A stretch of 58,546 nucleotides of DNA, the filler included, from a bacterium (GTDB taxonomy: Bacteria; UBP15; UBA6099; JAJRTR01): assembly GCA_024278215.1 (NCBI GenBank). It is 3 parts of 3 records of this genome, joined end to end, with 100 filler letters (N's around TTAATTAATTAA, not from the genome) between each part and the next. Parts side by side here need not be neighbours in the genome. Positions count along the whole stretch, not along the records: positions 1 to 17,255 come from JAJRTR010000013.1; positions 17,356 to 45,728 come from JAJRTR010000015.1; 1 more part is not named here. One strand, written 5' to 3'. Below the pieces are notes generated by a model. The model did not search any database. It was given only the letters and a program-made list of their open reading frames with translations, and was not told the origin of the DNA. Position numbers and translations under genes: made by a program. This document shows, one piece after another, positions 1-58,546 of the stretch; position 1 is the first letter of the stretch, and each line of letters starts with the position of its first letter.

Positions 1-1
1 G

Positions 2-112
2 CTCCTGTGCGCGAAATATGTGCTCATTATCGCTCTTTTCGCGAGCCTGATGTTGTCGCTGACGCTGGAAAAAACGGGCGCTGCCGCGACCGGTGGAACC
101 GGTGATAAATAA
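2..112 (+). CDS. 3' end of a gene running in from the left edge (hydrophobic C-terminus)
   Basis: Open frame LLCAKYVLIIALFASLMLSLTLEKTG...GDK* ends at TAA 110-112, one base before the ATG at 114. Confidence 0.55.
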   Translation, partial: LLCAKYVLIIALFASLMLSLTLEKTGAAATGGTGDK

Positions 113-113
113 G

Positions 114-1271
114 ATGATAAACGACGGCGAAACAGACCGGACGATGATCCCATACAGAAAGATATTCATCCTTTTTCTTATCACGCGAATAATCACATTC
201 GCCGCCGCTTCATTTATTTATCTTAAATATCCGGCACCCGCCGCGCCGCTGCCGGACAGCACAATGTGGCGCGGACATCATACGAAACAAAACACGCTGC
301 TCGAACCCTGGCGGCGGTGGGACGCGCTCTGGTTTATAAACGTCTCTCGCGAAGGCTACAGCTACGAGCGCGACCGCCAGTCGAACATAACGGTATTCCC
401 GCTGTATCCGGCCGCGCTGAAGATAACGACGTTTTTCGCGGGCAATCAAGTCGCCGCCGGGCTGATTGTGTCAAACGTCTGTCTGTTGCTTTTGTCTTTC
501 GTTCTGTTCGGGCTCGCCGCCCGTGAAGCGGGTGAAAACGCGGCCTGGGGAGCGGTGTTTTTCCTCTATGCGTTTCCGTCTTCGTTCATATTATCGGGAG
601 TATACAGCGAATCGCTTTTCCTGCTGGCGGCAGTATCGACTTTTTATTTCGCGCGGAGGCGGCTCTGGCTTTGTGCGGGCGCTGCGGCGGCGGCAGCCTC
701 CGCCACGCGCCTTGCAGGTTTCATTCTTGCACCTGCGCTTGCGCTCGAATTCATTATTTACGCGACGGCGAACAGAGGAAACAAAGCTGATAAGACAGAC
801 TGGGCGGCGGGCCTCGCCGGACTGGCCGTCGCGCCGCTCGGCGGACTCGCGTTTTTCTTTTTCCTTTACTTCCTCACCGGTGAAACATCGTCATATTTTG
901 AAGCCCAGAGACACTGGGGGCACTCGCTCACCTCGCCGTTTTTCTCTCTCGCCTACGAGACAGGCATGTCACAGAATTTCTCCACGGTACTCGCGACCGG
1001 AACAGCGCTCGTCTTCATCTCCTGCGGCATCATAGCCACATACAGGATTTCCGTATCGCAGGGGCTGTATTCACTCGCCGTGCTTCTCGTCGCCATGAGC
1101 GCCACATCTCTGTCGGGCCTGCCCAGGTACGCGCTCGCGGCATTTCCCGTATTCATCGTTTTCGGTGCGGCGTTCCGGCACACGACGGTACGCATCGTCA
1201 CGCTTACAGCGCTCGCCGCGGCCCAGGCATACTGCCTCTACCTCTTCGTCACCTGGCGACTCTCTTTCTGA
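114..1271 (+). CDS. GT-C fold membrane glycosyltransferase (PIG-V/mannosyltransferase-like)
   Basis: Motifs RWDALWF..GY, FPLYP, YSESLF, Q.HWG and RY; many TM helices; ATG 114 follows the upstream stop. Confidence 0.85.
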   Translation: MINDGETDRTMIPYRKIFILFLITRIITFAAASFIYLKYPAPAAPLPDSTMWRGHHTKQNTLLEPWRRWDALWFINVSREGYSYERDRQSNITVFPLYPAALKITTFFAGNQVAAGLIVSNVCLLLLSFVLFGLAAREAGENAAWGAVFFLYAFPSSFILSGVYSESLFLLAAVSTFYFARRRLWLCAGAAAAAASATRLAGFILAPALALEFIIYATANRGNKADKTDWAAGLAGLAVAPLGGLAFFFFLYFLTGETSSYFEAQRHWGHSLTSPFFSLAYETGMSQNFSTVLATGTALVFISCGIIATYRISVSQGLYSLAVLLVAMSATSLSGLPRYALAAFPVFIVFGAAFRHTTVRIVTLTALAAAQAYCLYLFVTWRLSF

Positions 1272-1298
1272 CACCCCGTCCGCCCGATACAAAGTATT

Positions 1299-1477
1299 GA
1301 GCCAATTGCAAAATTATGTTCGTAGCGAGGCCGAACGAAATTTTTCAGAAGCAAGGCGGAGGTGCAAAATCCCCGCAGGCGTACTCGTCGAGTACGTTGA
1401 GGATGATTTTGTGCCGACAACGCGGCTATGGACAATTGCAGCCGACCGCAGCCGAATCAGAATTTTGCAATTGGCTC
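1299..1477 (+). mobile_element. MITE family A, copy 1
   Basis: TIR GAGCCAATTGCAAAATT...AATTTTGCAATTGGCTC; TSD TATT/TATT. Confidence 0.92.
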
Positions 1478-1696
1478 TATTGCACTTTGCAAAAGAGCTG
1501 GTTTGATTCTTACAAAATATTAAGGAAAGTTTAAGTTGACTAATACCCTCGTCCGGGGATATAACGGAAATATGATAAGTTTTCCGAATCGAATCAGATT
1601 TATTCCGAAATACACAACAAGGTGTCGAGATCAATTGATATTTTTCTTTCGGTCGTGGTCTGAAACAGAAACAGTATGTGAGAGGAGGTGAGTCTA

Positions 1697-2074
1697 ATGC
1701 AGATAACATTTGACCCCAGCGCCGTTGCCATGCCTTTATATCTGCCCGGACAGCAACAGGGATTACAGCAGATGCAACAGAGCGTAGGTAAAAGCGAGAA
1801 CCCCGCGGAAGAAGCCGCTGAACCCCGCGATTGTATTTTCGACCGTTTTTACCGTGTAGACAAGGCGCGCTCGCGGGAGATGGGCGGTGCGGGGCGGGGG
1901 TTGTCTTTCGCCCGCCGGGCTGTCGAAGCCAATGGGGGGAACATCGAAGAGGAAACCACAGAGGGAAAAGGTGAAAAGAAATGGAAAAACCATACAATCG
2001 AGTTAAGTCGATTCCTCTATCGGACATTGCTGTTTTTGTTGCGGTTTGCTGGATTGTCGCCGCACTTTTATTAA
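1697..2074 (+). pseudogene. Chimeric remnant: short Gln-rich N-terminus fused to a histidine kinase HATPase C-terminal fragment
   Basis: Strong RBS AGGAGGTG before ATG 1697; [30 protein letters not shown] matches the F and G2 boxes; H, N and G1 boxes are absent. Confidence 0.7.
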
Positions 2075-3348
2075 GTCCCTTTTTCGGGATCAACTGGTTT
2101 GCACCGGGTGATTTCAGCTATTCGGACGCCATGTACTATCACGGTGTCATGGTACCGGTTCTGATCCTTCTCTATCTTATAACACAGAAAACGCTCCACC
2201 TGAAAGTAGTGAATGAGCGAGTCTATTATGTGTGCGCGATACTTGCCGTCCTGTTCGTCGGCGCCGGGTCCGTCTTCAGTAGCGACGAAGGAATGTCCAC
2301 CGCCGTCATTGTTCAGATCATCGGCATGGTAATGACCGATTGCCTCGGTATAATCCTGTTGATCGGCATGGCGGCCCCAGCCCTGAAAAAGGATGCGAAA
2401 GAGAGAAAAACAGGTGCGGCGTTCCGGCTTCTGTTTTTCTCGATCGGCATGATTCTTATCGCAGCGCCTTTCGGACACCTTGCCGGATGGTGTCACGACA
2501 TAGGGATCGGAACCGTCCCCGGAACAAACGCACTGCTTAACACCGTCGGTATGACCCCGGCCGATTTCCAGGATGGGCTTACGGCATCTCACTCGCACCT
2601 TATTGTTGCCGCTCTTCTGTGTGGTCTGGCCGCTGTAGCGGCTATTTATTTCCAGTATCAGGCCCGCGCCGGCTGGAGAAAACGCATAAGCGACACCGGC
2701 TTATGGGTAACGCTTATCAGTCTCCTGTCGGCAACAGGCATTTATGTTGTTTCCGCTGTGATCGGCTGGGAGCCTCCGACGTTTTTCGTGTCGGGTCCAA
2801 GCGGCATTCCGCTCGACGACATAGTCTTATCAGCCGGACAAATCGGCATACTTCTGCTTATGGTGGGGCTTTCCGGGCGTTTGGAGCACAAAGGCGGGAA
2901 ATCATTTTCTCCACTCAAGGCAGACATTCGTATCGCCGTTTTCGTCAACTGGATAGCCGGATTCGCGGGCTCGGTACTGCCGGGCATCTTCATAGAACTC
3001 AACGAAGGCTTTTACGGAGCAGGTGAATCCCCGGCGCCCGGCGCTCTTAACGATAACATTTTTATACGTGCACACCTGCTGTACTCGTTTTTCCTTCTGC
3101 CTGTGTTCCTTGCTGTTCTGCTTGCCGTCGGAAGCAAATACAACAACCGCCCGGAACGACACACGTGGGCGAGGCTCTTTGCACGGGCCTCGGTTTTCGG
3201 CATGGCCACCGGGCTGGCAGGTGAGATACTGTGGTTTACAACTAACATTGACGGTTTTTTTGTCGCCGCCGTGTTTATTATGGTTGTCACACTTACAGCA
3301 GGTATAATAAGCCTGTGGCCTTGTGCGGATGCAAGTGATTTGGGATAG
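1981..3348 (+). CDS. Polytopic membrane protein of unknown function with several membrane-proximal His
   Basis: 455 aa, roughly 12 hydrophobic segments; [24 protein letters not shown]. Confidence 0.8.
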
Positions 3349-3450
3349 GCCCTTCAGGACGATCCCGTGCCGACATGCCGTCGCAAAAACTTTATGGCAA
3401 AAGCCGGTGAGTTCAGTAGAATAAACGATAAGCAGAAGGAGGCTTCAAAC

Positions 3451-4470
3451 ATGAAGAAGATTATGGTAGTAATCGCCATTACCGCCGCGGTGGCGATCCT
3501 GGGTTTAGGGTGCAGCGGAAAGTCGGCGAACAATAAAACCGTCACCGTCTACGTCTCCGAAGACCAGGTCTTCTCGGAACCCATACTCAAGGACTTCGAG
3601 AAAGAAACCGGCATAAAAGTCAAAGCGGTTTACGACACGGAAGAGGCAAAGAGCACCGGTTCCATGAACCGCCTTATCGCCGAGAAGAGCAACCCGCAGG
3701 CCGATGTCTACTGGGCCAATGAGCCGATTCGTGCGGAAGTTCTTAAACATAAGGGAGTCTCGGCTCCGTACACTTCCCCGAACGCCGCGGATATTCCGAA
3801 TGTATTTAAGGACCCGGAGGGATACTGGACAGGTTTTTCGGCCAGGGCCAGGGTGCTTGTCGTCAACAAAAACGTAAAAGACAAGCCGCAATCCATCAGC
3901 GCCTACACGGACCCGCGCTGGAAAGGGCGGGCGGTTATCGCCAATCCGCTTTTCGGAACTACAACGTCCGAAGTCGCCGCTCTGTTCACCATCTGGGGAG
4001 ACGAAAAGGCGAAGGCGTTCATGGCCGGAATGAAAAAAAACGGTGTCGCGGTATCAACAAATAACGGCGAAAGCGCGGATTTTGTCGCCGCGGGGCAATA
4101 TGATTTCAGTCTCGTGGACAGCGACGACGCGGTGAACCGCATTAGACAGGGTAAACCCATTGAAATGATCTACCCGGACCAGGGGCCGACCGGCCTGGGC
4201 GCTTTCATCGTGCCCAACGCCGTTCTCCTCATCAAGGGTGCGCCGCACCTGGAAAACGCAAAAATATTGATCGACTACCTGCTCTCAAAAGCGACGGAAC
4301 GCAAGCTGGCATTCGCAGACTGCGCACAGATTCCCCTGCACCCTGGTGTCGAGCTGCCTCCGGAAGTCAAGCCTGTCGAGAGCATCAGGGTTATGAAGGT
4401 CGATTATGCCGATGTCGCGGCAAAGATGGTCGACACACAGCCAATGCTTAAAGAGTGGATGGGGCTCTGA
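3451..4470 (+). CDS. Fe3+-type ABC transporter substrate-binding lipoprotein (FbpA/AfuA-like)
   Basis: RBS AAGGAGG; lipobox LGLGC; EK.NPQADVYW and WTGFSARARV. Confidence 0.88.
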   Translation: MKKIMVVIAITAAVAILGLGCSGKSANNKTVTVYVSEDQVFSEPILKDFEKETGIKVKAVYDTEEAKSTGSMNRLIAEKSNPQADVYWANEPIRAEVLKHKGVSAPYTSPNAADIPNVFKDPEGYWTGFSARARVLVVNKNVKDKPQSISAYTDPRWKGRAVIANPLFGTTTSEVAALFTIWGDEKAKAFMAGMKKNGVAVSTNNGESADFVAAGQYDFSLVDSDDAVNRIRQGKPIEMIYPDQGPTGLGAFIVPNAVLLIKGAPHLENAKILIDYLLSKATERKLAFADCAQIPLHPGVELPPEVKPVESIRVMKVDYADVAAKMVDTQPMLKEWMGL

Positions 4471-6057
4471 ATGGCAAGACGCGCCACACTCGCAACCGCC
4501 GCCATATTGCTTGTTGTAATCGGTCTTGCGCCTGTGGCCGCCATGCTTGTTAAAAGTGTGGTGGCAGATGGGCATTTCAGCCTTGCGGCCTACAGCGGGC
4601 TGCTGTCCTCCGGCCACGAGTGGCGTCTTGTTAATCACAGTTTCCTTTTGTCGACGATCGTCACATTATCCGCTACGGCGGTGGGATTGCCGCTGGGGAT
4701 ATTACTCTCAAAAACAGACCTTCCGTTTCGCCGGTTTTTTACCTTCATTTTTATTATTCCGCTGCTGGTCCCGCCATACATTACCGCAGTCTCATGGTTC
4801 TACCTCCTGGGCAAGGAAGGCTTTCTTACAAGGCATCTCAGCCCGTCCCTGGCGGAAGCCGTCAGTGGGCGTCTTTTCGGACTGCCCGGCTGTGTGCTTG
4901 TGCTGTTTTCCACTTTCCTGCCTGTTGTGATGTTGCTGACCATGACATGTCTCAGGACCGTCAATCCGCGACTTGAAGAAGCGGGGCGGCTTGTTGCCGG
5001 CTGGCCGGGTGTTCTCAAAGGGATCGTCATACCCCTGATCCTTCCGGGTGTTCTGCTGGCCGCGATGCTTGTATTTCTGCTGACATTCGGCGAATTCGGC
5101 GTGCCCGGATTCCTCAGGTACGACGTCTTCCCGGTGGAAAGTTTTACCCAGTTTTCCGCCTTTTACAACTTCGGAGCGGCGACGGCGGCAGCAGTCCCAC
5201 TCGCCGTTGTCACATTCCTGATTATCGGTGCGGAAAAGCTTTTTCTCCGCTAAAGAACATACCAGTTGCGGCCCGTCACAGACGGCGAACGATTACCTTT
5301 GATAGAACTCGGCCGTTACCGGAAACAGATGTTCATTACGGTTGGATTGTTCTGTTTTCTGATCGTGATCATGCCGATACTCGTGCTTGTCGCCCAATCG
5401 GCACATCTTTCCGCCTATGTCGAAGCATTCGGCAGGGCTGAGGACAGTCTTTTGCGCAGCATGGCCTACGCCGCCGCGGGCGCATCGCTGCTCGTCCTGC
5501 TCGGCTTCTTCTCCGGCTATCTCATACACACCAGAGCGCTGCCTTTCTGGCGCGGCGTCGATTCGATAACCATATTCCTTTTCGCCCTTCCAGGTACTGT
5601 TATCGGTATCGGACTGATCAGCTTATGGAACAGGCCGTGGACAAACTTTATCTATGCGACCCCGGCGATTATAATCCTCGGCTACCTTGCCAGGTACACC
5701 GCTCTCACAAGCCGGATCACCGTGTCCGCACTCGGCCTGATCCCGCCCTCGATGGAGGAAGCCGCGCAGATAGCGGGCGCGGGATGGCCCCGGCGTATGG
5801 CGATAATCGTCGCGCCCATGACAAAGACAGGCCTTGCGCTCGGCTGGCTTGTCGGTTACATCTTCTGCCTCCGGGACATGGGCATCACCATGATGGTCTA
5901 TCCTCCCGGCCACGACACACTGCCGGTCCGCATCTTCACGCTCATGGCCAACGGTTCGCCGGAACTCATAGCCGCCCTCTGCGTGCTCATGATCTCCGCC
6001 ACGCTCCTGCCTTTAACCGCGGGAGGAATAATATTCAGTCTGAGAGGTAATCATTGA
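4471..6057 (+). pseudogene. Fe3+ ABC permease (FbpB-like) interrupted by an in-frame TAA at 5251-5253; may be expressed as two half-permeases
   Basis: ORFs 4471-5253 and 5266-6057 share a frame; each half has one EAA motif (LEEAGRLVAG, MEEAAQIAGA). Confidence 0.75.
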
Positions 6058-6770
6058 ACATCATCGAGTTTGAAAACGTGACAAAACATTACAGCGGCCA
6101 AACAGCGCTGCACGACTTTTCGCTGGCGGTTGCCGAGGGCGAGCGCATCGTTATCCTCGGCCCTTCCGGTTGCGGAAAAACCACCGTGCTCCGGCTTCTG
6201 GCAGGATTCATTCCCCCTGATTCCGGGGCAATAAAAATAGCGGGTGAAACAGTTGCCGCCGATGGCAGAACCCTGAAAGAACCGGAGCGGCGCAATCTGG
6301 GAATGGTGTTTCAGGACCTGGCGCTCTGGCCGCATCTGACAGTAAAGGGAAACCTGGAGTTCGGCCTGAAGGCGAGAGGCGTGCCGAAAGCCGAAAGAGA
6401 AAACCGCATCTGCACAATACTGGGGCTTGTGCAGATGGAAGAATACGCCGGCGTCCGACCGGCGAATCTGTCGGGCGGTCAGCAGCAGCGCGTCGCTCTC
6501 GCCCGCGCGCTGGTATTGAATCCCCGCGCGCTCCTCATGGATGAACCTCTCTCCAGCCTCGATCTTGAACTCAATATACGACTCAGAAAAGAAATCCTCG
6601 AACTCCACAACAACATCGGGTTTACACTTCTCTATGTCACCCACGACCACGACGAGGCTTTCGACATCGGCACACGCATCGTGATTATGAAAGACGGAAA
6701 TATTGATATGGCCGGTTCAGTCGAAGAGAGCCGCGAGTATTTCGAGCGGACAGGCCCGAATCTCTGTTAA
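6054..6770 (+). CDS. ABC transporter ATP-binding subunit (FbpC-like, short)
   Basis: GPSGCGKT, LSGGQQQRV, LLMDEP and VTHD; TTGA overlap with the permease stop. Confidence 0.93.
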   Translation: MNIIEFENVTKHYSGQTALHDFSLAVAEGERIVILGPSGCGKTTVLRLLAGFIPPDSGAIKIAGETVAADGRTLKEPERRNLGMVFQDLALWPHLTVKGNLEFGLKARGVPKAERENRICTILGLVQMEEYAGVRPANLSGGQQQRVALARALVLNPRALLMDEPLSSLDLELNIRLRKEILELHNNIGFTLLYVTHDHDEAFDIGTRIVIMKDGNIDMAGSVEESREYFERTGPNLC

Positions 6771-7016
6771 TGCGAAAAAACCGACTCTTCAGAACGAACC
6801 GCATCCGACCGATGAAATTCAGAATCCGGATAATAAGGAAACCGGACGCTCCGGTGTCCTGTAGATGATGAAAGATAAGAGATCGTTCATGAACATCCTC
6901 ACGCCTTCGAAGCGGCGCGGCGGGTTTGAAGGGAACAGAGACAGAGAGTACAATAGTAAGAGACGCTGTTTTCGGCAGTTGCCGTGCAGCACCGGTCCGA
7001 ACAGGAAGCCAGCGTT

Positions 7017-7709
7017 ATGCCTTCATACGAAAAAAAAGAATCGCCGCCTCTCTTCAAATGTACGGAAGTGCTCGGTCTTTGCCGTGCTATGTGTTGCAAA
7101 CTCGGTGGCGGCGTGGCGCTCACTCCCGATGAGATCAGGTCGGGCAAATACCTGATGGAGTACCTCTGTATCGAAAAGAAGGAACAATGCACAAAAGACA
7201 TCGAGTGCTACCACAAGATTGTCCAGCTTAAAACAGAAAACGGAATATGCGTATATCTCGGCGATGACGACCACTGCACGATATATGAAGACAGGCCGCG
7301 GATGTGCCGCAACTACCTGTGTTCCACAGGCCACTGGAACGACTGGAAAAAGGACGTGCGGAACTATGTCGACCGCGAGTTGCTGAGGCTGAACCCCGAG
7401 CTGGTTTTCACGCACAACCCGGTGCGGCGGCTCTCGGCGGCTTTTCTTGTGCCCGATGAAAAAAGGATATTCCTTCTGGTGAACGACCGTAGCCTCTGCG
7501 ACGATGTCATGTACGGCGGCGAGTTCGAGTGGCCGGCGGCGGCGGCTTCCGATGTCGAAGCTGTTTATAAATCATTCGACGGCCTGAAGACACTAGGCGA
7601 CATCGAGCGAGGGATCGCAGACAGGATGGGCGCCGGTTCGGTCGAAGGATTCCGGCGCCTTGTGTTGCTTCTCACAGGCCAACATCTCCTGATAAATCTG
7701 ATGCGGTAG
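7017..7709 (+). CDS. YkgJ-family Cys-cluster (Zn/Fe-chelating) protein
   Basis: C..LC.AMCC N-terminal cluster and C.YL....CTIYEDRPRMCRNY.C. Confidence 0.8.
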   Translation: MPSYEKKESPPLFKCTEVLGLCRAMCCKLGGGVALTPDEIRSGKYLMEYLCIEKKEQCTKDIECYHKIVQLKTENGICVYLGDDDHCTIYEDRPRMCRNYLCSTGHWNDWKKDVRNYVDRELLRLNPELVFTHNPVRRLSAAFLVPDEKRIFLLVNDRSLCDDVMYGGEFEWPAAAASDVEAVYKSFDGLKTLGDIERGIADRMGAGSVEGFRRLVLLLTGQHLLINLMR

Positions 7710-7728
7710 CACGGTTTTTTCGATGGCG

Positions 7729-8457
7729 TTACTTCGTCAGGGCGCTGCCGATGATTTCCTTCACCTTCGCCATTAGTTCGCCCATATTTTCCAGAGAGTA
7801 GCCGTTGATGTCGACAGGCTTGTGAATCGTCATCGACGCGCGGCCCGGAAACAGCGCCCATGTCGTGGGCGGCAGTATCCGCATAGTTCCGTCCAGCGTC
7901 ACCGGCAGAATCGGCAGTCCCATTTCAAGCGCCATGTAGAACGCCCCTTTTTTGAATTCGCCCAGTTTCCCCGTCATGCTTCTTGTGCCCTCGGCGAAGA
8001 ACATCATGGACACGCCGCCCCTGATGCGTTCTTTCGCTTCGGCGATGGATTTTATAGCCGCCTCGGTGTTGGAGCGGTCGACGAAAACATTACCGACCCG
8101 CACACTTGAATAGCCGAGGAAGGGGACTTTGCGCAATTGTTTCTTCATCACCCAGCGCAGGTTCATCTTCAGGTGTCCGAAGATCGACAGCATGTCGTAG
8201 ACGCTCTGGTGGTTCGCCACAACGACATAAGATTGCGCATGGTCGATATGCTCCCGGCCCGTGACCGTGAGAAACATTGGTGTGATGCCGCAGACGAACC
8301 GTGCCCACCAGCCGCCGAAAAACATGCACGCCACCTTTTTGCTGAAGTACGAAGCGATAATCGCGCTCGTTCCGAAAACCGCCATAGATATGCCTACCAT
8401 CGGGATAACAAACAGCCACTTGTACGGCTGGTATAAAACACGCCAGAATGTATTCAT
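7729..8457 (-). CDS. plsC: 1-acyl-sn-glycerol-3-phosphate acyltransferase
   Basis: NHQSVYD, FVDR, FAEGTRS and FKKGAF motifs. Confidence 0.9.
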   Translation of the reverse strand: MNTFWRVLYQPYKWLFVIPMVGISMAVFGTSAIIASYFSKKVACMFFGGWWARFVCGITPMFLTVTGREHIDHAQSYVVVANHQSVYDMLSIFGHLKMNLRWVMKKQLRKVPFLGYSSVRVGNVFVDRSNTEAAIKSIAEAKERIRGGVSMMFFAEGTRSMTGKLGEFKKGAFYMALEMGLPILPVTLDGTMRILPPTTWALFPGRASMTIHKPVDINGYSLENMGELMAKVKEIIGSALTK

Positions 8458-8603
8458 TTCAAATCGCCCTGCGTCTCTTCGTTTTTCAACTATGGATGAA
8501 AAACCGTGAAAATAAAATCAATATACCAATTATGTAATAAAACGTAATCTCAATTTTCAGCCTGGGATAGCTCCACGTTGAACCCGGTTATTCTACACTA
8601 TAT

Positions 8604-8819
8604 TTGCTAAAAGGAAAAGAGTTTCAGCGGCAAAAGTCAAATGCAAAGAAGCATATCAGGATACGCGCAGGCGTCGAAGCGACAAACAGCGGACTCGAAC
8701 GCCGCCACGGACTGGCCCGGCTGGAAGTCCGTGGCCCATCTCAGGCAGAACCGGCCGTATACACGAAAACAACCGCCTGCAACATAAAGCGCTACCTTCA
8801 GTATGCGCTGAAAAAATGA
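8604..8819 (+). pseudogene. C-terminal fragment of a DDE transposase (IS1182/IS5-like)
   Basis: RAGVEATNS.L.RRHGL.RL.VRG...K..ACNIKR resembles the third-acidic-residue region; no N-terminal part present. Confidence 0.7.
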
Positions 8820-8827
8820 TTATCATA

Positions 8828-9005
8828 GAGCCAGTTGCAAAATTATGTTCGGAGCGAGGTCGAACGAAATTGTTCAGAGCAAGACGGATGTGTAAAATCC
8901 CCGCAGGTGTACTTTTAGAGTACGTCGAGGACGATTTTATGCCGGCAACGCAGCTATGGACAATTGCAGCCGACCGCAGCCGAATCAGAATTTTGCAACT
9001 GGCTC
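8828..9005 (+). mobile_element. MITE family A, copy 2
   Basis: TIR variant GAGCCAGTTGC/GCAACTGGCTC, with both ends changed in a compensatory way; TSD CATA/CATA. Confidence 0.92.
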
Positions 9006-9043
9006 CATAGAAAATCCTGAATTATTGGGCAATACTATTACAG

Positions 9044-9808
9044 ATGGCAGAAGAGAGATTGCAGAAGATACTTGCCGCCTGCGGGCTGGGCTCGCGCCGC
9101 GCGTGCGAGGGCCTGATATTCGCGGGGCGCGTCAGCGTCAACGGCGAAGTGGTCGTCGCACCGGGCACAAAAGCGGCGGCAGGCGTCGATAGAATCACTG
9201 TCGACGGCAAAGAGGTCAGGCCGCAGCAGCATGTCTACATCATGCTCAACAAGCCCGCCGACTGCCTTTGCGCGGCACGGGACCACAGGGGCAGGAAAAC
9301 AGTAATGGATTATGTGTGCGATGCACCGGTGCGTGTGTTTCATGTGGGCCGCCTCGATTACGACACGGAAGGGCTCCTGCTGTTCACGAACGACGGCGCT
9401 TTCAGCCAGCGGGTCACGCATCCGCGCCACAAAGTATTTAAAACATACAGGGCCGTTGTCAGGGGAGTGCCGGACGAAGAGACGCTGGACCGTCTGCGCG
9501 CCGGTATTGAACTCGACGACGGGCCGACAGCGCCCGCCGTACTGCGGCTGATCGGGACAACCACCGCAAAGGTGCGGCGCGTGAAAAAGAAAAATCGGCC
9601 ACCGGAAGAAATTGATGCCTCCGACATCGAGATAAAGATACGCGAGGGCCGCAAACGGCAGGTGAAGCGCATGTTGCGCGCGGTGGGCCATCCCGTGATC
9701 AGCCTGCGGCGAACCGCTATCGGGTCGCTCGAACTCGGCTCGCTCCCCTGCGGCCAGTGGATGCAGTTGACAAAGAGTGAAGCGGAGTCCGCACTGAAAA
9801 ATGAATAA
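9044..9808 (+). CDS. rluB: rRNA pseudouridine synthase, RsuA/RluB family
   Basis: S4 domain ERLQKILA..G.GSRR; LNKP, VGRLDYDTEGLLL and EGRKRQVKRM. Confidence 0.88.
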   Translation: MAEERLQKILAACGLGSRRACEGLIFAGRVSVNGEVVVAPGTKAAAGVDRITVDGKEVRPQQHVYIMLNKPADCLCAARDHRGRKTVMDYVCDAPVRVFHVGRLDYDTEGLLLFTNDGAFSQRVTHPRHKVFKTYRAVVRGVPDEETLDRLRAGIELDDGPTAPAVLRLIGTTTAKVRRVKKKNRPPEEIDASDIEIKIREGRKRQVKRMLRAVGHPVISLRRTAIGSLELGSLPCGQWMQLTKSEAESALKNE

Positions 9809-10844
9809 TAAGGAAACAGGCATAACTTACACCCCAAAGGGCATTGCACTTGCCGTCACTTACGCCTGTCCTTCGATGTGTGATCACTGCAATATCCGTT
9901 TTAATGAAATAGACACTGCGGAGGAAATAACAGCAGACACCGCGCGGCGACTGCTCGGCGAAGCGAAAGCCGCCGGGCTGCACGCATTCCAGATCGTAGG
10001 CGGCGAGCCCACGCTCAAGCCCGAAACATTTGTCGAGATAGTCAGGGAGGGCAGGCGGCTGAGCATGAAGTGCCACCGACCGCCGACCAACTGCCGCATC
10101 GCCCGCGACGAAGCCGCGTTGCGGAGTTTCTTTTCCAGCCTGTCGGACGCTGGTTTCAGTGCCGGTTTCCGCATAAGCGTCGACCACTTTCACCGCCGTA
10201 TACCTCTAGAATATACCGCCGGTTTCATCTTCGCCGCCGCAGATTATTTCAACCTGAAACGATTCGCAATCGGATGCTGCGACATAGACGAAGACAGGTC
10301 GCGCCGGATGCTGGACAATCTTTGCAGGCTGTTGTGCGCGAAGGGATTCGAGTCGCGCGTCGGAGGAAACATGCTCGAAACGCCTGCCGGACGTATAAAG
10401 ATCGGTTTCTGGGCACCGACGAGACCGACGTGGAAACAGCTCCCGGACAGCGAGTTCCTGTTGAAAAAGGTGAGTTTGTCGGTACCGGATAAGCCCCGAT
10501 GGGGCAGGAGAGACGACATAGCGCCGTTCGGATGCCTCGGACCGAAGGGAGTGGGTTACCTGTGGGTCGAGCCGTCCGGCGCAGTCCGCGCATGTTGCGG
10601 AAACGCATGTCAGTTTATCGACGCGCTTGTCATCGGCAATATATATGATGAGACACTCGGAGAAATGATAGACCGGGCGCGCGGCTCGGAACTTATGGAC
10701 GCGCTGGCGGCGGGCGGGCCTGTGGAAGCCGCATTGCGGGCCGGGACGCTCGATGCGCTCGAAAAAACATACACGCACAGGTGCGACCTGTGCCATGCGG
10801 TGCTGAATGACAGCAGGACGGCGGCTCGTTTCAACACCCCGTGA
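9801..10844 (+). CDS. Radical SAM protein with SPASM/twitch-like C-terminus
   Basis: CPSMCDHC, GGEP, C..G.G.LWVEPSG.V.ACCG..IGNI and C-terminal CDLC; overlaps the rluB stop by 8 nt. Confidence 0.85.
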   Translation: MNNKETGITYTPKGIALAVTYACPSMCDHCNIRFNEIDTAEEITADTARRLLGEAKAAGLHAFQIVGGEPTLKPETFVEIVREGRRLSMKCHRPPTNCRIARDEAALRSFFSSLSDAGFSAGFRISVDHFHRRIPLEYTAGFIFAAADYFNLKRFAIGCCDIDEDRSRRMLDNLCRLLCAKGFESRVGGNMLETPAGRIKIGFWAPTRPTWKQLPDSEFLLKKVSLSVPDKPRWGRRDDIAPFGCLGPKGVGYLWVEPSGAVRACCGNACQFIDALVIGNIYDETLGEMIDRARGSELMDALAAGGPVEAALRAGTLDALEKTYTHRCDLCHAVLNDSRTAARFNTP

Positions 10845-10913
10845 ACGGTCGCGCCGACCGGTTCGTTTCCAACCTTTCCCTACGACAAAACAAATCGGCG
10901 GCGGAAGAAGACA

Positions 10914-11041
10914 GGGTGTGCGACGCAAAAGCAGGTTTTTGCGAAAAGCGGGCAGGTACCGCAAAAGACAGCGTTGCCAGTCCCTGTTTTTCGCACATTA
11001 AAAATGTGGTTGTTTTTAACCCACTTTTATGTCGCACACTC
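10914..11041. mobile_element. MITE family E (128 bp, ~24-bp imperfect TIR, 9-bp TSD)
   Basis: GGGTGTGCGACGCAAAAG...CTTTTATGTCGCACACTC flanked by AAGAAGACA on both sides. Confidence 0.85.
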
Positions 11042-11057
11042 AAGAAGACAACGCCAC

Positions 11058-11112
11058 TTGACACGGGGGCGTCGAATATTTTAAAATCCGGATAGTCCAA
11101 TTATTGGAATAT
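11058..11112 (+). promoter_or_regulatory. Sigma70-type promoter and palindromic operator of the MarR gene
   Basis: TTGACA (11058)-N18-TAAAAT; inverted repeat ATAGTCCAAT-T-ATTGGAATAT at 11092-11112. Confidence 0.6.
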
Positions 11113-11117
11113 TCGGC

Positions 11118-11531
11118 ATGAAACAGGAAGTATCCGGAAAACTCTTTACACAGATCAAGCAACTCTACGAAAACGTGGAGATATACAGCGGTCAATATGC
11201 CGAACTCAACTCGAAGGAACACGGCATAATCAGGGCTGTCGACCGCATCGAGAACCCACGGGTCAGCGATGTCGCGCGCGAACTGGGCATATCCATGAGC
11301 ACGGCGAGCTGGTGCATAGACAAGCTCGATAAAAAGGGGTTTCTCAAGCGCCACCGCAGCGAGGACGATCGCCGAGCCGTGTTCCTCACTCTCACACGCA
11401 AGGGACAAACGATCGTCACACAGTTCGACGGCATATTCGAAAAACTCGCGGCCGCCGCGCGTGAAAATTTCTCGAAAGCGGAACTCGAGAATCTCGCGGA
11501 CCTGCTCGAACGTCTTTCAATAAAACGTTAA
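11118..11531 (+). CDS. MarR-family transcriptional regulator
   Basis: HTH VSDVARELGISMSTAS; L.KKGFL.R..SEDDRRAV.L.LT.KG wing. Confidence 0.92.
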   Translation: MKQEVSGKLFTQIKQLYENVEIYSGQYAELNSKEHGIIRAVDRIENPRVSDVARELGISMSTASWCIDKLDKKGFLKRHRSEDDRRAVFLTLTRKGQTIVTQFDGIFEKLAAAARENFSKAELENLADLLERLSIKR

Positions 11532-11567
11532 GGGCCGCGTTTACATTATTAAAGCCGCTAAAGTAAT

Positions 11568-11743
11568 GAGATTGCAAAATTATGTTCGTAGCGAGGTCGA
11601 ACGAAATTTTTCAGAAGCAAGGCGGAGGTACAAAATCCCCGCAGGCGTACTCGCCGAGTACGTCGAGGATGATTTTGTGCCGACAACACAGCTATGGACA
11701 ATTGCAGCCGACCGCAGCCGAATCGGAATTTTGCAATTGGCTC
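11568..11743 (+). mobile_element. MITE family A, copy 3 (3-bp deletion in left TIR)
   Basis: GAG---ATTGCAAAATT...AATTTTGCAATTGGCTC; TSD TAAT/TAAT. Confidence 0.9.
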
Positions 11744-11818
11744 TAATGTATCCGCACCGGCGAACATGTTCGCAAGTGCTTCGAAGTCAACAAAAACCAG
11801 ACAGGAGGTTATTCACAA

Positions 11819-12670
11819 ATGCTTCACAATTACCAATCTCGTGATGAACTGGTGGCATTCCTCAAACAGAAGTCGATAGAGGTGAGGAAAAAGATCATCC
11901 AGCTGGTAGTCACAGCGGGTGGCGGCCATGTGGGCGGCGGCCTTTCCATGACGGAGATTCTTCTCACGATGTACTGGCATATCCTTGACATCGACCCGAA
12001 GAACCCGAAGAAACCCGACCGCGACCGGCTCATACTCAGCAAAGGACACGGCGGTATTGGCATCTGCCCCGTGCTGGCCGATGTCGGCTACTACGAAGAG
12101 TCACTCATGAACGATTTCAACCAGTACATGAGTCCCTTCGGCATGCACCCCGACATGAACAAAGTCCCCGGCATCGACATGAGTACCGGTTCACTGGGCC
12201 ACGGACTGTCTGTCTGTGTCGGACTTGCCAACGGCGCACGCCTCAAAAACGAAAAGTGGCGCACTTTCTGCATACTCGGCGACGGCGAATGCAACGAGGG
12301 CTCCGTGTGGGAAGCGGCTATGTCCGCCGCCCACTACAAACTTGGCAACGTCACGGCCATAATCGACCGCAACAGGCTTATGATCGACGGACCGACAGCG
12401 GAAATCATGTCCATCGAACCGCTCGAGGACAAATGGAAAGCATTCGGCTTTGATACTAAAGTCATCAACGGACACGACTACAACGAACTGCTCGACACTT
12501 TCGAAAACCTGCCCGGCCCGGACAGCGACAAACCGGTCTGTGTTATATGCAACACGACCAAAGGGCGCGGCGTGTCCTTCATGGAAAACGAAGTAAAATG
12601 GCACTACGGCGGTCTGGACGAGGAAAGCGAAAAACAGGCTGTAAGCGACATAGAAAAACTGTCGCTCTGA
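11819..12670 (+). CDS. Transketolase, N-terminal (TPP-binding) subunit
   Basis: GH.GG.LS, RDRLILSKGH, STGSLGHG and GDGECNEG..WEA; RBS CAGGAGG. Confidence 0.93.
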   Translation: MLHNYQSRDELVAFLKQKSIEVRKKIIQLVVTAGGGHVGGGLSMTEILLTMYWHILDIDPKNPKKPDRDRLILSKGHGGIGICPVLADVGYYEESLMNDFNQYMSPFGMHPDMNKVPGIDMSTGSLGHGLSVCVGLANGARLKNEKWRTFCILGDGECNEGSVWEAAMSAAHYKLGNVTAIIDRNRLMIDGPTAEIMSIEPLEDKWKAFGFDTKVINGHDYNELLDTFENLPGPDSDKPVCVICNTTKGRGVSFMENEVKWHYGGLDEESEKQAVSDIEKLSL

Positions 12671-12712
12671 AGCAATTCTATTCTTTACTATAAGTCTTAA
12701 GGAGGCCTAAAC

Positions 12713-13735
12713 ATGGCAGGAGGACTTTCCTACACGATAGAAGATTTAAACGACCTGACGCAGGGACAGGTTTTCGGAAAAACACTCTGCGACATCGGCA
12801 GAGAAGATCCCACAATCGTCTGCCTCACGGCGGACCTTGCGAAATCCACTAAAATCGGCACATTCTTCAACGAATTCCCCGAACGCTCTTTCAACATGGG
12901 CATCGCCGAACAGAATATGATCAGCGCGGCGGCGGGCATGGCACTCGCGGGCCTGAAACCCTACATCGCCACCTTCGCCTGCTTCGCATCGATGCGTGCC
13001 TGCGAACAGGTGCGCACAGACCTCTGCTACCCGAATCTGAACGTCACCGTGATCGGCACTCACAGCGGTCTCAGCATGGGCAACGGCGGCACCACACACC
13101 ACGCCACAGAAGACCTTGCCATCATGCGCTCCTTTGCGAACATGACGGTCACCGTACCCGCGGACGGCATCGAAACCGCCCGCATTATCGAGGCATCAGC
13201 GAAACACAAGGGCCCCCTCTACATGCGCATCGGACGCGGTTTCGAGCCACCGGCCTACGATTCCACAGACTACGATTTCGAACTCGGCAAAGCCATCACG
13301 ATGCGCGAGGGCGCAAGCGCTACGATCATCGCCTGCGGCATGTGCGTCCGCGAAGCTATGGAAGCGGCTGAAGACTTCGCCGAAGAAACCGAAGACGGCA
13401 AAAGCGGTCGCCCCGACATTCGCGTTGTCAACATGCACACGATTAAACCCATCGACAAAGACGCCATTATCAAGTCCGCACAGGAAACCGGTACGATCAT
13501 CACCGTCGAGGAACACAATATTATCGGCGGGCTCGGCGGCGCAGTCGCGGAAGTGCTCATGGACGCCGGTGTGCATTGCAAATTCAAACGCCTCGGCATC
13601 CCCGACTGCTTCTCTGTCATCGGCTATCCCGAAGATTTGTATTACCACTACAAGATCGACCGGGAAGGCATCTATGGCACTGTCTGTGAATTGTTGGGCA
13701 TTGAATCTTTCGCAGACGATGACGACGATGAATGA
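12713..13735 (+). CDS. Transketolase, C-terminal subunit
   Basis: GIAEQNM, RACEQVR, G.THHA.ED and TVEEHNIIGGLG; RBS AAGGAGG. Confidence 0.93.
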   Translation: MAGGLSYTIEDLNDLTQGQVFGKTLCDIGREDPTIVCLTADLAKSTKIGTFFNEFPERSFNMGIAEQNMISAAAGMALAGLKPYIATFACFASMRACEQVRTDLCYPNLNVTVIGTHSGLSMGNGGTTHHATEDLAIMRSFANMTVTVPADGIETARIIEASAKHKGPLYMRIGRGFEPPAYDSTDYDFELGKAITMREGASATIIACGMCVREAMEAAEDFAEETEDGKSGRPDIRVVNMHTIKPIDKDAIIKSAQETGTIITVEEHNIIGGLGGAVAEVLMDAGVHCKFKRLGIPDCFSVIGYPEDLYYHYKIDREGIYGTVCELLGIESFADDDDDE

Positions 13736-13739
13736 TTAT

Positions 13740-13765
13740 CCCCGCCGCTTGCGGCGGGGGTATTA
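13740..13765 (+). terminator. GC-rich hairpin after the transketolase pair
   Basis: CCCCGCCGC-TT-GCGGCGGGG starting 5 nt after the stop; weak U-tract. Confidence 0.55.
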
Positions 13766-13862
13766 AACCCGAGTTTCGCAATAAAACATAAGCAGGCGGA
13801 CTAAATCTAACCCGCAGCATGTACGGGGTATCGGAGAAGTTTTTTCTATTAATGGAGCTGAT

Positions 13863-14402
13863 TTGGAACCGCTGATAAGAATCAAATCGAAACTCATGGA
13901 ACACCTGGGGACAATGCTCGGCCCCGACGAAAAGGTAATTGTCGCTGTGCCGCACAACATGCAGGCGATAGAAACCGGCAGGCTCCAGCGGCCCGAGACA
14001 CGCGACTACTTTCTTATCACCGACAAACGACTGATTATGGTCAAAGGGAGCTATTTCACAGACGGCACAGGTTTCAAAGCATATCCGCGAAGCCTCATCG
14101 CGGACGTATCTTCAAAAAGCTACAACATCGGCTGCAATGTATCTGTTCTGCTCGTTGACAATAAGACGCACAACGAATTGACCCTCGAAGTGCGAAACTG
14201 CCGCAAGGCGGAAGGCGAAACAATTATGAAAGTCCTGAATGAGGATCGGGACTACAGGCAATGCCCCAGTTGCACAGGCATCCTCGATAAAGACTACACA
14301 TTCTGCCCGAACTGCGGCGCACCTCTCAAAACTATATGCCGCAAATGCGGCAAAACGATCTCCAATAAAGGCGCCCCCTGCCCACACTGCGGTAGTGTTT
14401 AG
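13863..14402 (+). CDS. Bacterial PH-like domain plus double zinc-ribbon protein
   Basis: LITDKRLI core; CPSC, CPNCG, CRKCG and CPHCG. Confidence 0.8.
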   Translation: MEPLIRIKSKLMEHLGTMLGPDEKVIVAVPHNMQAIETGRLQRPETRDYFLITDKRLIMVKGSYFTDGTGFKAYPRSLIADVSSKSYNIGCNVSVLLVDNKTHNELTLEVRNCRKAEGETIMKVLNEDRDYRQCPSCTGILDKDYTFCPNCGAPLKTICRKCGKTISNKGAPCPHCGSV

Positions 14403-14597
14403 CGCCTGAACGAAAACCCTGCTTCGACCCTGCACGCGCCACAAAAAACAAGTCCGGGAAACAGCAATCATCCTTTTCGTATCAGCCTGTTATAGACAGT
14501 GTTTTTTTTATCCGATATAATCTCATAAATCAGACATGCGGCAGGATGTATATAATAATATGCGAAAGGTTCCGGTAACCGGCGGCGAAGTCATATT

Positions 14598-15674
14598 ATG
14601 AAACTGAACGATTTATTGAAAATGATGGTCGATAGAGAGGCATCCGACCTGCATCTGAAAGTAGGCCGACCGCCGGTTATCAGGCTGCACGGAAAACTCG
14701 TCGCCACCGACTATGACCGGCTCACAACCCGCGACATGGACGACTTCCTCTTCGATGTGCTCGACGACGAAGACCAGCTCAGGCTCAAAAAAAATAAAGG
14801 CATCGATGTCGCATACAGTCTTCCCGGTGTTTCTCGCTTCAGGGTCAACATCCTCTACCAGCGCGGAACGATAGCGCTTGTCATCAGAACTATTCCTTTC
14901 CATATACCTTCCGTCCATGACCTCGGCCTTCCGGAGATCGTCAAGGACCTGGCGACACGAAACGCGGGGATCGTCATCGTAACCGGCCCGGCCGGTTCAG
15001 GAAAATCCACAACGCTCGCCGCAATGATCGAATACATCAACAACACGATGCACAAACAGATCATTACGATCGAGGACCCGATCGAATACCTTTTCAGAGA
15101 CGACAAATCATCTGTCATACAACGCGAAGTCGGCTCGGACACTCTGTCTTTCGAAGAGGGCCTGAGGATGATCTTCAGGCAGGACCCCGATGTCATCATC
15201 GTCGGCGAGATGCGCGACCTCGAGACAATCAGCACCGCCATGAGCGCCGCCGAAACCGGCCATCTTGTCATAAGCACTCTCCACACACTGGATGCTTCCC
15301 AGACAATCGACCGCATCATCGACTCGTTCCCGCAGGCACAGCAGAGACAGATAAGAATCCAGCTCGCAATGGTGCTCAAGGGCATCATCTCCCAGCGACT
15401 GTTACCGACAAAAAATGGAACCGGGCGTTGCGCCGCCGTCGAGATAATGACTAATTCGCCGGGTATCGCAGACCTGATTCTCGAAGGCAAATCGGGCGAA
15501 CTTTACGACACGATACGCGCGTCGGTCGAAAACTACGGTATGCAGACACTCGAACAATCCCTCGCGGCGCTGCTGGTATACGATAAGGTTACCTACGAAG
15601 AAGCACGCAACACCAGCCAGCGGGTTTCCGAACTCGACATCGCTCTGCGAACACTGTTTCCTGATTATATGTGA
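14598..15674 (+). CDS. pilT: PilT/PilU-family type IV pilus retraction ATPase
   Basis: ASDLHL, TGPAGSGKSTT, TIEDPIE, RQDPDVIIVGEMRD and ETGHLV.STLH. Confidence 0.88.
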   Translation: MKLNDLLKMMVDREASDLHLKVGRPPVIRLHGKLVATDYDRLTTRDMDDFLFDVLDDEDQLRLKKNKGIDVAYSLPGVSRFRVNILYQRGTIALVIRTIPFHIPSVHDLGLPEIVKDLATRNAGIVIVTGPAGSGKSTTLAAMIEYINNTMHKQIITIEDPIEYLFRDDKSSVIQREVGSDTLSFEEGLRMIFRQDPDVIIVGEMRDLETISTAMSAAETGHLVISTLHTLDASQTIDRIIDSFPQAQQRQIRIQLAMVLKGIISQRLLPTKNGTGRCAAVEIMTNSPGIADLILEGKSGELYDTIRASVENYGMQTLEQSLAALLVYDKVTYEEARNTSQRVSELDIALRTLFPDYM

Positions 15675-15706
15675 ATCAAAAGAAATACATCCGCGAGGTG
15701 AAGAAG

Positions 15707-16072
15707 ATGGAAGAAGAAAAAAAAGATCAATCACAGGTTGGATCACCCAGCGACTATGCGGCTCTGCTTCGCACTGTACGCGACACCGAGAACCTCAAAC
15801 TCGAAATCCACCAGCTTCGCAACCAGCTCAAAACAGCAGAATCGCGGCTTATGTCTCTCGATCAGCAGGTAAAATCCTATCAGCAATCTTTGCAGGAACG
15901 CGACGAGAAAATAGAAGAACTCCAGTCGCAGGTCGGCGACAGAAGCAAAGGCCTGGTGGCGAAATTGAGGCAGAAAGACGAAACGATCAACCGCTTGCAG
16001 ACTGCTCTCCAGAACAAGCACCGCGAAATGGAAGAACTGAAATCCAAGGGCGGCATCTTCGGCAGGAAATAA
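15707..16072 (+). CDS. Small coiled-coil protein
   Basis: RBS GAGGTG; heptad-rich Q/E/K/L sequence; C-terminus KGGIFGRK. Confidence 0.75.
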   Translation: MEEEKKDQSQVGSPSDYAALLRTVRDTENLKLEIHQLRNQLKTAESRLMSLDQQVKSYQQSLQERDEKIEELQSQVGDRSKGLVAKLRQKDETINRLQTALQNKHREMEELKSKGGIFGRK

Positions 16073-16286
16073 TCTTTTCGCCATAATCTGCCCTGCCCTG
16101 TCGCGCCGGAACCGAACAGGAGTTCGGAGTTTGCTCGTTCTTATAGTCCACCCCGGAAACGATGATAGAAAATTAATTCCCGGCGCTGAAAGCGACAATG
16201 AATTGTCGTACTCCAAATCGCTTTGTGCCCTTAAGCAAACGCTATTTGAGTTGATCCCGATGCTGACATCGGAGAATTCTTCACGA

Positions 16287-17255
16287 TTATAGTTTTATTT
16301 CATAGATTCCGCATTTCGACGCGACGAAAAGCCGCGGCGGGCTTCCGGTGTAGAGCAGCGCGCGGGTCTGATCGCCGATTGGAAACTCGTCTATGATGTC
16401 GCCCGTTTCCCTGTCGATCTCGGTGAACTTGCCGCCGAAATATTTCACGAGAAATATCTTTTTACCATCGCGTGAAAGTGCGATCTCATGGCCGCCGAAA
16501 CCGACGTGGTACACACGCTTTGTTTTCATGCTCTCGCAATCAAGCACATCGATTCGACCAAGCACGCCACGCGACACAAATAGTTCGCAGCTCTCTTCGT
16601 CCAGCGCGAGGCCCGTCGAAACGAAAGGGAGAAACCTTTGCCTGTCCAGCTTCATTCCGTCTATTTCAAGCCTGTAAACACTTCCTGAAATCCAGTCGGA
16701 AACAAACATTGCATTGCGCCGGTGGTCGATCTTCAGGTCGTAGAGATGAGGCTGTCCGATAGGCAGATGTTGTGCACGCACCGAATAGTCTTCGCGGGAT
16801 AATCTGAACAGCCACGGTTTCTCGGAAAGAACAAAAAACTCGTCGCCATACTCCTCGATTTCTATCAGTTTGCTTTTGCCGGTGTCGGCGAAGAACACAG
16901 GTTCGGAACGTTCGAGATCATAAATCATGATTTTCGGCTTTTTCCACATCGGCATTACCGCAAGTCCTTTTTCGGGAATGAAGCGAATCTGCTGTATGTT
17001 GCCGAACCCAAGGTTTTCAGTTGTGAATTCCAGGTAGGCATCAGGATTGATGCGGCTGAAGGTGGTGTCGTCACGTCCGCTGACCGCGTAGAGCAAACCA
17101 CCGAGCATCTCGATATCGTATATATTGTGTGTTGCCTTGAGGCAACCGTCATGCTTCGCGCCCCTGAGTTCACCGCATTGCGCAAACGAGAGAACACGAA
17201 TAAGGCGGTCGTCCGGATCGAAGTTGCAGTCTGCCTGCCTGGTGTCCGACGAGTA
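16287..17255 (-). CDS. YVTN/YncE-like beta-propeller protein, 5'-truncated by the gap
   Basis: Repeats such as GLALDE...LFVS and IALSRDGKKIFL; the frame stays open from 17108 to the contig edge. Confidence 0.75.
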   Translation of the reverse strand, partial: YSSDTRQADCNFDPDDRLIRVLSFAQCGELRGAKHDGCLKATHNIYDIEMLGGLLYAVSGRDDTTFSRINPDAYLEFTTENLGFGNIQQIRFIPEKGLAVMPMWKKPKIMIYDLERSEPVFFADTGKSKLIEIEEYGDEFFVLSEKPWLFRLSREDYSVRAQHLPIGQPHLYDLKIDHRRNAMFVSDWISGSVYRLEIDGMKLDRQRFLPFVSTGLALDEESCELFVSRGVLGRIDVLDCESMKTKRVYHVGFGGHEIALSRDGKKIFLVKYFGGKFTEIDRETGDIIDEFPIGDQTRALLYTGSPPRLFVASKCGIYEIKL

Positions 17256-17355
17256 NNNNNNNNNNNNNNNNNNNNNNNNNNNNNNNNNNNNNNNNNNNNT
17301 TAATTAATTAANNNNNNNNNNNNNNNNNNNNNNNNNNNNNNNNNNNNNNNNNNNN
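17256..17355. other. Artificial contig spacer
   Basis: 100 nt of N around TTAATTAATTAA (stops in all six frames). Confidence 0.97.
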
Positions 17356-17406
17356 CAGATGTTCCATTGCGAACAGTTACCTGTGAACGGATAAAAAGGA
17401 AACATT

Positions 17407-18093
17407 ATGAAAAAGTGCGACGAATACAGCGGGGACCTGATCCTCTACATATACGGCGAACTCGACGATCCCGAAAAGATGAAACTCGAGAAACACATCG
17501 CCGGCTGCGCAGCCTGCGCGGCGGAACTCGAAGAGCTGCGCGTCGTGCACGACGCCGTAGCAGAGTCAATAACGGAACCGGCGATATCCCTACAGACTTC
17601 GGAACGCATCAGATGGAACGCACGCAAGACCGCTGCGGGATTCATCAGGCAGTCGTCCCCGGCAATTACGGCGCGTCGGTTTCGCACAAAAACATTTGTG
17701 GCCGCCGCCGCCGCTTGTTTGCTTTTCGCGATTGTAACAACCGCTTATGTTTTCCTTATCCAGGACAGGCCGTCCGCACCTCCGCGTGTGACCGAATATG
17801 CAGCCAGCACTGAATCGCTTTCCTGGGAAAGCGATATCTCGGAACCGCTGGAAAGAATAGACGCCCGGCTCGCGCGAATGAATGAGAGACGGGAAATAAA
17901 ACATAAACTGAAAAAGCCGGGGCTCGAAACCCGGCTGCGCAATATGAAATCGCAACTCGGCGCGTCCGAAAGGGTCGCCTTAGCGCCGGGCGCGGCGCGA
18001 AGGGCACGATGCCGCGACGCCATCGACAGTTCCCTGCGACGCCTGCGCAGAGACATGCGCTCACTCAAACAGGATGTCGGAAACGATGTGTAG
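17407..18093 (+). CDS. Zinc-finger (zf-HC2) anti-sigma factor, single TM
   Basis: YIYGEL...LEKHIAGCAAC (HxxxCxxC) followed by a TM segment AAAAACLLFAIV. Confidence 0.85.
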   Translation: MKKCDEYSGDLILYIYGELDDPEKMKLEKHIAGCAACAAELEELRVVHDAVAESITEPAISLQTSERIRWNARKTAAGFIRQSSPAITARRFRTKTFVAAAAACLLFAIVTTAYVFLIQDRPSAPPRVTEYAASTESLSWESDISEPLERIDARLARMNERREIKHKLKKPGLETRLRNMKSQLGASERVALAPGAARRARCRDAIDSSLRRLRRDMRSLKQDVGNDV

Positions 18094-18178
18094 TCCCTTA
18101 TCGTGCTGTAAGAAAAAATATGTCGACTTTCAGATCGGCAAAAAGATTCCTGAAAAAATTTTTCGGAGGGATATTAAG

Positions 18179-18754
18179 ATGAGAACAATAACAAAGCCAA
18201 CAATGATATTATTAGCAGCAGCGCTGATAATCGGTGCGATGAGCATTTGCGCCTGCGCGCAGGACCTGCTGCCCGAATGGGAGATCAGCGTACAGGATTT
18301 CAAGCAGGCGGTCGAGACGATAAAAAAAGACGAACCCGATTATTACGCCGCCTTGCTGCTTATAAAGAAAGACGATGAAGAGTACTATACAGAACTTGTC
18401 GCCGACTGGATATTCGAACAGCGCGACCTTGAAGATATGAAGCAACACGACCCGGAGTACTATAACGAAAGCAAAAAACAGGCTGATCTCGAAAAAGAGG
18501 AGCGCCGCCTGACTGGACTGTACAGAACGGCAAAAACAGAAGTCGAGAAGCAGTCGATAAATAAAAAACTTATGGTTTTGCTCGATCAGTTGTTCGACGA
18601 GAAGCTCAGACTACAGAAACTCGATGTCAGGGAACTCGAGAGTGAACTGAGCAGCATCAAACGGGATATCGAACGCCGCGAGAAAAACAAGCAGAAGATC
18701 ATCGAGCGCCGCCTCGCTGAATTGAAAGGCGAAGACGAAGACCTCGAATGGTGA
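18179..18754 (+). CDS. Exported helical protein (possible accessory of the ECF locus)
   Basis: RBS GGAGG; signal peptide; charged helical C-terminus. Confidence 0.75.
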   Translation: MRTITKPTMILLAAALIIGAMSICACAQDLLPEWEISVQDFKQAVETIKKDEPDYYAALLLIKKDDEEYYTELVADWIFEQRDLEDMKQHDPEYYNESKKQADLEKEERRLTGLYRTAKTEVEKQSINKKLMVLLDQLFDEKLRLQKLDVRELESELSSIKRDIERREKNKQKIIERRLAELKGEDEDLEW

Positions 18755-18810
18755 GTTCGACAAGAGAGAGCAAAAGTGGTTGTATGATCGAGCCGTATTA
18801 TTCCTGATGA

Positions 18811-18898
18811 TAACCCGCACATTTCACCAGTTCGGGTAAGAAATCGCAAGTTAGCCCATAATACAAGGCGCCGCACACATGTTCGTATGTGTGCGGCG
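18811..18898 (+). repeat. Family B partial copy (left end through CAAGGCG, then a perfect hairpin)
   Basis: Reverse-complement similarity to 22186-22246; hairpin CGCCGCACACAT-GTTCGT-ATGTGTGCGGCG. Confidence 0.7.
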
Positions 18899-18916
18899 TT
18901 TGCGTTTTCAATTATT

Positions 18917-19095
18917 GAGCCAATTGCAAGATTCTGTTTCGGCTGTGGTCGGCTGCAATTGTCAACAGCTGCGTTGTCGGCACAAAATCTTCCTCGACGT
19001 ACTCTACAAGTACGCCTGCGGGGATTTTGCAACTCCGCCTTGCTTCTGAAAAATTTCGTTCGACCTCGCTTCGAACATAATATTGAAATTGGCTC
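18917..19095 (-). mobile_element. MITE family A, copy 4
   Basis: TIRs; TSD TATT/TATT; its terminal base completes the TAG stop of the adjacent gene. Confidence 0.92.
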
Positions 19096-20978
19096 TATTG
19101 CAGTTTTTGTAATTTCAGCAAACCGCCGTCATCGTCGTCCATATATCTATCGACGAATTGTTTGAGATGATTCTGCACATTTTGCGGATCGTCAACCGGC
19201 ATCGAACATGCTGTGCCGACACATGCGAACATCGTGGGTTCGGGGCGCGGGCTGTAGGGATGGACCTCGAAAAGAGCTTTGTCGCGACCGGGGGCGAGAA
19301 CCATTAAAACTTTATTCGGCTCGTAGAATCGAGCCGCCTGCCGCCTCAATTCCTGTGTCGCCGCATCGTCCACCGGACCAACAACCGCTATATTGAGCGG
19401 ATAAAAAGAGAATGCGTAGGCCGCGCGAATGTACTGGAAATACTCATTGGCTTTTATTCGTTTCGTATCGGCAACACGGCCCCGCACGGCACCCAGCGCC
19501 GCCGCCGCGCGTTCGAGATACTCTTCGCGCAAAGTTATGTAATAGAGCCTCACTAATTCGGCGGCCATTACGGAGTTCCCTTCGAGTGGTTTATATTTTG
19601 CGAGTGTTTCGCCGGTTATGCCGTCGCCGGTGTCGCCGTAGAAATAGCCGCCGTTATCCGGGTCTCCGAATTTTTGTTCTATAAACGCCGCGAGTTTCCG
19701 CGCGCGTTCCAGCCACGCGGAATCGCCTGTGCCGCTGTATGTGTCGAGATATGCGCGGAGCAGATATGTATTGCTCTTAAGCAAGCCGTAGGCGGAGCCT
19801 CTGTTGTCGTCAACAAAAACCGGCGCGCCTCGAACTTCGTCGAATTGCTTTTCGCGCAGCCACTGTGCAGTCTTCAGCGCTCTCTTGCGCCATGCCGGGC
19901 GGTTGTAGAAATCCGCGGCCCGGAACATCGCGCCGGCATACATTGAATTCGAGACGGTGTATATGTTTCTGTCTCTTTCGGGCATCCCGAACTTATCTCG
20001 TTCGCCACCCCATTTTGTGAAGAAATCTTTTCCTGAAATCGTTTTGCCGCCACTTTCCATACCGTCGGCCTGACCACCGAAGATACCGCCGCCCGCGCCG
20101 GAAAGGAAGTCTCCTATATACCTGACGGCCTCAGCGGCAATGGCCGTTTTGCCACCTGTCGCACCCGCATACATTACGGACGCATCGATTGCCGCCGCGT
20201 TGGTTTCGAGGTGCTTCTCGTAGTTTTTCGGGCCGTCGAACACGCCGCCCCATTGCGTGTCCAGTATATTATCGAGTTTCTCCGTCATTTCATCGGCGAG
20301 TTTTTTGTAGATATCCTCTTTTGTTATTCTCGCAGCTATGAGATAGTACATAATCCTGTCGGTCGCGGGCAGCCTGATCGTGTCGGGATCAAAGTCCTTT
20401 ATTTCTTTATTAAGAAACTTTTTCAATTCATCTTTTTTTGCGGGCTCTTTTTGTTGTTTTTTCAATTTTGCGGTGACAACGGGGCATTTATCGCCTACAA
20501 CATTTCCATCAATTTCACTGCTTGCGGGAAGCGAAGACACGTCGTGAACATCCACGTCCGCGATGATTATTCCTTCTTGCGAAATCACTTTCAGGCCTGT
20601 CCCATAACATTCCTCTACATAAGGGAGGCTCCTGTTGTAGACCCTGACAGGCACATAACCTTTGATTTTCTCCGCCACTTCAGGATTATCGAAGAAGTTT
20701 TTCTCCGTCGTTCGCGCTTCGAGGCTGAATTCGTCGTTGACATAAAGCAATATTGCTCTGTTGCCGGCGACGGCTTTGTCGAAAGCCTTTTCGCCCCATT
20801 CGAGCCAACCTATTCCGCTTGTGGCCGGCAAACTTTTCTCGTCGGGAAGTGTAAAAGCGGTTTTTTCTTTCGGCGCGGCTGCTTCCTTTTCGGGGCCGGA
20901 ACAGCTGGCTGCCATGAAAGCCGTAATTGCGACGGCGAAGACAAAGCAAATTGATCTCAAGCTCATAGACATTCGCAT
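19095..20978 (-). CDS. DUF255 thioredoxin-like plus (alpha/alpha)6 lipoprotein (YyaL/SPATA20-like)
   Basis: Lipobox MAASC; W.EWG.KAF.KA, YEKHLETNA, FGDPDNGGYF, P.EGNS.MA and ACVGTACSMP. Confidence 0.85.
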   Translation of the reverse strand: MRMSMSLRSICFVFAVAITAFMAASCSGPEKEAAAPKEKTAFTLPDEKSLPATSGIGWLEWGEKAFDKAVAGNRAILLYVNDEFSLEARTTEKNFFDNPEVAEKIKGYVPVRVYNRSLPYVEECYGTGLKVISQEGIIIADVDVHDVSSLPASSEIDGNVVGDKCPVVTAKLKKQQKEPAKKDELKKFLNKEIKDFDPDTIRLPATDRIMYYLIAARITKEDIYKKLADEMTEKLDNILDTQWGGVFDGPKNYEKHLETNAAAIDASVMYAGATGGKTAIAAEAVRYIGDFLSGAGGGIFGGQADGMESGGKTISGKDFFTKWGGERDKFGMPERDRNIYTVSNSMYAGAMFRAADFYNRPAWRKRALKTAQWLREKQFDEVRGAPVFVDDNRGSAYGLLKSNTYLLRAYLDTYSGTGDSAWLERARKLAAFIEQKFGDPDNGGYFYGDTGDGITGETLAKYKPLEGNSVMAAELVRLYYITLREEYLERAAAALGAVRGRVADTKRIKANEYFQYIRAAYAFSFYPLNIAVVGPVDDAATQELRRQAARFYEPNKVLMVLAPGRDKALFEVHPYSPRPEPTMFACVGTACSMPVDDPQNVQNHLKQFVDRYMDDDDGGLLKLQKLQ

Positions 20979-21080
20979 AAATACCTCGCTGGACAAATAT
21001 ATTTTCTGAGCTTGTCGAAGGATATAATCTTTCACCCTCGATCCGCTTCGCTCAGGGAATATTACTTTCATGTCAACTTT

Positions 21081-21258
21081 GAGCCAATTGCAAAATTCTG
21101 ATTCTGCTGCAGTCGGCTGCTATTGTCCATAGCTGCGTTGTCGGCACAAAAACGTCCTCGACGTACTCTACGAGTACGCCTGTGAGTATTTTACACCTCC
21201 TCCTTGCTCCGAACAATTTCGCTCGACCTCGCTACGAACATAATTTTGCAATTGGCTC
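21081..21258 (-). mobile_element. MITE family A, copy 5
   Basis: Perfect 17-bp TIRs; TSD CTTT/CTTT. Confidence 0.92.
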
Positions 21259-21366
21259 CTTTTTGTTGACGTATGAAGAGCAGACAATGGCAGGATCGCC
21301 GTATCCAGCTTAAGCATATATTATGCGGAAACTGTTTGTACAGACGTTACCGGCTTTGCGCCGCTC

Positions 21367-21699
21367 TCAGTGGTCGCAGACGTTCGAGCCGGTCTCCAGC
21401 GTGCCGTCCATATATTGCTTCACAGCTTCTTCGGGTTCTATCGACGGTGCTCCGATAACTACCTTTATGCCGAACTGATCGAAGAACTGTACTGCTTTTT
21501 GGCCCATACCGCCCGCGAGTATTACGTCGACATTATTCTCGTTGAGAAATTTGGGGATGACACCCGGCTCATGCGGCGGCGGTGTGAGTTTCTCGCTTCC
21601 CACGATTTTTCCATCCTCCACGTTGAACACGGAAAATGTCTCACAATGTCCGAAGTGCATGCAAAGTCTCTCTTCAGCTACCGGTACAGCTACTCTCAT
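21367..21699 (-). CDS. NifB/NifX-family (dinitrogenase FeMo-co domain) protein
   Basis: HFGHCE.F, PPPHEPG..P, AGGMG.KA and C-terminal N.CDH. Confidence 0.88.
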   Translation of the reverse strand: MRVAVPVAEERLCMHFGHCETFSVFNVEDGKIVGSEKLTPPPHEPGVIPKFLNENNVDVILAGGMGQKAVQFFDQFGIKVVIGAPSIEPEEAVKQYMDGTLETGSNVCDH

Positions 21700-21887
21700 G
21701 TTTCTCACCTCTCTGCTTATTATTATTGTAACTTTTCATTCTTTTCGCCAGTTATTCCTTTATCCATAGTCCTTACGGGGTTTTCGTTCAGTAAGTATAC
21801 AGTCCCCGTATATGCAACGACACAGTCGTTTCACTCCTAAACGTTTCCGGGTATGCCCCTGGTGTCGCGTCACACTTGTAAATGCGC

Positions 21888-21981
21888 AAGGGCGGGGTCA
21901 CCGTACCCCGCCTGAGCATATTTCTCGCGAAAACGGTTTTTACAGGCACAAGTTTAGGCGGGGTACGGTGACCCTGTCCTT
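21888..21981. repeat. Inverted pair of REP-like palindromes (REPIN-like)
   Basis: AAGGGCGGGGTCACCGTACCCCGCCT and its near-perfect reverse complement about 40 nt away. Confidence 0.7.
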
Positions 21982-22042
21982 TTATCGTTTATACGCTAAC
22001 TCGTCTAATGTCTTTTCTTTGTTGACATGACAATAGGCCTTT

Positions 22043-22246
22043 TAGCCCGGATTTCTCGAAAAGAAATCCGGAAAATCGCAATAACGCCTATTTTACTGCG
22101 TTGCGGCTGCGATTCGGGATCGGTCACATACCTGCATTTTGCGTAAGAGGTCGGCTGGCCGGCTGCTTCCTCACCACTCACTTGCCACGCCTTGTATTAC
22201 AGGCATTCTCCCGATTTTAACCCGCATTGGTGAAACATGCGGGTTA
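22043..22246 (-). mobile_element. MITE family B (TA-ended, ERIC-like core)
   Basis: Ends TAGCCCGGATTTC...GAAACATGCGGGTTA; minus strand reads CAAGGCGTGGCAAGTGAGTG...GTATGTGAC...CGCAGCCGCAACGCAG. Confidence 0.7.
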
Positions 22247-22280
22247 GGGTTTTCGTTATGGCACTGATTCTATTCCGCAT

Positions 22281-22526
22281 TCATCTGCCTGACGAACAAC
22301 ACGAGCCGGGCCCGGCGCACGAACTGTTTTGCGACGGGTCGCTCGCGCCGCAACATGTCTGTCCGCCCCCGAACGACTTCAGTGTGCCGACACTGAATGT
22401 GGACATAACACGGTCTGAAGCCGTCGAACCGCATTCCGGGCAAACCGGCGCGTCGTCTTCGCTCGATACGTGCAGATAGTCGTACTGATGACCGCAATCC
22501 CTGCATTTGTACTCATAGATAGGCAT
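22281..22526 (-). CDS. FmdB-family zinc-ribbon protein
   Basis: MPIYEYKC..CG...CPECGS; Cys-rich tail; RBS AAGGAG. Confidence 0.9.
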   Translation of the reverse strand: MPIYEYKCRDCGHQYDYLHVSSEDDAPVCPECGSTASDRVMSTFSVGTLKSFGGGQTCCGASDPSQNSSCAGPGSCCSSGR

Positions 22527-22727
22527 TCTACTGTCTCCTTTTTAAATCCTTTTATTATTGCCGGAACAAGCCCAAACAGGTTTGTGCGTGTCGTGCATCT
22601 TAATGTATGGTTGTCGCATTCATGCCCGGGCAAAAGCGATTTGGGCACATAAATACGAGTGGTTTGAACCGGACAACCACCAGGCAATCCGGGTGACGGG
22701 CCGTACCCGTTACGGCAGGCAGCGCCG

Positions 22728-23612
22728 TCAATTCTCCCGCGCGCCGTTCGCCAGGCGTGACCAGATATTCCTTATCTCTTCGGCGACAGCGCCGGCACCG
22801 TACTCTATTATGCTTTTTCCTTCGACCTGGGCATAAGTCACAGCACGGTCGTAGGGTATCCTGCCGATAACCGGCGCACCGTTTTTCCCGCTTTCGGCGG
22901 CGATCTTTTCAGCCATTTCCGCATTCAGGTCGTACTTGTTGATGCATACGAAGGCGGGAACCTCGAAGTGCTTTGCCAGGCCGGCGACTCGCTCGAGATC
23001 GTGTGCGCCGGACATCGTCGGCTCGGTGATTATCAGCAACTCGTCGGCTCCGGTTATAGATGCTATTACGGGACAGCCTATGCCGGGGGATCCGTCCACT
23101 ATTATCATGTCGCGCCCGTCGCGTTCGGCGATCTCACGCGCTTTCTTCCTGACAAGGCTCACCAGTTTCCCGGAATTCTCCTCGGCCACGCCCAGTTTCG
23201 CGTGCACCATCGGGCCGCGTCGCGTGTCCGATATGAACAATTCACCGTTAACGACATCCTCGAACAGTATCGCGCCCGCTTCACAGAAATGGTAGCAGAC
23301 GCCGCAGCCTTCGCACCCGATGGGGTCGACCTCGTACTTCTCCCTGTCGCCGTCCGGCTCCAGGATCGCCCTGAAGCGGCACAACTCGAAGCACTCGCCG
23401 CACGCGACACATTTGTCCGCCACGATTCTTGCCGCCCGGCCTCCGCTGAAGTCGGTGCGCTGTCTTATCTCCGGCTGCAATATCAGGTGAAGATCGGCGG
23501 CGTCCACATCACAATCCGCCAGCACGGCATTTTCAGCCAGTGCCGCGAACGACGATACTATACTTGTCTTTCCCGTACCACCTTTTCCACTTATAACAAC
23601 AAGTTCTTTCAT
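22728..23612 (-). CDS. MinD-superfamily P-loop ATPase with inserted 2x[4Fe-4S] domain
   Basis: SGKGGTGKT, DCDVDA.DL, CVACGEC..C, CEGCGVC..C and DGSPGIGCP. Confidence 0.92.
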   Translation of the reverse strand: MKELVVISGKGGTGKTSIVSSFAALAENAVLADCDVDAADLHLILQPEIRQRTDFSGGRAARIVADKCVACGECFELCRFRAILEPDGDREKYEVDPIGCEGCGVCYHFCEAGAILFEDVVNGELFISDTRRGPMVHAKLGVAEENSGKLVSLVRKKAREIAERDGRDMIIVDGSPGIGCPVIASITGADELLIITEPTMSGAHDLERVAGLAKHFEVPAFVCINKYDLNAEMAEKIAAESGKNGAPVIGRIPYDRAVTYAQVEGKSIIEYGAGAVAEEIRNIWSRLANGAREN

Positions 23613-24508
23613 TTGTTAGCCGCCGTTTCCTTGCTTTTCGACGTTATTTCCAATATGTCGCCAAGCAAATCGCTCAATTTCTTTTCAAGGTCGGGCAGCG
23701 CCTCGAAAGGCAGCTCGCCCCGCGAATAGGCTTCGGCCACACGCCTGTCGTCGGGTATTTCCAGCAACACGGGCACTCCTTCCGCGGCGCAGTATTCCCG
23801 CACTTTGTTGTCGCCCACATCGCAACGGTTGATCACAACACCCGACTCGATGCCCAGCACCCGCACCATCTCGACGGCCAGTTTCAGGTCGTTGAGCCCG
23901 AAAGGTGTCGGCTCCGTCACGAGCAGCACGAAATCGCTGCCGCGCACCGACTCGATAGCTGGGCAGGATGTACCGGGCGGCGCGTCGATTATCGTCAGGC
24001 CGCCGTCCCTGTCGATATATTCTTTGACCTGCCGGATCAGCGGAACACCCATCGCTTCGCCTATTCGCACACTGCCGTATATAAATGGAATGCCGCCGAG
24101 CCCTTTCCCTGTCCGTAGCATACCGATCTCGCGCTTTATCTCGCCGAGCGCGTCTTCCGGACACACTTTCCAGCAACCGCCGCATGAGTGGCACAGCTCG
24201 GGAAACGTCATCGCGCTTTCGCCCAGCACGATTATCGCGCTGAACGCACATATCTTCCCGCACTCGCCGCACGCTGTGCATTTCTCCTTGTTTACTTCCG
24301 GCACAGTAATGCTGACCTGCCACTTATCCTCCATTCGCGGTTTAAGAAATATGTGCGAATTAGGTTCCTCGACATCGCAGTCCAGCATCGTCACTTTTCT
24401 GCCCTCTTTATGCGCCGCCCGCGCAAGCGCCGTCGACACAGTCGTCTTTCCCGTGCCTCCCTTGCCGCTGGCTACCGCTATTGTTATCGAACCGTTTTTA
24501 CCTGACAC
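23609..24508 (-). CDS. MinD-superfamily P-loop ATPase with 2x[4Fe-4S] domain (paralogue)
   Basis: SGKGGTGKTT, DCDVEEPN, CTACGEC, CHSCGGC and DAPPGTSCP. Confidence 0.92.
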   Translation of the reverse strand: MSGKNGSITIAVASGKGGTGKTTVSTALARAAHKEGRKVTMLDCDVEEPNSHIFLKPRMEDKWQVSITVPEVNKEKCTACGECGKICAFSAIIVLGESAMTFPELCHSCGGCWKVCPEDALGEIKREIGMLRTGKGLGGIPFIYGSVRIGEAMGVPLIRQVKEYIDRDGGLTIIDAPPGTSCPAIESVRGSDFVLLVTEPTPFGLNDLKLAVEMVRVLGIESGVVINRCDVGDNKVREYCAAEGVPVLLEIPDDRRVAEAYSRGELPFEALPDLEKKLSDLLGDILEITSKSKETAANK

Positions 24509-24526
24509 AGCGAGTTCCCTTCCAGT

Positions 24527-24889
24527 TCACATCCAGTGCCCTTCGACATCGGCCGAACCTGTGTGTTCGAGCTCTCCCGCCTCGAATTTCTTAATCGCTT
24601 CCTCTATCGTACCCGTCACATTCGAATAGACTTTTATCTTTGCCGCATCGAGCGTGGCGAACGCCTTGGGGCCTACATGGCCTGTGAGCACAGCCCCGGC
24701 ACCCTGGTCGGCGACAGCGCGGCCCGACTGAATCCCGGCACCCTGCATCGCGTTCAGGTTCTGCTTATTATCGACATATTTGGATTCTTTCGTTTCCGTA
24801 TCATAAATAATGAATCCCGGCGCCCGCCCGAACCGCTGTTCCACAGGTCCCTGCAACGAATTGCCTGTAGCTGTTATCGCTATCTTCAT
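24527..24889 (-). CDS. NifB/NifX-family protein
   Basis: RFGRAPGF, GAGIQ and TGHVGPKAF. Confidence 0.9.
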   Translation of the reverse strand: MKIAITATGNSLQGPVEQRFGRAPGFIIYDTETKESKYVDNKQNLNAMQGAGIQSGRAVADQGAGAVLTGHVGPKAFATLDAAKIKVYSNVTGTIEEAIKKFEAGELEHTGSADVEGHWM

Positions 24890-25126
24890 CTCGTGTTCTC
24901 CTTAGTGTTTTATATTCGTTTCCACTATTGTTTATCATTCCCATTATCGCCGGAGGGAACGCCCGGTATGAATGTGCCCGCGCCCACAACTTCGCCATAC
25001 CACCAAGCGACCTCCCATAAGAGCCTGGAAAGAGAGGACAGCCCGGGAGTTTGCGCCCCCGGACCGCCCGAACACCATTGCTTGAATCCTTTTCAGCCCG
25101 TGCCGGTAAGCAATTCCGGCGGTGGG

Positions 25127-25156
25127 TTAACCTGCATTTGTGAAATATGCGGGTTA
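25127..25156. repeat. Solo family-B terminal palindrome overlapping a stop codon
   Basis: TTAACCTGCATTTGTGAAATATGCGGGTTA versus TTAACCCGCATTGGTGAAACATGCGGGTTA at 22217-22246. Confidence 0.7.
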
Positions 25157-25501
25157 ATCTTTCGTATCGTCCAGTTCGGCAACGCGCCGACGGATCTCGT
25201 CGAGCCGCGCCTCGAGCGCACTCACTTCGTCCGCGAGCATTTCTTTTTCCACCTGCGGCCCCGGTGCGGCATAACCCGGTGCAGCATAACCCAGACCGCC
25301 GAACCTGCGTCCGCCACCTGCGCCCCGGCCCATTCCACGACCGCCGCCGAACCCGAAACCGCGTCCGCCACCGCGGGGGAGCCCGCCGCGTCCCCGACCG
25401 TACACCGGCCCTGTCAGCCCGGCGCCCGCACCGCAATAGCCCATGCCACGGCCCGTCATCGAACCGGCGCCCTGTGGTCCTGTTCCATCGAATCCCGGCA
25501 T
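25154..25501 (-). CDS. DUF5320-family Gly/Arg-rich protein
   Basis: MPGFDGTGP.G.GSMTGRGMGYC; GRG repeats; C-terminal coiled coil. Confidence 0.88.
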   Translation of the reverse strand: MPGFDGTGPQGAGSMTGRGMGYCGAGAGLTGPVYGRGRGGLPRGGGRGFGFGGGRGMGRGAGGGRRFGGLGYAAPGYAAPGPQVEKEMLADEVSALEARLDEIRRRVAELDDTKD

Positions 25502-25550
25502 CTCTCTACACCTCCCTTTAATACTATAATTTTAAAGATACATTCTTCGA

Positions 25551-25787
25551 TCAGAAAATACCCCTGCGACCCTTTCGGCGGCCAATGCCAAGCACACCGC
25601 CGCGCCCGGCTCCACGGCCCGCGCCCCGGCCAAGTCCGCCCAGCAGCCCGCCGTCCTGCCGCGCACCGCGCCCGGGTCCCAGCGGCGTGTTCGTCTGTCT
25701 GCGGCCAATACCCGTCAGGCAGCCGCCCATTCCACGACCTGTTCCCGGACCTCTTCCCAGTGGTCCTCTCCTGTCAAATCCCGGCAT
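25551..25787 (-). CDS. DUF5320-family Gly/Arg-rich protein (short paralogue)
   Basis: MPGFDRRGP.G.GPGTGRGMGGC; RBS GGAGG. Confidence 0.82.
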   Translation of the reverse strand: MPGFDRRGPLGRGPGTGRGMGGCLTGIGRRQTNTPLGPGRGARQDGGLLGGLGRGAGRGAGRGGVLGIGRRKGRRGIF

Positions 25788-25824
25788 AATTCTCCCCTCC
25801 CTTCCCTTTCGTATCCCGCGGGAA

Positions 25825-25858
25825 ACGCACAACCTGCCGGATCGGGCAGGTTGTGCGT
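25825..25858. repeat. Perfect 14-bp hairpin inside the operon
   Basis: ACGCACAACCTGCC-N6-GGCAGGTTGTGCGT. Confidence 0.75.
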
Positions 25859-26027
25859 CCCGGAAAAATGTGATGGTTTATAAAATGAATTCGCCGTAAC
25901 GAAAATATCTGCCGAATGGCTCCACACATGGCTGCATGGAGCCACCAGGGGATGTGAAATGCCCTGCTTCCCACAGTAAATCTCTCCATAGTTCATCTTG
26001 CACCCGTCAGGTTTAAATAATATCTGT

Positions 26028-26567
26028 TCAGAAACCACTCTGCCTGCCGCCGCCGCGCCGTCCGCCGCGGCCTCCGCACCTTCCGCCGCCACCCTTCGCT
26101 CCGCCGCGGCCCTGCCCGCGACCTGCTCCGCCCTGTCCTCCACCGCCCGTTCCAGGCCCGCCGTCTTCCCTCATAAAGTCGCCCCCTCCACACTCAGGGC
26201 ACTTCTCCGGCCTTCCGGTTCCGAAAGGCTCATCCCACGTACTATTGCAAGTTCTGCATCTGAACACTCTCATATCCGCCATTTTTACCCTGCCTCCCTT
26301 TATTCTCAGCGCGAGCCCCCGTGTCAGGGCATTTGCCACTTTGCGCCTGCCCGACTCCAGTATCCTGCCGAACGTCTGCCGCGACACGTGCATAACCCGC
26401 GCAGCCTCGACATGATACATCCCTTCAGCGTCCGCCAGCCTGATGGCCTCCATCTCGTCGAGTTCGAGCACTATCTCACCAAGTTGCGAGGCAGGCACAC
26501 CGGCAGGCTTGTAGAGCTCGCAAATCGGGGCTCCAGCCACTCTTCTGAATCCCTTAGGCCTCGGCAT
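26028..26567 (-). CDS. DUF134 HTH protein fused to a zinc ribbon and a Gly/Arg-rich tail
   Basis: MPRP..RRV, E.EAIRLAD.EG, M.VSRQTF.RIL...RRKVA.AL; CRTC and CPEC. Confidence 0.9.
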   Translation of the reverse strand: MPRPKGFRRVAGAPICELYKPAGVPASQLGEIVLELDEMEAIRLADAEGMYHVEAARVMHVSRQTFGRILESGRRKVANALTRGLALRIKGGRVKMADMRVFRCRTCNSTWDEPFGTGRPEKCPECGGGDFMREDGGPGTGGGGQGGAGRGQGRGGAKGGGGRCGGRGGRRGGGRQSGF

Positions 26568-26599
26568 AATCAGTGTGTTCCTTCCCGCTCCCGACTTCT

Positions 26600-26627
26600 A
26601 TTATAAGCATATGCCCATAACTTTCAA
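26600..26627 (-). promoter_or_regulatory. Promoter of the DUF134 operon with an overlapping palindrome
   Basis: Minus strand TTGAAA-N16-TATAAT; TTATAAGCATATGCCCATAA (26601-26620) is a 16/20 palindrome. Confidence 0.65.
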
Positions 26628-26746
26628 GCTATTCCGTGAAATTTCAGGGATTTTAAAACAACAGTGCAATAAAGGGATGCGAATTGAGGTATTATGCGGA
26701 GTTTCGGAGGGTAAGGCAGTTTTTCCAATATATTTTAAGAAACCTC

Positions 26747-26774
26747 TTTACAAGTGAATCGAAAGGCTTATAAT
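26747..26774 (+). promoter_or_regulatory. rRNA promoter P1
   Basis: TTTACA-N16-TATAAT with AT-rich upstream sequence. Confidence 0.7.
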
Positions 26775-26874
26775 ATGCAGGGCTTGGAGAAGGGCGGCGC
26801 GGGAAAGAGAGCGCCGGCGGCAGGGGCTGAAGAGAAGATAGAGACAGGGATCAAAAAAAATAAATTTGAAAGTA

Positions 26875-26903
26875 TTGACATAAGCGCTAACAAGCTGTAG
26901 AAT
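26875..26903 (+). promoter_or_regulatory. rRNA promoter P2
   Basis: TTGACA-N17-TAGAAT preceded by an A-tract UP-like element. Confidence 0.75.
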
Positions 26904-27018
26904 ATTCTTTAGGACACAAAAAACTGTCAAATGGGAATAACTTGGAAGGCATACTGAAGTTTAAAAGCACAATCGAGAGCAGGACGTAAAGCTTCAGGGC
27001 TTGAGCTATTGTGAGATC

Positions 27019-27044
27019 AAGGCCCCGGAGAACGGGGCTTTTTT
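27019..27044 (+). terminator. Terminator-like hairpin in the rRNA leader
   Basis: AAGGCCCCG-GAGAA-CGGGGCTTTTTT. Confidence 0.6.
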
Positions 27045-27216
27045 GATGGATGAATATAAATTTCGTCCGGTTGGCGCGAAGGGGCGCCCGGGCGGCTGGA
27101 CCTTGAAAAGTACATAGTGAGAAGTGAAAGCCAACAAAGTTAAGGAATAATGTAACTTGTTGACTTCATGAGGTATTGCTGATTTTATTTGAATTGTAAG
27201 ATTTGCCTTTAATTTG

Positions 27217-30250
<3,034 letters not shown>

Positions 30251-30429
30251 TTTGTTCTCAATACAGGGAACATCAGGTTCCCACATCATACTTCACCAAT
30301 AACCTCAATGCTTCCACTATGTACTTTCCAGGGCCCGGCACACAAGGCCCGCGCGCCGGCAGCTTCGCTGAACCTTTAAAACTGAATAGAACAACCAGGA
30401 CCTTTTCGACACAGAGAAGATATAAAGAT

Positions 30430-30546
30430 CCCGGTGGCAATAGCAGAGGGGCCACACCTGTTCCCATACCGAACACAGAAGTTAAGCCCTCCAGCGCCTA
30501 TGGTACTTCGGGGGCGACCCCGTGGGAGAGTCGGACGCCGCCGGGA
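30430..30546 (+). rRNA. rrf: 5S rRNA
   Basis: CCCGGTGGC...CACCTGTTCCCATACCGAACACAGAAGTTAAG...GCCGGG with terminal helix. Confidence 0.97.
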
Positions 30547-30581
30547 TCTTTATGTTTTTCCATCAACTCCACGCTTTTTAA

Positions 30582-30817
30582 CTGATCTTGTGCGTTTTTA
30601 TAAATGGCAATTGTATTCCTTGGACATGATCCGGTTTTTAACCCGCGTTTTTGAAATATAGCGGGTTACAGGCAATACCGTTTACTTAAGAGGGTGTGGG
30701 TATCAATATTTGTGATAAATACAGGTTTTTTGCGCATCATTGCTGCTAAAGCAATACAGTCAAATTCAGGTCATTTCCCTGAAATTTACACATAATATCG
30801 AAAAAAGCATAAGTTTA
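30582..30817. mobile_element. MITE family C copy carrying an internal insertion that starts with a family-B-like palindrome
   Basis: Left part and right part (GAAATTTACACATAATATCGAAAAA) match 42242-42361; TAACCCGC...GCGGGTTA at 30639-30668 lies between them. Confidence 0.65.
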
Positions 30818-32638
30818 CTGGAGCGAAATAACGACTTCTGCTGTGCCGTTGTGATTTATAGTAATAGTCGCGTTGTTACTATTGCGGGAGATGTCGAAGT
30901 TTCCGTTTTTACCGATTTCAACATGTATTTCCGGTTTTTTCACGTTCAGGCCGGTTATTTTGAAACGGCTCGTGCGTAAATGATCGTCAGTCGGGTTGGG
31001 AATGTATCTTTTGTCGACATATTCACATGGGTTATCGTCGGGGAAGTCCGGGTTGTCCCATACATCGGCGTCGGAGTCTATCATATAGTTGCCGACATGA
31101 ATGATCAGGCTGTCCGGCTTTTCCTCGACGACAGCGTAAGTGTGATGCGAGATGCTCCCCGAGAGCGAGGCACCGTCACCGTTTTTCAGCGTGAATTCAA
31201 AGGTAGTAGTGACATTCTTATTTTCGTTGGGGTTGACAATATACCAGGACGTGCCGAAATTAACGATCCAGGAGTCGCCTTTTGATGTTTCAGGATAAAG
31301 TCGGTTGAAGAACGACTGCTTCTTTTTTATCGACTTAAAATTCTTGCGGTAGTAGTCGGAATTGAAGACGAAAGGGAATTTCGCCCGGATGTCGTCGCCT
31401 GCGAGAACAGGCAGAACGGGCAGGTAGTAATAGCGTCCGGTAGAGGGCAGCCACTCGTTTTGAGTGTTTTTTTCCGCACCGTATAAACCTTTGAAGAGAA
31501 GGTCTTTTCTTAAAATATAATCATTTGGTTTTAAAGGCTGATACGCCGCTTTGATTTTTGCAAGCGCCTGTTTGCGACCGGGGATTATTCCGTTGTTGAT
31601 AATCAGGCGTATCATCGGCAGAAGGACATTCTCAAAAGCCGGCGTCGGCATATCGCCTTTACAGGACGAATAGCCCTGGAAGTAGGTTTCGAGAGAAAAT
31701 ATTGTCGCGCCGCCGACCGCAGCCATGAGCCACTCCATGCCGTACTGCGCGTCGGGGAATGAGAACACCGATTTCCACGGATACTTACTTCTGGTATATC
31801 CGGCGGACGGTCCGAAAAGCCTCTCGTTTCCTGCCTCCCACCACAACCAGCCCTCGCTGTGCACTCCCCAGTTCGATGTCAGGCCCGACGCCCAGAACCC
31901 GATCGCGGCCGCGTCTGTTGTCGAGCGGCGCCCGTTCCCGTTATGCTTGTGAACGAGTATGATATGGTCTCCATCTTCCACAAACTTCGCATAAAGCCTT
32001 CTGTCGGCACCTGCCTTCAGGAACACATGCGGCTTCTTGGGGAAAGGCCAGTCATAGCCCATATCCTGCCATATAAAATAGCCGCCTTTTGAAGCGGCTA
32101 CATCTATATATTGTATCATTTTATCAATAAACTCGTTATCCATTCCGGAGCCGCTCAGAACACCCGTAGCTCCCAGTTCGGAGATGTTCAACCCGATAAG
32201 AACGTGATACCTGTCGAACAGTTCCCGCCAGTACGACATGGGAGTGTCGTTCCGGCTGTCGAATCCTTCCACCTCGATGATCGCCGGCATATCGAGTTCC
32301 TGCGCCGTATCCAGAATGCTTTCGATCCATATCCTCGTTTGCTTCGAGTCTTCCTTCTTCGGGTTTATGTGAACAGCGAAGTACGGCCTGACATCGTCCG
32401 GTAACATACGCCGGAAATTCAGGAGTTGGCTGGAAGACGCGCCTGCATACACGCTGCTGTACACGAACAGCGGATTCTCATTTGATATTACCCTGCGCAG
32501 GTCTTTGCCGTCCGGCCCGGCGAAGGCTGATAAAGTGGTCGAAAGGAAAGCGACACATATTATGCAGATTACAGCGGCACGACTAAATACCCCATCTATA
32601 TTCATGTCCATAATGTATCGCCTGATGTCTCCTTGCAC
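30815..32638 (-). CDS. Secreted glycoside hydrolase family 98-like protein (start may be ATG 32611)
   Basis: Signal peptide; RR.IS...PL, PDD.RPY, GLNISE, GFWASGL..NWG....WLWWE and GGAT.FS.E. Confidence 0.75.
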   Translation of the reverse strand: MQGDIRRYIMDMNIDGVFSRAAVICIICVAFLSTTLSAFAGPDGKDLRRVISNENPLFVYSSVYAGASSSQLLNFRRMLPDDVRPYFAVHINPKKEDSKQTRIWIESILDTAQELDMPAIIEVEGFDSRNDTPMSYWRELFDRYHVLIGLNISELGATGVLSGSGMDNEFIDKMIQYIDVAASKGGYFIWQDMGYDWPFPKKPHVFLKAGADRRLYAKFVEDGDHIILVHKHNGNGRRSTTDAAAIGFWASGLTSNWGVHSEGWLWWEAGNERLFGPSAGYTRSKYPWKSVFSFPDAQYGMEWLMAAVGGATIFSLETYFQGYSSCKGDMPTPAFENVLLPMIRLIINNGIIPGRKQALAKIKAAYQPLKPNDYILRKDLLFKGLYGAEKNTQNEWLPSTGRYYYLPVLPVLAGDDIRAKFPFVFNSDYYRKNFKSIKKKQSFFNRLYPETSKGDSWIVNFGTSWYIVNPNENKNVTTTFEFTLKNGDGASLSGSISHHTYAVVEEKPDSLIIHVGNYMIDSDADVWDNPDFPDDNPCEYVDKRYIPNPTDDHLRTSRFKITGLNVKKPEIHVEIGKNGNFDISRNSNNATITINHNGTAEVVISLQ

Positions 32639-32678
32639 CTGTTCTTTTTCTCCTTGGTCTATAGCGGTTATCGCCGGG

Positions 32679-35600
32679 TCATTTGACCTGTGCCGATTCG
32701 AACTTCTTTTCCAGCGTTTTCATGTCGGCGATAAAAGATTCGTAGTTGTCGAGGTAGAACGCGAGCGCCCGCGAGAAATTCTTGCCGATCATTCCGTCGA
32801 TAAAAAGCTGGCTTACTTCTTTATTTCGCAATAGAACCACCATGGACCTTGTTATTATGCGGCGCTCACATTCCGTCATTTCGCCCATAAGCGATTCCAG
32901 CGTTATCCTGGCTCTCGGCAGATACATCCAGAAATAAAGCATATCAAGAGCGTTGATGATAGTTATCTTTTCTATATCTTTTTCAGCGTTTTTTACATTT
33001 ATGAGGAACTCTTTGGGCGATTCCAGCATTTTCAGAACATCTTTTTCGGGGAATAACAATTCGATGCGTGAGTAGGTGTCGAATATCTCGCCCAGTTTGT
33101 CATTGTGCTCGATGACGCGGGCTTTGATGTTGTTCTTGCGGTCCGCGGTGCCCTCGATCACAGCCGCCACACAATCTGAAGCGAGTTTTGATATGATCGC
33201 CGCCCATTTCTGAAGAATATTATTGATGCCGGGTACTCCCGCGAATGCAAGGATGCCGCCAAATGCCGAGTTGAAAAATATGGCGAGCGGAATGGAAAGG
33301 ATGCTGCGAAAGAAATTTCCTATCGCCGCTTCTTTAGGGAGTCCCCGAAAGACATTATGAGAAGATATATACACGCCGTTTACGAGCGCCATTATGGCAT
33401 AAAGAGCAATCGGATTGTTTGATGTGTTGATCCCGAACATCCGGTCCAAAAGGAGTGTTTTAACCAGAAAGTCCAGCAGGGGAACGGAAAAACCTGTGTA
33501 AAGCAGGGAGTCCGCGACGCGCTCCCACTGCACAAAATCGCTCCATTTCAATAGAGTGTAATGCTTCAGCCCCCTTCCGGCCAGAATGGATTGAATGATA
33601 TTGCGAAAGCCGGTGATCCCGAACCAGATAAAAGCGCCGAAGTACTTAAGGAAGAACCATTCTTTTGTGAGAAGGAAAGTGAAAAAAGCGGGGATGAACC
33701 CTATCAGGACCTTCAGTTCGTTTCTTATTCCCGTGTTCAGATATTTTGTCGTGGGCTTCTGACGCGCGCGCGTGTCTTCCGGTTGTTTCAGGCTGAGGCC
33801 GTTTCCTTTTTCTTCACGGATTCCGCCGAGAGTGACAATACTCCCCCCGTTGTTGCCGGAGCTTGCCGTGTACTCGAAATGCCAGCTTGTCACAGTGTTG
33901 TATTTGAAGCGTCCGAACCCGGGCAGCCGACGCACAATCTCGATAAAGCGGCTGTTGGCACCCACTTTAGGTTGTGGTGAAGTGGTGGTTCTTTTAATTA
34001 TGGAAACACCGAAAGGAACAATTAAATGCTGAGAAACCGAAGCGTGATCTATCTGCCGCCGCGCCTTCCAGGGCAGGGTTTCCTTGACGGCCAGTCCCAT
34101 GCCGTATGTATGGCGCATGCGACCGGCCGAGTCGCTTCCCATCCTTGCCTTCAGGGGTGTGTCCTTATACCACATTCTAAGGTCTTCTATTTTATGAAGG
34201 AAGCTTCTGAACTTTTCGCAACGAAGTTCTTGCCCCGGATCGCCGGACGATTCCATTTTTTTGATAAATTGTCTTATTATCTGTTTGATTTTTACAATAT
34301 TGCCTTCGTTGATGATGCACCTGAGTTTTTCGATCTGAACATAGTCGGGAGATTTTTTTGATATATAATCTTTCAGGTTGAATATTTCGAGATGAGTAAT
34401 TTTCCCCTCGCAATCAAACAGGAGTTCAATAATATCCTCGACCGTGAGATTGCTGAGATTGAGAGTCAGGCGGCAAGTGCAGGGGAGCTTCTCGAGGTGG
34501 CCCACGAGTGCGGCGGGCGACATTTTCAGCATCACAGGCGTGTCGGGGTTATCGTGCGGCACGTTGGGATCGGGAATATCTCTGTTTACCGATGGTCTGA
34601 GATATTTATCGACGAGCATTCGCGGCTCGACGCTGTTCATTTCCGCCACCATTTTCTCGATCTCCGCCTTTTCCTTCGGAGACGCGGTCGCGTAGCGTAC
34701 CTGGAGTTTTTCAACCGCGGTCTTCATCTCGACCATCATTCTGGAATGGAAGAAATCGGCCATGTGCATGGTGGACACCTGGCCGGAGCCGACGAATTCG
34801 ATAAATTCGCCGTAATCAAGCGCGGGGACATTGATACCGTATGTTTTGTTGAGATCAAGCCTGTGCGTTCGGTTGAATTTCTCGAATACAGCCACCACGA
34901 ACCGCGCCTGGTAGTCGTTGACATCCTGCCCGTCGCGCATGAACTCTTCCACTCTTTTGTTCTCGAGCAGCGATAGAAATCCTTTTGTGTCCGTGATGCC
35001 CCTGGGGGTCCATATCAAGTAAGCAAACTTATTGCCGAAACGCGCCGGGAACTCTATCCCGATCTCGACCGATATATCCATTATCCGCGCGGCTTCGAGC
35101 AGTTCCGTTATCGCTTCCGGCTCGACGTTGTTGTAGTAGATGACGGTAAGGTAACGAATCCCCTTGATCCAGGCGTCCGTGATAAGGTGAGTCGGTGTTT
35201 TGCGGCCTTTCGTGTTGGAGTCGTGCACATGGCTGTCGAAAGTAAGCTGGTTCCACTCCTCGGGCATCTCGAGAAGATGATAGCGGCTTAGAAGAGCCCG
35301 TACGGCGCGAAGTTTTCCTGTGAACGCGATCCTGAAATCGTGAGCCAGCTCAAGCTGTTTTTGATAATCGCCGTGGGCTCGAAGCAGCTCTTTCATCACC
35401 TGGAGCAGCACCCTCGCCGTGTTCATTCTCATCTGGTTTGTCGAAGTATGCAGCGTCTCGTCGCGAAGCGAACGCAGAGCGCTGAGCCTGCTGGCCGACG
35501 TGCCGACATCGAGTGTGTCGAGAAGATGTATTGTAGCGTAGGCAATGCGCAGTTCCCTGTAAGTTGCCAGTTCCTTGATTCCACGTGGGTGAAGATATGG

Positions 35601-35717
35601 GTTGAGCAGATTCTTCAGATTTTTATGGGTTCTGTCACGATTCAAAATATCGTTGACCATGACCAGTATTTCATGGTCCTGCTTGTCGAAAAATATTTTG
35701 GAACGATACTCGGCCAT
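32679..35717 (-). CDS. 1012-aa protein with a PHP-like metallo-phosphoesterase region and a C-terminal membrane domain
   Basis: FDSHVHD, GIEF, LEIFN and GSDS; several TM helices around aa 670-840. Confidence 0.8.
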   Translation of the reverse strand: MAEYRSKIFFDKQDHEILVMVNDILNRDRTHKNLKNLLNPYLHPRGIKELATYRELRIAYATIHLLDTLDVGTSASRLSALRSLRDETLHTSTNQMRMNTARVLLQVMKELLRAHGDYQKQLELAHDFRIAFTGKLRAVRALLSRYHLLEMPEEWNQLTFDSHVHDSNTKGRKTPTHLITDAWIKGIRYLTVIYYNNVEPEAITELLEAARIMDISVEIGIEFPARFGNKFAYLIWTPRGITDTKGFLSLLENKRVEEFMRDGQDVNDYQARFVVAVFEKFNRTHRLDLNKTYGINVPALDYGEFIEFVGSGQVSTMHMADFFHSRMMVEMKTAVEKLQVRYATASPKEKAEIEKMVAEMNSVEPRMLVDKYLRPSVNRDIPDPNVPHDNPDTPVMLKMSPAALVGHLEKLPCTCRLTLNLSNLTVEDIIELLFDCEGKITHLEIFNLKDYISKKSPDYVQIEKLRCIINEGNIVKIKQIIRQFIKKMESSGDPGQELRCEKFRSFLHKIEDLRMWYKDTPLKARMGSDSAGRMRHTYGMGLAVKETLPWKARRQIDHASVSQHLIVPFGVSIIKRTTTSPQPKVGANSRFIEIVRRLPGFGRFKYNTVTSWHFEYTASSGNNGGSIVTLGGIREEKGNGLSLKQPEDTRARQKPTTKYLNTGIRNELKVLIGFIPAFFTFLLTKEWFFLKYFGAFIWFGITGFRNIIQSILAGRGLKHYTLLKWSDFVQWERVADSLLYTGFSVPLLDFLVKTLLLDRMFGINTSNNPIALYAIMALVNGVYISSHNVFRGLPKEAAIGNFFRSILSIPLAIFFNSAFGGILAFAGVPGINNILQKWAAIISKLASDCVAAVIEGTADRKNNIKARVIEHNDKLGEIFDTYSRIELLFPEKDVLKMLESPKEFLINVKNAEKDIEKITIINALDMLYFWMYLPRARITLESLMGEMTECERRIITRSMVVLLRNKEVSQLFIDGMIGKNFSRALAFYLDNYESFIADMKTLEKKFESAQVK

Positions 35718-35802
35718 ATTTTTTTGTTTCCTGAGCCGGTTGCAAAAGAATGCCGCGGATCATAATGTTACACTCGACTCTTGCGATGAAAGATTGCCGG
35801 GG

Positions 35803-37533
35803 CTATGAAACATAAACAACGCGTAAGGCTTCTTCCACGGATGTGATGCCCTGGATTATTTTCTTTGTCGCGTCCTGAGGCAGTGTTTCCATGCCTGTTT
35901 TTATCGCGGTTTCACGCAATGTTACAGAACTGGTTTTTCCCACAATAAGGTCTCTGAACTGATCGTCCACGGAAAGTAGTTCGAAAATGCCTATCCTGCC
36001 CCTGTAGCCTGTGTCGCGGCAGAATTCGCAGCCGACAGGTCTGTAGAATGTCAGGTTTCTGCCTTCTTCGACAGGTATGTTGAGTTTGCCGAGTTCGACT
36101 TCCGTGGGCTTGTATGGTTCCTTGCATTCGGGGCATAGAACGCGCGTGAGCCGTTGCGCGAGGCTGCCTATGAGAGAGGACGCGACGAGAAACGGTTCGA
36201 TACCCATGTCTATAAGTCTTGTAACCGCGCTGGGCGCGTCGTTGGTGTGGAGCGTGCTGAGAACAAGGTGGCCTGTGAGTGCGGCCTGGATGGCTATTTC
36301 GGCTGTGTCCCTGTCTCGAATCTCGCCCACCATGATGATGTCCGGGTCGTTGCGGAGGAAGGAACGCAGTGTGTTGGCGAAGTTGACATTCGCTTTCGGA
36401 TTGACCTGAATCTGGTTGATGCCTTCGAGCATGTATTCGACCGGGTCTTCTACAGTCAGGATATGCGTGTCGACTGAGTTGAGCTGATTGAGAACTGAAT
36501 AAAGAGTAGTAGTTTTTCCGCTTCCCGTAGGTCCGGTTACCAGCAAAAGGCCTACGGGACTGTGAATAAGCGATTCGTAATTCTTCTGCACCTCGGTGCT
36601 GAAGCCGAGCCTGTTGAGCCCGATCATGACGCTGCTCTTGTCGAGGATACGCATGACGATCTTTTCGCCGTTCTGCGTGGGATATGTGGAAACACGGAAG
36701 TCGTATTCCTTGCCGTTTACCAGAAGGTTTATCCGACCGTCCTGCGGCACTCGTTTTTCGGCGATATTAAGGTCTGCAAGAACTTTTATACGGGAAAGCA
36801 GTGCCGGCTGAATTCTTTTCGGCGGTGTCATCGCGACCTGCAGAACACCGTCAATGCGGTAGCGGACGCGGAGTTCTTCGCGCAGCGGTTCGATGTGGAT
36901 GTCGCTTGCCCTCGCGTCGATCGCCTGTGTGATAATGGCGTTGACGAGCCGTACGATAGGCGAATCGTCGACGAGTTCTTTCGCCGCCCTTTCGTCCTCG
37001 TCAAGTTCGTCTTCGATGGCCTCGATCGAGTTCGCGTCGATACCCATCTGGTGGAGGCTTTCGATGGCCCTCTGGGTGCTTTCGTCTACGCCGTAGTTGG
37101 CGTGCACCGCGAGCAGCAATTGCTCTTCATGCGCCAGCACCGGAGTAACCGTCAGGCCTGTGGAAAGCTGGATTTCATCTATGGCAAAAACATTAAGCGG
37201 ATTCGCCATTGCAAGTACGATACGTTGTTTATCTTTGCTTATCGGAATAACTTTATGTTTCTGGGCGATGTGTGGTGGAAGAGATTTTGCGATTACCGGC
37301 ATGATCCTCATGCGGCTCAGGTCCACAAACGGCACACCCAGTTGGAGCGCGTACATTTTAAGCACGTCAAGTTCGTTCAGGAACCCCAGATTGACCATTA
37401 TCCTGCCGATCAGCTCTTCTGAATGCCGCTGTACGTCCAGCGCCTCGTCGAGCTGTTCACGGGTAATTATCCCGTGTTCAATCAGGAGTTCGCCCATCTT
37501 TTTTCTGCCTGACGAAGGTTTGTTTATTGCCAT
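35803..37533 (-). CDS. pilB: PilB/GspE-family extension ATPase with MshEN-type N-terminus
   Basis: ASDIHIEP, EKRVPQDGR, GPTGSGKTTT, LRNDPD; CPEC/CEFC Zn motif. Confidence 0.9.
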   Translation of the reverse strand: MAINKPSSGRKKMGELLIEHGIITREQLDEALDVQRHSEELIGRIMVNLGFLNELDVLKMYALQLGVPFVDLSRMRIMPVIAKSLPPHIAQKHKVIPISKDKQRIVLAMANPLNVFAIDEIQLSTGLTVTPVLAHEEQLLLAVHANYGVDESTQRAIESLHQMGIDANSIEAIEDELDEDERAAKELVDDSPIVRLVNAIITQAIDARASDIHIEPLREELRVRYRIDGVLQVAMTPPKRIQPALLSRIKVLADLNIAEKRVPQDGRINLLVNGKEYDFRVSTYPTQNGEKIVMRILDKSSVMIGLNRLGFSTEVQKNYESLIHSPVGLLLVTGPTGSGKTTTLYSVLNQLNSVDTHILTVEDPVEYMLEGINQIQVNPKANVNFANTLRSFLRNDPDIIMVGEIRDRDTAEIAIQAALTGHLVLSTLHTNDAPSAVTRLIDMGIEPFLVASSLIGSLAQRLTRVLCPECKEPYKPTEVELGKLNIPVEEGRNLTFYRPVGCEFCRDTGYRGRIGIFELLSVDDQFRDLIVGKTSSVTLRETAIKTGMETLPQDATKKIIQGITSVEEALRVVYVS

Positions 37534-37540
37534 ATTCCCC

Positions 37541-39241
37541 TCACGCGTCGAACAGAACCCGCATAACTTCTTCGATACTTGTTACACCTTCGATCACCTT
37601 GCGGATGCCGTCCTGTTGTAAAGTATACATTCCAAGTTCAAGCGCTTTTCGCCTTATTGCCGGCGCTGATGATTCATAAGAAATCAGAGTGCGCAGTTCG
37701 TCGTCGACCGCCATAAGCTCATAAACGCCGATCCGGCCAAGATAGCCGGTGTCGCGGCAGAACTCGCAGCCGCGGCCGCGATATAGTTTCGTGCCGGGTG
37801 GGATACCCAGTCTTTCGAGCGCTTCCGGGGGCGGGGTGTAGTCGACCTTGCACTCGGGGCAGATTTTCCTGACAAGCCGCTGCGCGAGAATACAGATAAC
37901 TGATGAAGAAACAAGAAAAGGTTCCACGCCCATGTGGAAGAGCCGTGTAATAGTGCTGGCCGAGTCGTTCGCGTGAATCGTGGCCAGAACAAGATGCCCC
38001 GTGAGCGATGCCTGCACAGCTACTTCCGCTGTCTCCTTGTCGCGCAACTCGCCGACCATGACGATGTCGGGGTCCTGCCTCAACATACTTCGAAGTCCGC
38101 CTGCGAATGTAAGACCCGCCTTAGTGTTGACCTGCGCCTGGGCTACGCCCGTCAGCTGGTATTCTATCGGGTCTTCGATCGATATAAGGTTTTTGTCAAG
38201 AGTGTTCAGTTCATTCAATACCGCGTAAAGGGTTGTCGTTTTGCCGGAACCTGTGGGGCCTGTTGCGAAGATAATCCCATAAGGTTTCTGAATCATATTC
38301 TTGAACACTTTCAGATCGTCCGAGGAGAAACCCAGCCTTTCGAGGCCGATGAGGACAGATGATTTGTCAAGAATACGCATAGTGACTTTTTCGCCCCAGA
38401 TCGTCGGCAATGTTGCAACACGAAGGTCGACCTCTTTGCCTTCCACTTTCAGCGGTATGCGGCCATCCTGCGGTATCCTGCGCTCGGCGATGTCCAGCTT
38501 GGCCAGGATTTTAAACCTTGAAACAAGCGCGGCATGCAGCTTCCGGGGAAACTTCATTTCTTCATGCAGCACTCCGTCGATCCTGAACCTGATGCGAACC
38601 GCAGACTTGCTGGGTTCGATATGTATGTCGCTCGCCCCGTCCTTGCAGGCCTGCATTATGATCGAGTTGCCGAGCCGAATGACAGGAGCTTCGTCCGCCG
38701 CGGCCTGTAGCGCGGATGTCGAGAGATTGCCTTCTTCCTCGATCGCCTTCATCGCCTCGTCTTCCTGGACGTCCATGTGGTCCAGAATGTCGTCGGCCGT
38801 GCTCACGGATGTATAAACATCATGTATATGTTCCAGTATCTGGCTCTCGGACGCCAGCATGGGAACGACTTCGTAACTGGTGAGTGTTCTTATATCGTCG
38901 AGGGCAAACGGGTTGAGCGGGTTGACCATCGCCAGGTTGATCTTCTTGTCTTCTTTCGACGCGATAATGACTTTATACTTCTCCGCGATGTGCCTCGGGA
39001 TGATTTTCACAAGCTTGGGGTCGAGTTCTATCTCACTGAGATCGACACACGGGCAGCCCAGGTGTTCGGCGTCGATGCGCAGAATCTCGATCTCGTCCAC
39101 ATAGCCTTTGCTGATCAGGAAAGAGTCGAAAGCGCCGTCGCCGTTCGTGTTGTCGGCCTGCATGGCCTCCTGGAACTGCGCGCCTGTGATAAGAGATTTC
39201 TCGATCAGGCGCTTGCCCAGTTTTTCCGGTGGTGTAAACAT
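37541..39241 (-). CDS. pilB: Second PilB/GspE-family ATPase (tandem paralogue)
   Basis: ASDIHIEP, ERRIPQDGR, GPTGSGKTTT, LRQDPD; ATG 39241 lies just after the aroE stop. Confidence 0.88.
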   Translation of the reverse strand: MFTPPEKLGKRLIEKSLITGAQFQEAMQADNTNGDGAFDSFLISKGYVDEIEILRIDAEHLGCPCVDLSEIELDPKLVKIIPRHIAEKYKVIIASKEDKKINLAMVNPLNPFALDDIRTLTSYEVVPMLASESQILEHIHDVYTSVSTADDILDHMDVQEDEAMKAIEEEGNLSTSALQAAADEAPVIRLGNSIIMQACKDGASDIHIEPSKSAVRIRFRIDGVLHEEMKFPRKLHAALVSRFKILAKLDIAERRIPQDGRIPLKVEGKEVDLRVATLPTIWGEKVTMRILDKSSVLIGLERLGFSSDDLKVFKNMIQKPYGIIFATGPTGSGKTTTLYAVLNELNTLDKNLISIEDPIEYQLTGVAQAQVNTKAGLTFAGGLRSMLRQDPDIVMVGELRDKETAEVAVQASLTGHLVLATIHANDSASTITRLFHMGVEPFLVSSSVICILAQRLVRKICPECKVDYTPPPEALERLGIPPGTKLYRGRGCEFCRDTGYLGRIGVYELMAVDDELRTLISYESSAPAIRRKALELGMYTLQQDGIRKVIEGVTSIEEVMRVLFDA

Positions 39242-39243
39242 TC

Positions 39244-40089
39244 TTAAAGTTTCTCCAGCCCGGCGTCCCACATGACCTTCAGCGGCGGTTTTTCCCCCGT
39301 CCACAGCGTGAAAGCTTCCATAGCCTGGAAGACCAGCATTCCGTATCCGTTGATTGTCAGGGCACCGCGCTCCCTGCCGGTCGCAAGGAATCGTGTTTCG
39401 CGCGGTTCATATATCAAGTCGATAAGTGTGTGTTTTTGTCTTATGTATTTTCCCTCGAGCGGAAGCGGGTCGCCGTCGCGCAAGCCGAGCGAAGTTGCAT
39501 TTACCAGTATCATACTATTTTCAAATAGTGTGTCAACATCCGGGTCGGAGAAACTCCAGACATCTATCGGCGCGCCGAATCCCGAGAACTCCTCCGCCAG
39601 CAGCACCGCTTTTTCTCGCGTGCGGTTGAAAAGCGCGATGGATGTTACGCCTGCTTTCTGGAACGCCCGCACCACCGACCGTGCCGCGCCGCCCGCACCC
39701 AAAACCACAACATCCTGATCCGCCGCCTCCACTCCCGCATGCTCCAGCGCCCTGCGGAAACCCTCGGCGTCCGTATTGTATCCCAGCAGCACCCCGTCCC
39801 GATTCACCACCACATTCGCCGCCCTCAGCCGCACCGCCGAATCCTTCACTTCGTCCAGATATCGCAATATCTCCATCTTGTGCGGCACTGTAACATTCAC
39901 TCCGCACACACCCGCTGCCCTGATACCCTCGACCGCTTTTTCAAGGTCCACCGTCTCCACCGGAAACGGCACATAACAGGCATTGATACCAAGGTGTTCA
40001 AAAGCAGCATTATGCAGCGCCGGTGAAGCCGTATGCTCGACCGGCCACCCGAATATTCCGTAGACTTTTGTTTTCCCGTCTATTCTCAT
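39244..40089 (-). CDS. aroE: Shikimate dehydrogenase
   Basis: G.P..H.ASP..HN, NVTVPHK, YNTD..G, GAGGAA, NRT and G.GMLVFQA. Confidence 0.93.
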   Translation of the reverse strand: MRIDGKTKVYGIFGWPVEHTASPALHNAAFEHLGINACYVPFPVETVDLEKAVEGIRAAGVCGVNVTVPHKMEILRYLDEVKDSAVRLRAANVVVNRDGVLLGYNTDAEGFRRALEHAGVEAADQDVVVLGAGGAARSVVRAFQKAGVTSIALFNRTREKAVLLAEEFSGFGAPIDVWSFSDPDVDTLFENSMILVNATSLGLRDGDPLPLEGKYIRQKHTLIDLIYEPRETRFLATGRERGALTINGYGMLVFQAMEAFTLWTGEKPPLKVMWDAGLEKL

Positions 40090-40325
40090 AAGTCGATTCT
40101 CATGATTTATCACGCATATTATATAACCGCCGCCGCGGATTCTGAAACCTCCAATTCATAATAGCCCCGTCAGGGCATTTCGCGACAGGATGTTGTCGAT
40201 AAAAACTTCACGGTGAAAGCCGTTGCTTTCAGTCGCGTCGTTCCCAGGGTGTTGGACCCTGGGACGAGGATAAATTGCCCGGTCTGTATAGAAAGAGCCA
40301 TGATGTAAACATATCTTCATTTATC

Positions 40326-40503
40326 GAGCCAATTGCAAAATTATGTTCGTAGCGAGGTCGAGCGAAATTGTTCAGAGCAAGGCGGAGGCGTAAAATCCCC
40401 GCAGACGTACTTGTAGAGTCCGTCGAGGAAGATTTTATGCCGACAACGCAGCTATGGACAATAGCAGCAGACCGCAGCAGAATCAGAATTTTGCAATTGG
40501 CTC
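40326..40503 (+). mobile_element. MITE family A, copy 6
   Basis: Perfect TIRs; flanks TATC/GATC (3 of 4); 2 nt from the gltX stop. Confidence 0.92.
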
Positions 40504-40505
40504 GA

Positions 40506-41996
40506 TCAAGTCTTGTTTTCCCTGATCCACGCAATCGCCTGCTCGAGCCGCGCGATGCACTTCTCTTTGCCCATGACTTCCATCATCTCGAACAGGCCGG
40601 GGCCGACGGTTTTACCGCTCAGTGCCAGCCTCGTGGGATGTATTATCTGTTTGCCTTTGATCTCCAGGTCGTCGAGTATCGCGTAGAAAACCTTCTCGAG
40701 CGGGTCGTGGCTGAAGTCGTCCAGGTCGGCGAGGCGTTTTGTCAATTCTTCGAGCACCCTGATCGTGTCTTCGCCCTTAAAGTGTTTCCTGACTCCCTTT
40801 TCGGCATAAGTGTCGACTTCTTTGAAAAAGAAATCTGCATATTCTTCGAAGTCGTCCAGCTTTTTGAGCCGGTCGCCCAGTATGCCGACTACTTCCGCAA
40901 CTAGTTCCTTCTCTCCCGCGGTCGGCTCGGCACCTGTCAGTCCTTTACGGGCGGCAAACCCGATGCACATTTCCACCACCCTGCCGCGGTCCACCTGCTG
41001 CATCCAGTGGGCGTTCAGGTAGCCCAGGCGGTTGTGATCGAATATCGACGGGCTTTTGCTCATACCCTCTATCGTGAATTTTTCACGGATCTCATCGAGC
41101 GAGAAAAACTCCGTTTCGTCTTTCGGGTTCCAGCCCATGAAAGCCAGGTAGTTCACCACCGCTTCCGGCAGGTATCCCTCTTCGCGAAACTGGTATACGG
41201 ACACGGCGCCATGCCGCTTGCTGAGTTTGGATTTGTCCGGACCGAGAATGATTGGAGTGTGCAGAAACGCGGGAACATCCAGCCCGAGCGCCCGGTTTAT
41301 CAGCACCTGTTTCGGCGTGTTCGAGATGTGGTCTTCGCCCCTGACAACATGCGTGATCTTCATAAGCGCGTCGTCGATCGCGTTGCACAGCAGGAAGATG
41401 GGCACACCGTTCGAGCGGATGATGATGAAGTCGTCCAACTCGTTTGTGTCGAACTCGATCCTGCCGCGAATGAGGTCGTCGAGCGCCACACGCTCGTCTT
41501 TCGGAGTGCGGAACCTGATGGTATAAGGCTTGCCCTCGGCGTCGAGTTTCGCCCGGTCGTCCGGCGTGAGGTCTCTGCACTTGCCGCTGTAGACAATAGC
41601 CCTTTTTTCTTTGCGGCAAACGTCGCGGTGCGCGTCCAGCTCATCTTTTGTGCAATAGCAGCGGAAAGCTTTGCCGCTTTCCAACAGCCGTGCTACATAT
41701 TCGTTGTAAATATCGGTGCGTTCCGACTGCCTGTACGGGCCGAACTCGCCGCCCCTGTCCGGGCCTTCGTCCCAGTCGATGCCCAGCCAGCGCAGATCGT
41801 CGATTATCTTATCCTCGAATTCCTTTGTGGACCTTTCAGTGTCCGTGTCCTCGACCCTCAGCACAACCGTGCCTCCGTACCGCCGTGCCGTAAGCCAGTT
41901 GAAGAGCGCGGTGTTCGCGTTGCCGAAGTGCAGCATGCCCGTCGGCGACGGGGCGAATCTCGTCCTTACGTTTTTCAGTTCCATTTCATTCTCCAT
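40506..41996 (-). CDS. gltX: Glutamate--tRNA ligase
   Basis: RTRFAPSPTG.LHFGN, RGEDH and KLSKR; anticodon-binding domain. Confidence 0.97.
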   Translation of the reverse strand: MENEMELKNVRTRFAPSPTGMLHFGNANTALFNWLTARRYGGTVVLRVEDTDTERSTKEFEDKIIDDLRWLGIDWDEGPDRGGEFGPYRQSERTDIYNEYVARLLESGKAFRCYCTKDELDAHRDVCRKEKRAIVYSGKCRDLTPDDRAKLDAEGKPYTIRFRTPKDERVALDDLIRGRIEFDTNELDDFIIIRSNGVPIFLLCNAIDDALMKITHVVRGEDHISNTPKQVLINRALGLDVPAFLHTPIILGPDKSKLSKRHGAVSVYQFREEGYLPEAVVNYLAFMGWNPKDETEFFSLDEIREKFTIEGMSKSPSIFDHNRLGYLNAHWMQQVDRGRVVEMCIGFAARKGLTGAEPTAGEKELVAEVVGILGDRLKKLDDFEEYADFFFKEVDTYAEKGVRKHFKGEDTIRVLEELTKRLADLDDFSHDPLEKVFYAILDDLEIKGKQIIHPTRLALSGKTVGPGLFEMMEVMGKEKCIARLEQAIAWIRENKT

Positions 41997-42241
41997 ATCG
42001 TTATCGTTCTTTATTGTGAAAAGGTGTCAACGGATAAACATCCTATCCATACAGCGCATGTATTCTACCACCTTCGAGCAGGGTCTACAATGGACACCGC
42101 ATTCACTCGTTCGTAATGAACAGGGACGCTGACAGACCACATCTATAGGTTGTCATAACCGATTCAAGTCGTTGATAAACGGTAAGCCGCCCTGTTTATC
42201 CAGGCAGGAATCTGTAATCTCAGGAGAGATTCAAGTATAAT

Positions 42242-42361
42242 CTGAACCTGTGCGTTTTTTATAAAAAGCAGTTGTATTTCTGGAGATACGATCTGGAATT
42301 AAAGAGCAAATTCCAGTTGCGTCCCCGAAATTCACACATAATATCGAAAAACGCGGTTCAG
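42242..42361. mobile_element. MITE family C, uninterrupted copy (120 bp)
   Basis: CTGAACCTGTGCGTTTTT...AAAAACGCGGTTCAG; flanks TATAAT/TGTAAT. Confidence 0.7.
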
Positions 42362-42495
42362 TGTAATGAGACGAATTGCGCCGGCGTTCGCGTATGACCC
42401 GGCAGGAACGAATGAGGATTCGGCGACACGGGGACGGCTGGAAGTTATTTTATGGCGGATATTATGATATACGATATTATTACACGGGTGTTGTG

Positions 42496-43569
42496 GTGAG
42501 TCTGCAAAGGAAATTTCTCTATTATTTTCTAAAAGAATGGCTGTTGGCGGCATCGGCAGTAGGGCTGTTGGCTACGTCTGTATTTATGAAGCGTGTTCCT
42601 GTCATTTCGGTTTCCGAAGTGCAGGTTCTTTTTTTGCTGTGGATGCTGTTCGTTTCAGTGAAGGGCCTTGAAAACAGTGGTCTGATTTCAGGTTTATCGA
42701 GGTTTATAGAACGCGGCCGTTTCGTACCACTGAAGCTGGTTGCGGCAACCTTTTTTTTATCCATGATCGTTACGAACGATATAGCCCTTGTTGTTATAGT
42801 ACCGTTGACCCTGTCGCTCCGGATCGACAGAAAAGACCTGCTTGTAATCATGGAAGCGCTTGCCGCAAATGCCGGTTCTGCGTTTATGCCGTTCGGTAAC
42901 CCGCAAAATTTATTCATCTACTGGAATTACCATATCACACCAATCGAATTTGTGACACAGATCGCTCCGTTTTCATTGTTTTTTCTCGCCGTAGTTCTCG
43001 GACTGTCGCTCCTTCTCAAGCCGGTAGACAGATGTGAGAACGACAACACCCGGAATTATGCGGTCACGCCTGCAGCGTCTCTATACGCTGTGATGCTGCT
43101 CGTAGTGGTTCTGGCCGTGTTTCGTGTGGTCCCGGTAATCACCGGCGCCCTGCTTCTGGCCGCCGTATTTGCGTTCGACCGCAAAACATTACATGTGGAT
43201 TACGCCTTATTATTCACATTCTTGTGTTTTATTGGTCTTGCAGATAATATCGGAATCATGCTGGCATCGCGGCTCAAACACTCGGGGCATGTTTTTCTGC
43301 TTTCCGCCTTGTCGAGCCAGATGATGAGTAATGTCCCTGCCGCGGTGTTGTTTGCCGGTTTTACGACCCGGTGGCGGGCACTGTTGTGGGGAGTAAGTGT
43401 AGGGGGATTCGGGAATATTATCGCCTCATTTGCAAATGTTATCGCATATAAAATGTACGTGGGCTATGCGGACAGGCGTGAAATCGCAGGGTTTTCAGTT
43501 AAGTTCGTCTGCGCCGGATATGTGATGTTTTTTTTAGGAATCGGTTTATATCTGTTTCTTAATACATAG
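42496..43569 (+). CDS. ArsB/NhaD/SLC13-type anion permease (start uncertain)
   Basis: SMIVTNDIAL, AANAGSAFMPFGNPQN and SQMMSNVPAA. Confidence 0.88.
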   Translation: MSLQRKFLYYFLKEWLLAASAVGLLATSVFMKRVPVISVSEVQVLFLLWMLFVSVKGLENSGLISGLSRFIERGRFVPLKLVAATFFLSMIVTNDIALVVIVPLTLSLRIDRKDLLVIMEALAANAGSAFMPFGNPQNLFIYWNYHITPIEFVTQIAPFSLFFLAVVLGLSLLLKPVDRCENDNTRNYAVTPAASLYAVMLLVVVLAVFRVVPVITGALLLAAVFAFDRKTLHVDYALLFTFLCFIGLADNIGIMLASRLKHSGHVFLLSALSSQMMSNVPAAVLFAGFTTRWRALLWGVSVGGFGNIIASFANVIAYKMYVGYADRREIAGFSVKFVCAGYVMFFLGIGLYLFLNT

Positions 43570-43737
43570 AGGCGATAATGCACAACACCCGTTAACACAA
43601 TTCTTGCTCCCGGGACTATTTCTATGTTTATCTCAACCCCGGAGTAAATAAACAACCACCGATCTTTTCGGTGAATTTCATGATTTAAAAAGACCGTGAT
43701 CTTCGTTCAGCCACTTTTCAGGAATATATCAATCTCT

Positions 43738-44331
43738 TCACTTGTGTTTATTCCTCGTTCGCAAATGAGCATCAAAGTCGTCAAAATGAATAAATTGAAT
43801 ATTTTCTGTGGATGAATCTCCTGTGTAAGGGTTTCTGACACCCTTTCCAAGCTGCACCCAGTAGGCATCATTCTCCTTGTCGTAGTATACGTATACATTC
43901 TCGCGTCCATACGACGGCATAACATTTACTGCCATATCGGACGCCTGTTCACTCAAGTCTCTGAATACGGTCCGTACATCATCCAATTCCAGCTTGTCAT
44001 CAGTAAGCAACTTTGCATTTTTCGCCATTCTGAGCATTTTGGCTTCGATTTTTTTTGTTCCAAGCGCGTTCGCTATCCCCGCTGTTGTAATAAGGTTGTC
44101 ATACAGCGACTGAGCATTGTCGGCGACATTGTCAAGTGAATCGGCAGCGAGCTCTTTCTGTATATCAATATACAGGCTGAGGTCTTGGTAAACATTCCTC
44201 AGCAGCAACTCGAAATCTATCTTTTCATGCTTTTTTTCCGCTGCGGCAGACATAGTAGTTGAACCGGCTGTAAACACGATCGCTACAAATAGAAAACACA
44301 GTGTTCTCGACACGATTTTCATAATTATCAT
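43738..44331 (-). CDS. Exported DUF3347-like protein
   Basis: Signal peptide; Y.DIQKELAAD, R..F.DLS and W.Q....VRNPY.G. Confidence 0.7.
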   Translation of the reverse strand: MIIMKIVSRTLCFLFVAIVFTAGSTTMSAAAEKKHEKIDFELLLRNVYQDLSLYIDIQKELAADSLDNVADNAQSLYDNLITTAGIANALGTKKIEAKMLRMAKNAKLLTDDKLELDDVRTVFRDLSEQASDMAVNVMPSYGRENVYVYYDKENDAYWVQLGKGVRNPYTGDSSTENIQFIHFDDFDAHLRTRNKHK

Positions 44332-44440
44332 CTCCTGAAATAAACCTTATACATATTTTAGGACATTTTCTTGCTTTAGCAATAGTGAAATGAGAATTGG
44401 GAGCTTGACATAAAAACAGGTTCTGAACAGAACGGGGTTC

Positions 44441-44678
44441 TCCACTTAAACGACACGATTCGGAATTAAAGGACAAATTCCGGCCATGTCCCCGAAATTT
44501 ACACATAATATTGATTCGTGTGTAATTAGCCATTTCCAATGCAGCCGTTGTTGTTAAAGTCAGCGGAAATGCACAAAAACGCTCTTTGCGGGTTCGCTAT
44601 TGTCGCTTATTGTCTGTTGACAAATGCCATCTGTTACTTTTTACACACGAATCAATATTGAAAAACGCACAGGTCCAG
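44441..44678. mobile_element. MITE family C, left-truncated copy interrupted by family D
   Basis: GGAATTAAAGGACAAATTCC...GAAATTTACACATAATATT [insert] AATATTGAAAAACGCACAGGTCCAG. Confidence 0.7.
44513..44653. mobile_element. MITE family D, copy 1 (141 bp)
   Basis: TIR GATTCGTGTGTAA/TTACACACGAATC; TSD AATATT/AATATT. Confidence 0.85.
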
Positions 44679-44819
44679 AATTCACCTGATAAAGCGTTAA
44701 AGACATCAACGTATAAAAAGATAATACAGGCATTTGAAATTTTTCAGGGTTTGTGATATTATGCACAAAGTTTACGGGGCTCTCCGCCCCATCCACCATT
44801 AACAGGAGAGGTGATTGAT

Positions 44820-45728
44820 ATGGCATTCAGAGTTGATAAGAGAGATATTCAGTTCATCCACAAAGAAGTGCTTGATCTTAACAAGATACTGGAGATTGAA
44901 AAATTCAAGGATTATTCCATTGAAGATTTCGACATGGTAATTGACCAGGGCATTAAGTTCGCAACGGAAAAGGTTGCCCCGCTGAACAAGAGCGCGGACA
45001 AACCCGGTGTGCAGTACGACCCTGAGACCAAACAGGTTACCGTACCGGAAGATCATGTGCAGGTATACAAGGAATTCTGCGCCAATGGCTGGAACTCGAT
45101 TACAGCCGACGTTGAAATGGGCGGCCAGGGTTTCCCCGGCATAGTCGGCATGGCCACAGGAGAAGCCTTCTGCTCGGGATGTTTCCCGTTTATGATGACC
45201 CCCGGCCTCACCGGCTCGGCGGCCCATGTCATACAGCACTTCGGCACAGAAGAGCAGGTAGCCACTTATGTTGAAAAAATGAACAGCGGTGAATGGGCCG
45301 GCACGATGGGCCTCACCGAACCCGGCGCGGGCAGCGCGGTCGGCGACTTGAAGACCTCTGCAAAACCTGAAGGTGACCACTATCTGATCTCCGGAACAAA
45401 GATTTTTATCTCCAGCGGAGACCACAATTTCACAGAAAACATTATTCATCTCGTCCTGGCCCGTGTCGAGGGCGACCCGGCAGGCATGAAGGGCGTCAGC
45501 CTCTTCATCGTTCCCAAGTATCTCGTCAACGAAGACGGCTCGGTAGGCGAATTCAACGATGTCAACTGCGGCGGAATCGAAGAGAAGCTCGGCATACATG
45601 GTTCGCCGACCTGCACACTGAACTTCGGCGACGAAGGCAAGTGCAAGGGCTGGCTCATCGGTCAGCAGGGCAAGGGCATTGTTGCCATGTTTCTAATGAT
45701 GAACGAAGCCAGGATCGGTGTCGGGCTC
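44820..45728 (+). CDS. Acyl-CoA dehydrogenase, 3'-truncated by the gap
   Basis: GTMGLTEPGAGS, GTKIFISSGDH, IEEKLGIHGSPTC and MMNEARIGVG. Confidence 0.93.
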
Positions 45729-45828
45729 NNNNNNNNNNNNNNNNNNNNNNNNNNNNNNNNNNNNNNNNNNNNTTAATTAATTAANNNNNNNNNNNNNNNN
45801 NNNNNNNNNNNNNNNNNNNNNNNNNNNN
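45729..45828. other. Artificial contig spacer
   Basis: 100 nt of N around TTAATTAATTAA. Confidence 0.97.
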
Positions 45829-46002
45829 CAATTGCAAAATTATGTTCGTAGCGAGGTCGAGCTAAATTGTTCGGAGCAAGGCGGAGGTGTAAAATCCTCG
45901 CAGGCGTACTTGTAGAGTACGTCGAGGACGATTTTGTGCCGACAACGCAGCTATGGACAATAGCCGCCGCCCGCAGCAGAATCAGAATTTTGCAATTGGC
46001 TC
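45829..46002 (+). mobile_element. MITE family A, copy 7 (left TIR clipped at the contig edge)
   Basis: CAATTGCAAAATT...AATTTTGCAATTGGCTC. Confidence 0.9.
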
Positions 46003-46011
46003 ATATAGTTA

Positions 46012-46150
46012 CCCTAAACCGGCGCAGCCGGAACCAAACAGGTCGCATTTTCGTGCCCGAACAAATACGGTTTTAGCACGGCACACAGAGTTTCATAGTT
46101 TCCGCAGTCAATCGCACTCACACTTGTCCACATCGGTTTTTCATAGTTCC
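46012..46150 (+). repeat. Repeat family F, copy 1
   Basis: CCCTAAACCGGCGCAGCCGGAACCAAACAGG...CGTGCCCGAACAAA...GCACGGCACACAGAGTTTCAT; reverse-complement matches at 47449 and 51109. Confidence 0.8.
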
Positions 46151-46216
46151 GGGGCTCCGATCTCTTGTTCAGCATTTCTTTACCATCCTGAGTAACATTT
46201 CTGTCGTATGATAATT

Positions 46217-46357
46217 GATTCGTGTATAATAAGTCGTAGATGACAAATAGCAACCATCAATGGTCGAATATAACGAACGTGCGTTCAGCATTTTAAAGCA
46301 TCTTGATCGACTTTGACAATAACATTGTTTTTAAAAATGACTTATTACACACGAATC
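46217..46357. mobile_element. MITE family D, copy 2 (141 bp, inverted relative to copy 1)
   Basis: 18/19 TIR GATTCGTGTATAATAAGTC/GACTTATTACACACGAATC; TSD ATAATT/ATAATT. Confidence 0.85.
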
Positions 46358-46426
46358 ATAATTAAGTAGACGGTATTGGGTTATAACGCAAGAGATGTGC
46401 CACGAGTACGAGTCATGTGTGGCGAG

Positions 46427-47074
46427 TTAGCTGTTGCTGATGAAATAACCGGCGGATGTCGAGAGGAACCATATACCGAATCCGACGAGAATGAAGCCAC
46501 AGGCGCGTATAATGTTGCGGTAGGCGGGGTCGCTCATCAACTTTCTCCCGCGGCTGACGGCGTAAGAGATGACGCTGTACCAGGCAAGGTCGGCGAGTAT
46601 GTGTCCGATGAAGAAAACCACAATGCCCGGCGTTCCGAATTTACGCGCCGCGACGAGGTATCCGAGCCCGATTGTGGCCCACCAGATTATCCAATAAGGA
46701 TTAGACAGGCTCGCGAGTATGCCAGCCAGCACAGGGTTCGCCAACGCACCGCTGCTGTCATTGCCTACGTATAGTGATAGTAACGCCGCTTTGCGGTACA
46801 TTCCTATTCCCATCCAGAGCAGAATGCTGCCGCCCAACAGCGCAATGACTGCCGTCACGAGTGGTATCTCGAGCAAGGGCCCCAGCCCCAGCACCACGGC
46901 GATCACGAGCGAAAGTTCGAGTATCGCGTGGCCGCAGATCAGCAGAGGTCCCGAGATAAAACCGCGTTTCGCTGAATCCGCCACGGTTACTGTGAACAAC
47001 GGACCCGGCATCAGCGCACCCGAAAGGGCGAGGATGAACGATCCCAAAAATATAGTTGCAAGCTGAATTGTCAT
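46427..47074 (-). CDS. LysE-family translocator
   Basis: ALSGALMPGP, GHAILE, SNPYWIIWWAT.G and GHILAD. Confidence 0.9.
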   Translation of the reverse strand: MTIQLATIFLGSFILALSGALMPGPLFTVTVADSAKRGFISGPLLICGHAILELSLVIAVVLGLGPLLEIPLVTAVIALLGGSILLWMGIGMYRKAALLSLYVGNDSSGALANPVLAGILASLSNPYWIIWWATIGLGYLVAARKFGTPGIVVFFIGHILADLAWYSVISYAVSRGRKLMSDPAYRNIIRACGFILVGFGIWFLSTSAGYFISNS

Positions 47075-47129
47075 AGGCTCCGTCTTGTGTTCGTCAATTA
47101 TGGAATATTACAAAATGTCTATTCCTTTA

Positions 47130-47205
47130 GCACAAGTAGTTTTTATCAAAAAGCAGATACAGGCGCTGCCAAAAATAGCATTGACAATCCCTGTTTTTCG
47201 CGCAT
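47130..47205 (+). repeat. Degenerate internal fragment of MITE family E
   Basis: AAAAATAGCATTGACAATCCCTGTTTTTCGCGCATT versus AAAGACAGCGTTGCCAGTCCCTGTTTTTCGCACATT at about 10963. Confidence 0.55.
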
Positions 47206-47448
47206 TCTGCTACAGTCCACATCAGCATCTACTTTTATGCAGCACATCCACATCTCAATTATAACTTGCGTAATGTGGATAGTCATCTATTACAATGTAT
47301 TCGACGTCGTTGTTCAGCCACGATATTTATAACTAAAGGGGCGTAGTATCTTACGTCTGAAATGCTACGCAGGATGGTAAAGAAATGCTGAAAAGAGATC
47401 GGGGAAAGCTGGATCTGCCAGTTACAGGCGTTTTCACGGTAGACCTTT

Positions 47449-47567
47449 GGAACGATGAAACTCTGTGTGCCGTGCTCAAACCGTAGACCGTGTGTGTGCC
47501 GTGCTAAAACCGCATTTGTTTGGGCACGAAAATGCTGCCTGTTTGGTTCCGGCTTTGCCGGGTCAGG
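47449..47567 (-). repeat. Repeat family F, copy 2
   Basis: Reverse complement of 46012-46100 with one extra internal module. Confidence 0.8.
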
Positions 47568-47584
47568 CATGGCAAAAGAAAGAA

Positions 47585-48889
47585 TTACCTGTGAACAGAT
47601 ACGATTTTCGGAACACGTGCGCGGCTGCCGTGCAACTTCGCTGCTATGAGGTCGATGATTGATGTCAGTGCATTTGGTGTCATGCCGATGACTTTCACAC
47701 CCATCTGTTTTGTGAGTCCGTCGATGCTGGAGGCAAGGTCGTTGCAGCCGTAACTGACTGTGATACGACGATGTGTGCAGTTAATTTTAATTCGGGATAG
47801 GGTTTCTTCGGCGGCGCATGTGCCCGCGATGTGTACAGGACCCTCTATGTGCTTTATTCTCTCCGGATCGAACCCCTTACCCATCAGTACAGTGAAACCT
47901 CCGCGACCGCCGTAATCCCTGTAAAGAGTCTGAATAAGTGTTTCCGTATTCTTACGACATCCTTCTTTACAGCAGAGTTCCGTACCGCGAATAATCTCAA
48001 TATCGGGCGGAAAATCCATAAGTATGTCGAAATTGTATTGTGTGTTTGTATCGGGGAGCAGACCGTCTGTGTGTATGTTGCCGAAAACGCCGCAGCCGAG
48101 CCCGGCCTTGCGTGCAAGGCGCAGATGTTCCACATCGTCAACAGCGTAACCCAGCACATGAGAGCCGATTGTATCAACAGCGAGCACATCGGTTCCGCCA
48201 AGCAGCAGGTCGAGCCTGTCGACGCACTGATCGAGATGCGCGGCGGCGGGATAGTGGCCGTTATAAACAGCATACAGCGCATCGACCAGGGTGAAGTCGG
48301 GCCTGAAGTGCCGCAGGATGTCGACAAGTTTACGATGGAGCTTGAAGTTGTGGTCCCTGATGCGGTCCTTCTGGTCGATAAGTCCGAACTGATTTTTGAT
48401 GCCGATTGTTACCACGCTCATCGAGTGGGTTTTGAGTTTCGGGATGTTCAGATAAAAAGTCGATTCGCGCTCGCGTAGCATTCGAGCGAGTCGACGGTGG
48501 ATGCCGACTTCGTAGTCGAAGCTCCGGAGTTTCAGGGTTTCGCGGTGGCCTTCGTCGAGGTATAGAGGGCGCACACCGTGGCGTCTGCATACGGGGAGGT
48601 AGCCCGCGTGTCTGAAAACAAGCCTCGTGAAATTGCCCTGGGTGCAGTTTTCCATGAGCCGGATTTTTTTCGCGCCGAGGTCGCGCAGAGCGCCCAGCGC
48701 CGCGTCTACGACTGCGGGGTCTGTGAAAGTAAACGGCTTGAAGTCGATCCCGTTTATTTTCACGAGTATTTCGCCGACTGATTTTATTTGCGGAGCGACA
48801 CCTGCCGCGTCGAACATCTTACGGATAGACATGCGCATGTTGTCCGTTGCGGAACGCGCGAAAACAGTCGCTTGTGTTTTATTGTCCAT
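47585..48889 (-). CDS. DUF362-domain protein
   Basis: LVK.N, TDP.VV, N.PKLKTH....T.GIKN.FG and D.LAVD; Cys-containing C-terminal domain. Confidence 0.85.
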   Translation of the reverse strand: MDNKTQATVFARSATDNMRMSIRKMFDAAGVAPQIKSVGEILVKINGIDFKPFTFTDPAVVDAALGALRDLGAKKIRLMENCTQGNFTRLVFRHAGYLPVCRRHGVRPLYLDEGHRETLKLRSFDYEVGIHRRLARMLRERESTFYLNIPKLKTHSMSVVTIGIKNQFGLIDQKDRIRDHNFKLHRKLVDILRHFRPDFTLVDALYAVYNGHYPAAAHLDQCVDRLDLLLGGTDVLAVDTIGSHVLGYAVDDVEHLRLARKAGLGCGVFGNIHTDGLLPDTNTQYNFDILMDFPPDIEIIRGTELCCKEGCRKNTETLIQTLYRDYGGRGGFTVLMGKGFDPERIKHIEGPVHIAGTCAAEETLSRIKINCTHRRITVSYGCNDLASSIDGLTKQMGVKVIGMTPNALTSIIDLIAAKLHGSRARVPKIVSVHR

Positions 48890-48920
48890 TGTTTATTCAA
48901 ACCGCATAATCGTCGTCGAT

Positions 48921-50843
48921 TCACTCACCGATGAGTGAGCCGAGTTTCTCGTCTTCGGGCAGTTCACGGTCGCGGAGAAGGGCGTACGATTTGAGCAGGA
49001 AGTTGTGCATTACCATCTTGGTGATGACGGCTGTATTTTTTTCGCCTTCCTGCCATTCATTTTCCACTTCGTCGACTTTTGCAGGGTCGAACGCTTCATC
49101 CTTGTTGTATTTCTGAAGCAGGAGATCGAGTGTTTTTTCGCCGACCTTGCCGTACATGACCAGCTTGTCTATCCACGGCTGCATTTCGTCGAACATCTTC
49201 GAGTTTTCAGGAGTGCGGATTGCCTGCATTTCGGAGTTCATGCCCTGGAAACGCTCCAGGGTTGAACGCAGGGCAGGTGCCGCGGTGTCGAGTGTGTAAT
49301 TCGGCGCGTTCTGGAAGGCGAGCAGCACGGCGCGTGTCTGTTCATAAAGTTCAGGCGCGTCGTACTTCCATATCAGCGACGACTGCGATTGTCTTGCGAA
49401 GAAGTTGAATGTGTCGTATTTTTCGTCGCCCGCGATGCGTTTCGCGGCGTTGATCCAGGAGCGTTCGGCATCGTAATTCATTGGGTTCCATGTGAAGTCG
49501 GCAACGGTGATAAGCGCGGGTTTAGAACTTAGAGGCAGGGGCATCGCGTTGGCGGCGAAACCGGAAGTTGTGCGGAACAGGCGCGGGTCGCGTCCGCGGA
49601 GCGGCCCGAGCGCGAGGCGGCCTCCGACACGGTCGATGTTGTCGAGCACGGGGAAGTTGTCGCCGAGGAACGGCTTTCGCCCGATGAATTTCGCATAGAA
49701 AGCAGCGTCTTCGGAAGTGATGACATCGGGGGCTATCTCCATGCCTGTCCAGCCGATGCGCAGCCGTGGATCGAGATGCTTGCCGATGTAGCGCAGGTAT
49801 TCCGAATCCATTGCCAACTCGCCCGAGTAGTCGTTGGGCACGAACGCGAAAACAACATTGGGATAATCTTCCATGAGTTTGCCGAGCACTTTGTTGGTGA
49901 AATAGACCTGGCCTTCTTCATAGGTCTTAAAAGCATCCCTGTCGTATGGAGTGAGCGCCTTGCCGACATCGTCGAACGCGAGCGAGAAGCATTTCACGCC
50001 CACGCCGATGACGCTTTTGAATTTAAGATACGCTTTCTTTATGTCTTTCTTACTTGAAAAATTAACACTTACACCCGGGCTGAGGCTCCAGCAGTAGCGC
50101 ACGTAGTTTTCATTTGCAAGGTCGTTGAGGGCTTCAACCTCATCGAGCTCTTTCTCCGTAAGCTTAAGCCGCCAGCCGAAGCGCAGTTTGTGGTCGTCTT
50201 TGGGAGTATAGAGAAATATGTTGTATTTATAGTCGGACATCCAATTTATAATGTCGATACGGCCTTCGTCCGGCCAGGGCTTGCCGTAGAACCCCTCGAG
50301 GATGCCGCGGGTCTCGAACTCGGGCCAGTCGTGTATGGCGATTTCAGGGAGAGTGCCGTCAACGAAAAGCTGTTTAAGTGTTTTCGCGGCGTAATAAGCG
50401 CCATAACTGTCGCCGACACCGTTTTCTATTTGTGATTTATGATAGAGAATCTGGACAGCAATGTAGTCTTTTATGCGTTTAATACCGAGGAAATACTCCT
50501 GAGGACCGAATGTTGAAGGGTTCAGCGAAGCACAGAACATCTCCGGGCAGTTGAAGTTTGCATGGGCGTCGCGCTGAGCCGCCACATGGACGAATATGCC
50601 GCCGGGGCTTGGTTTTTCCTGCACTTTTAAGGCTGGAAATATTTCTTTCAGTGCATCGAGTACACGTGGGTCCACATCGGCGCTTTCCGGGGTCAGCACC
50701 GCTGTCGAAGGATCGATCCGGATCGTCTTGCCTTCGAAAAGTATCTTCTGCGGCTCCGGCACAACTGTGTAAGCTGCCGCAGAGACGGCTATCGCCATAT
50801 ATACGATAAATACTGCTAATGCCGTTATGATATTTCTTTTCAT
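48921..50843 (-). CDS. Secreted GH84 beta-N-acetylglucosaminidase (O-GlcNAcase/hyaluronidase family)
   Basis: D.P....RGILEGFYGKPW, Y.PKDD, SPG, FDD and DNFPV.D. Confidence 0.9.
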   Translation of the reverse strand: MKRNIITALAVFIVYMAIAVSAAAYTVVPEPQKILFEGKTIRIDPSTAVLTPESADVDPRVLDALKEIFPALKVQEKPSPGGIFVHVAAQRDAHANFNCPEMFCASLNPSTFGPQEYFLGIKRIKDYIAVQILYHKSQIENGVGDSYGAYYAAKTLKQLFVDGTLPEIAIHDWPEFETRGILEGFYGKPWPDEGRIDIINWMSDYKYNIFLYTPKDDHKLRFGWRLKLTEKELDEVEALNDLANENYVRYCWSLSPGVSVNFSSKKDIKKAYLKFKSVIGVGVKCFSLAFDDVGKALTPYDRDAFKTYEEGQVYFTNKVLGKLMEDYPNVVFAFVPNDYSGELAMDSEYLRYIGKHLDPRLRIGWTGMEIAPDVITSEDAAFYAKFIGRKPFLGDNFPVLDNIDRVGGRLALGPLRGRDPRLFRTTSGFAANAMPLPLSSKPALITVADFTWNPMNYDAERSWINAAKRIAGDEKYDTFNFFARQSQSSLIWKYDAPELYEQTRAVLLAFQNAPNYTLDTAAPALRSTLERFQGMNSEMQAIRTPENSKMFDEMQPWIDKLVMYGKVGEKTLDLLLQKYNKDEAFDPAKVDEVENEWQEGEKNTAVITKMVMHNFLLKSYALLRDRELPEDEKLGSLIGE

Positions 50844-51108
50844 ACTTCATTACCTCCCGTACAAAATGTTCAGTCGCAATCATTTTATATCATTGACGGA
50901 ACAGTGTCCATTTTATAATTCCCGTGCGATTATCAGGTGTGCGACATGAAAGGGAAGGGCAGTTGTATTAAGGTGAGCTACTGTAGATAATTGATAGCGG
51001 AAGTTGTAGGCACTTATCGTGCGCCATAAGCAACAACATGTGGACGCGGGGCTTTCAATTCCAGGCGTTTCCAAGGTGGACCTTGGAAACCATAAAAAAT
51101 AGCCCATG

Positions 51109-51270
51109 GGAACGATGAAGACCGGTGTGGACAAGTGTGAGTACGATCACTGTGGAAATGATGAAACCCTGTGTGCCGCGATCAAACTATAGACCATGTG
51201 CCGTGCTCGAACCGCTTTTGTTTGGGCACGAAAATGAGACCTGTTTGTTTAGGGCTCCCCCGGGTTAGGG
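51109..51270 (-). repeat. Repeat family F, copy 3 (longest)
   Basis: Contains both modules that copies 1 and 2 have separately. Confidence 0.75.
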
Positions 51271-51336
51271 CTGCCGGCTGAATATCCGGATGCGCCTGGG
51301 GATTTTACGGTCCGTTTTCTCCCGAAATTCTCTTTC

Positions 51337-51513
51337 GAGCCAATTGCAAGATTCTGATTCTGCTGCGGTCGGCTGCTATAGTACATAGCTGCGTTGTCTG
51401 CGCGAAATCGTCCTCGACGTACTTTACAAGTACGCTTGCGAGGTTTTACCCCTCCACCTTGCTCTGAACAATTTCGTTCGACCTCGCTGCGAACATAATT
51501 TTGCAATCGTCTC
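51337..51513 (-). mobile_element. MITE family A, copy 8 (more degenerate)
   Basis: GAGCCAATTGCAAGATT...AATTTTGCAATCGTCTC; flanks TTTC/TTTA. Confidence 0.88.
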
Positions 51514-51605
51514 TTTAAAGTTTTATATATCGCCGACCGGTATTATAATGTACGCTGTGTGCTGTGCATACATCGCTTTTTGATACGTGCATGTGATATG
51601 CTGAG

Positions 51606-52613
51606 ATGAATTTCCAGAATGACATGCGCAAACAGGCGCATAGCTGCTTCGAGGAGTATACCATCGTGCGAGAAATACAACATTTCAGCGTAACTATACA
51701 TCGCAGGAAAAGAAGCAGAGTTTTCTATGCGAAAACCCTTAGGTTTCCTCTTTTAGGTGAGACTGTCAACAGGGGCGAACGCGCAGAAAAAATGCACTGC
51801 ATACGAGAACTTGTCAACGTGGTATCATGGTACCAGATCGGCGACTCGGGCATGGAAACATTCTATCTGCCGCGCCACCCCTCACAACCTTCGAATATCT
51901 CCGACATGCGCGAGCCCGGATACAGGTATCTGGCGTTCTGGCTGAAAGGTTTCGACGACTTCGCCCGCCGACTGGCCGCGGCAGAACTCGACCTGATATA
52001 TGCGAGTTCACGACACGGAAAATGCTTCAGGGTGAAGGACCCGGACGGCATTAATTTATTGTTTTTCGACTCGGGCGAATCAGCTCGTGCTGGTCATGTT
52101 TCAGGATTGAAAGAAGCGGGGATGGTCGTTTCGGACGATTCCGGCTTCGATGCTTTTTTCAATGTAATCGGGCTCAATAAAACTGAAGAAGGCGGATTTT
52201 TTCTCGAAGAACTGTTCGGTATCAGTGAGCCTGCACCACTCTATGGAAACATCAGGCTTATCACTCCGGCAGAAACGAATACAAAAATAGAACAACGCAA
52301 CTTTCCCGGGCCCGGCGTCCATCGCGCCTCGCCGCGCCGCAGTCTGCGCGATGTCGGCATACAGCACATCGCTTTCTATGTCGACGACATTAACGACTTT
52401 TACAAGAAAGGTGTCAGGAATGGAATATCGTTTCTGTTTTCCCCCACGCTGCTGCCGGGTGGCAACAAAATGACCTATTTCCTCGATCCGGAAGGCAACA
52501 TCATCGAAGTAATGCAGGTGAACCGCGTCACTCGCACCGCCGCGCGCATCGCAGGCAAAGTCCTTCGCATCCGCGCAGATGCCGCAGCTTTTATCGAAAT
52601 GGCATTCCCTTGA
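51606..52613 (+). CDS. Two-domain VOC/glyoxalase-family protein
   Basis: QHF, KDPDG, QHIAFYVDDI and YFLDPEGNIIE. Confidence 0.85.
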   Translation: MNFQNDMRKQAHSCFEEYTIVREIQHFSVTIHRRKRSRVFYAKTLRFPLLGETVNRGERAEKMHCIRELVNVVSWYQIGDSGMETFYLPRHPSQPSNISDMREPGYRYLAFWLKGFDDFARRLAAAELDLIYASSRHGKCFRVKDPDGINLLFFDSGESARAGHVSGLKEAGMVVSDDSGFDAFFNVIGLNKTEEGGFFLEELFGISEPAPLYGNIRLITPAETNTKIEQRNFPGPGVHRASPRRSLRDVGIQHIAFYVDDINDFYKKGVRNGISFLFSPTLLPGGNKMTYFLDPEGNIIEVMQVNRVTRTAARIAGKVLRIRADAAAFIEMAFP

Positions 52614-52614
52614 A

Positions 52615-53262
52615 CTATTTTTTCTGGTTGATGTCGCGGCCAACGAGGATTCTCATGACATCGTAGTACATGACGGCACGTGCTGCGAGTCCTTTAAAGA
52701 AACCCAGTTTTTCTTCTTTTGTGTATTGTGACAGACTCTCGAGTTCCACTTCGTATATCTTGATGCCGTGGTCTTCGAGATACCTGTTTATGGCGACTTC
52801 GATGCCGAAACGAGTGTCTTCCATATCGACTCTGGCGATAATTTCCCTGAGAATAGCGCGTTGGCCTGAAAGCTTTGGGGCAACAAATTGAGCGAGGTCT
52901 GTTATAGCGCGGCCTTCGGTGAAAACTCCCATTGTTGTTTTCGCGCGGCCTGTCAGCACAGGGCTCAGCAGATCAACAATATGCTGTCGCCTGAGTCCGA
53001 CGAGATCGGCATCGAGCATGAGGATAACGTCGGCCATCGTGCGGTCGATGCCTGCTTTGACAGCACCGCCCTTGCCCTTGTTTTCGGTAAGATTGACAAG
53101 TATAACTCCGAGTTCTTCGGCGGCTATCTCGGCGGTTCTGTCGGTCGAGGCATCGTTGACTACTATTATTTCATCTATCAAGTCAACATGCTGGAGCACA
53201 TGTATCGTGCGCCTTATGGTTCTTTCTTCATTGTATGCAGGGACAACCGCTGCTACTTTCAT
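52615..53262 (-). CDS. GT2 glycosyltransferase
   Basis: VPAYNEE, VNDASTD.T, N.GKGGA, LDADL and LSGQRA; ATGA overlap with proS. Confidence 0.9.
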   Translation of the reverse strand: MKVAAVVPAYNEERTIRRTIHVLQHVDLIDEIIVVNDASTDRTAEIAAEELGVILVNLTENKGKGGAVKAGIDRTMADVILMLDADLVGLRRQHIVDLLSPVLTGRAKTTMGVFTEGRAITDLAQFVAPKLSGQRAILREIIARVDMEDTRFGIEVAINRYLEDHGIKIYEVELESLSQYTKEEKLGFFKGLAARAVMYYDVMRILVGRDINQKK

Positions 53263-54983
53263 GAAATCTCCTCCATGAGTTCCTGCACTCTCGTTAATAT
53301 CAGAGCTTGAGGAACAAGTTCTTTCTCTTTCCTGCATCTCGCCTGGAGCTCGAGCTTGCCCTCTTTGAGTGAACGACCTACAACAATTTTTATGGGGAAC
53401 CCTATGAGATCGGCGTCTTTGAATTTCACTCCGGGTCGTTCATCTCTGTCGTCGAGCAGCACTTCGATTCCCGAATTGCCGATTTCCTCATATACCAGTT
53501 CCGCTTCTTTGACCTGTTCCTTATCTTTCATGCTGACGGGAATGATCACAACTTGATAGGGCGCAATGGAAAGAGGCCAGACGATACCGTTTTCGTCGTT
53601 GTTCTGTTCGATCACCGCGGCGAGTGTGCGTCCCACGCCGATGCCGTAGCAGCCCATGAACACCGGCGCTTCCACACCGTCCGTGTCTGTAAAGGAAACA
53701 TTCATCGGTTTACTGTATTTCGTACCCAGCTTGAAAACATGACCGACCTCGACACCCCGTCGCAGTTGGAGTTTTCCATCGTTGCAGCGCGGGCAGTGGT
53801 CGTTCTCGGCGGCTTCGCGGATGTCGGCTACTTTTGTCACCTGGAAATCACGTCCGCGATTAACATTTTTCGTATGGACATCCTTTTTATTTCCGCCTGT
53901 TGTGAAATTGCTGAGCGGTGAAACGCTTCTGTCCATTATTATGGGAACACCGGCCTCGATGCCCTGCGGCCCCGCGAACCCGACTGGAGCGCCGGTGACT
54001 TTCTCGATAGTTTTGTCGTCGGCGAGTTCGAGCGAATCCGCACCGAGCGCGCGTTTCAGCTTCAAGTCGTTTAACTGGTGATCGCCGCGCAGGATGGCGA
54101 CTACAGGTTTTTCGTCCGCCATATATATAAGTGTCTTAACAACCTCCCGCGGCGAGATATTAAGGAAAGCAGTGAGTTCTTCGATAGTGCGCACACCGGG
54201 AGTGTCGATGTCTTCCATCTCGAGTTGCTCGACATTCGGGTCGACATCCTGCATACCGCCGCCGACTTGCGCACGCTCCATATTGGCTGCATAAGAGCAT
54301 TTATCGCACGAAACGACAGTGTCTTCGCCCGAGTCGGCGAGCACCATGAATTCATGTGAAGCATCGCCGCCTATCGAGCCGGAGTCCGCCTCTACAGGCC
54401 GGGCCTGTAGACCGCATCGCTTGAATATACGCTTGTAAGCTTTGTACATCGCTTCATAGCTGACATCCATTCCGTCGGCGTCCAGGTCGAAGCTGTAGGC
54501 GTCCTTCATGCTGAATTCCTTGCCTCGCATCAGCCCGAATCTCGGGCGTATCTCGTCACGATACTTGGTTTGTATCTGGTAGAGCGTGAACGGCAGATCC
54601 CGATATGAGTTTATGCGTGCCCGGGCAACTTCGCAGACAACTTCCTCATGCGTTGGCCCGAGCGCGTACCAGCGGCCCTGACGGTCCTTTGTCCTGAAGA
54701 GTATGTTCTCGGCGAGGTAGATATCCAGCCGTCCCGATTCTTCCCATATTTCCTGTGGCTGGAGCGCGGGCATCAGCATTTCCTGTGCACCTGCTCTGTC
54801 CATTTCCTCGCGGATTATCTGCTCGACCTTGCGCAACGATCTGTATCCGAGCGGCAGGAATGTGTAGATTCCGGACGATAGACGTCTGATAAGGCCCGCT
54901 CGGAGCATCATCCTGTGGCTTGCGATCTCCGCTTCTCCGGGCGTTTCTCTCAGCGTGTAAAAAAATAAGTTAGAGTATCTCAT
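53259..54983 (-). CDS. proS: Proline--tRNA ligase (with INS editing domain)
   Basis: LGPTHEE, RDEIRPRFGLMRGKEF, EVGHVFKLG and MGCYGIG. Confidence 0.97.
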   Translation of the reverse strand: MRYSNLFFYTLRETPGEAEIASHRMMLRAGLIRRLSSGIYTFLPLGYRSLRKVEQIIREEMDRAGAQEMLMPALQPQEIWEESGRLDIYLAENILFRTKDRQGRWYALGPTHEEVVCEVARARINSYRDLPFTLYQIQTKYRDEIRPRFGLMRGKEFSMKDAYSFDLDADGMDVSYEAMYKAYKRIFKRCGLQARPVEADSGSIGGDASHEFMVLADSGEDTVVSCDKCSYAANMERAQVGGGMQDVDPNVEQLEMEDIDTPGVRTIEELTAFLNISPREVVKTLIYMADEKPVVAILRGDHQLNDLKLKRALGADSLELADDKTIEKVTGAPVGFAGPQGIEAGVPIIMDRSVSPLSNFTTGGNKKDVHTKNVNRGRDFQVTKVADIREAAENDHCPRCNDGKLQLRRGVEVGHVFKLGTKYSKPMNVSFTDTDGVEAPVFMGCYGIGVGRTLAAVIEQNNDENGIVWPLSIAPYQVVIIPVSMKDKEQVKEAELVYEEIGNSGIEVLLDDRDERPGVKFKDADLIGFPIKIVVGRSLKEGKLELQARCRKEKELVPQALILTRVQELMEEIS

Positions 54984-55170
54984 AGCAAATACAAGTTATA
55001 ACATCTATTGAAAATCTTTCAATAGATAGGGAATAAAATGGGATTCATACAACATATTGATGCCATAGTGCTGCTTGCTTGACCACTTGAGATATATGTA
55101 ATATCATGCGGAAGCAACAGGATCAGCGACAGGACAGTTGAGTAAGTGAGGGCAGACAGGACTTAAGGGA

Positions 55171-56139
55171 ATGGCAAAGTTCATAAAAAACACAAATTAT
55201 ATGACCTTTAAAGGCATCGAATCGGAGCTTCACGACCTTGTTTCTCAATCGGAGATTCCCGCTGAGATTATCACGCTTGGTCATTCGGTGGAAGAGCGTC
55301 CAATATATGGGATATGTTTCGGAGACGGCGACCACAGGAAACCGGAACTGCTTTATTACGCATTAACTCATTCAATGGAATATGTAGGAAATGCGGCGCT
55401 GATGGAAACAATGAGAAGGCTTTCACAGCACAACGGAGCGGCGGAACATGCAGAAAAAATCGAGAAGATGAATGTTTGGATGATACCTGTTCTGAACCCG
55501 GACGGATACGTGAAAATCGAGGAACAACTCGGCAGGCGGCTGGGATTTGCCGCAGGTAGAAAAAATGCACGTGGCGTTGACCTGAACAGGAATTTTCCTG
55601 TGGCTTTCTATCATATTCCCAGATCGATATTCGCCGGCAGCCCTGTTAAAGCTTCACCATATTACAGGGGCGCATCACCATGTTCAGAACCCGAGTCGCA
55701 GGTGTTCAGGGATTTCATACTCGGGCACAATATAAAAATGTCGTTATCATTCCACAGTTTCGGCGGTGCGTTGCTTTTTCCCTATTCTTACACAAAAAAG
55801 AAATGCCGTGATTACGATTTATTCGTGCAGATATGTGAGGAAATGACGCATCGTCAGGAAAATCCTTACTCGGTCAAGCCGGGCTGTGATCTGTATAACG
55901 CCAATGGAGAAATGGAAGACTGGCTGTACGACGAATGCAGGATACTTGCACTTTGCATGGAGATCGGAAAGATCGGTTTCAATCTCGAGTATCCCGCCAC
56001 ATGGCTCAACCCTTTCTACTGGGCGAATCCTTATGATCCGAGAGCCGAACTCGATAACATAACACCTGCGGCACTTCACCTCATTGACACACTGTATAAT
56101 ATGTTTGTTAAGCCTTTCGAGCCAATTGCAAAATTCTGA
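55171..56139 (+). CDS. M14 zinc carboxypeptidase; last six codons and stop come from MITE-A
   Basis: HSME, NPDG, RKNA.GVDLNRNF, SEPE, SFHS and MEIG. Confidence 0.88.
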   Translation: MAKFIKNTNYMTFKGIESELHDLVSQSEIPAEIITLGHSVEERPIYGICFGDGDHRKPELLYYALTHSMEYVGNAALMETMRRLSQHNGAAEHAEKIEKMNVWMIPVLNPDGYVKIEEQLGRRLGFAAGRKNARGVDLNRNFPVAFYHIPRSIFAGSPVKASPYYRGASPCSEPESQVFRDFILGHNIKMSLSFHSFGGALLFPYSYTKKKCRDYDLFVQICEEMTHRQENPYSVKPGCDLYNANGEMEDWLYDECRILALCMEIGKIGFNLEYPATWLNPFYWANPYDPRAELDNITPAALHLIDTLYNMFVKPFEPIAKF

Positions 56140-56296
56140 TTCGGCTGCGATCGGCTGCAATTGTCCATAGCTGTGTTGTCGGCACTAAATCATCCTCAAC
56201 GTACTCGGCGAGTACGCCTGCGGGGATTTTGCACCTCCGCCTTGCTTCTGAAAATTTCGCTTGACCTCGCTACGAACAGAATTTTGCAATTGGCTC
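56119..56296 (-). mobile_element. MITE family A, copy 9
   Basis: Perfect TIRs; flanks TTTC/ATTC. Confidence 0.92.
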
Positions 56297-56398
56297 ATTC
56301 GAGTAATAATTCATGGGGCAATTCCGGTAACACGGCTTTTTTACTTGATGCAAGTAATCCTTTTCAACAGTATTTGTGAAATATGCCGAATAAATATA

Positions 56399-56427
56399 TT
56401 GACAGAAATAAACTTATTCTATACCAT
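56399..56427 (+). promoter_or_regulatory. Sigma70-type promoter
   Basis: TTGACA-N17-TACCAT ending 37 nt before ATG 56465. Confidence 0.6.
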
Positions 56428-56464
56428 CATTACCACAGGACAGCATAAATCATAGGTGTACAAT

Positions 56465-58546
56465 ATGAACAAAAAAATGAGATATTTGTTCGTCTTTGCT
56501 GCAATAACGCTAATCTGCGGATGTGGCGGCGGGTCCTCGATTATCCAGAATCCTGTGCAGGTTTCAAACGGAACTTCAACCGGGACGACATCCTATGTTT
56601 CTATTACGGGACGTGTTGTCGCGCCGTCGAATTCCGACAGGCAGTTCGCTTCCATGATGATAGACGGCGCTGACGGGCTCGACCTTGACGGCACGCCGCT
56701 TGCAACTGCGACTGTTTCTGTCTCCGGCTATTCGGTCACGACAACTACGGACTCGATGGGCAATTTCTCGCTTTCGAGCGTTCCGGTCAGCGGAGATGTT
56801 GTAATATCGGCAGTAAAAGGGAAACTCGTTTTTTACAAACTATTGTCGAGTCCGGACTCGAATACTGTTGTCAACATAAATTACCAGACTACTGCCGCTT
56901 ATCTCTATTATGAAAATGTGAAGGACACTCTGCCCGAAGGCATTGATTACAACTGGCTCGAACGTACTATGCTTTCATGGAGTACAGATTTCCGGCAGGC
57001 TGCCGGCACGCTCAAGTCATGTATGCAGAAATACGGCAGGGGCGAAACAGATACTGCGCCGCTGGATCAGACGGATTTCCTTGAAACAATCGAACCGGTA
57101 GACGACATGATACCGCCAGTGCTTAAGAGCATTTCTTTTTCGTCTACAACGCCCAACGCCGGCGACACGATTACTGTAACTGCCGTTGTGCTGGATTCGA
57201 GCGATATCAGTTCAATGAGCGTCACCCTTCAGGAACTCGACGATCCGGGTTATGACTCATACAGCAGCAAATATTCAGAGGCCACCAGCCCCGTAAGGCT
57301 GGTTCTGTCGGATGACTTTACATCCCTGCAAAGCGGGAACCAACACAATGTTTCTTTCACTGGAACTGTCCCCGAACACTTCCCGGCAGGGAAATACTTC
57401 GTCTATCGCGTCACACTCAGAGACTCCGAGTACAATTACATGTACTATTCCGACGCGACCGAATTTGAAGACACCACTACTGTCTACAGGGACTTCGATG
57501 ATATTACTATCAACACCTCGACAATAGACACAACCGCGCCGGAAATTGTCAGCGCTGTTGTATCTCCTTCTGTGATATCAGAATCGGGTGATTACGTATA
57601 TCTGACATTAACAGTCAGTGATACTTTGAGCGGCATATCCGAAGTCGGCTGCAGGATAATGAGAAGCAATGGTAATTCATTTACAAGCAGTTCAACGTCC
57701 GGAAGTTCGATGAACTACGACCAGTCGACAGGCTACTATTCATACACATTCCGCTTCTACGGCGGATATTTCAGAAGTTACGATCCCAACACGTATAGTT
57801 TCGAGGTGTATGTTATTGATACTGCAAACAACAAACTTTATTCGCAACTTAACACAACAACATTCGAGTCGACTATTGAAAAAACGACATCGTCAGGTTC
57901 GGGCGGTTCTGTCGAGACAGGCCTTGAAATCGAATCCGTCTCGCTCTCATGGCTGACAGACAGTTCGGGGCCGGGCATCGTCGTCTCAGTTGTCGTTTCA
58001 AACGATTATTCGACTTCCACAATCTATGCCGATGTCAACATCGACTATGAGAATGGCGGCAACATCAACTATCTCGCGGGAACGAGCAATATTGACCTCT
58101 CGTATAATTCTTCAACCGGAAAATGGTCGGGGAGCGGGAATGCCTATATCGGAGATTACGTCTCAGATGCTGTAATAACTGTCGATTCAATGAGAGCCCG
58201 TGATTCGCTTGGAAGCTATAAGTATTACTATTGCGATAGTGACGATTGCGACGGCTTTTCAATCGGTACACTGGTCAGGCCCGAACAGACGCGGGAAGAT
58301 TCGATAATTCCGTTAATCACAGGTCTGAGCATTTCAAAAACTTCTCTCACAAGAGAAGATACACTGCCGGTTTCGGTTACCGTCAAGGAAAATGGTTCAG
58401 GATTAAAAAATTTGGGGCATCCGGGAATCAAGTGGGTGACCACAACATGTAGTGTAGAAAGGAGAGAAAGGCGAGTTTATCGCATTCAGGACGATAACAG
58501 GAGAGAAAAAGAAAGAGAGGCCCCATTGAGAGGGCCTCTCCAGTTA
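56465..58546 (+). CDS. Large surface lipoprotein with Ser/Thr-rich Ig-like repeats (missing from the ORF track; frame appears open to the window end, probably disrupted near 58412)
   Basis: MNKKMRYLFVFAAITLICGCGGG; TTTDSMGNFSLSSVP; repeats DDMIPPVL, DTTAPEIV and DSIIPLIT. Confidence 0.8.
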   Translation, partial: MNKKMRYLFVFAAITLICGCGGGSSIIQNPVQVSNGTSTGTTSYVSITGRVVAPSNSDRQFASMMIDGADGLDLDGTPLATATVSVSGYSVTTTTDSMGNFSLSSVPVSGDVVISAVKGKLVFYKLLSSPDSNTVVNINYQTTAAYLYYENVKDTLPEGIDYNWLERTMLSWSTDFRQAAGTLKSCMQKYGRGETDTAPLDQTDFLETIEPVDDMIPPVLKSISFSSTTPNAGDTITVTAVVLDSSDISSMSVTLQELDDPGYDSYSSKYSEATSPVRLVLSDDFTSLQSGNQHNVSFTGTVPEHFPAGKYFVYRVTLRDSEYNYMYYSDATEFEDTTTVYRDFDDITINTSTIDTTAPEIVSAVVSPSVISESGDYVYLTLTVSDTLSGISEVGCRIMRSNGNSFTSSSTSGSSMNYDQSTGYYSYTFRFYGGYFRSYDPNTYSFEVYVIDTANNKLYSQLNTTTFESTIEKTTSSGSGGSVETGLEIESVSLSWLTDSSGPGIVVSVVVSNDYSTSTIYADVNIDYENGGNINYLAGTSNIDLSYNSSTGKWSGSGNAYIGDYVSDAVITVDSMRARDSLGSYKYYYCDSDDCDGFSIGTLVRPEQTREDSIIPLITGLSISKTSLTREDTLPVSVTVKENGSGLKNLGHPGIKWVTTTCSVERRERRVYRIQDDNRREKEREAPLRGPLQL
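58515..58540 (-). terminator. Minus-strand intrinsic terminator
   Basis: Minus strand TAA-CTG-GAGAGGCCC-TCTCAATG-GGGCCTCTC-TTTCTTTTT. Confidence 0.6.

What the first reader, a model, noticed from the sequence alone, without database searches (positions are those of the whole stretch)
1351..22246. One ERIC-like structured core carried inside two MITE families with unrelated termini
Seen: the family A core is GCAAGGCGG-stem-GCAGGCGTACT-loop-AGTACGTCGAGG-stem-CAACGCAG. Family B (22043-22246, minus strand) has different TA-CCCG-type ends, yet reads CAAGGCGTGGCAAGTGAGTG...GGAAGCA...GTATGTGAC...CGCAGCCGCAACGCAG. Established, from my recollection of the consensus: enterobacterial ERIC reads GCAAGGCGGCAAGTGAGTG...GGAGCTTAC...GTAAGTGAC...CGCAGCCAACGCAG with TA ends. 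Inference: a conserved RNA or ssDNA module is kept under selection while its transposon ends are swapped. It would be a portable structured cassette, possibly a protein-binding or RNA-processing element, far outside the Enterobacterales. This is my best candidate for an undescribed system.
Basis: partly seen in the sequence, partly recalled or inferred. Interest (0 to 1): 0.85.

Follow-up and report, generated by a model that had tools for sequence, protein, structure and literature searches.

The report
ERIC-like hairpin core inside MITEs
A small non-coding jumping element that litters this uncultured bacterium's DNA carries at its centre a folded 90-base module that also sits in a differently ended element from other metagenomes and, more distantly, in the ERIC repeats of E. 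coli, which the papers I read place only in enterobacteria and vibrios.

Summary
Family A is real. It is a 176-179-bp MITE with nine copies in 58.5 kb, a 17-nt terminal inverted repeat and 4-bp AT-rich target duplications.

Its 90-nt centre resembles genuine E. coli ERIC copies beyond chance:
- A covariance model of the A core has one hit in the whole K-12 chromosome, and that hit is an ERIC.
- An ERIC model's five best hits in the window are all A copies.
- Genome-tile and structure-preserving shuffle controls agree.

The similarity is weak: 64-68% identity and 14-20 bits.

The same core, at 56-70 bits, sits in a second 180-bp element (family C) on two metagenome contigs. Its arms show no detectable likeness to A's.

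A, C and ERIC all fold better on the same homologous strand.

"Family B" is not supported. It is a single copy, neither model finds it, and one supposed terminus is a separate small hairpin that recurs alone.

The host is far from enterobacteria (23S 73% identical to E. coli).

The idea of a shared core with different ends therefore holds, but with a different second family. What the core does is untested.

Earlier unchecked notes of this scan report the same ERIC-like core on other DNA from many phyla. The papers I read place ERIC only in Enterobacteriaceae and Vibrionaceae.

The parts
1299..1477 (+). Family A copy A1 (179 bp); core 1344-1433; TSD TATT/TATT; starts 28 nt after the stop of ORF 93..1271
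8828..9005 (+). Family A copy A2 (178 bp); core 8872-8961; TSD CATA/CATA
11568..11743 (+). Family A copy A3 (176 bp; left terminal repeat lacks 3 nt); core 11610-11699; TSD TAAT/TAAT
18917..19095 (-). Family A copy A6 (179 bp); core 18961-19050; TSD TATT/TATT on the + strand; its last base is part of the stop codon of ORF 19095..21071 (-)
21081..21258 (-). Family A copy A7 (178 bp); core 21125-21214; TSD CTTT/CTTT; lies 10 nt upstream of the start of ORF 19095..21071 (-)
40326..40503 (+). Family A copy A4 (178 bp); core 40370-40459; flanks TATC/GATC (3 of 4); ends 2 nt from the stop of ORF 40506..41996 (-); best ERIC-model hit in the window (19.9 bits)
45829..46002 (+). Family A copy A5; left end hidden by a masked N run (45785-45828); core 45869-45958
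51337..51513 (-). Family A copy A8 (177 bp, most diverged); core 51381-51469; flanks TTTC/TTTA (3 of 4)
56119..56296 (-). Family A copy A9 (178 bp); core 56163-56252; flanks TTTC/ATTC (3 of 4); the last codons and the stop of ORF 55171..56139 (+) lie inside it
22043..22246 (-). It is an imperfect palindrome of about 140 nt (22072-22219), flanked by two separate small hairpins. ERIC-like words are present but not significant.
22217..22246 (.). A second copy stands alone at 25127-25156 (27 of 30 identical).

Best explanation
Family A is a non-autonomous DNA transposon (MITE).

Shown:
- It is 176-179 bp, non-coding, bounded by 17-nt terminal inverted repeats and by 4-bp AT-rich target-site duplications.
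- It has nine copies in 58.5 kb, all between or at the very ends of ORFs.
- Its interior is a hairpin module of about 90 nt. That module is clearly shared with family C from two metagenome contigs (73-79% identical). It is distantly but non-randomly shared with the enterobacterial ERIC repeat (64-68%).
- The arms, terminal repeats and target duplications differ between the three.
- In 22 of the 23 copies folded (all 9 A and all 12 ERIC, but only 1 of 2 C) the module folds better on the same homologous strand, through G-U pairs.

Inferred:
- A DDE transposase encoded elsewhere in the genome moves the element in trans. An IS5-like enzyme is my guess, from the 4-bp duplication (recalled knowledge).
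- A, C and ERIC are branches of one old superfamily of palindromic MITEs. In it the central hairpin is the conserved chassis, and the ends are what changes when a different transposase takes over, by replacement or by divergence.
- The chassis is kept because one strand must fold. Most likely this is the RNA when the element is co-transcribed with neighbouring genes, as reported for ERIC in Yersinia (orientation-dependent RNase E effect on mRNA decay). Less likely it is single-stranded DNA during transposition or replication.
For: MITE anatomy:
- Terminal repeat: 16 matches against 0.23 expected, all at element ends.
- 4-bp duplications: perfect in 5 of 8 copies with both flanks readable, 3 of 4 bases in the other 3.
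- No reading frame is open in all copies.

Likeness to ERIC:
- The A-core model R1 against the whole K-12 chromosome (4.64 Mb, both strands) gave one match: 639526-639616(-), 18.1 bits, E 0.8, full length. This is the ERIC copy found independently with the ERIC2 primer pattern.
- The ERIC model R2 against the window with filters off put A copies, on their own strand, in ranks 1-5 (14.9-19.9 bits, E 0.005-0.12). 7 of 9 A copies are among the 28 matches at E<=10.
- R2 against L015-L017: ranks 1-2 are the two C copies (19.0 and 18.5 bits).
- R1 against 184 kb of viral loci: 3 matches at E<=1, all on ERIC copies.
- Sequence-only alignment of 12 ERIC copies to 1922 window tiles: A tiles take ranks 1-19 under one scheme and lead under all three.
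- Structure-preserving shuffles: 7 of 9 A cores beat 400 of 400; the other two were reached by 1 and 15 of 400.
- Dinucleotide shuffles against the ERIC HMM: 5 of 9 A copies beat 500 of 500.
- Best pair: 62 of 93 aligned positions.

Family C:
- R1 scores 69.6 and 56.4 bits. Core identity to A is 73-79%.
- C's arms score no better against A or B than against unrelated window DNA.

Structure:
- On A+C, 93.8% of cells are paired. 8 pairs change on both sides, against 3.2 in shuffles (0 of 500 reach it). Slid controls give 0-4.
- The forward strand folds more stably than the reverse in 9 of 9 A, 12 of 12 ERIC and 1 of 2 C.

Host: the 23S is 73.4% identical to E. coli's.

ERIC biology is taken from passages of PMC2229807, PMC10969869 and PMC2759123.
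Against: - The link to ERIC is weak in absolute terms. True ERICs score 105-148 bits on R2; A and C score under 20 bits.
- nhmmer with the ERIC HMM found no A copy at E<=10 in the window.
- A sequence-only A profile picked out only one of 12 K-12 ERICs (L010: 5.6-8.1 bits, E 0.05-0.8). The rest were in the noise.
- 2 of 9 A copies are missing from R2's list. A7 is reached by 91 of 500 and 15 of 400 shuffles.
- An unrelated palindrome at 21893-21975 reaches 14.7 bits on R2 through structure alone.
- RNAalifold on the MAFFT alignment of 23 A, C and ERIC cores predicted no common pair at all. By my reading of the alignment, the apical stems of the two groups are 1-2 columns out of register.
- The G-U versus A-C count (49 to 3; 40 to 0) is biased, because the structures were derived on the forward strand.
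- Copies sit in both orientations relative to flanking ORFs, about 3 sense and 2 antisense where I could tell. This gives no support to an RNA role.
- No transposase with matching ends is in the window, and no whole genome is held.
- The hosts of family C are unknown, so A and C may come from close relatives.
- Covariation in a palindromic DNA element does not by itself show an RNA function.
Confidence: 0.65

Rival explanations
1. The resemblance of the A core to ERIC is chance or convergence. Two unrelated G+C-balanced long hairpins of similar size happen to share a few short words, and A is simply a lineage-specific MITE.
For: - Scores are low: 14-20 bits, E 0.005-0.8.
- The HMM-only searches are at or below noise for most copies.
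- An unrelated palindrome scores 14.7 bits on the ERIC model.
- A chance 20-mer match to a terminator hairpin turned up in the metagenome scan (L014).
Against: - The best hits are reciprocal, in unbiased searches of 4.64 Mb and 58.5 kb.
- All top window tiles are A copies in the homologous orientation only.
- Random hairpins with the same pairs and composition reach the real score in 0 of 400 trials for 7 of 9 copies.
- The similar blocks are collinear over about 90 nt.
- A and ERIC share the same strand polarity of folding.
Confidence: 0.15
2. One reading: element B (22043-22246) is a second MITE family in this window, with TA-CCCG-type ends, that carries the same ERIC-like core.
For: - The quoted words are there and are collinear with ERIC copies L006 and L007.
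- B ranks 21st-22nd of 1922 tiles under two scoring schemes.
- The pooled model aligns it full length on the minus strand (11.4 bits).
- B folds as a long hairpin (z -3.95).
- By eye, one end resembles the terminal repeat of family C.
Against: - B is a single copy.
- It is not hit by R1 or R2 at E<=10.
- R3 gives E 1.1, below false positives.
- It ranks 197th under the third scheme and never beats the best unrelated tile.
- 13 of 500 shuffles score as well.
- One 'terminus' is an independent hairpin repeat.
- C's arms match B no better than background.
Confidence: 0.15
3. A and C are one element family by whole-length descent. Nothing was swapped: the terminal 45 nt on each side simply diverged faster than the centre, for instance while tracking a diverging transposase.
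For: - A and C have the same total length (176-179 against 180 bp).
- They share the same layout: about 45-nt arms around a 90-nt core.
- Both terminal repeats contain a TTGCAA word, and A ends are among the top but not significant matches of C's left arm.
Against: - The arms show no similarity above unrelated window DNA, while the cores are 73-79% identical.
- In transposons the transposase-bound ends are normally the most conserved part (established knowledge).
- ERIC carries the core with much shorter arms and, by the literature, a TA duplication (PMC2759123, passages).
Confidence: 0.25
4. The core is a host-selected functional RNA, such as a regulatory or processing element, that merely looks like a transposon passenger.
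For: - Compensatory changes.
- Stronger folding on one strand.
- The precedent of ERIC's effect on mRNA decay (PMC2229807, passages).
Against: - In this window the core never occurs outside the element bounded by terminal repeats and target duplications: 9 of 9 R1 hits.
- Copies lie in both orientations relative to neighbouring ORFs and in unrelated contexts.
- No Rfam family matches at E<=10 over 18850-22300.
- No consistent promoter or terminator signal falls in the four copies that lie in the 20 kb scanned, A1, A2, A3 and A6.
Confidence: 0.1

Closest known systems
ERIC / IRU / RU-1 (enterobacterial repetitive intergenic consensus, about 127 bp)
   Same: - Long imperfect palindrome, non-coding, intergenic or at gene ends, multi-copy.
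- About 90 nt of collinear sequence similarity in the centre (64-68%).
- The forward strand folds better in both.
- Each family's model gives the other its best hits.
   Different: - A is 176-179 bp, with about 28 further nt on each side beyond what aligns to ERIC.
- Its terminal repeats are different, and it makes 4-bp AT-rich duplications instead of TA. The TA feature is from PMC2759123 and PMC3184786 (passages).
- It scores under 20 bits on an ERIC model, where true ERICs score over 100.
- The host's 23S is 73% identical to E. coli's, whereas ERIC is reported only from Enterobacteriaceae and Vibrionaceae (PMC10969869, passages; my plasmid search: the named genera, 248 of 251 records, were all Enterobacterales; 3 further genera were not shown).
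Family C
   Same: - Same 90-nt core (R1 56-70 bits; 73-79% identity).
- Same size (180 bp) and same layout.
- Compensatory changes keep the stems.
   Different: - The arms and terminal repeats show no detectable similarity.
- The target duplication cannot be read from two complete copies.
- The host is unknown.
MITEs derived from IS5-type insertion sequences (4-bp duplications; recalled from general knowledge of IS families)
   Same: Short terminal repeats, a 4-bp duplication and AT-rich targets.
   Different: - No partner IS or transposase was seen, so the assignment is a guess.
- MITEs derived from an IS by deletion keep IS-end sequence rather than a foreign conserved hairpin in the centre.
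Correia/NEMIS elements of Neisseria and YPAL/RU-2 of Yersinia
   Same: Abundant hairpin-forming MITEs of 100-170 bp. They are co-transcribed with neighbouring genes, and RNases cleave them or alter mRNA stability (PMC10969869 and PMC2229807, passages).
   Different: No sequence relation was tested or seen. They have TA duplications and are confined to single genera.
REP / REPIN elements mobilised by RAYT tyrosine transposases
   Same: Strand-specific hairpins that occur in many phyla (PMC3733652, passages).
   Different: REPs are 20-40 nt, lack terminal inverted repeats and target duplications, and carry a GTAG or CGTC tag at one end. A has terminal repeats and 4-bp duplications.

Membership tests
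[quoted passage not shown] | Terminal inverted repeats | tested here: met
   The 17-nt repeat is at both ends of the copies: 16 matches at up to 3 mismatches against 0.23 expected.
[quoted passage not shown] | Target-site duplication of fixed length | tested here: met
   The 4-bp direct repeat is perfect in 5 of 8 copies with both flanks readable, and matches at 3 of 4 bases in the other 3.
[quoted passage not shown] | Small, non-coding, multi-copy | tested here: met
   176-179 bp. Nine copies in 58.5 kb. No frame is open in all copies.
[quoted passage not shown] | An autonomous partner element with the same ends that encodes the transposase | not testable with these tools
   No such element is in the window. 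No whole genome is held. Both genome-contig scans returned nothing.
ERIC / IRU | Sequence match to the ERIC consensus at family level | tested here: not met
   True ERICs score 105-148 bits on R2. A scores 9.9-19.9 bits and C 18.5-19.0 bits. This makes A a distant relative, not a member.
ERIC / IRU | Imperfect palindrome of about 127 bp | tested here: not met
   A is 176-179 bp. Only its inner 123 nt or so aligns to the 126-position ERIC model.
ERIC / IRU | TA at the termini and a TA target duplication (PMC2759123, PMC2229807, passages) | tested here: not met
   The ends read GAGCC...GGCTC, with 4-bp duplications such as TATT, CATA and CTTT.
ERIC / IRU | Host in Enterobacteriaceae or Vibrionaceae (PMC10969869, passages) | tested here: not met
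   The window's 23S is 73.4% identical to E. coli's. An earlier unchecked note places the genome in the uncultured phylum UBP15.
ERIC-related superfamily (proposed here and in earlier notes of this scan; not a published family) | Non-random, collinear similarity of the central hairpin to ERIC, with reciprocal model hits | tested here: met
ERIC-related superfamily (proposed here and in earlier notes of this scan; not a published family) | A common secondary structure in one alignment of all branches | tested here: inconclusive
   RNAalifold on the MAFFT alignment of 23 cores found no pair. Each branch folds as a long hairpin on its own. The model-guided alignments are fitted to one structure.
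Rfam RNA families | Match to any curated covariance model | tested here: not met
   With gathering scores, only 23S and 5S rRNA matched in the window. At E<=10 over 18850-22300 (A6, A7, B) there were only microRNA-hairpin noise hits on other palindromes.
REP / REPIN (RAYT-mobilised) | 20-40-nt hairpin with a GTAG or CGTC tag, no terminal repeats, no duplication | tested here: not met
   A is 176-179 bp with terminal repeats and duplications.

The most novel reading that the evidence does not exclude
The ERIC hairpin of 90-100 nt is not an enterobacterial curiosity. It is an old, strand-specific structured module that travels through distant bacterial phyla inside MITEs with different terminal repeats and target duplications. 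It is kept by selection for a sequence-specific interaction on one strand (an RNase, another protein, or single-stranded DNA handling) that nobody has identified.
Probability: 0.35. Interest if true: 0.85.

Novelty: new variant of a known kind. Interest (0 to 1): 0.62.

Why it matters
ERIC has been known since 1990-91 and is used worldwide for strain typing. Its origin, its transposase and the reason for its conserved centre are still unknown. The reviews I read place it only in Enterobacteriaceae and Vibrionaceae.

A relative with different ends and a different target duplication, in a bacterium whose 23S is only 73% identical to E. coli's, has two consequences:
- ERIC becomes one branch of a wider family.
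- The conserved centre can be separated from the transposase-bound ends.

This makes an old question testable: what does the centre do? Families that share only the centre can now be compared, and the centre can be deleted or exchanged in a transposition or mRNA-stability assay.

The element is also very dense here, at one copy per 6.5 kb. It touches stop codons and 5' regions, so it probably shapes gene ends and expression in this lineage.

Tried and rejected
- blastn of A and B against 5,426 E. coli genomes: B gave nothing. A gave one irrelevant 46-nt hit at E 2.
- blastn of A, B and C against plasmids, and of A against phages: only short hits in coding genes at E 0.2-8.
- nhmmer with the ERIC HMM against the window: 4 hits at E 0.11-7.5, none in A or B.
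- Whole genome of the window: not held. Searches among 'relatives' or with 'of' are therefore impossible. Metagenome, plasmid and E. coli loci give no genome handle with relatives.
- Two genome-contig scans with A patterns returned 0 stretches.
- Viral-contig scans with four A-specific patterns: 0.
- A gapped pattern of blocks shared by A, C and ERIC gave 25 viral loci. 9 were classical ERICs and 16 had no model match, so no new ERIC-like family was found there.
- Sequencing runs: none was listed, and no RNA holder was listed.
- RNAalifold on the sequence-based A+C+ERIC alignment: no pairs.
- Promoter and terminator scan of 1-20000: no site recurs in the A copies.
- Coding potential of A: no frame is open in all copies.
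- Target duplication of family C: it cannot be decided from two complete copies.
- Taxonomy look-up of 'UBP15': no such name in the NCBI taxonomy. I did not verify the phylum myself.
- Supplementary files of papers were closed. The MITE catalogue of PMC11602168 may list cross-genus MITE clusters that I could not see.

Full report
**What is in the window.** Repeat finding and alignment show nine copies of one element, family A, in 58.5 kb. That is one copy per 6.5 kb.
- The element is 176-179 bp long.
- It begins and ends with a 17-nt inverted repeat. This repeat occurs 16 times at up to 3 mismatches, against 0.23 expected, always at element ends and never as a wider pair that could bracket an insertion sequence.
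- A 4-bp AT-rich direct repeat flanks it. The repeat is perfect in 5 of the 8 copies whose two flanks can be read, and matches at 3 of 4 bases in the other three. The ninth copy has its left end under a masked N run.
- No reading frame is open in all copies.
- All copies lie between ORFs or touch their ends. One supplies the G of a stop codon, one contains the last codons and the stop of an ORF, and one sits 10 nt before a start codon.
- The element folds into one long imperfect hairpin (-72.8 kcal/mol, z -5.2).

This is the anatomy of a MITE.

**Getting real ERIC sequences.** The ERIC2 primer (recalled) used as a pattern on the E. coli K-12 chromosome gave 12 places and none for the reversed control.

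**Is the A core like ERIC beyond chance?**
- Crude searches failed.
  - blastn against all E. coli genomes found nothing useful.
  - nhmmer with an ERIC profile did not find A in the window.
- Searches that use sequence and structure succeeded in both directions.
  - A covariance model of the 90-nt A core (R1) searched against the whole K-12 chromosome returned one match: 18.1 bits, E 0.8, full length. It is exactly one of the 12 ERIC copies, on the ERIC strand.
  - An ERIC model (R2) searched against the window with filters off placed A copies, each on its own strand, in ranks 1 to 5 (14.9-19.9 bits, E 0.005-0.12). It listed 7 of the 9 copies among 28 matches.
  - In 184 kb of viral loci, R1 gave three matches at E<=1. 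All three were on ERIC copies.
- Three controls argue against an artefact of composition or of hairpin shape.
  - Plain local alignment of the 12 ERICs to 1922 overlapping window tiles puts A tiles, in the homologous orientation only, in the first 19 ranks under one scoring scheme and at the top under all three.
  - Dinucleotide shuffles never reach the real score against the ERIC HMM for 5 of 9 copies. The other four were reached by 1, 8, 9 and 91 of 500.
  - Shuffles that keep every base pair and the composition never reach the real score for 7 of 9 copies. The other two were reached by 1 and 15 of 400.
- The similarity is weak in absolute terms.
  - The best pair has 62 of 93 aligned positions identical.
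  - True ERICs score 105-148 bits on R2, while A scores under 20.
  - A sequence-only A profile recognises only one K-12 ERIC.
  - An unrelated palindrome reaches 14.7 bits on R2 through structure alone.

I conclude that A is a distant relative of ERIC, not a member of the family.

**A second family with the same core.** A scan of metagenome contigs with a 20-nt piece of the A centre gave four loci.
- One (L014) is a chance match to a terminator hairpin.
- L015 and L017 each carry a complete 180-bp palindromic element, and L016 carries a truncated one. I call this family C.
- R1 scores the two complete copies at 69.6 and 56.4 bits. The cores are 73-79% identical to A's.
- The ERIC model's two best hits in these loci are again these two elements (19.0 and 18.5 bits).
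- Outside the core, C's 45-nt arms match nothing in the window better than unrelated DNA. A's ends and B are in the noise.

- A and C have the same length and layout, so the ends may have diverged rather than been exchanged.
- I could not learn what organisms carry C.

**Structure and strand.**
- On the model-guided alignment of 9 A and 2 C cores, 93.8% of cells pair. Eight pairs show changes on both sides, against 3.2 in shuffles (0 of 500 reach it). Sliding the partners gives 0-4.
- Folding each strand on its own, the forward strand (the one that aligns between families) is more stable in 9 of 9 A cores, 12 of 12 ERICs and 1 of 2 C cores.
- G-U pairs outnumber A-C oppositions 49 to 3 in A+C and 40 to 0 in ERIC. 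That count is biased, because the structures were derived on the forward strand.
- RNAalifold on a purely sequence-based alignment of all 23 cores found no common pair. By my reading of the alignment, the apical stems of the two groups are one or two columns out of register.

A single shared structure is therefore not demonstrated. What is demonstrated is that each branch is a long hairpin with similar words at comparable places and the same strand polarity.

**Element B.**
- The quoted words are there, and the region folds well (z -3.95).
- B is a single copy.
- R1 and R2 do not find it at E<=10.
- A pooled A+C+ERIC model (R3) aligns it at 11.4 bits, E 1.1. That is below a false positive inside the 23S gene.
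- It ranks 197th, 21st and 22nd of 1922 tiles and never exceeds the best unrelated tile.
- Its 'TA-CCCG' end on one side is a self-contained 30-nt hairpin that recurs alone at 25127-25156.

B may be a decayed relative, but the evidence does not show it.

**Host and literature.**
- The window's 23S rRNA is 73.4% identical to E. coli's over 2870 aligned columns.
I did not verify this.
- In the passages I read, ERIC is described as follows:
  - It is a 127-bp MITE of Enterobacteriaceae, with a variant in Vibrio.
  - It has TA ends and TA duplications.
  - No transposase is known for it.
  - In Yersinia it has an orientation-dependent effect on mRNA decay through RNase E.
  - Sources: PMC3184786, PMC2759123, PMC2229807, PMC2267715, PMC10969869.
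- My plasmid search with a K-12 ERIC found it in 251 records. The genera named in the output, which account for 248 of them, are all Enterobacterales; three further genera were not shown.
- Six full-text searches found no report of ERIC homologues outside Gammaproteobacteria, nor of a MITE core shared across phyla (and passages in 38, 72, 104).
- I did not read Hulton 1991, Wilson and Sharp 2006, De Gregorio 2005 or Zo 2011. They are cited through those passages. Supplements were closed.

**Earlier notes of this scan.** A word search returned many unchecked AI notes (235 hold the words, eight were shown) that describe ERIC-like hairpin cores in MITEs of other genomes from many phyla. One has IS5-type ends and 4-bp duplications. 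Another reports a 78-nt core shared by elements with unrelated termini that keeps its shape on one strand.

My results on this window agree with them, and I reached them with my own models and controls. I could not test the claim of a pan-bacterial range, because no genome handle was available.

**How it most likely works.**
- Shown: the element has the marks of cut-and-paste or copy-in by a DDE transposase acting in trans (terminal repeats, a fixed 4-bp duplication, AT-rich intergenic targets).
- Inferred:
  - The enzyme is of an IS5-like kind (recalled knowledge of duplication lengths).
  - The central hairpin is an inherited chassis common to A, C and ERIC.
  - It is kept because one strand must fold, most likely the transcript, by analogy with ERIC. 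Copies here lie in both orientations relative to their neighbours, which gives that reading no support.
  - A role as single-stranded DNA in transposition or replication is the alternative.

**Verdict.** The element is a new variant of a known kind: an ERIC-related MITE with different ends and a different target duplication, in a distant bacterium. The link to ERIC is statistically sound but weak. The function of the core is open.

Noticed in passing
window 17256-17299, 17312-17355, 45729-45772, 45785-45828: Four 44-nt runs of N in two pairs, each pair split by 12 readable bases. They produce the spurious repeat families D3 and I16, and they hide the left end of A copy A5.
   Followed up: partly
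window 21887-21982: A separate palindrome of about 96 nt with a 17-bp G+C-rich stem, single copy. It lies between A7 and B. It draws structure-only hits from the ERIC models (14.7-15.4 bits) and from a microRNA hairpin family in Rfam.
   Followed up: partly
window 22217-22246 and 25127-25156: A 30-nt hairpin repeat, TTAACC(C/T)GCAT-loop-ATGCGGGTTA, in two copies with 27 of 30 bases identical. It may be a small REP-like element of its own.
   Followed up: partly
window 30761-30808, 42285-42354, 44452-44521: Three copies of a 48-63-nt direct repeat (77-81% identical), all on the + strand (families D4 and D7). It could be a shared promoter or leader.
   Followed up: no
window 46013-46087 (inverted), 47493-47567, 51197-51269: Another 73-75-nt repeat family with three copies, 82-89% identical (D5 and I23). 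One copy lies next to A5 and one near A8.
   Followed up: no
window 27217-30546: 23S and 5S rRNA genes with no 16S gene anywhere in the window, which reaches 27 kb upstream. Relative to E. coli, the 23S carries insertions of 26 and 52 nt near 27498-27590.
   Followed up: partly
window 10953-10999 and 47160-47206: A two-copy 47-nt direct repeat, 79% identical (D8).
   Followed up: no
L016:4399-4593 (-): A copy of family C whose right half, from the apical loop onward, is replaced by unrelated AT-rich sequence. This is a truncation or a later insertion.
   Followed up: no
L014:1-40: The 20-nt A-core pattern also matches, by chance, a perfect terminator-like hairpin at the end of a contig labelled as a human-gut metagenome assembly. 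It is not related to the element.
   Followed up: yes
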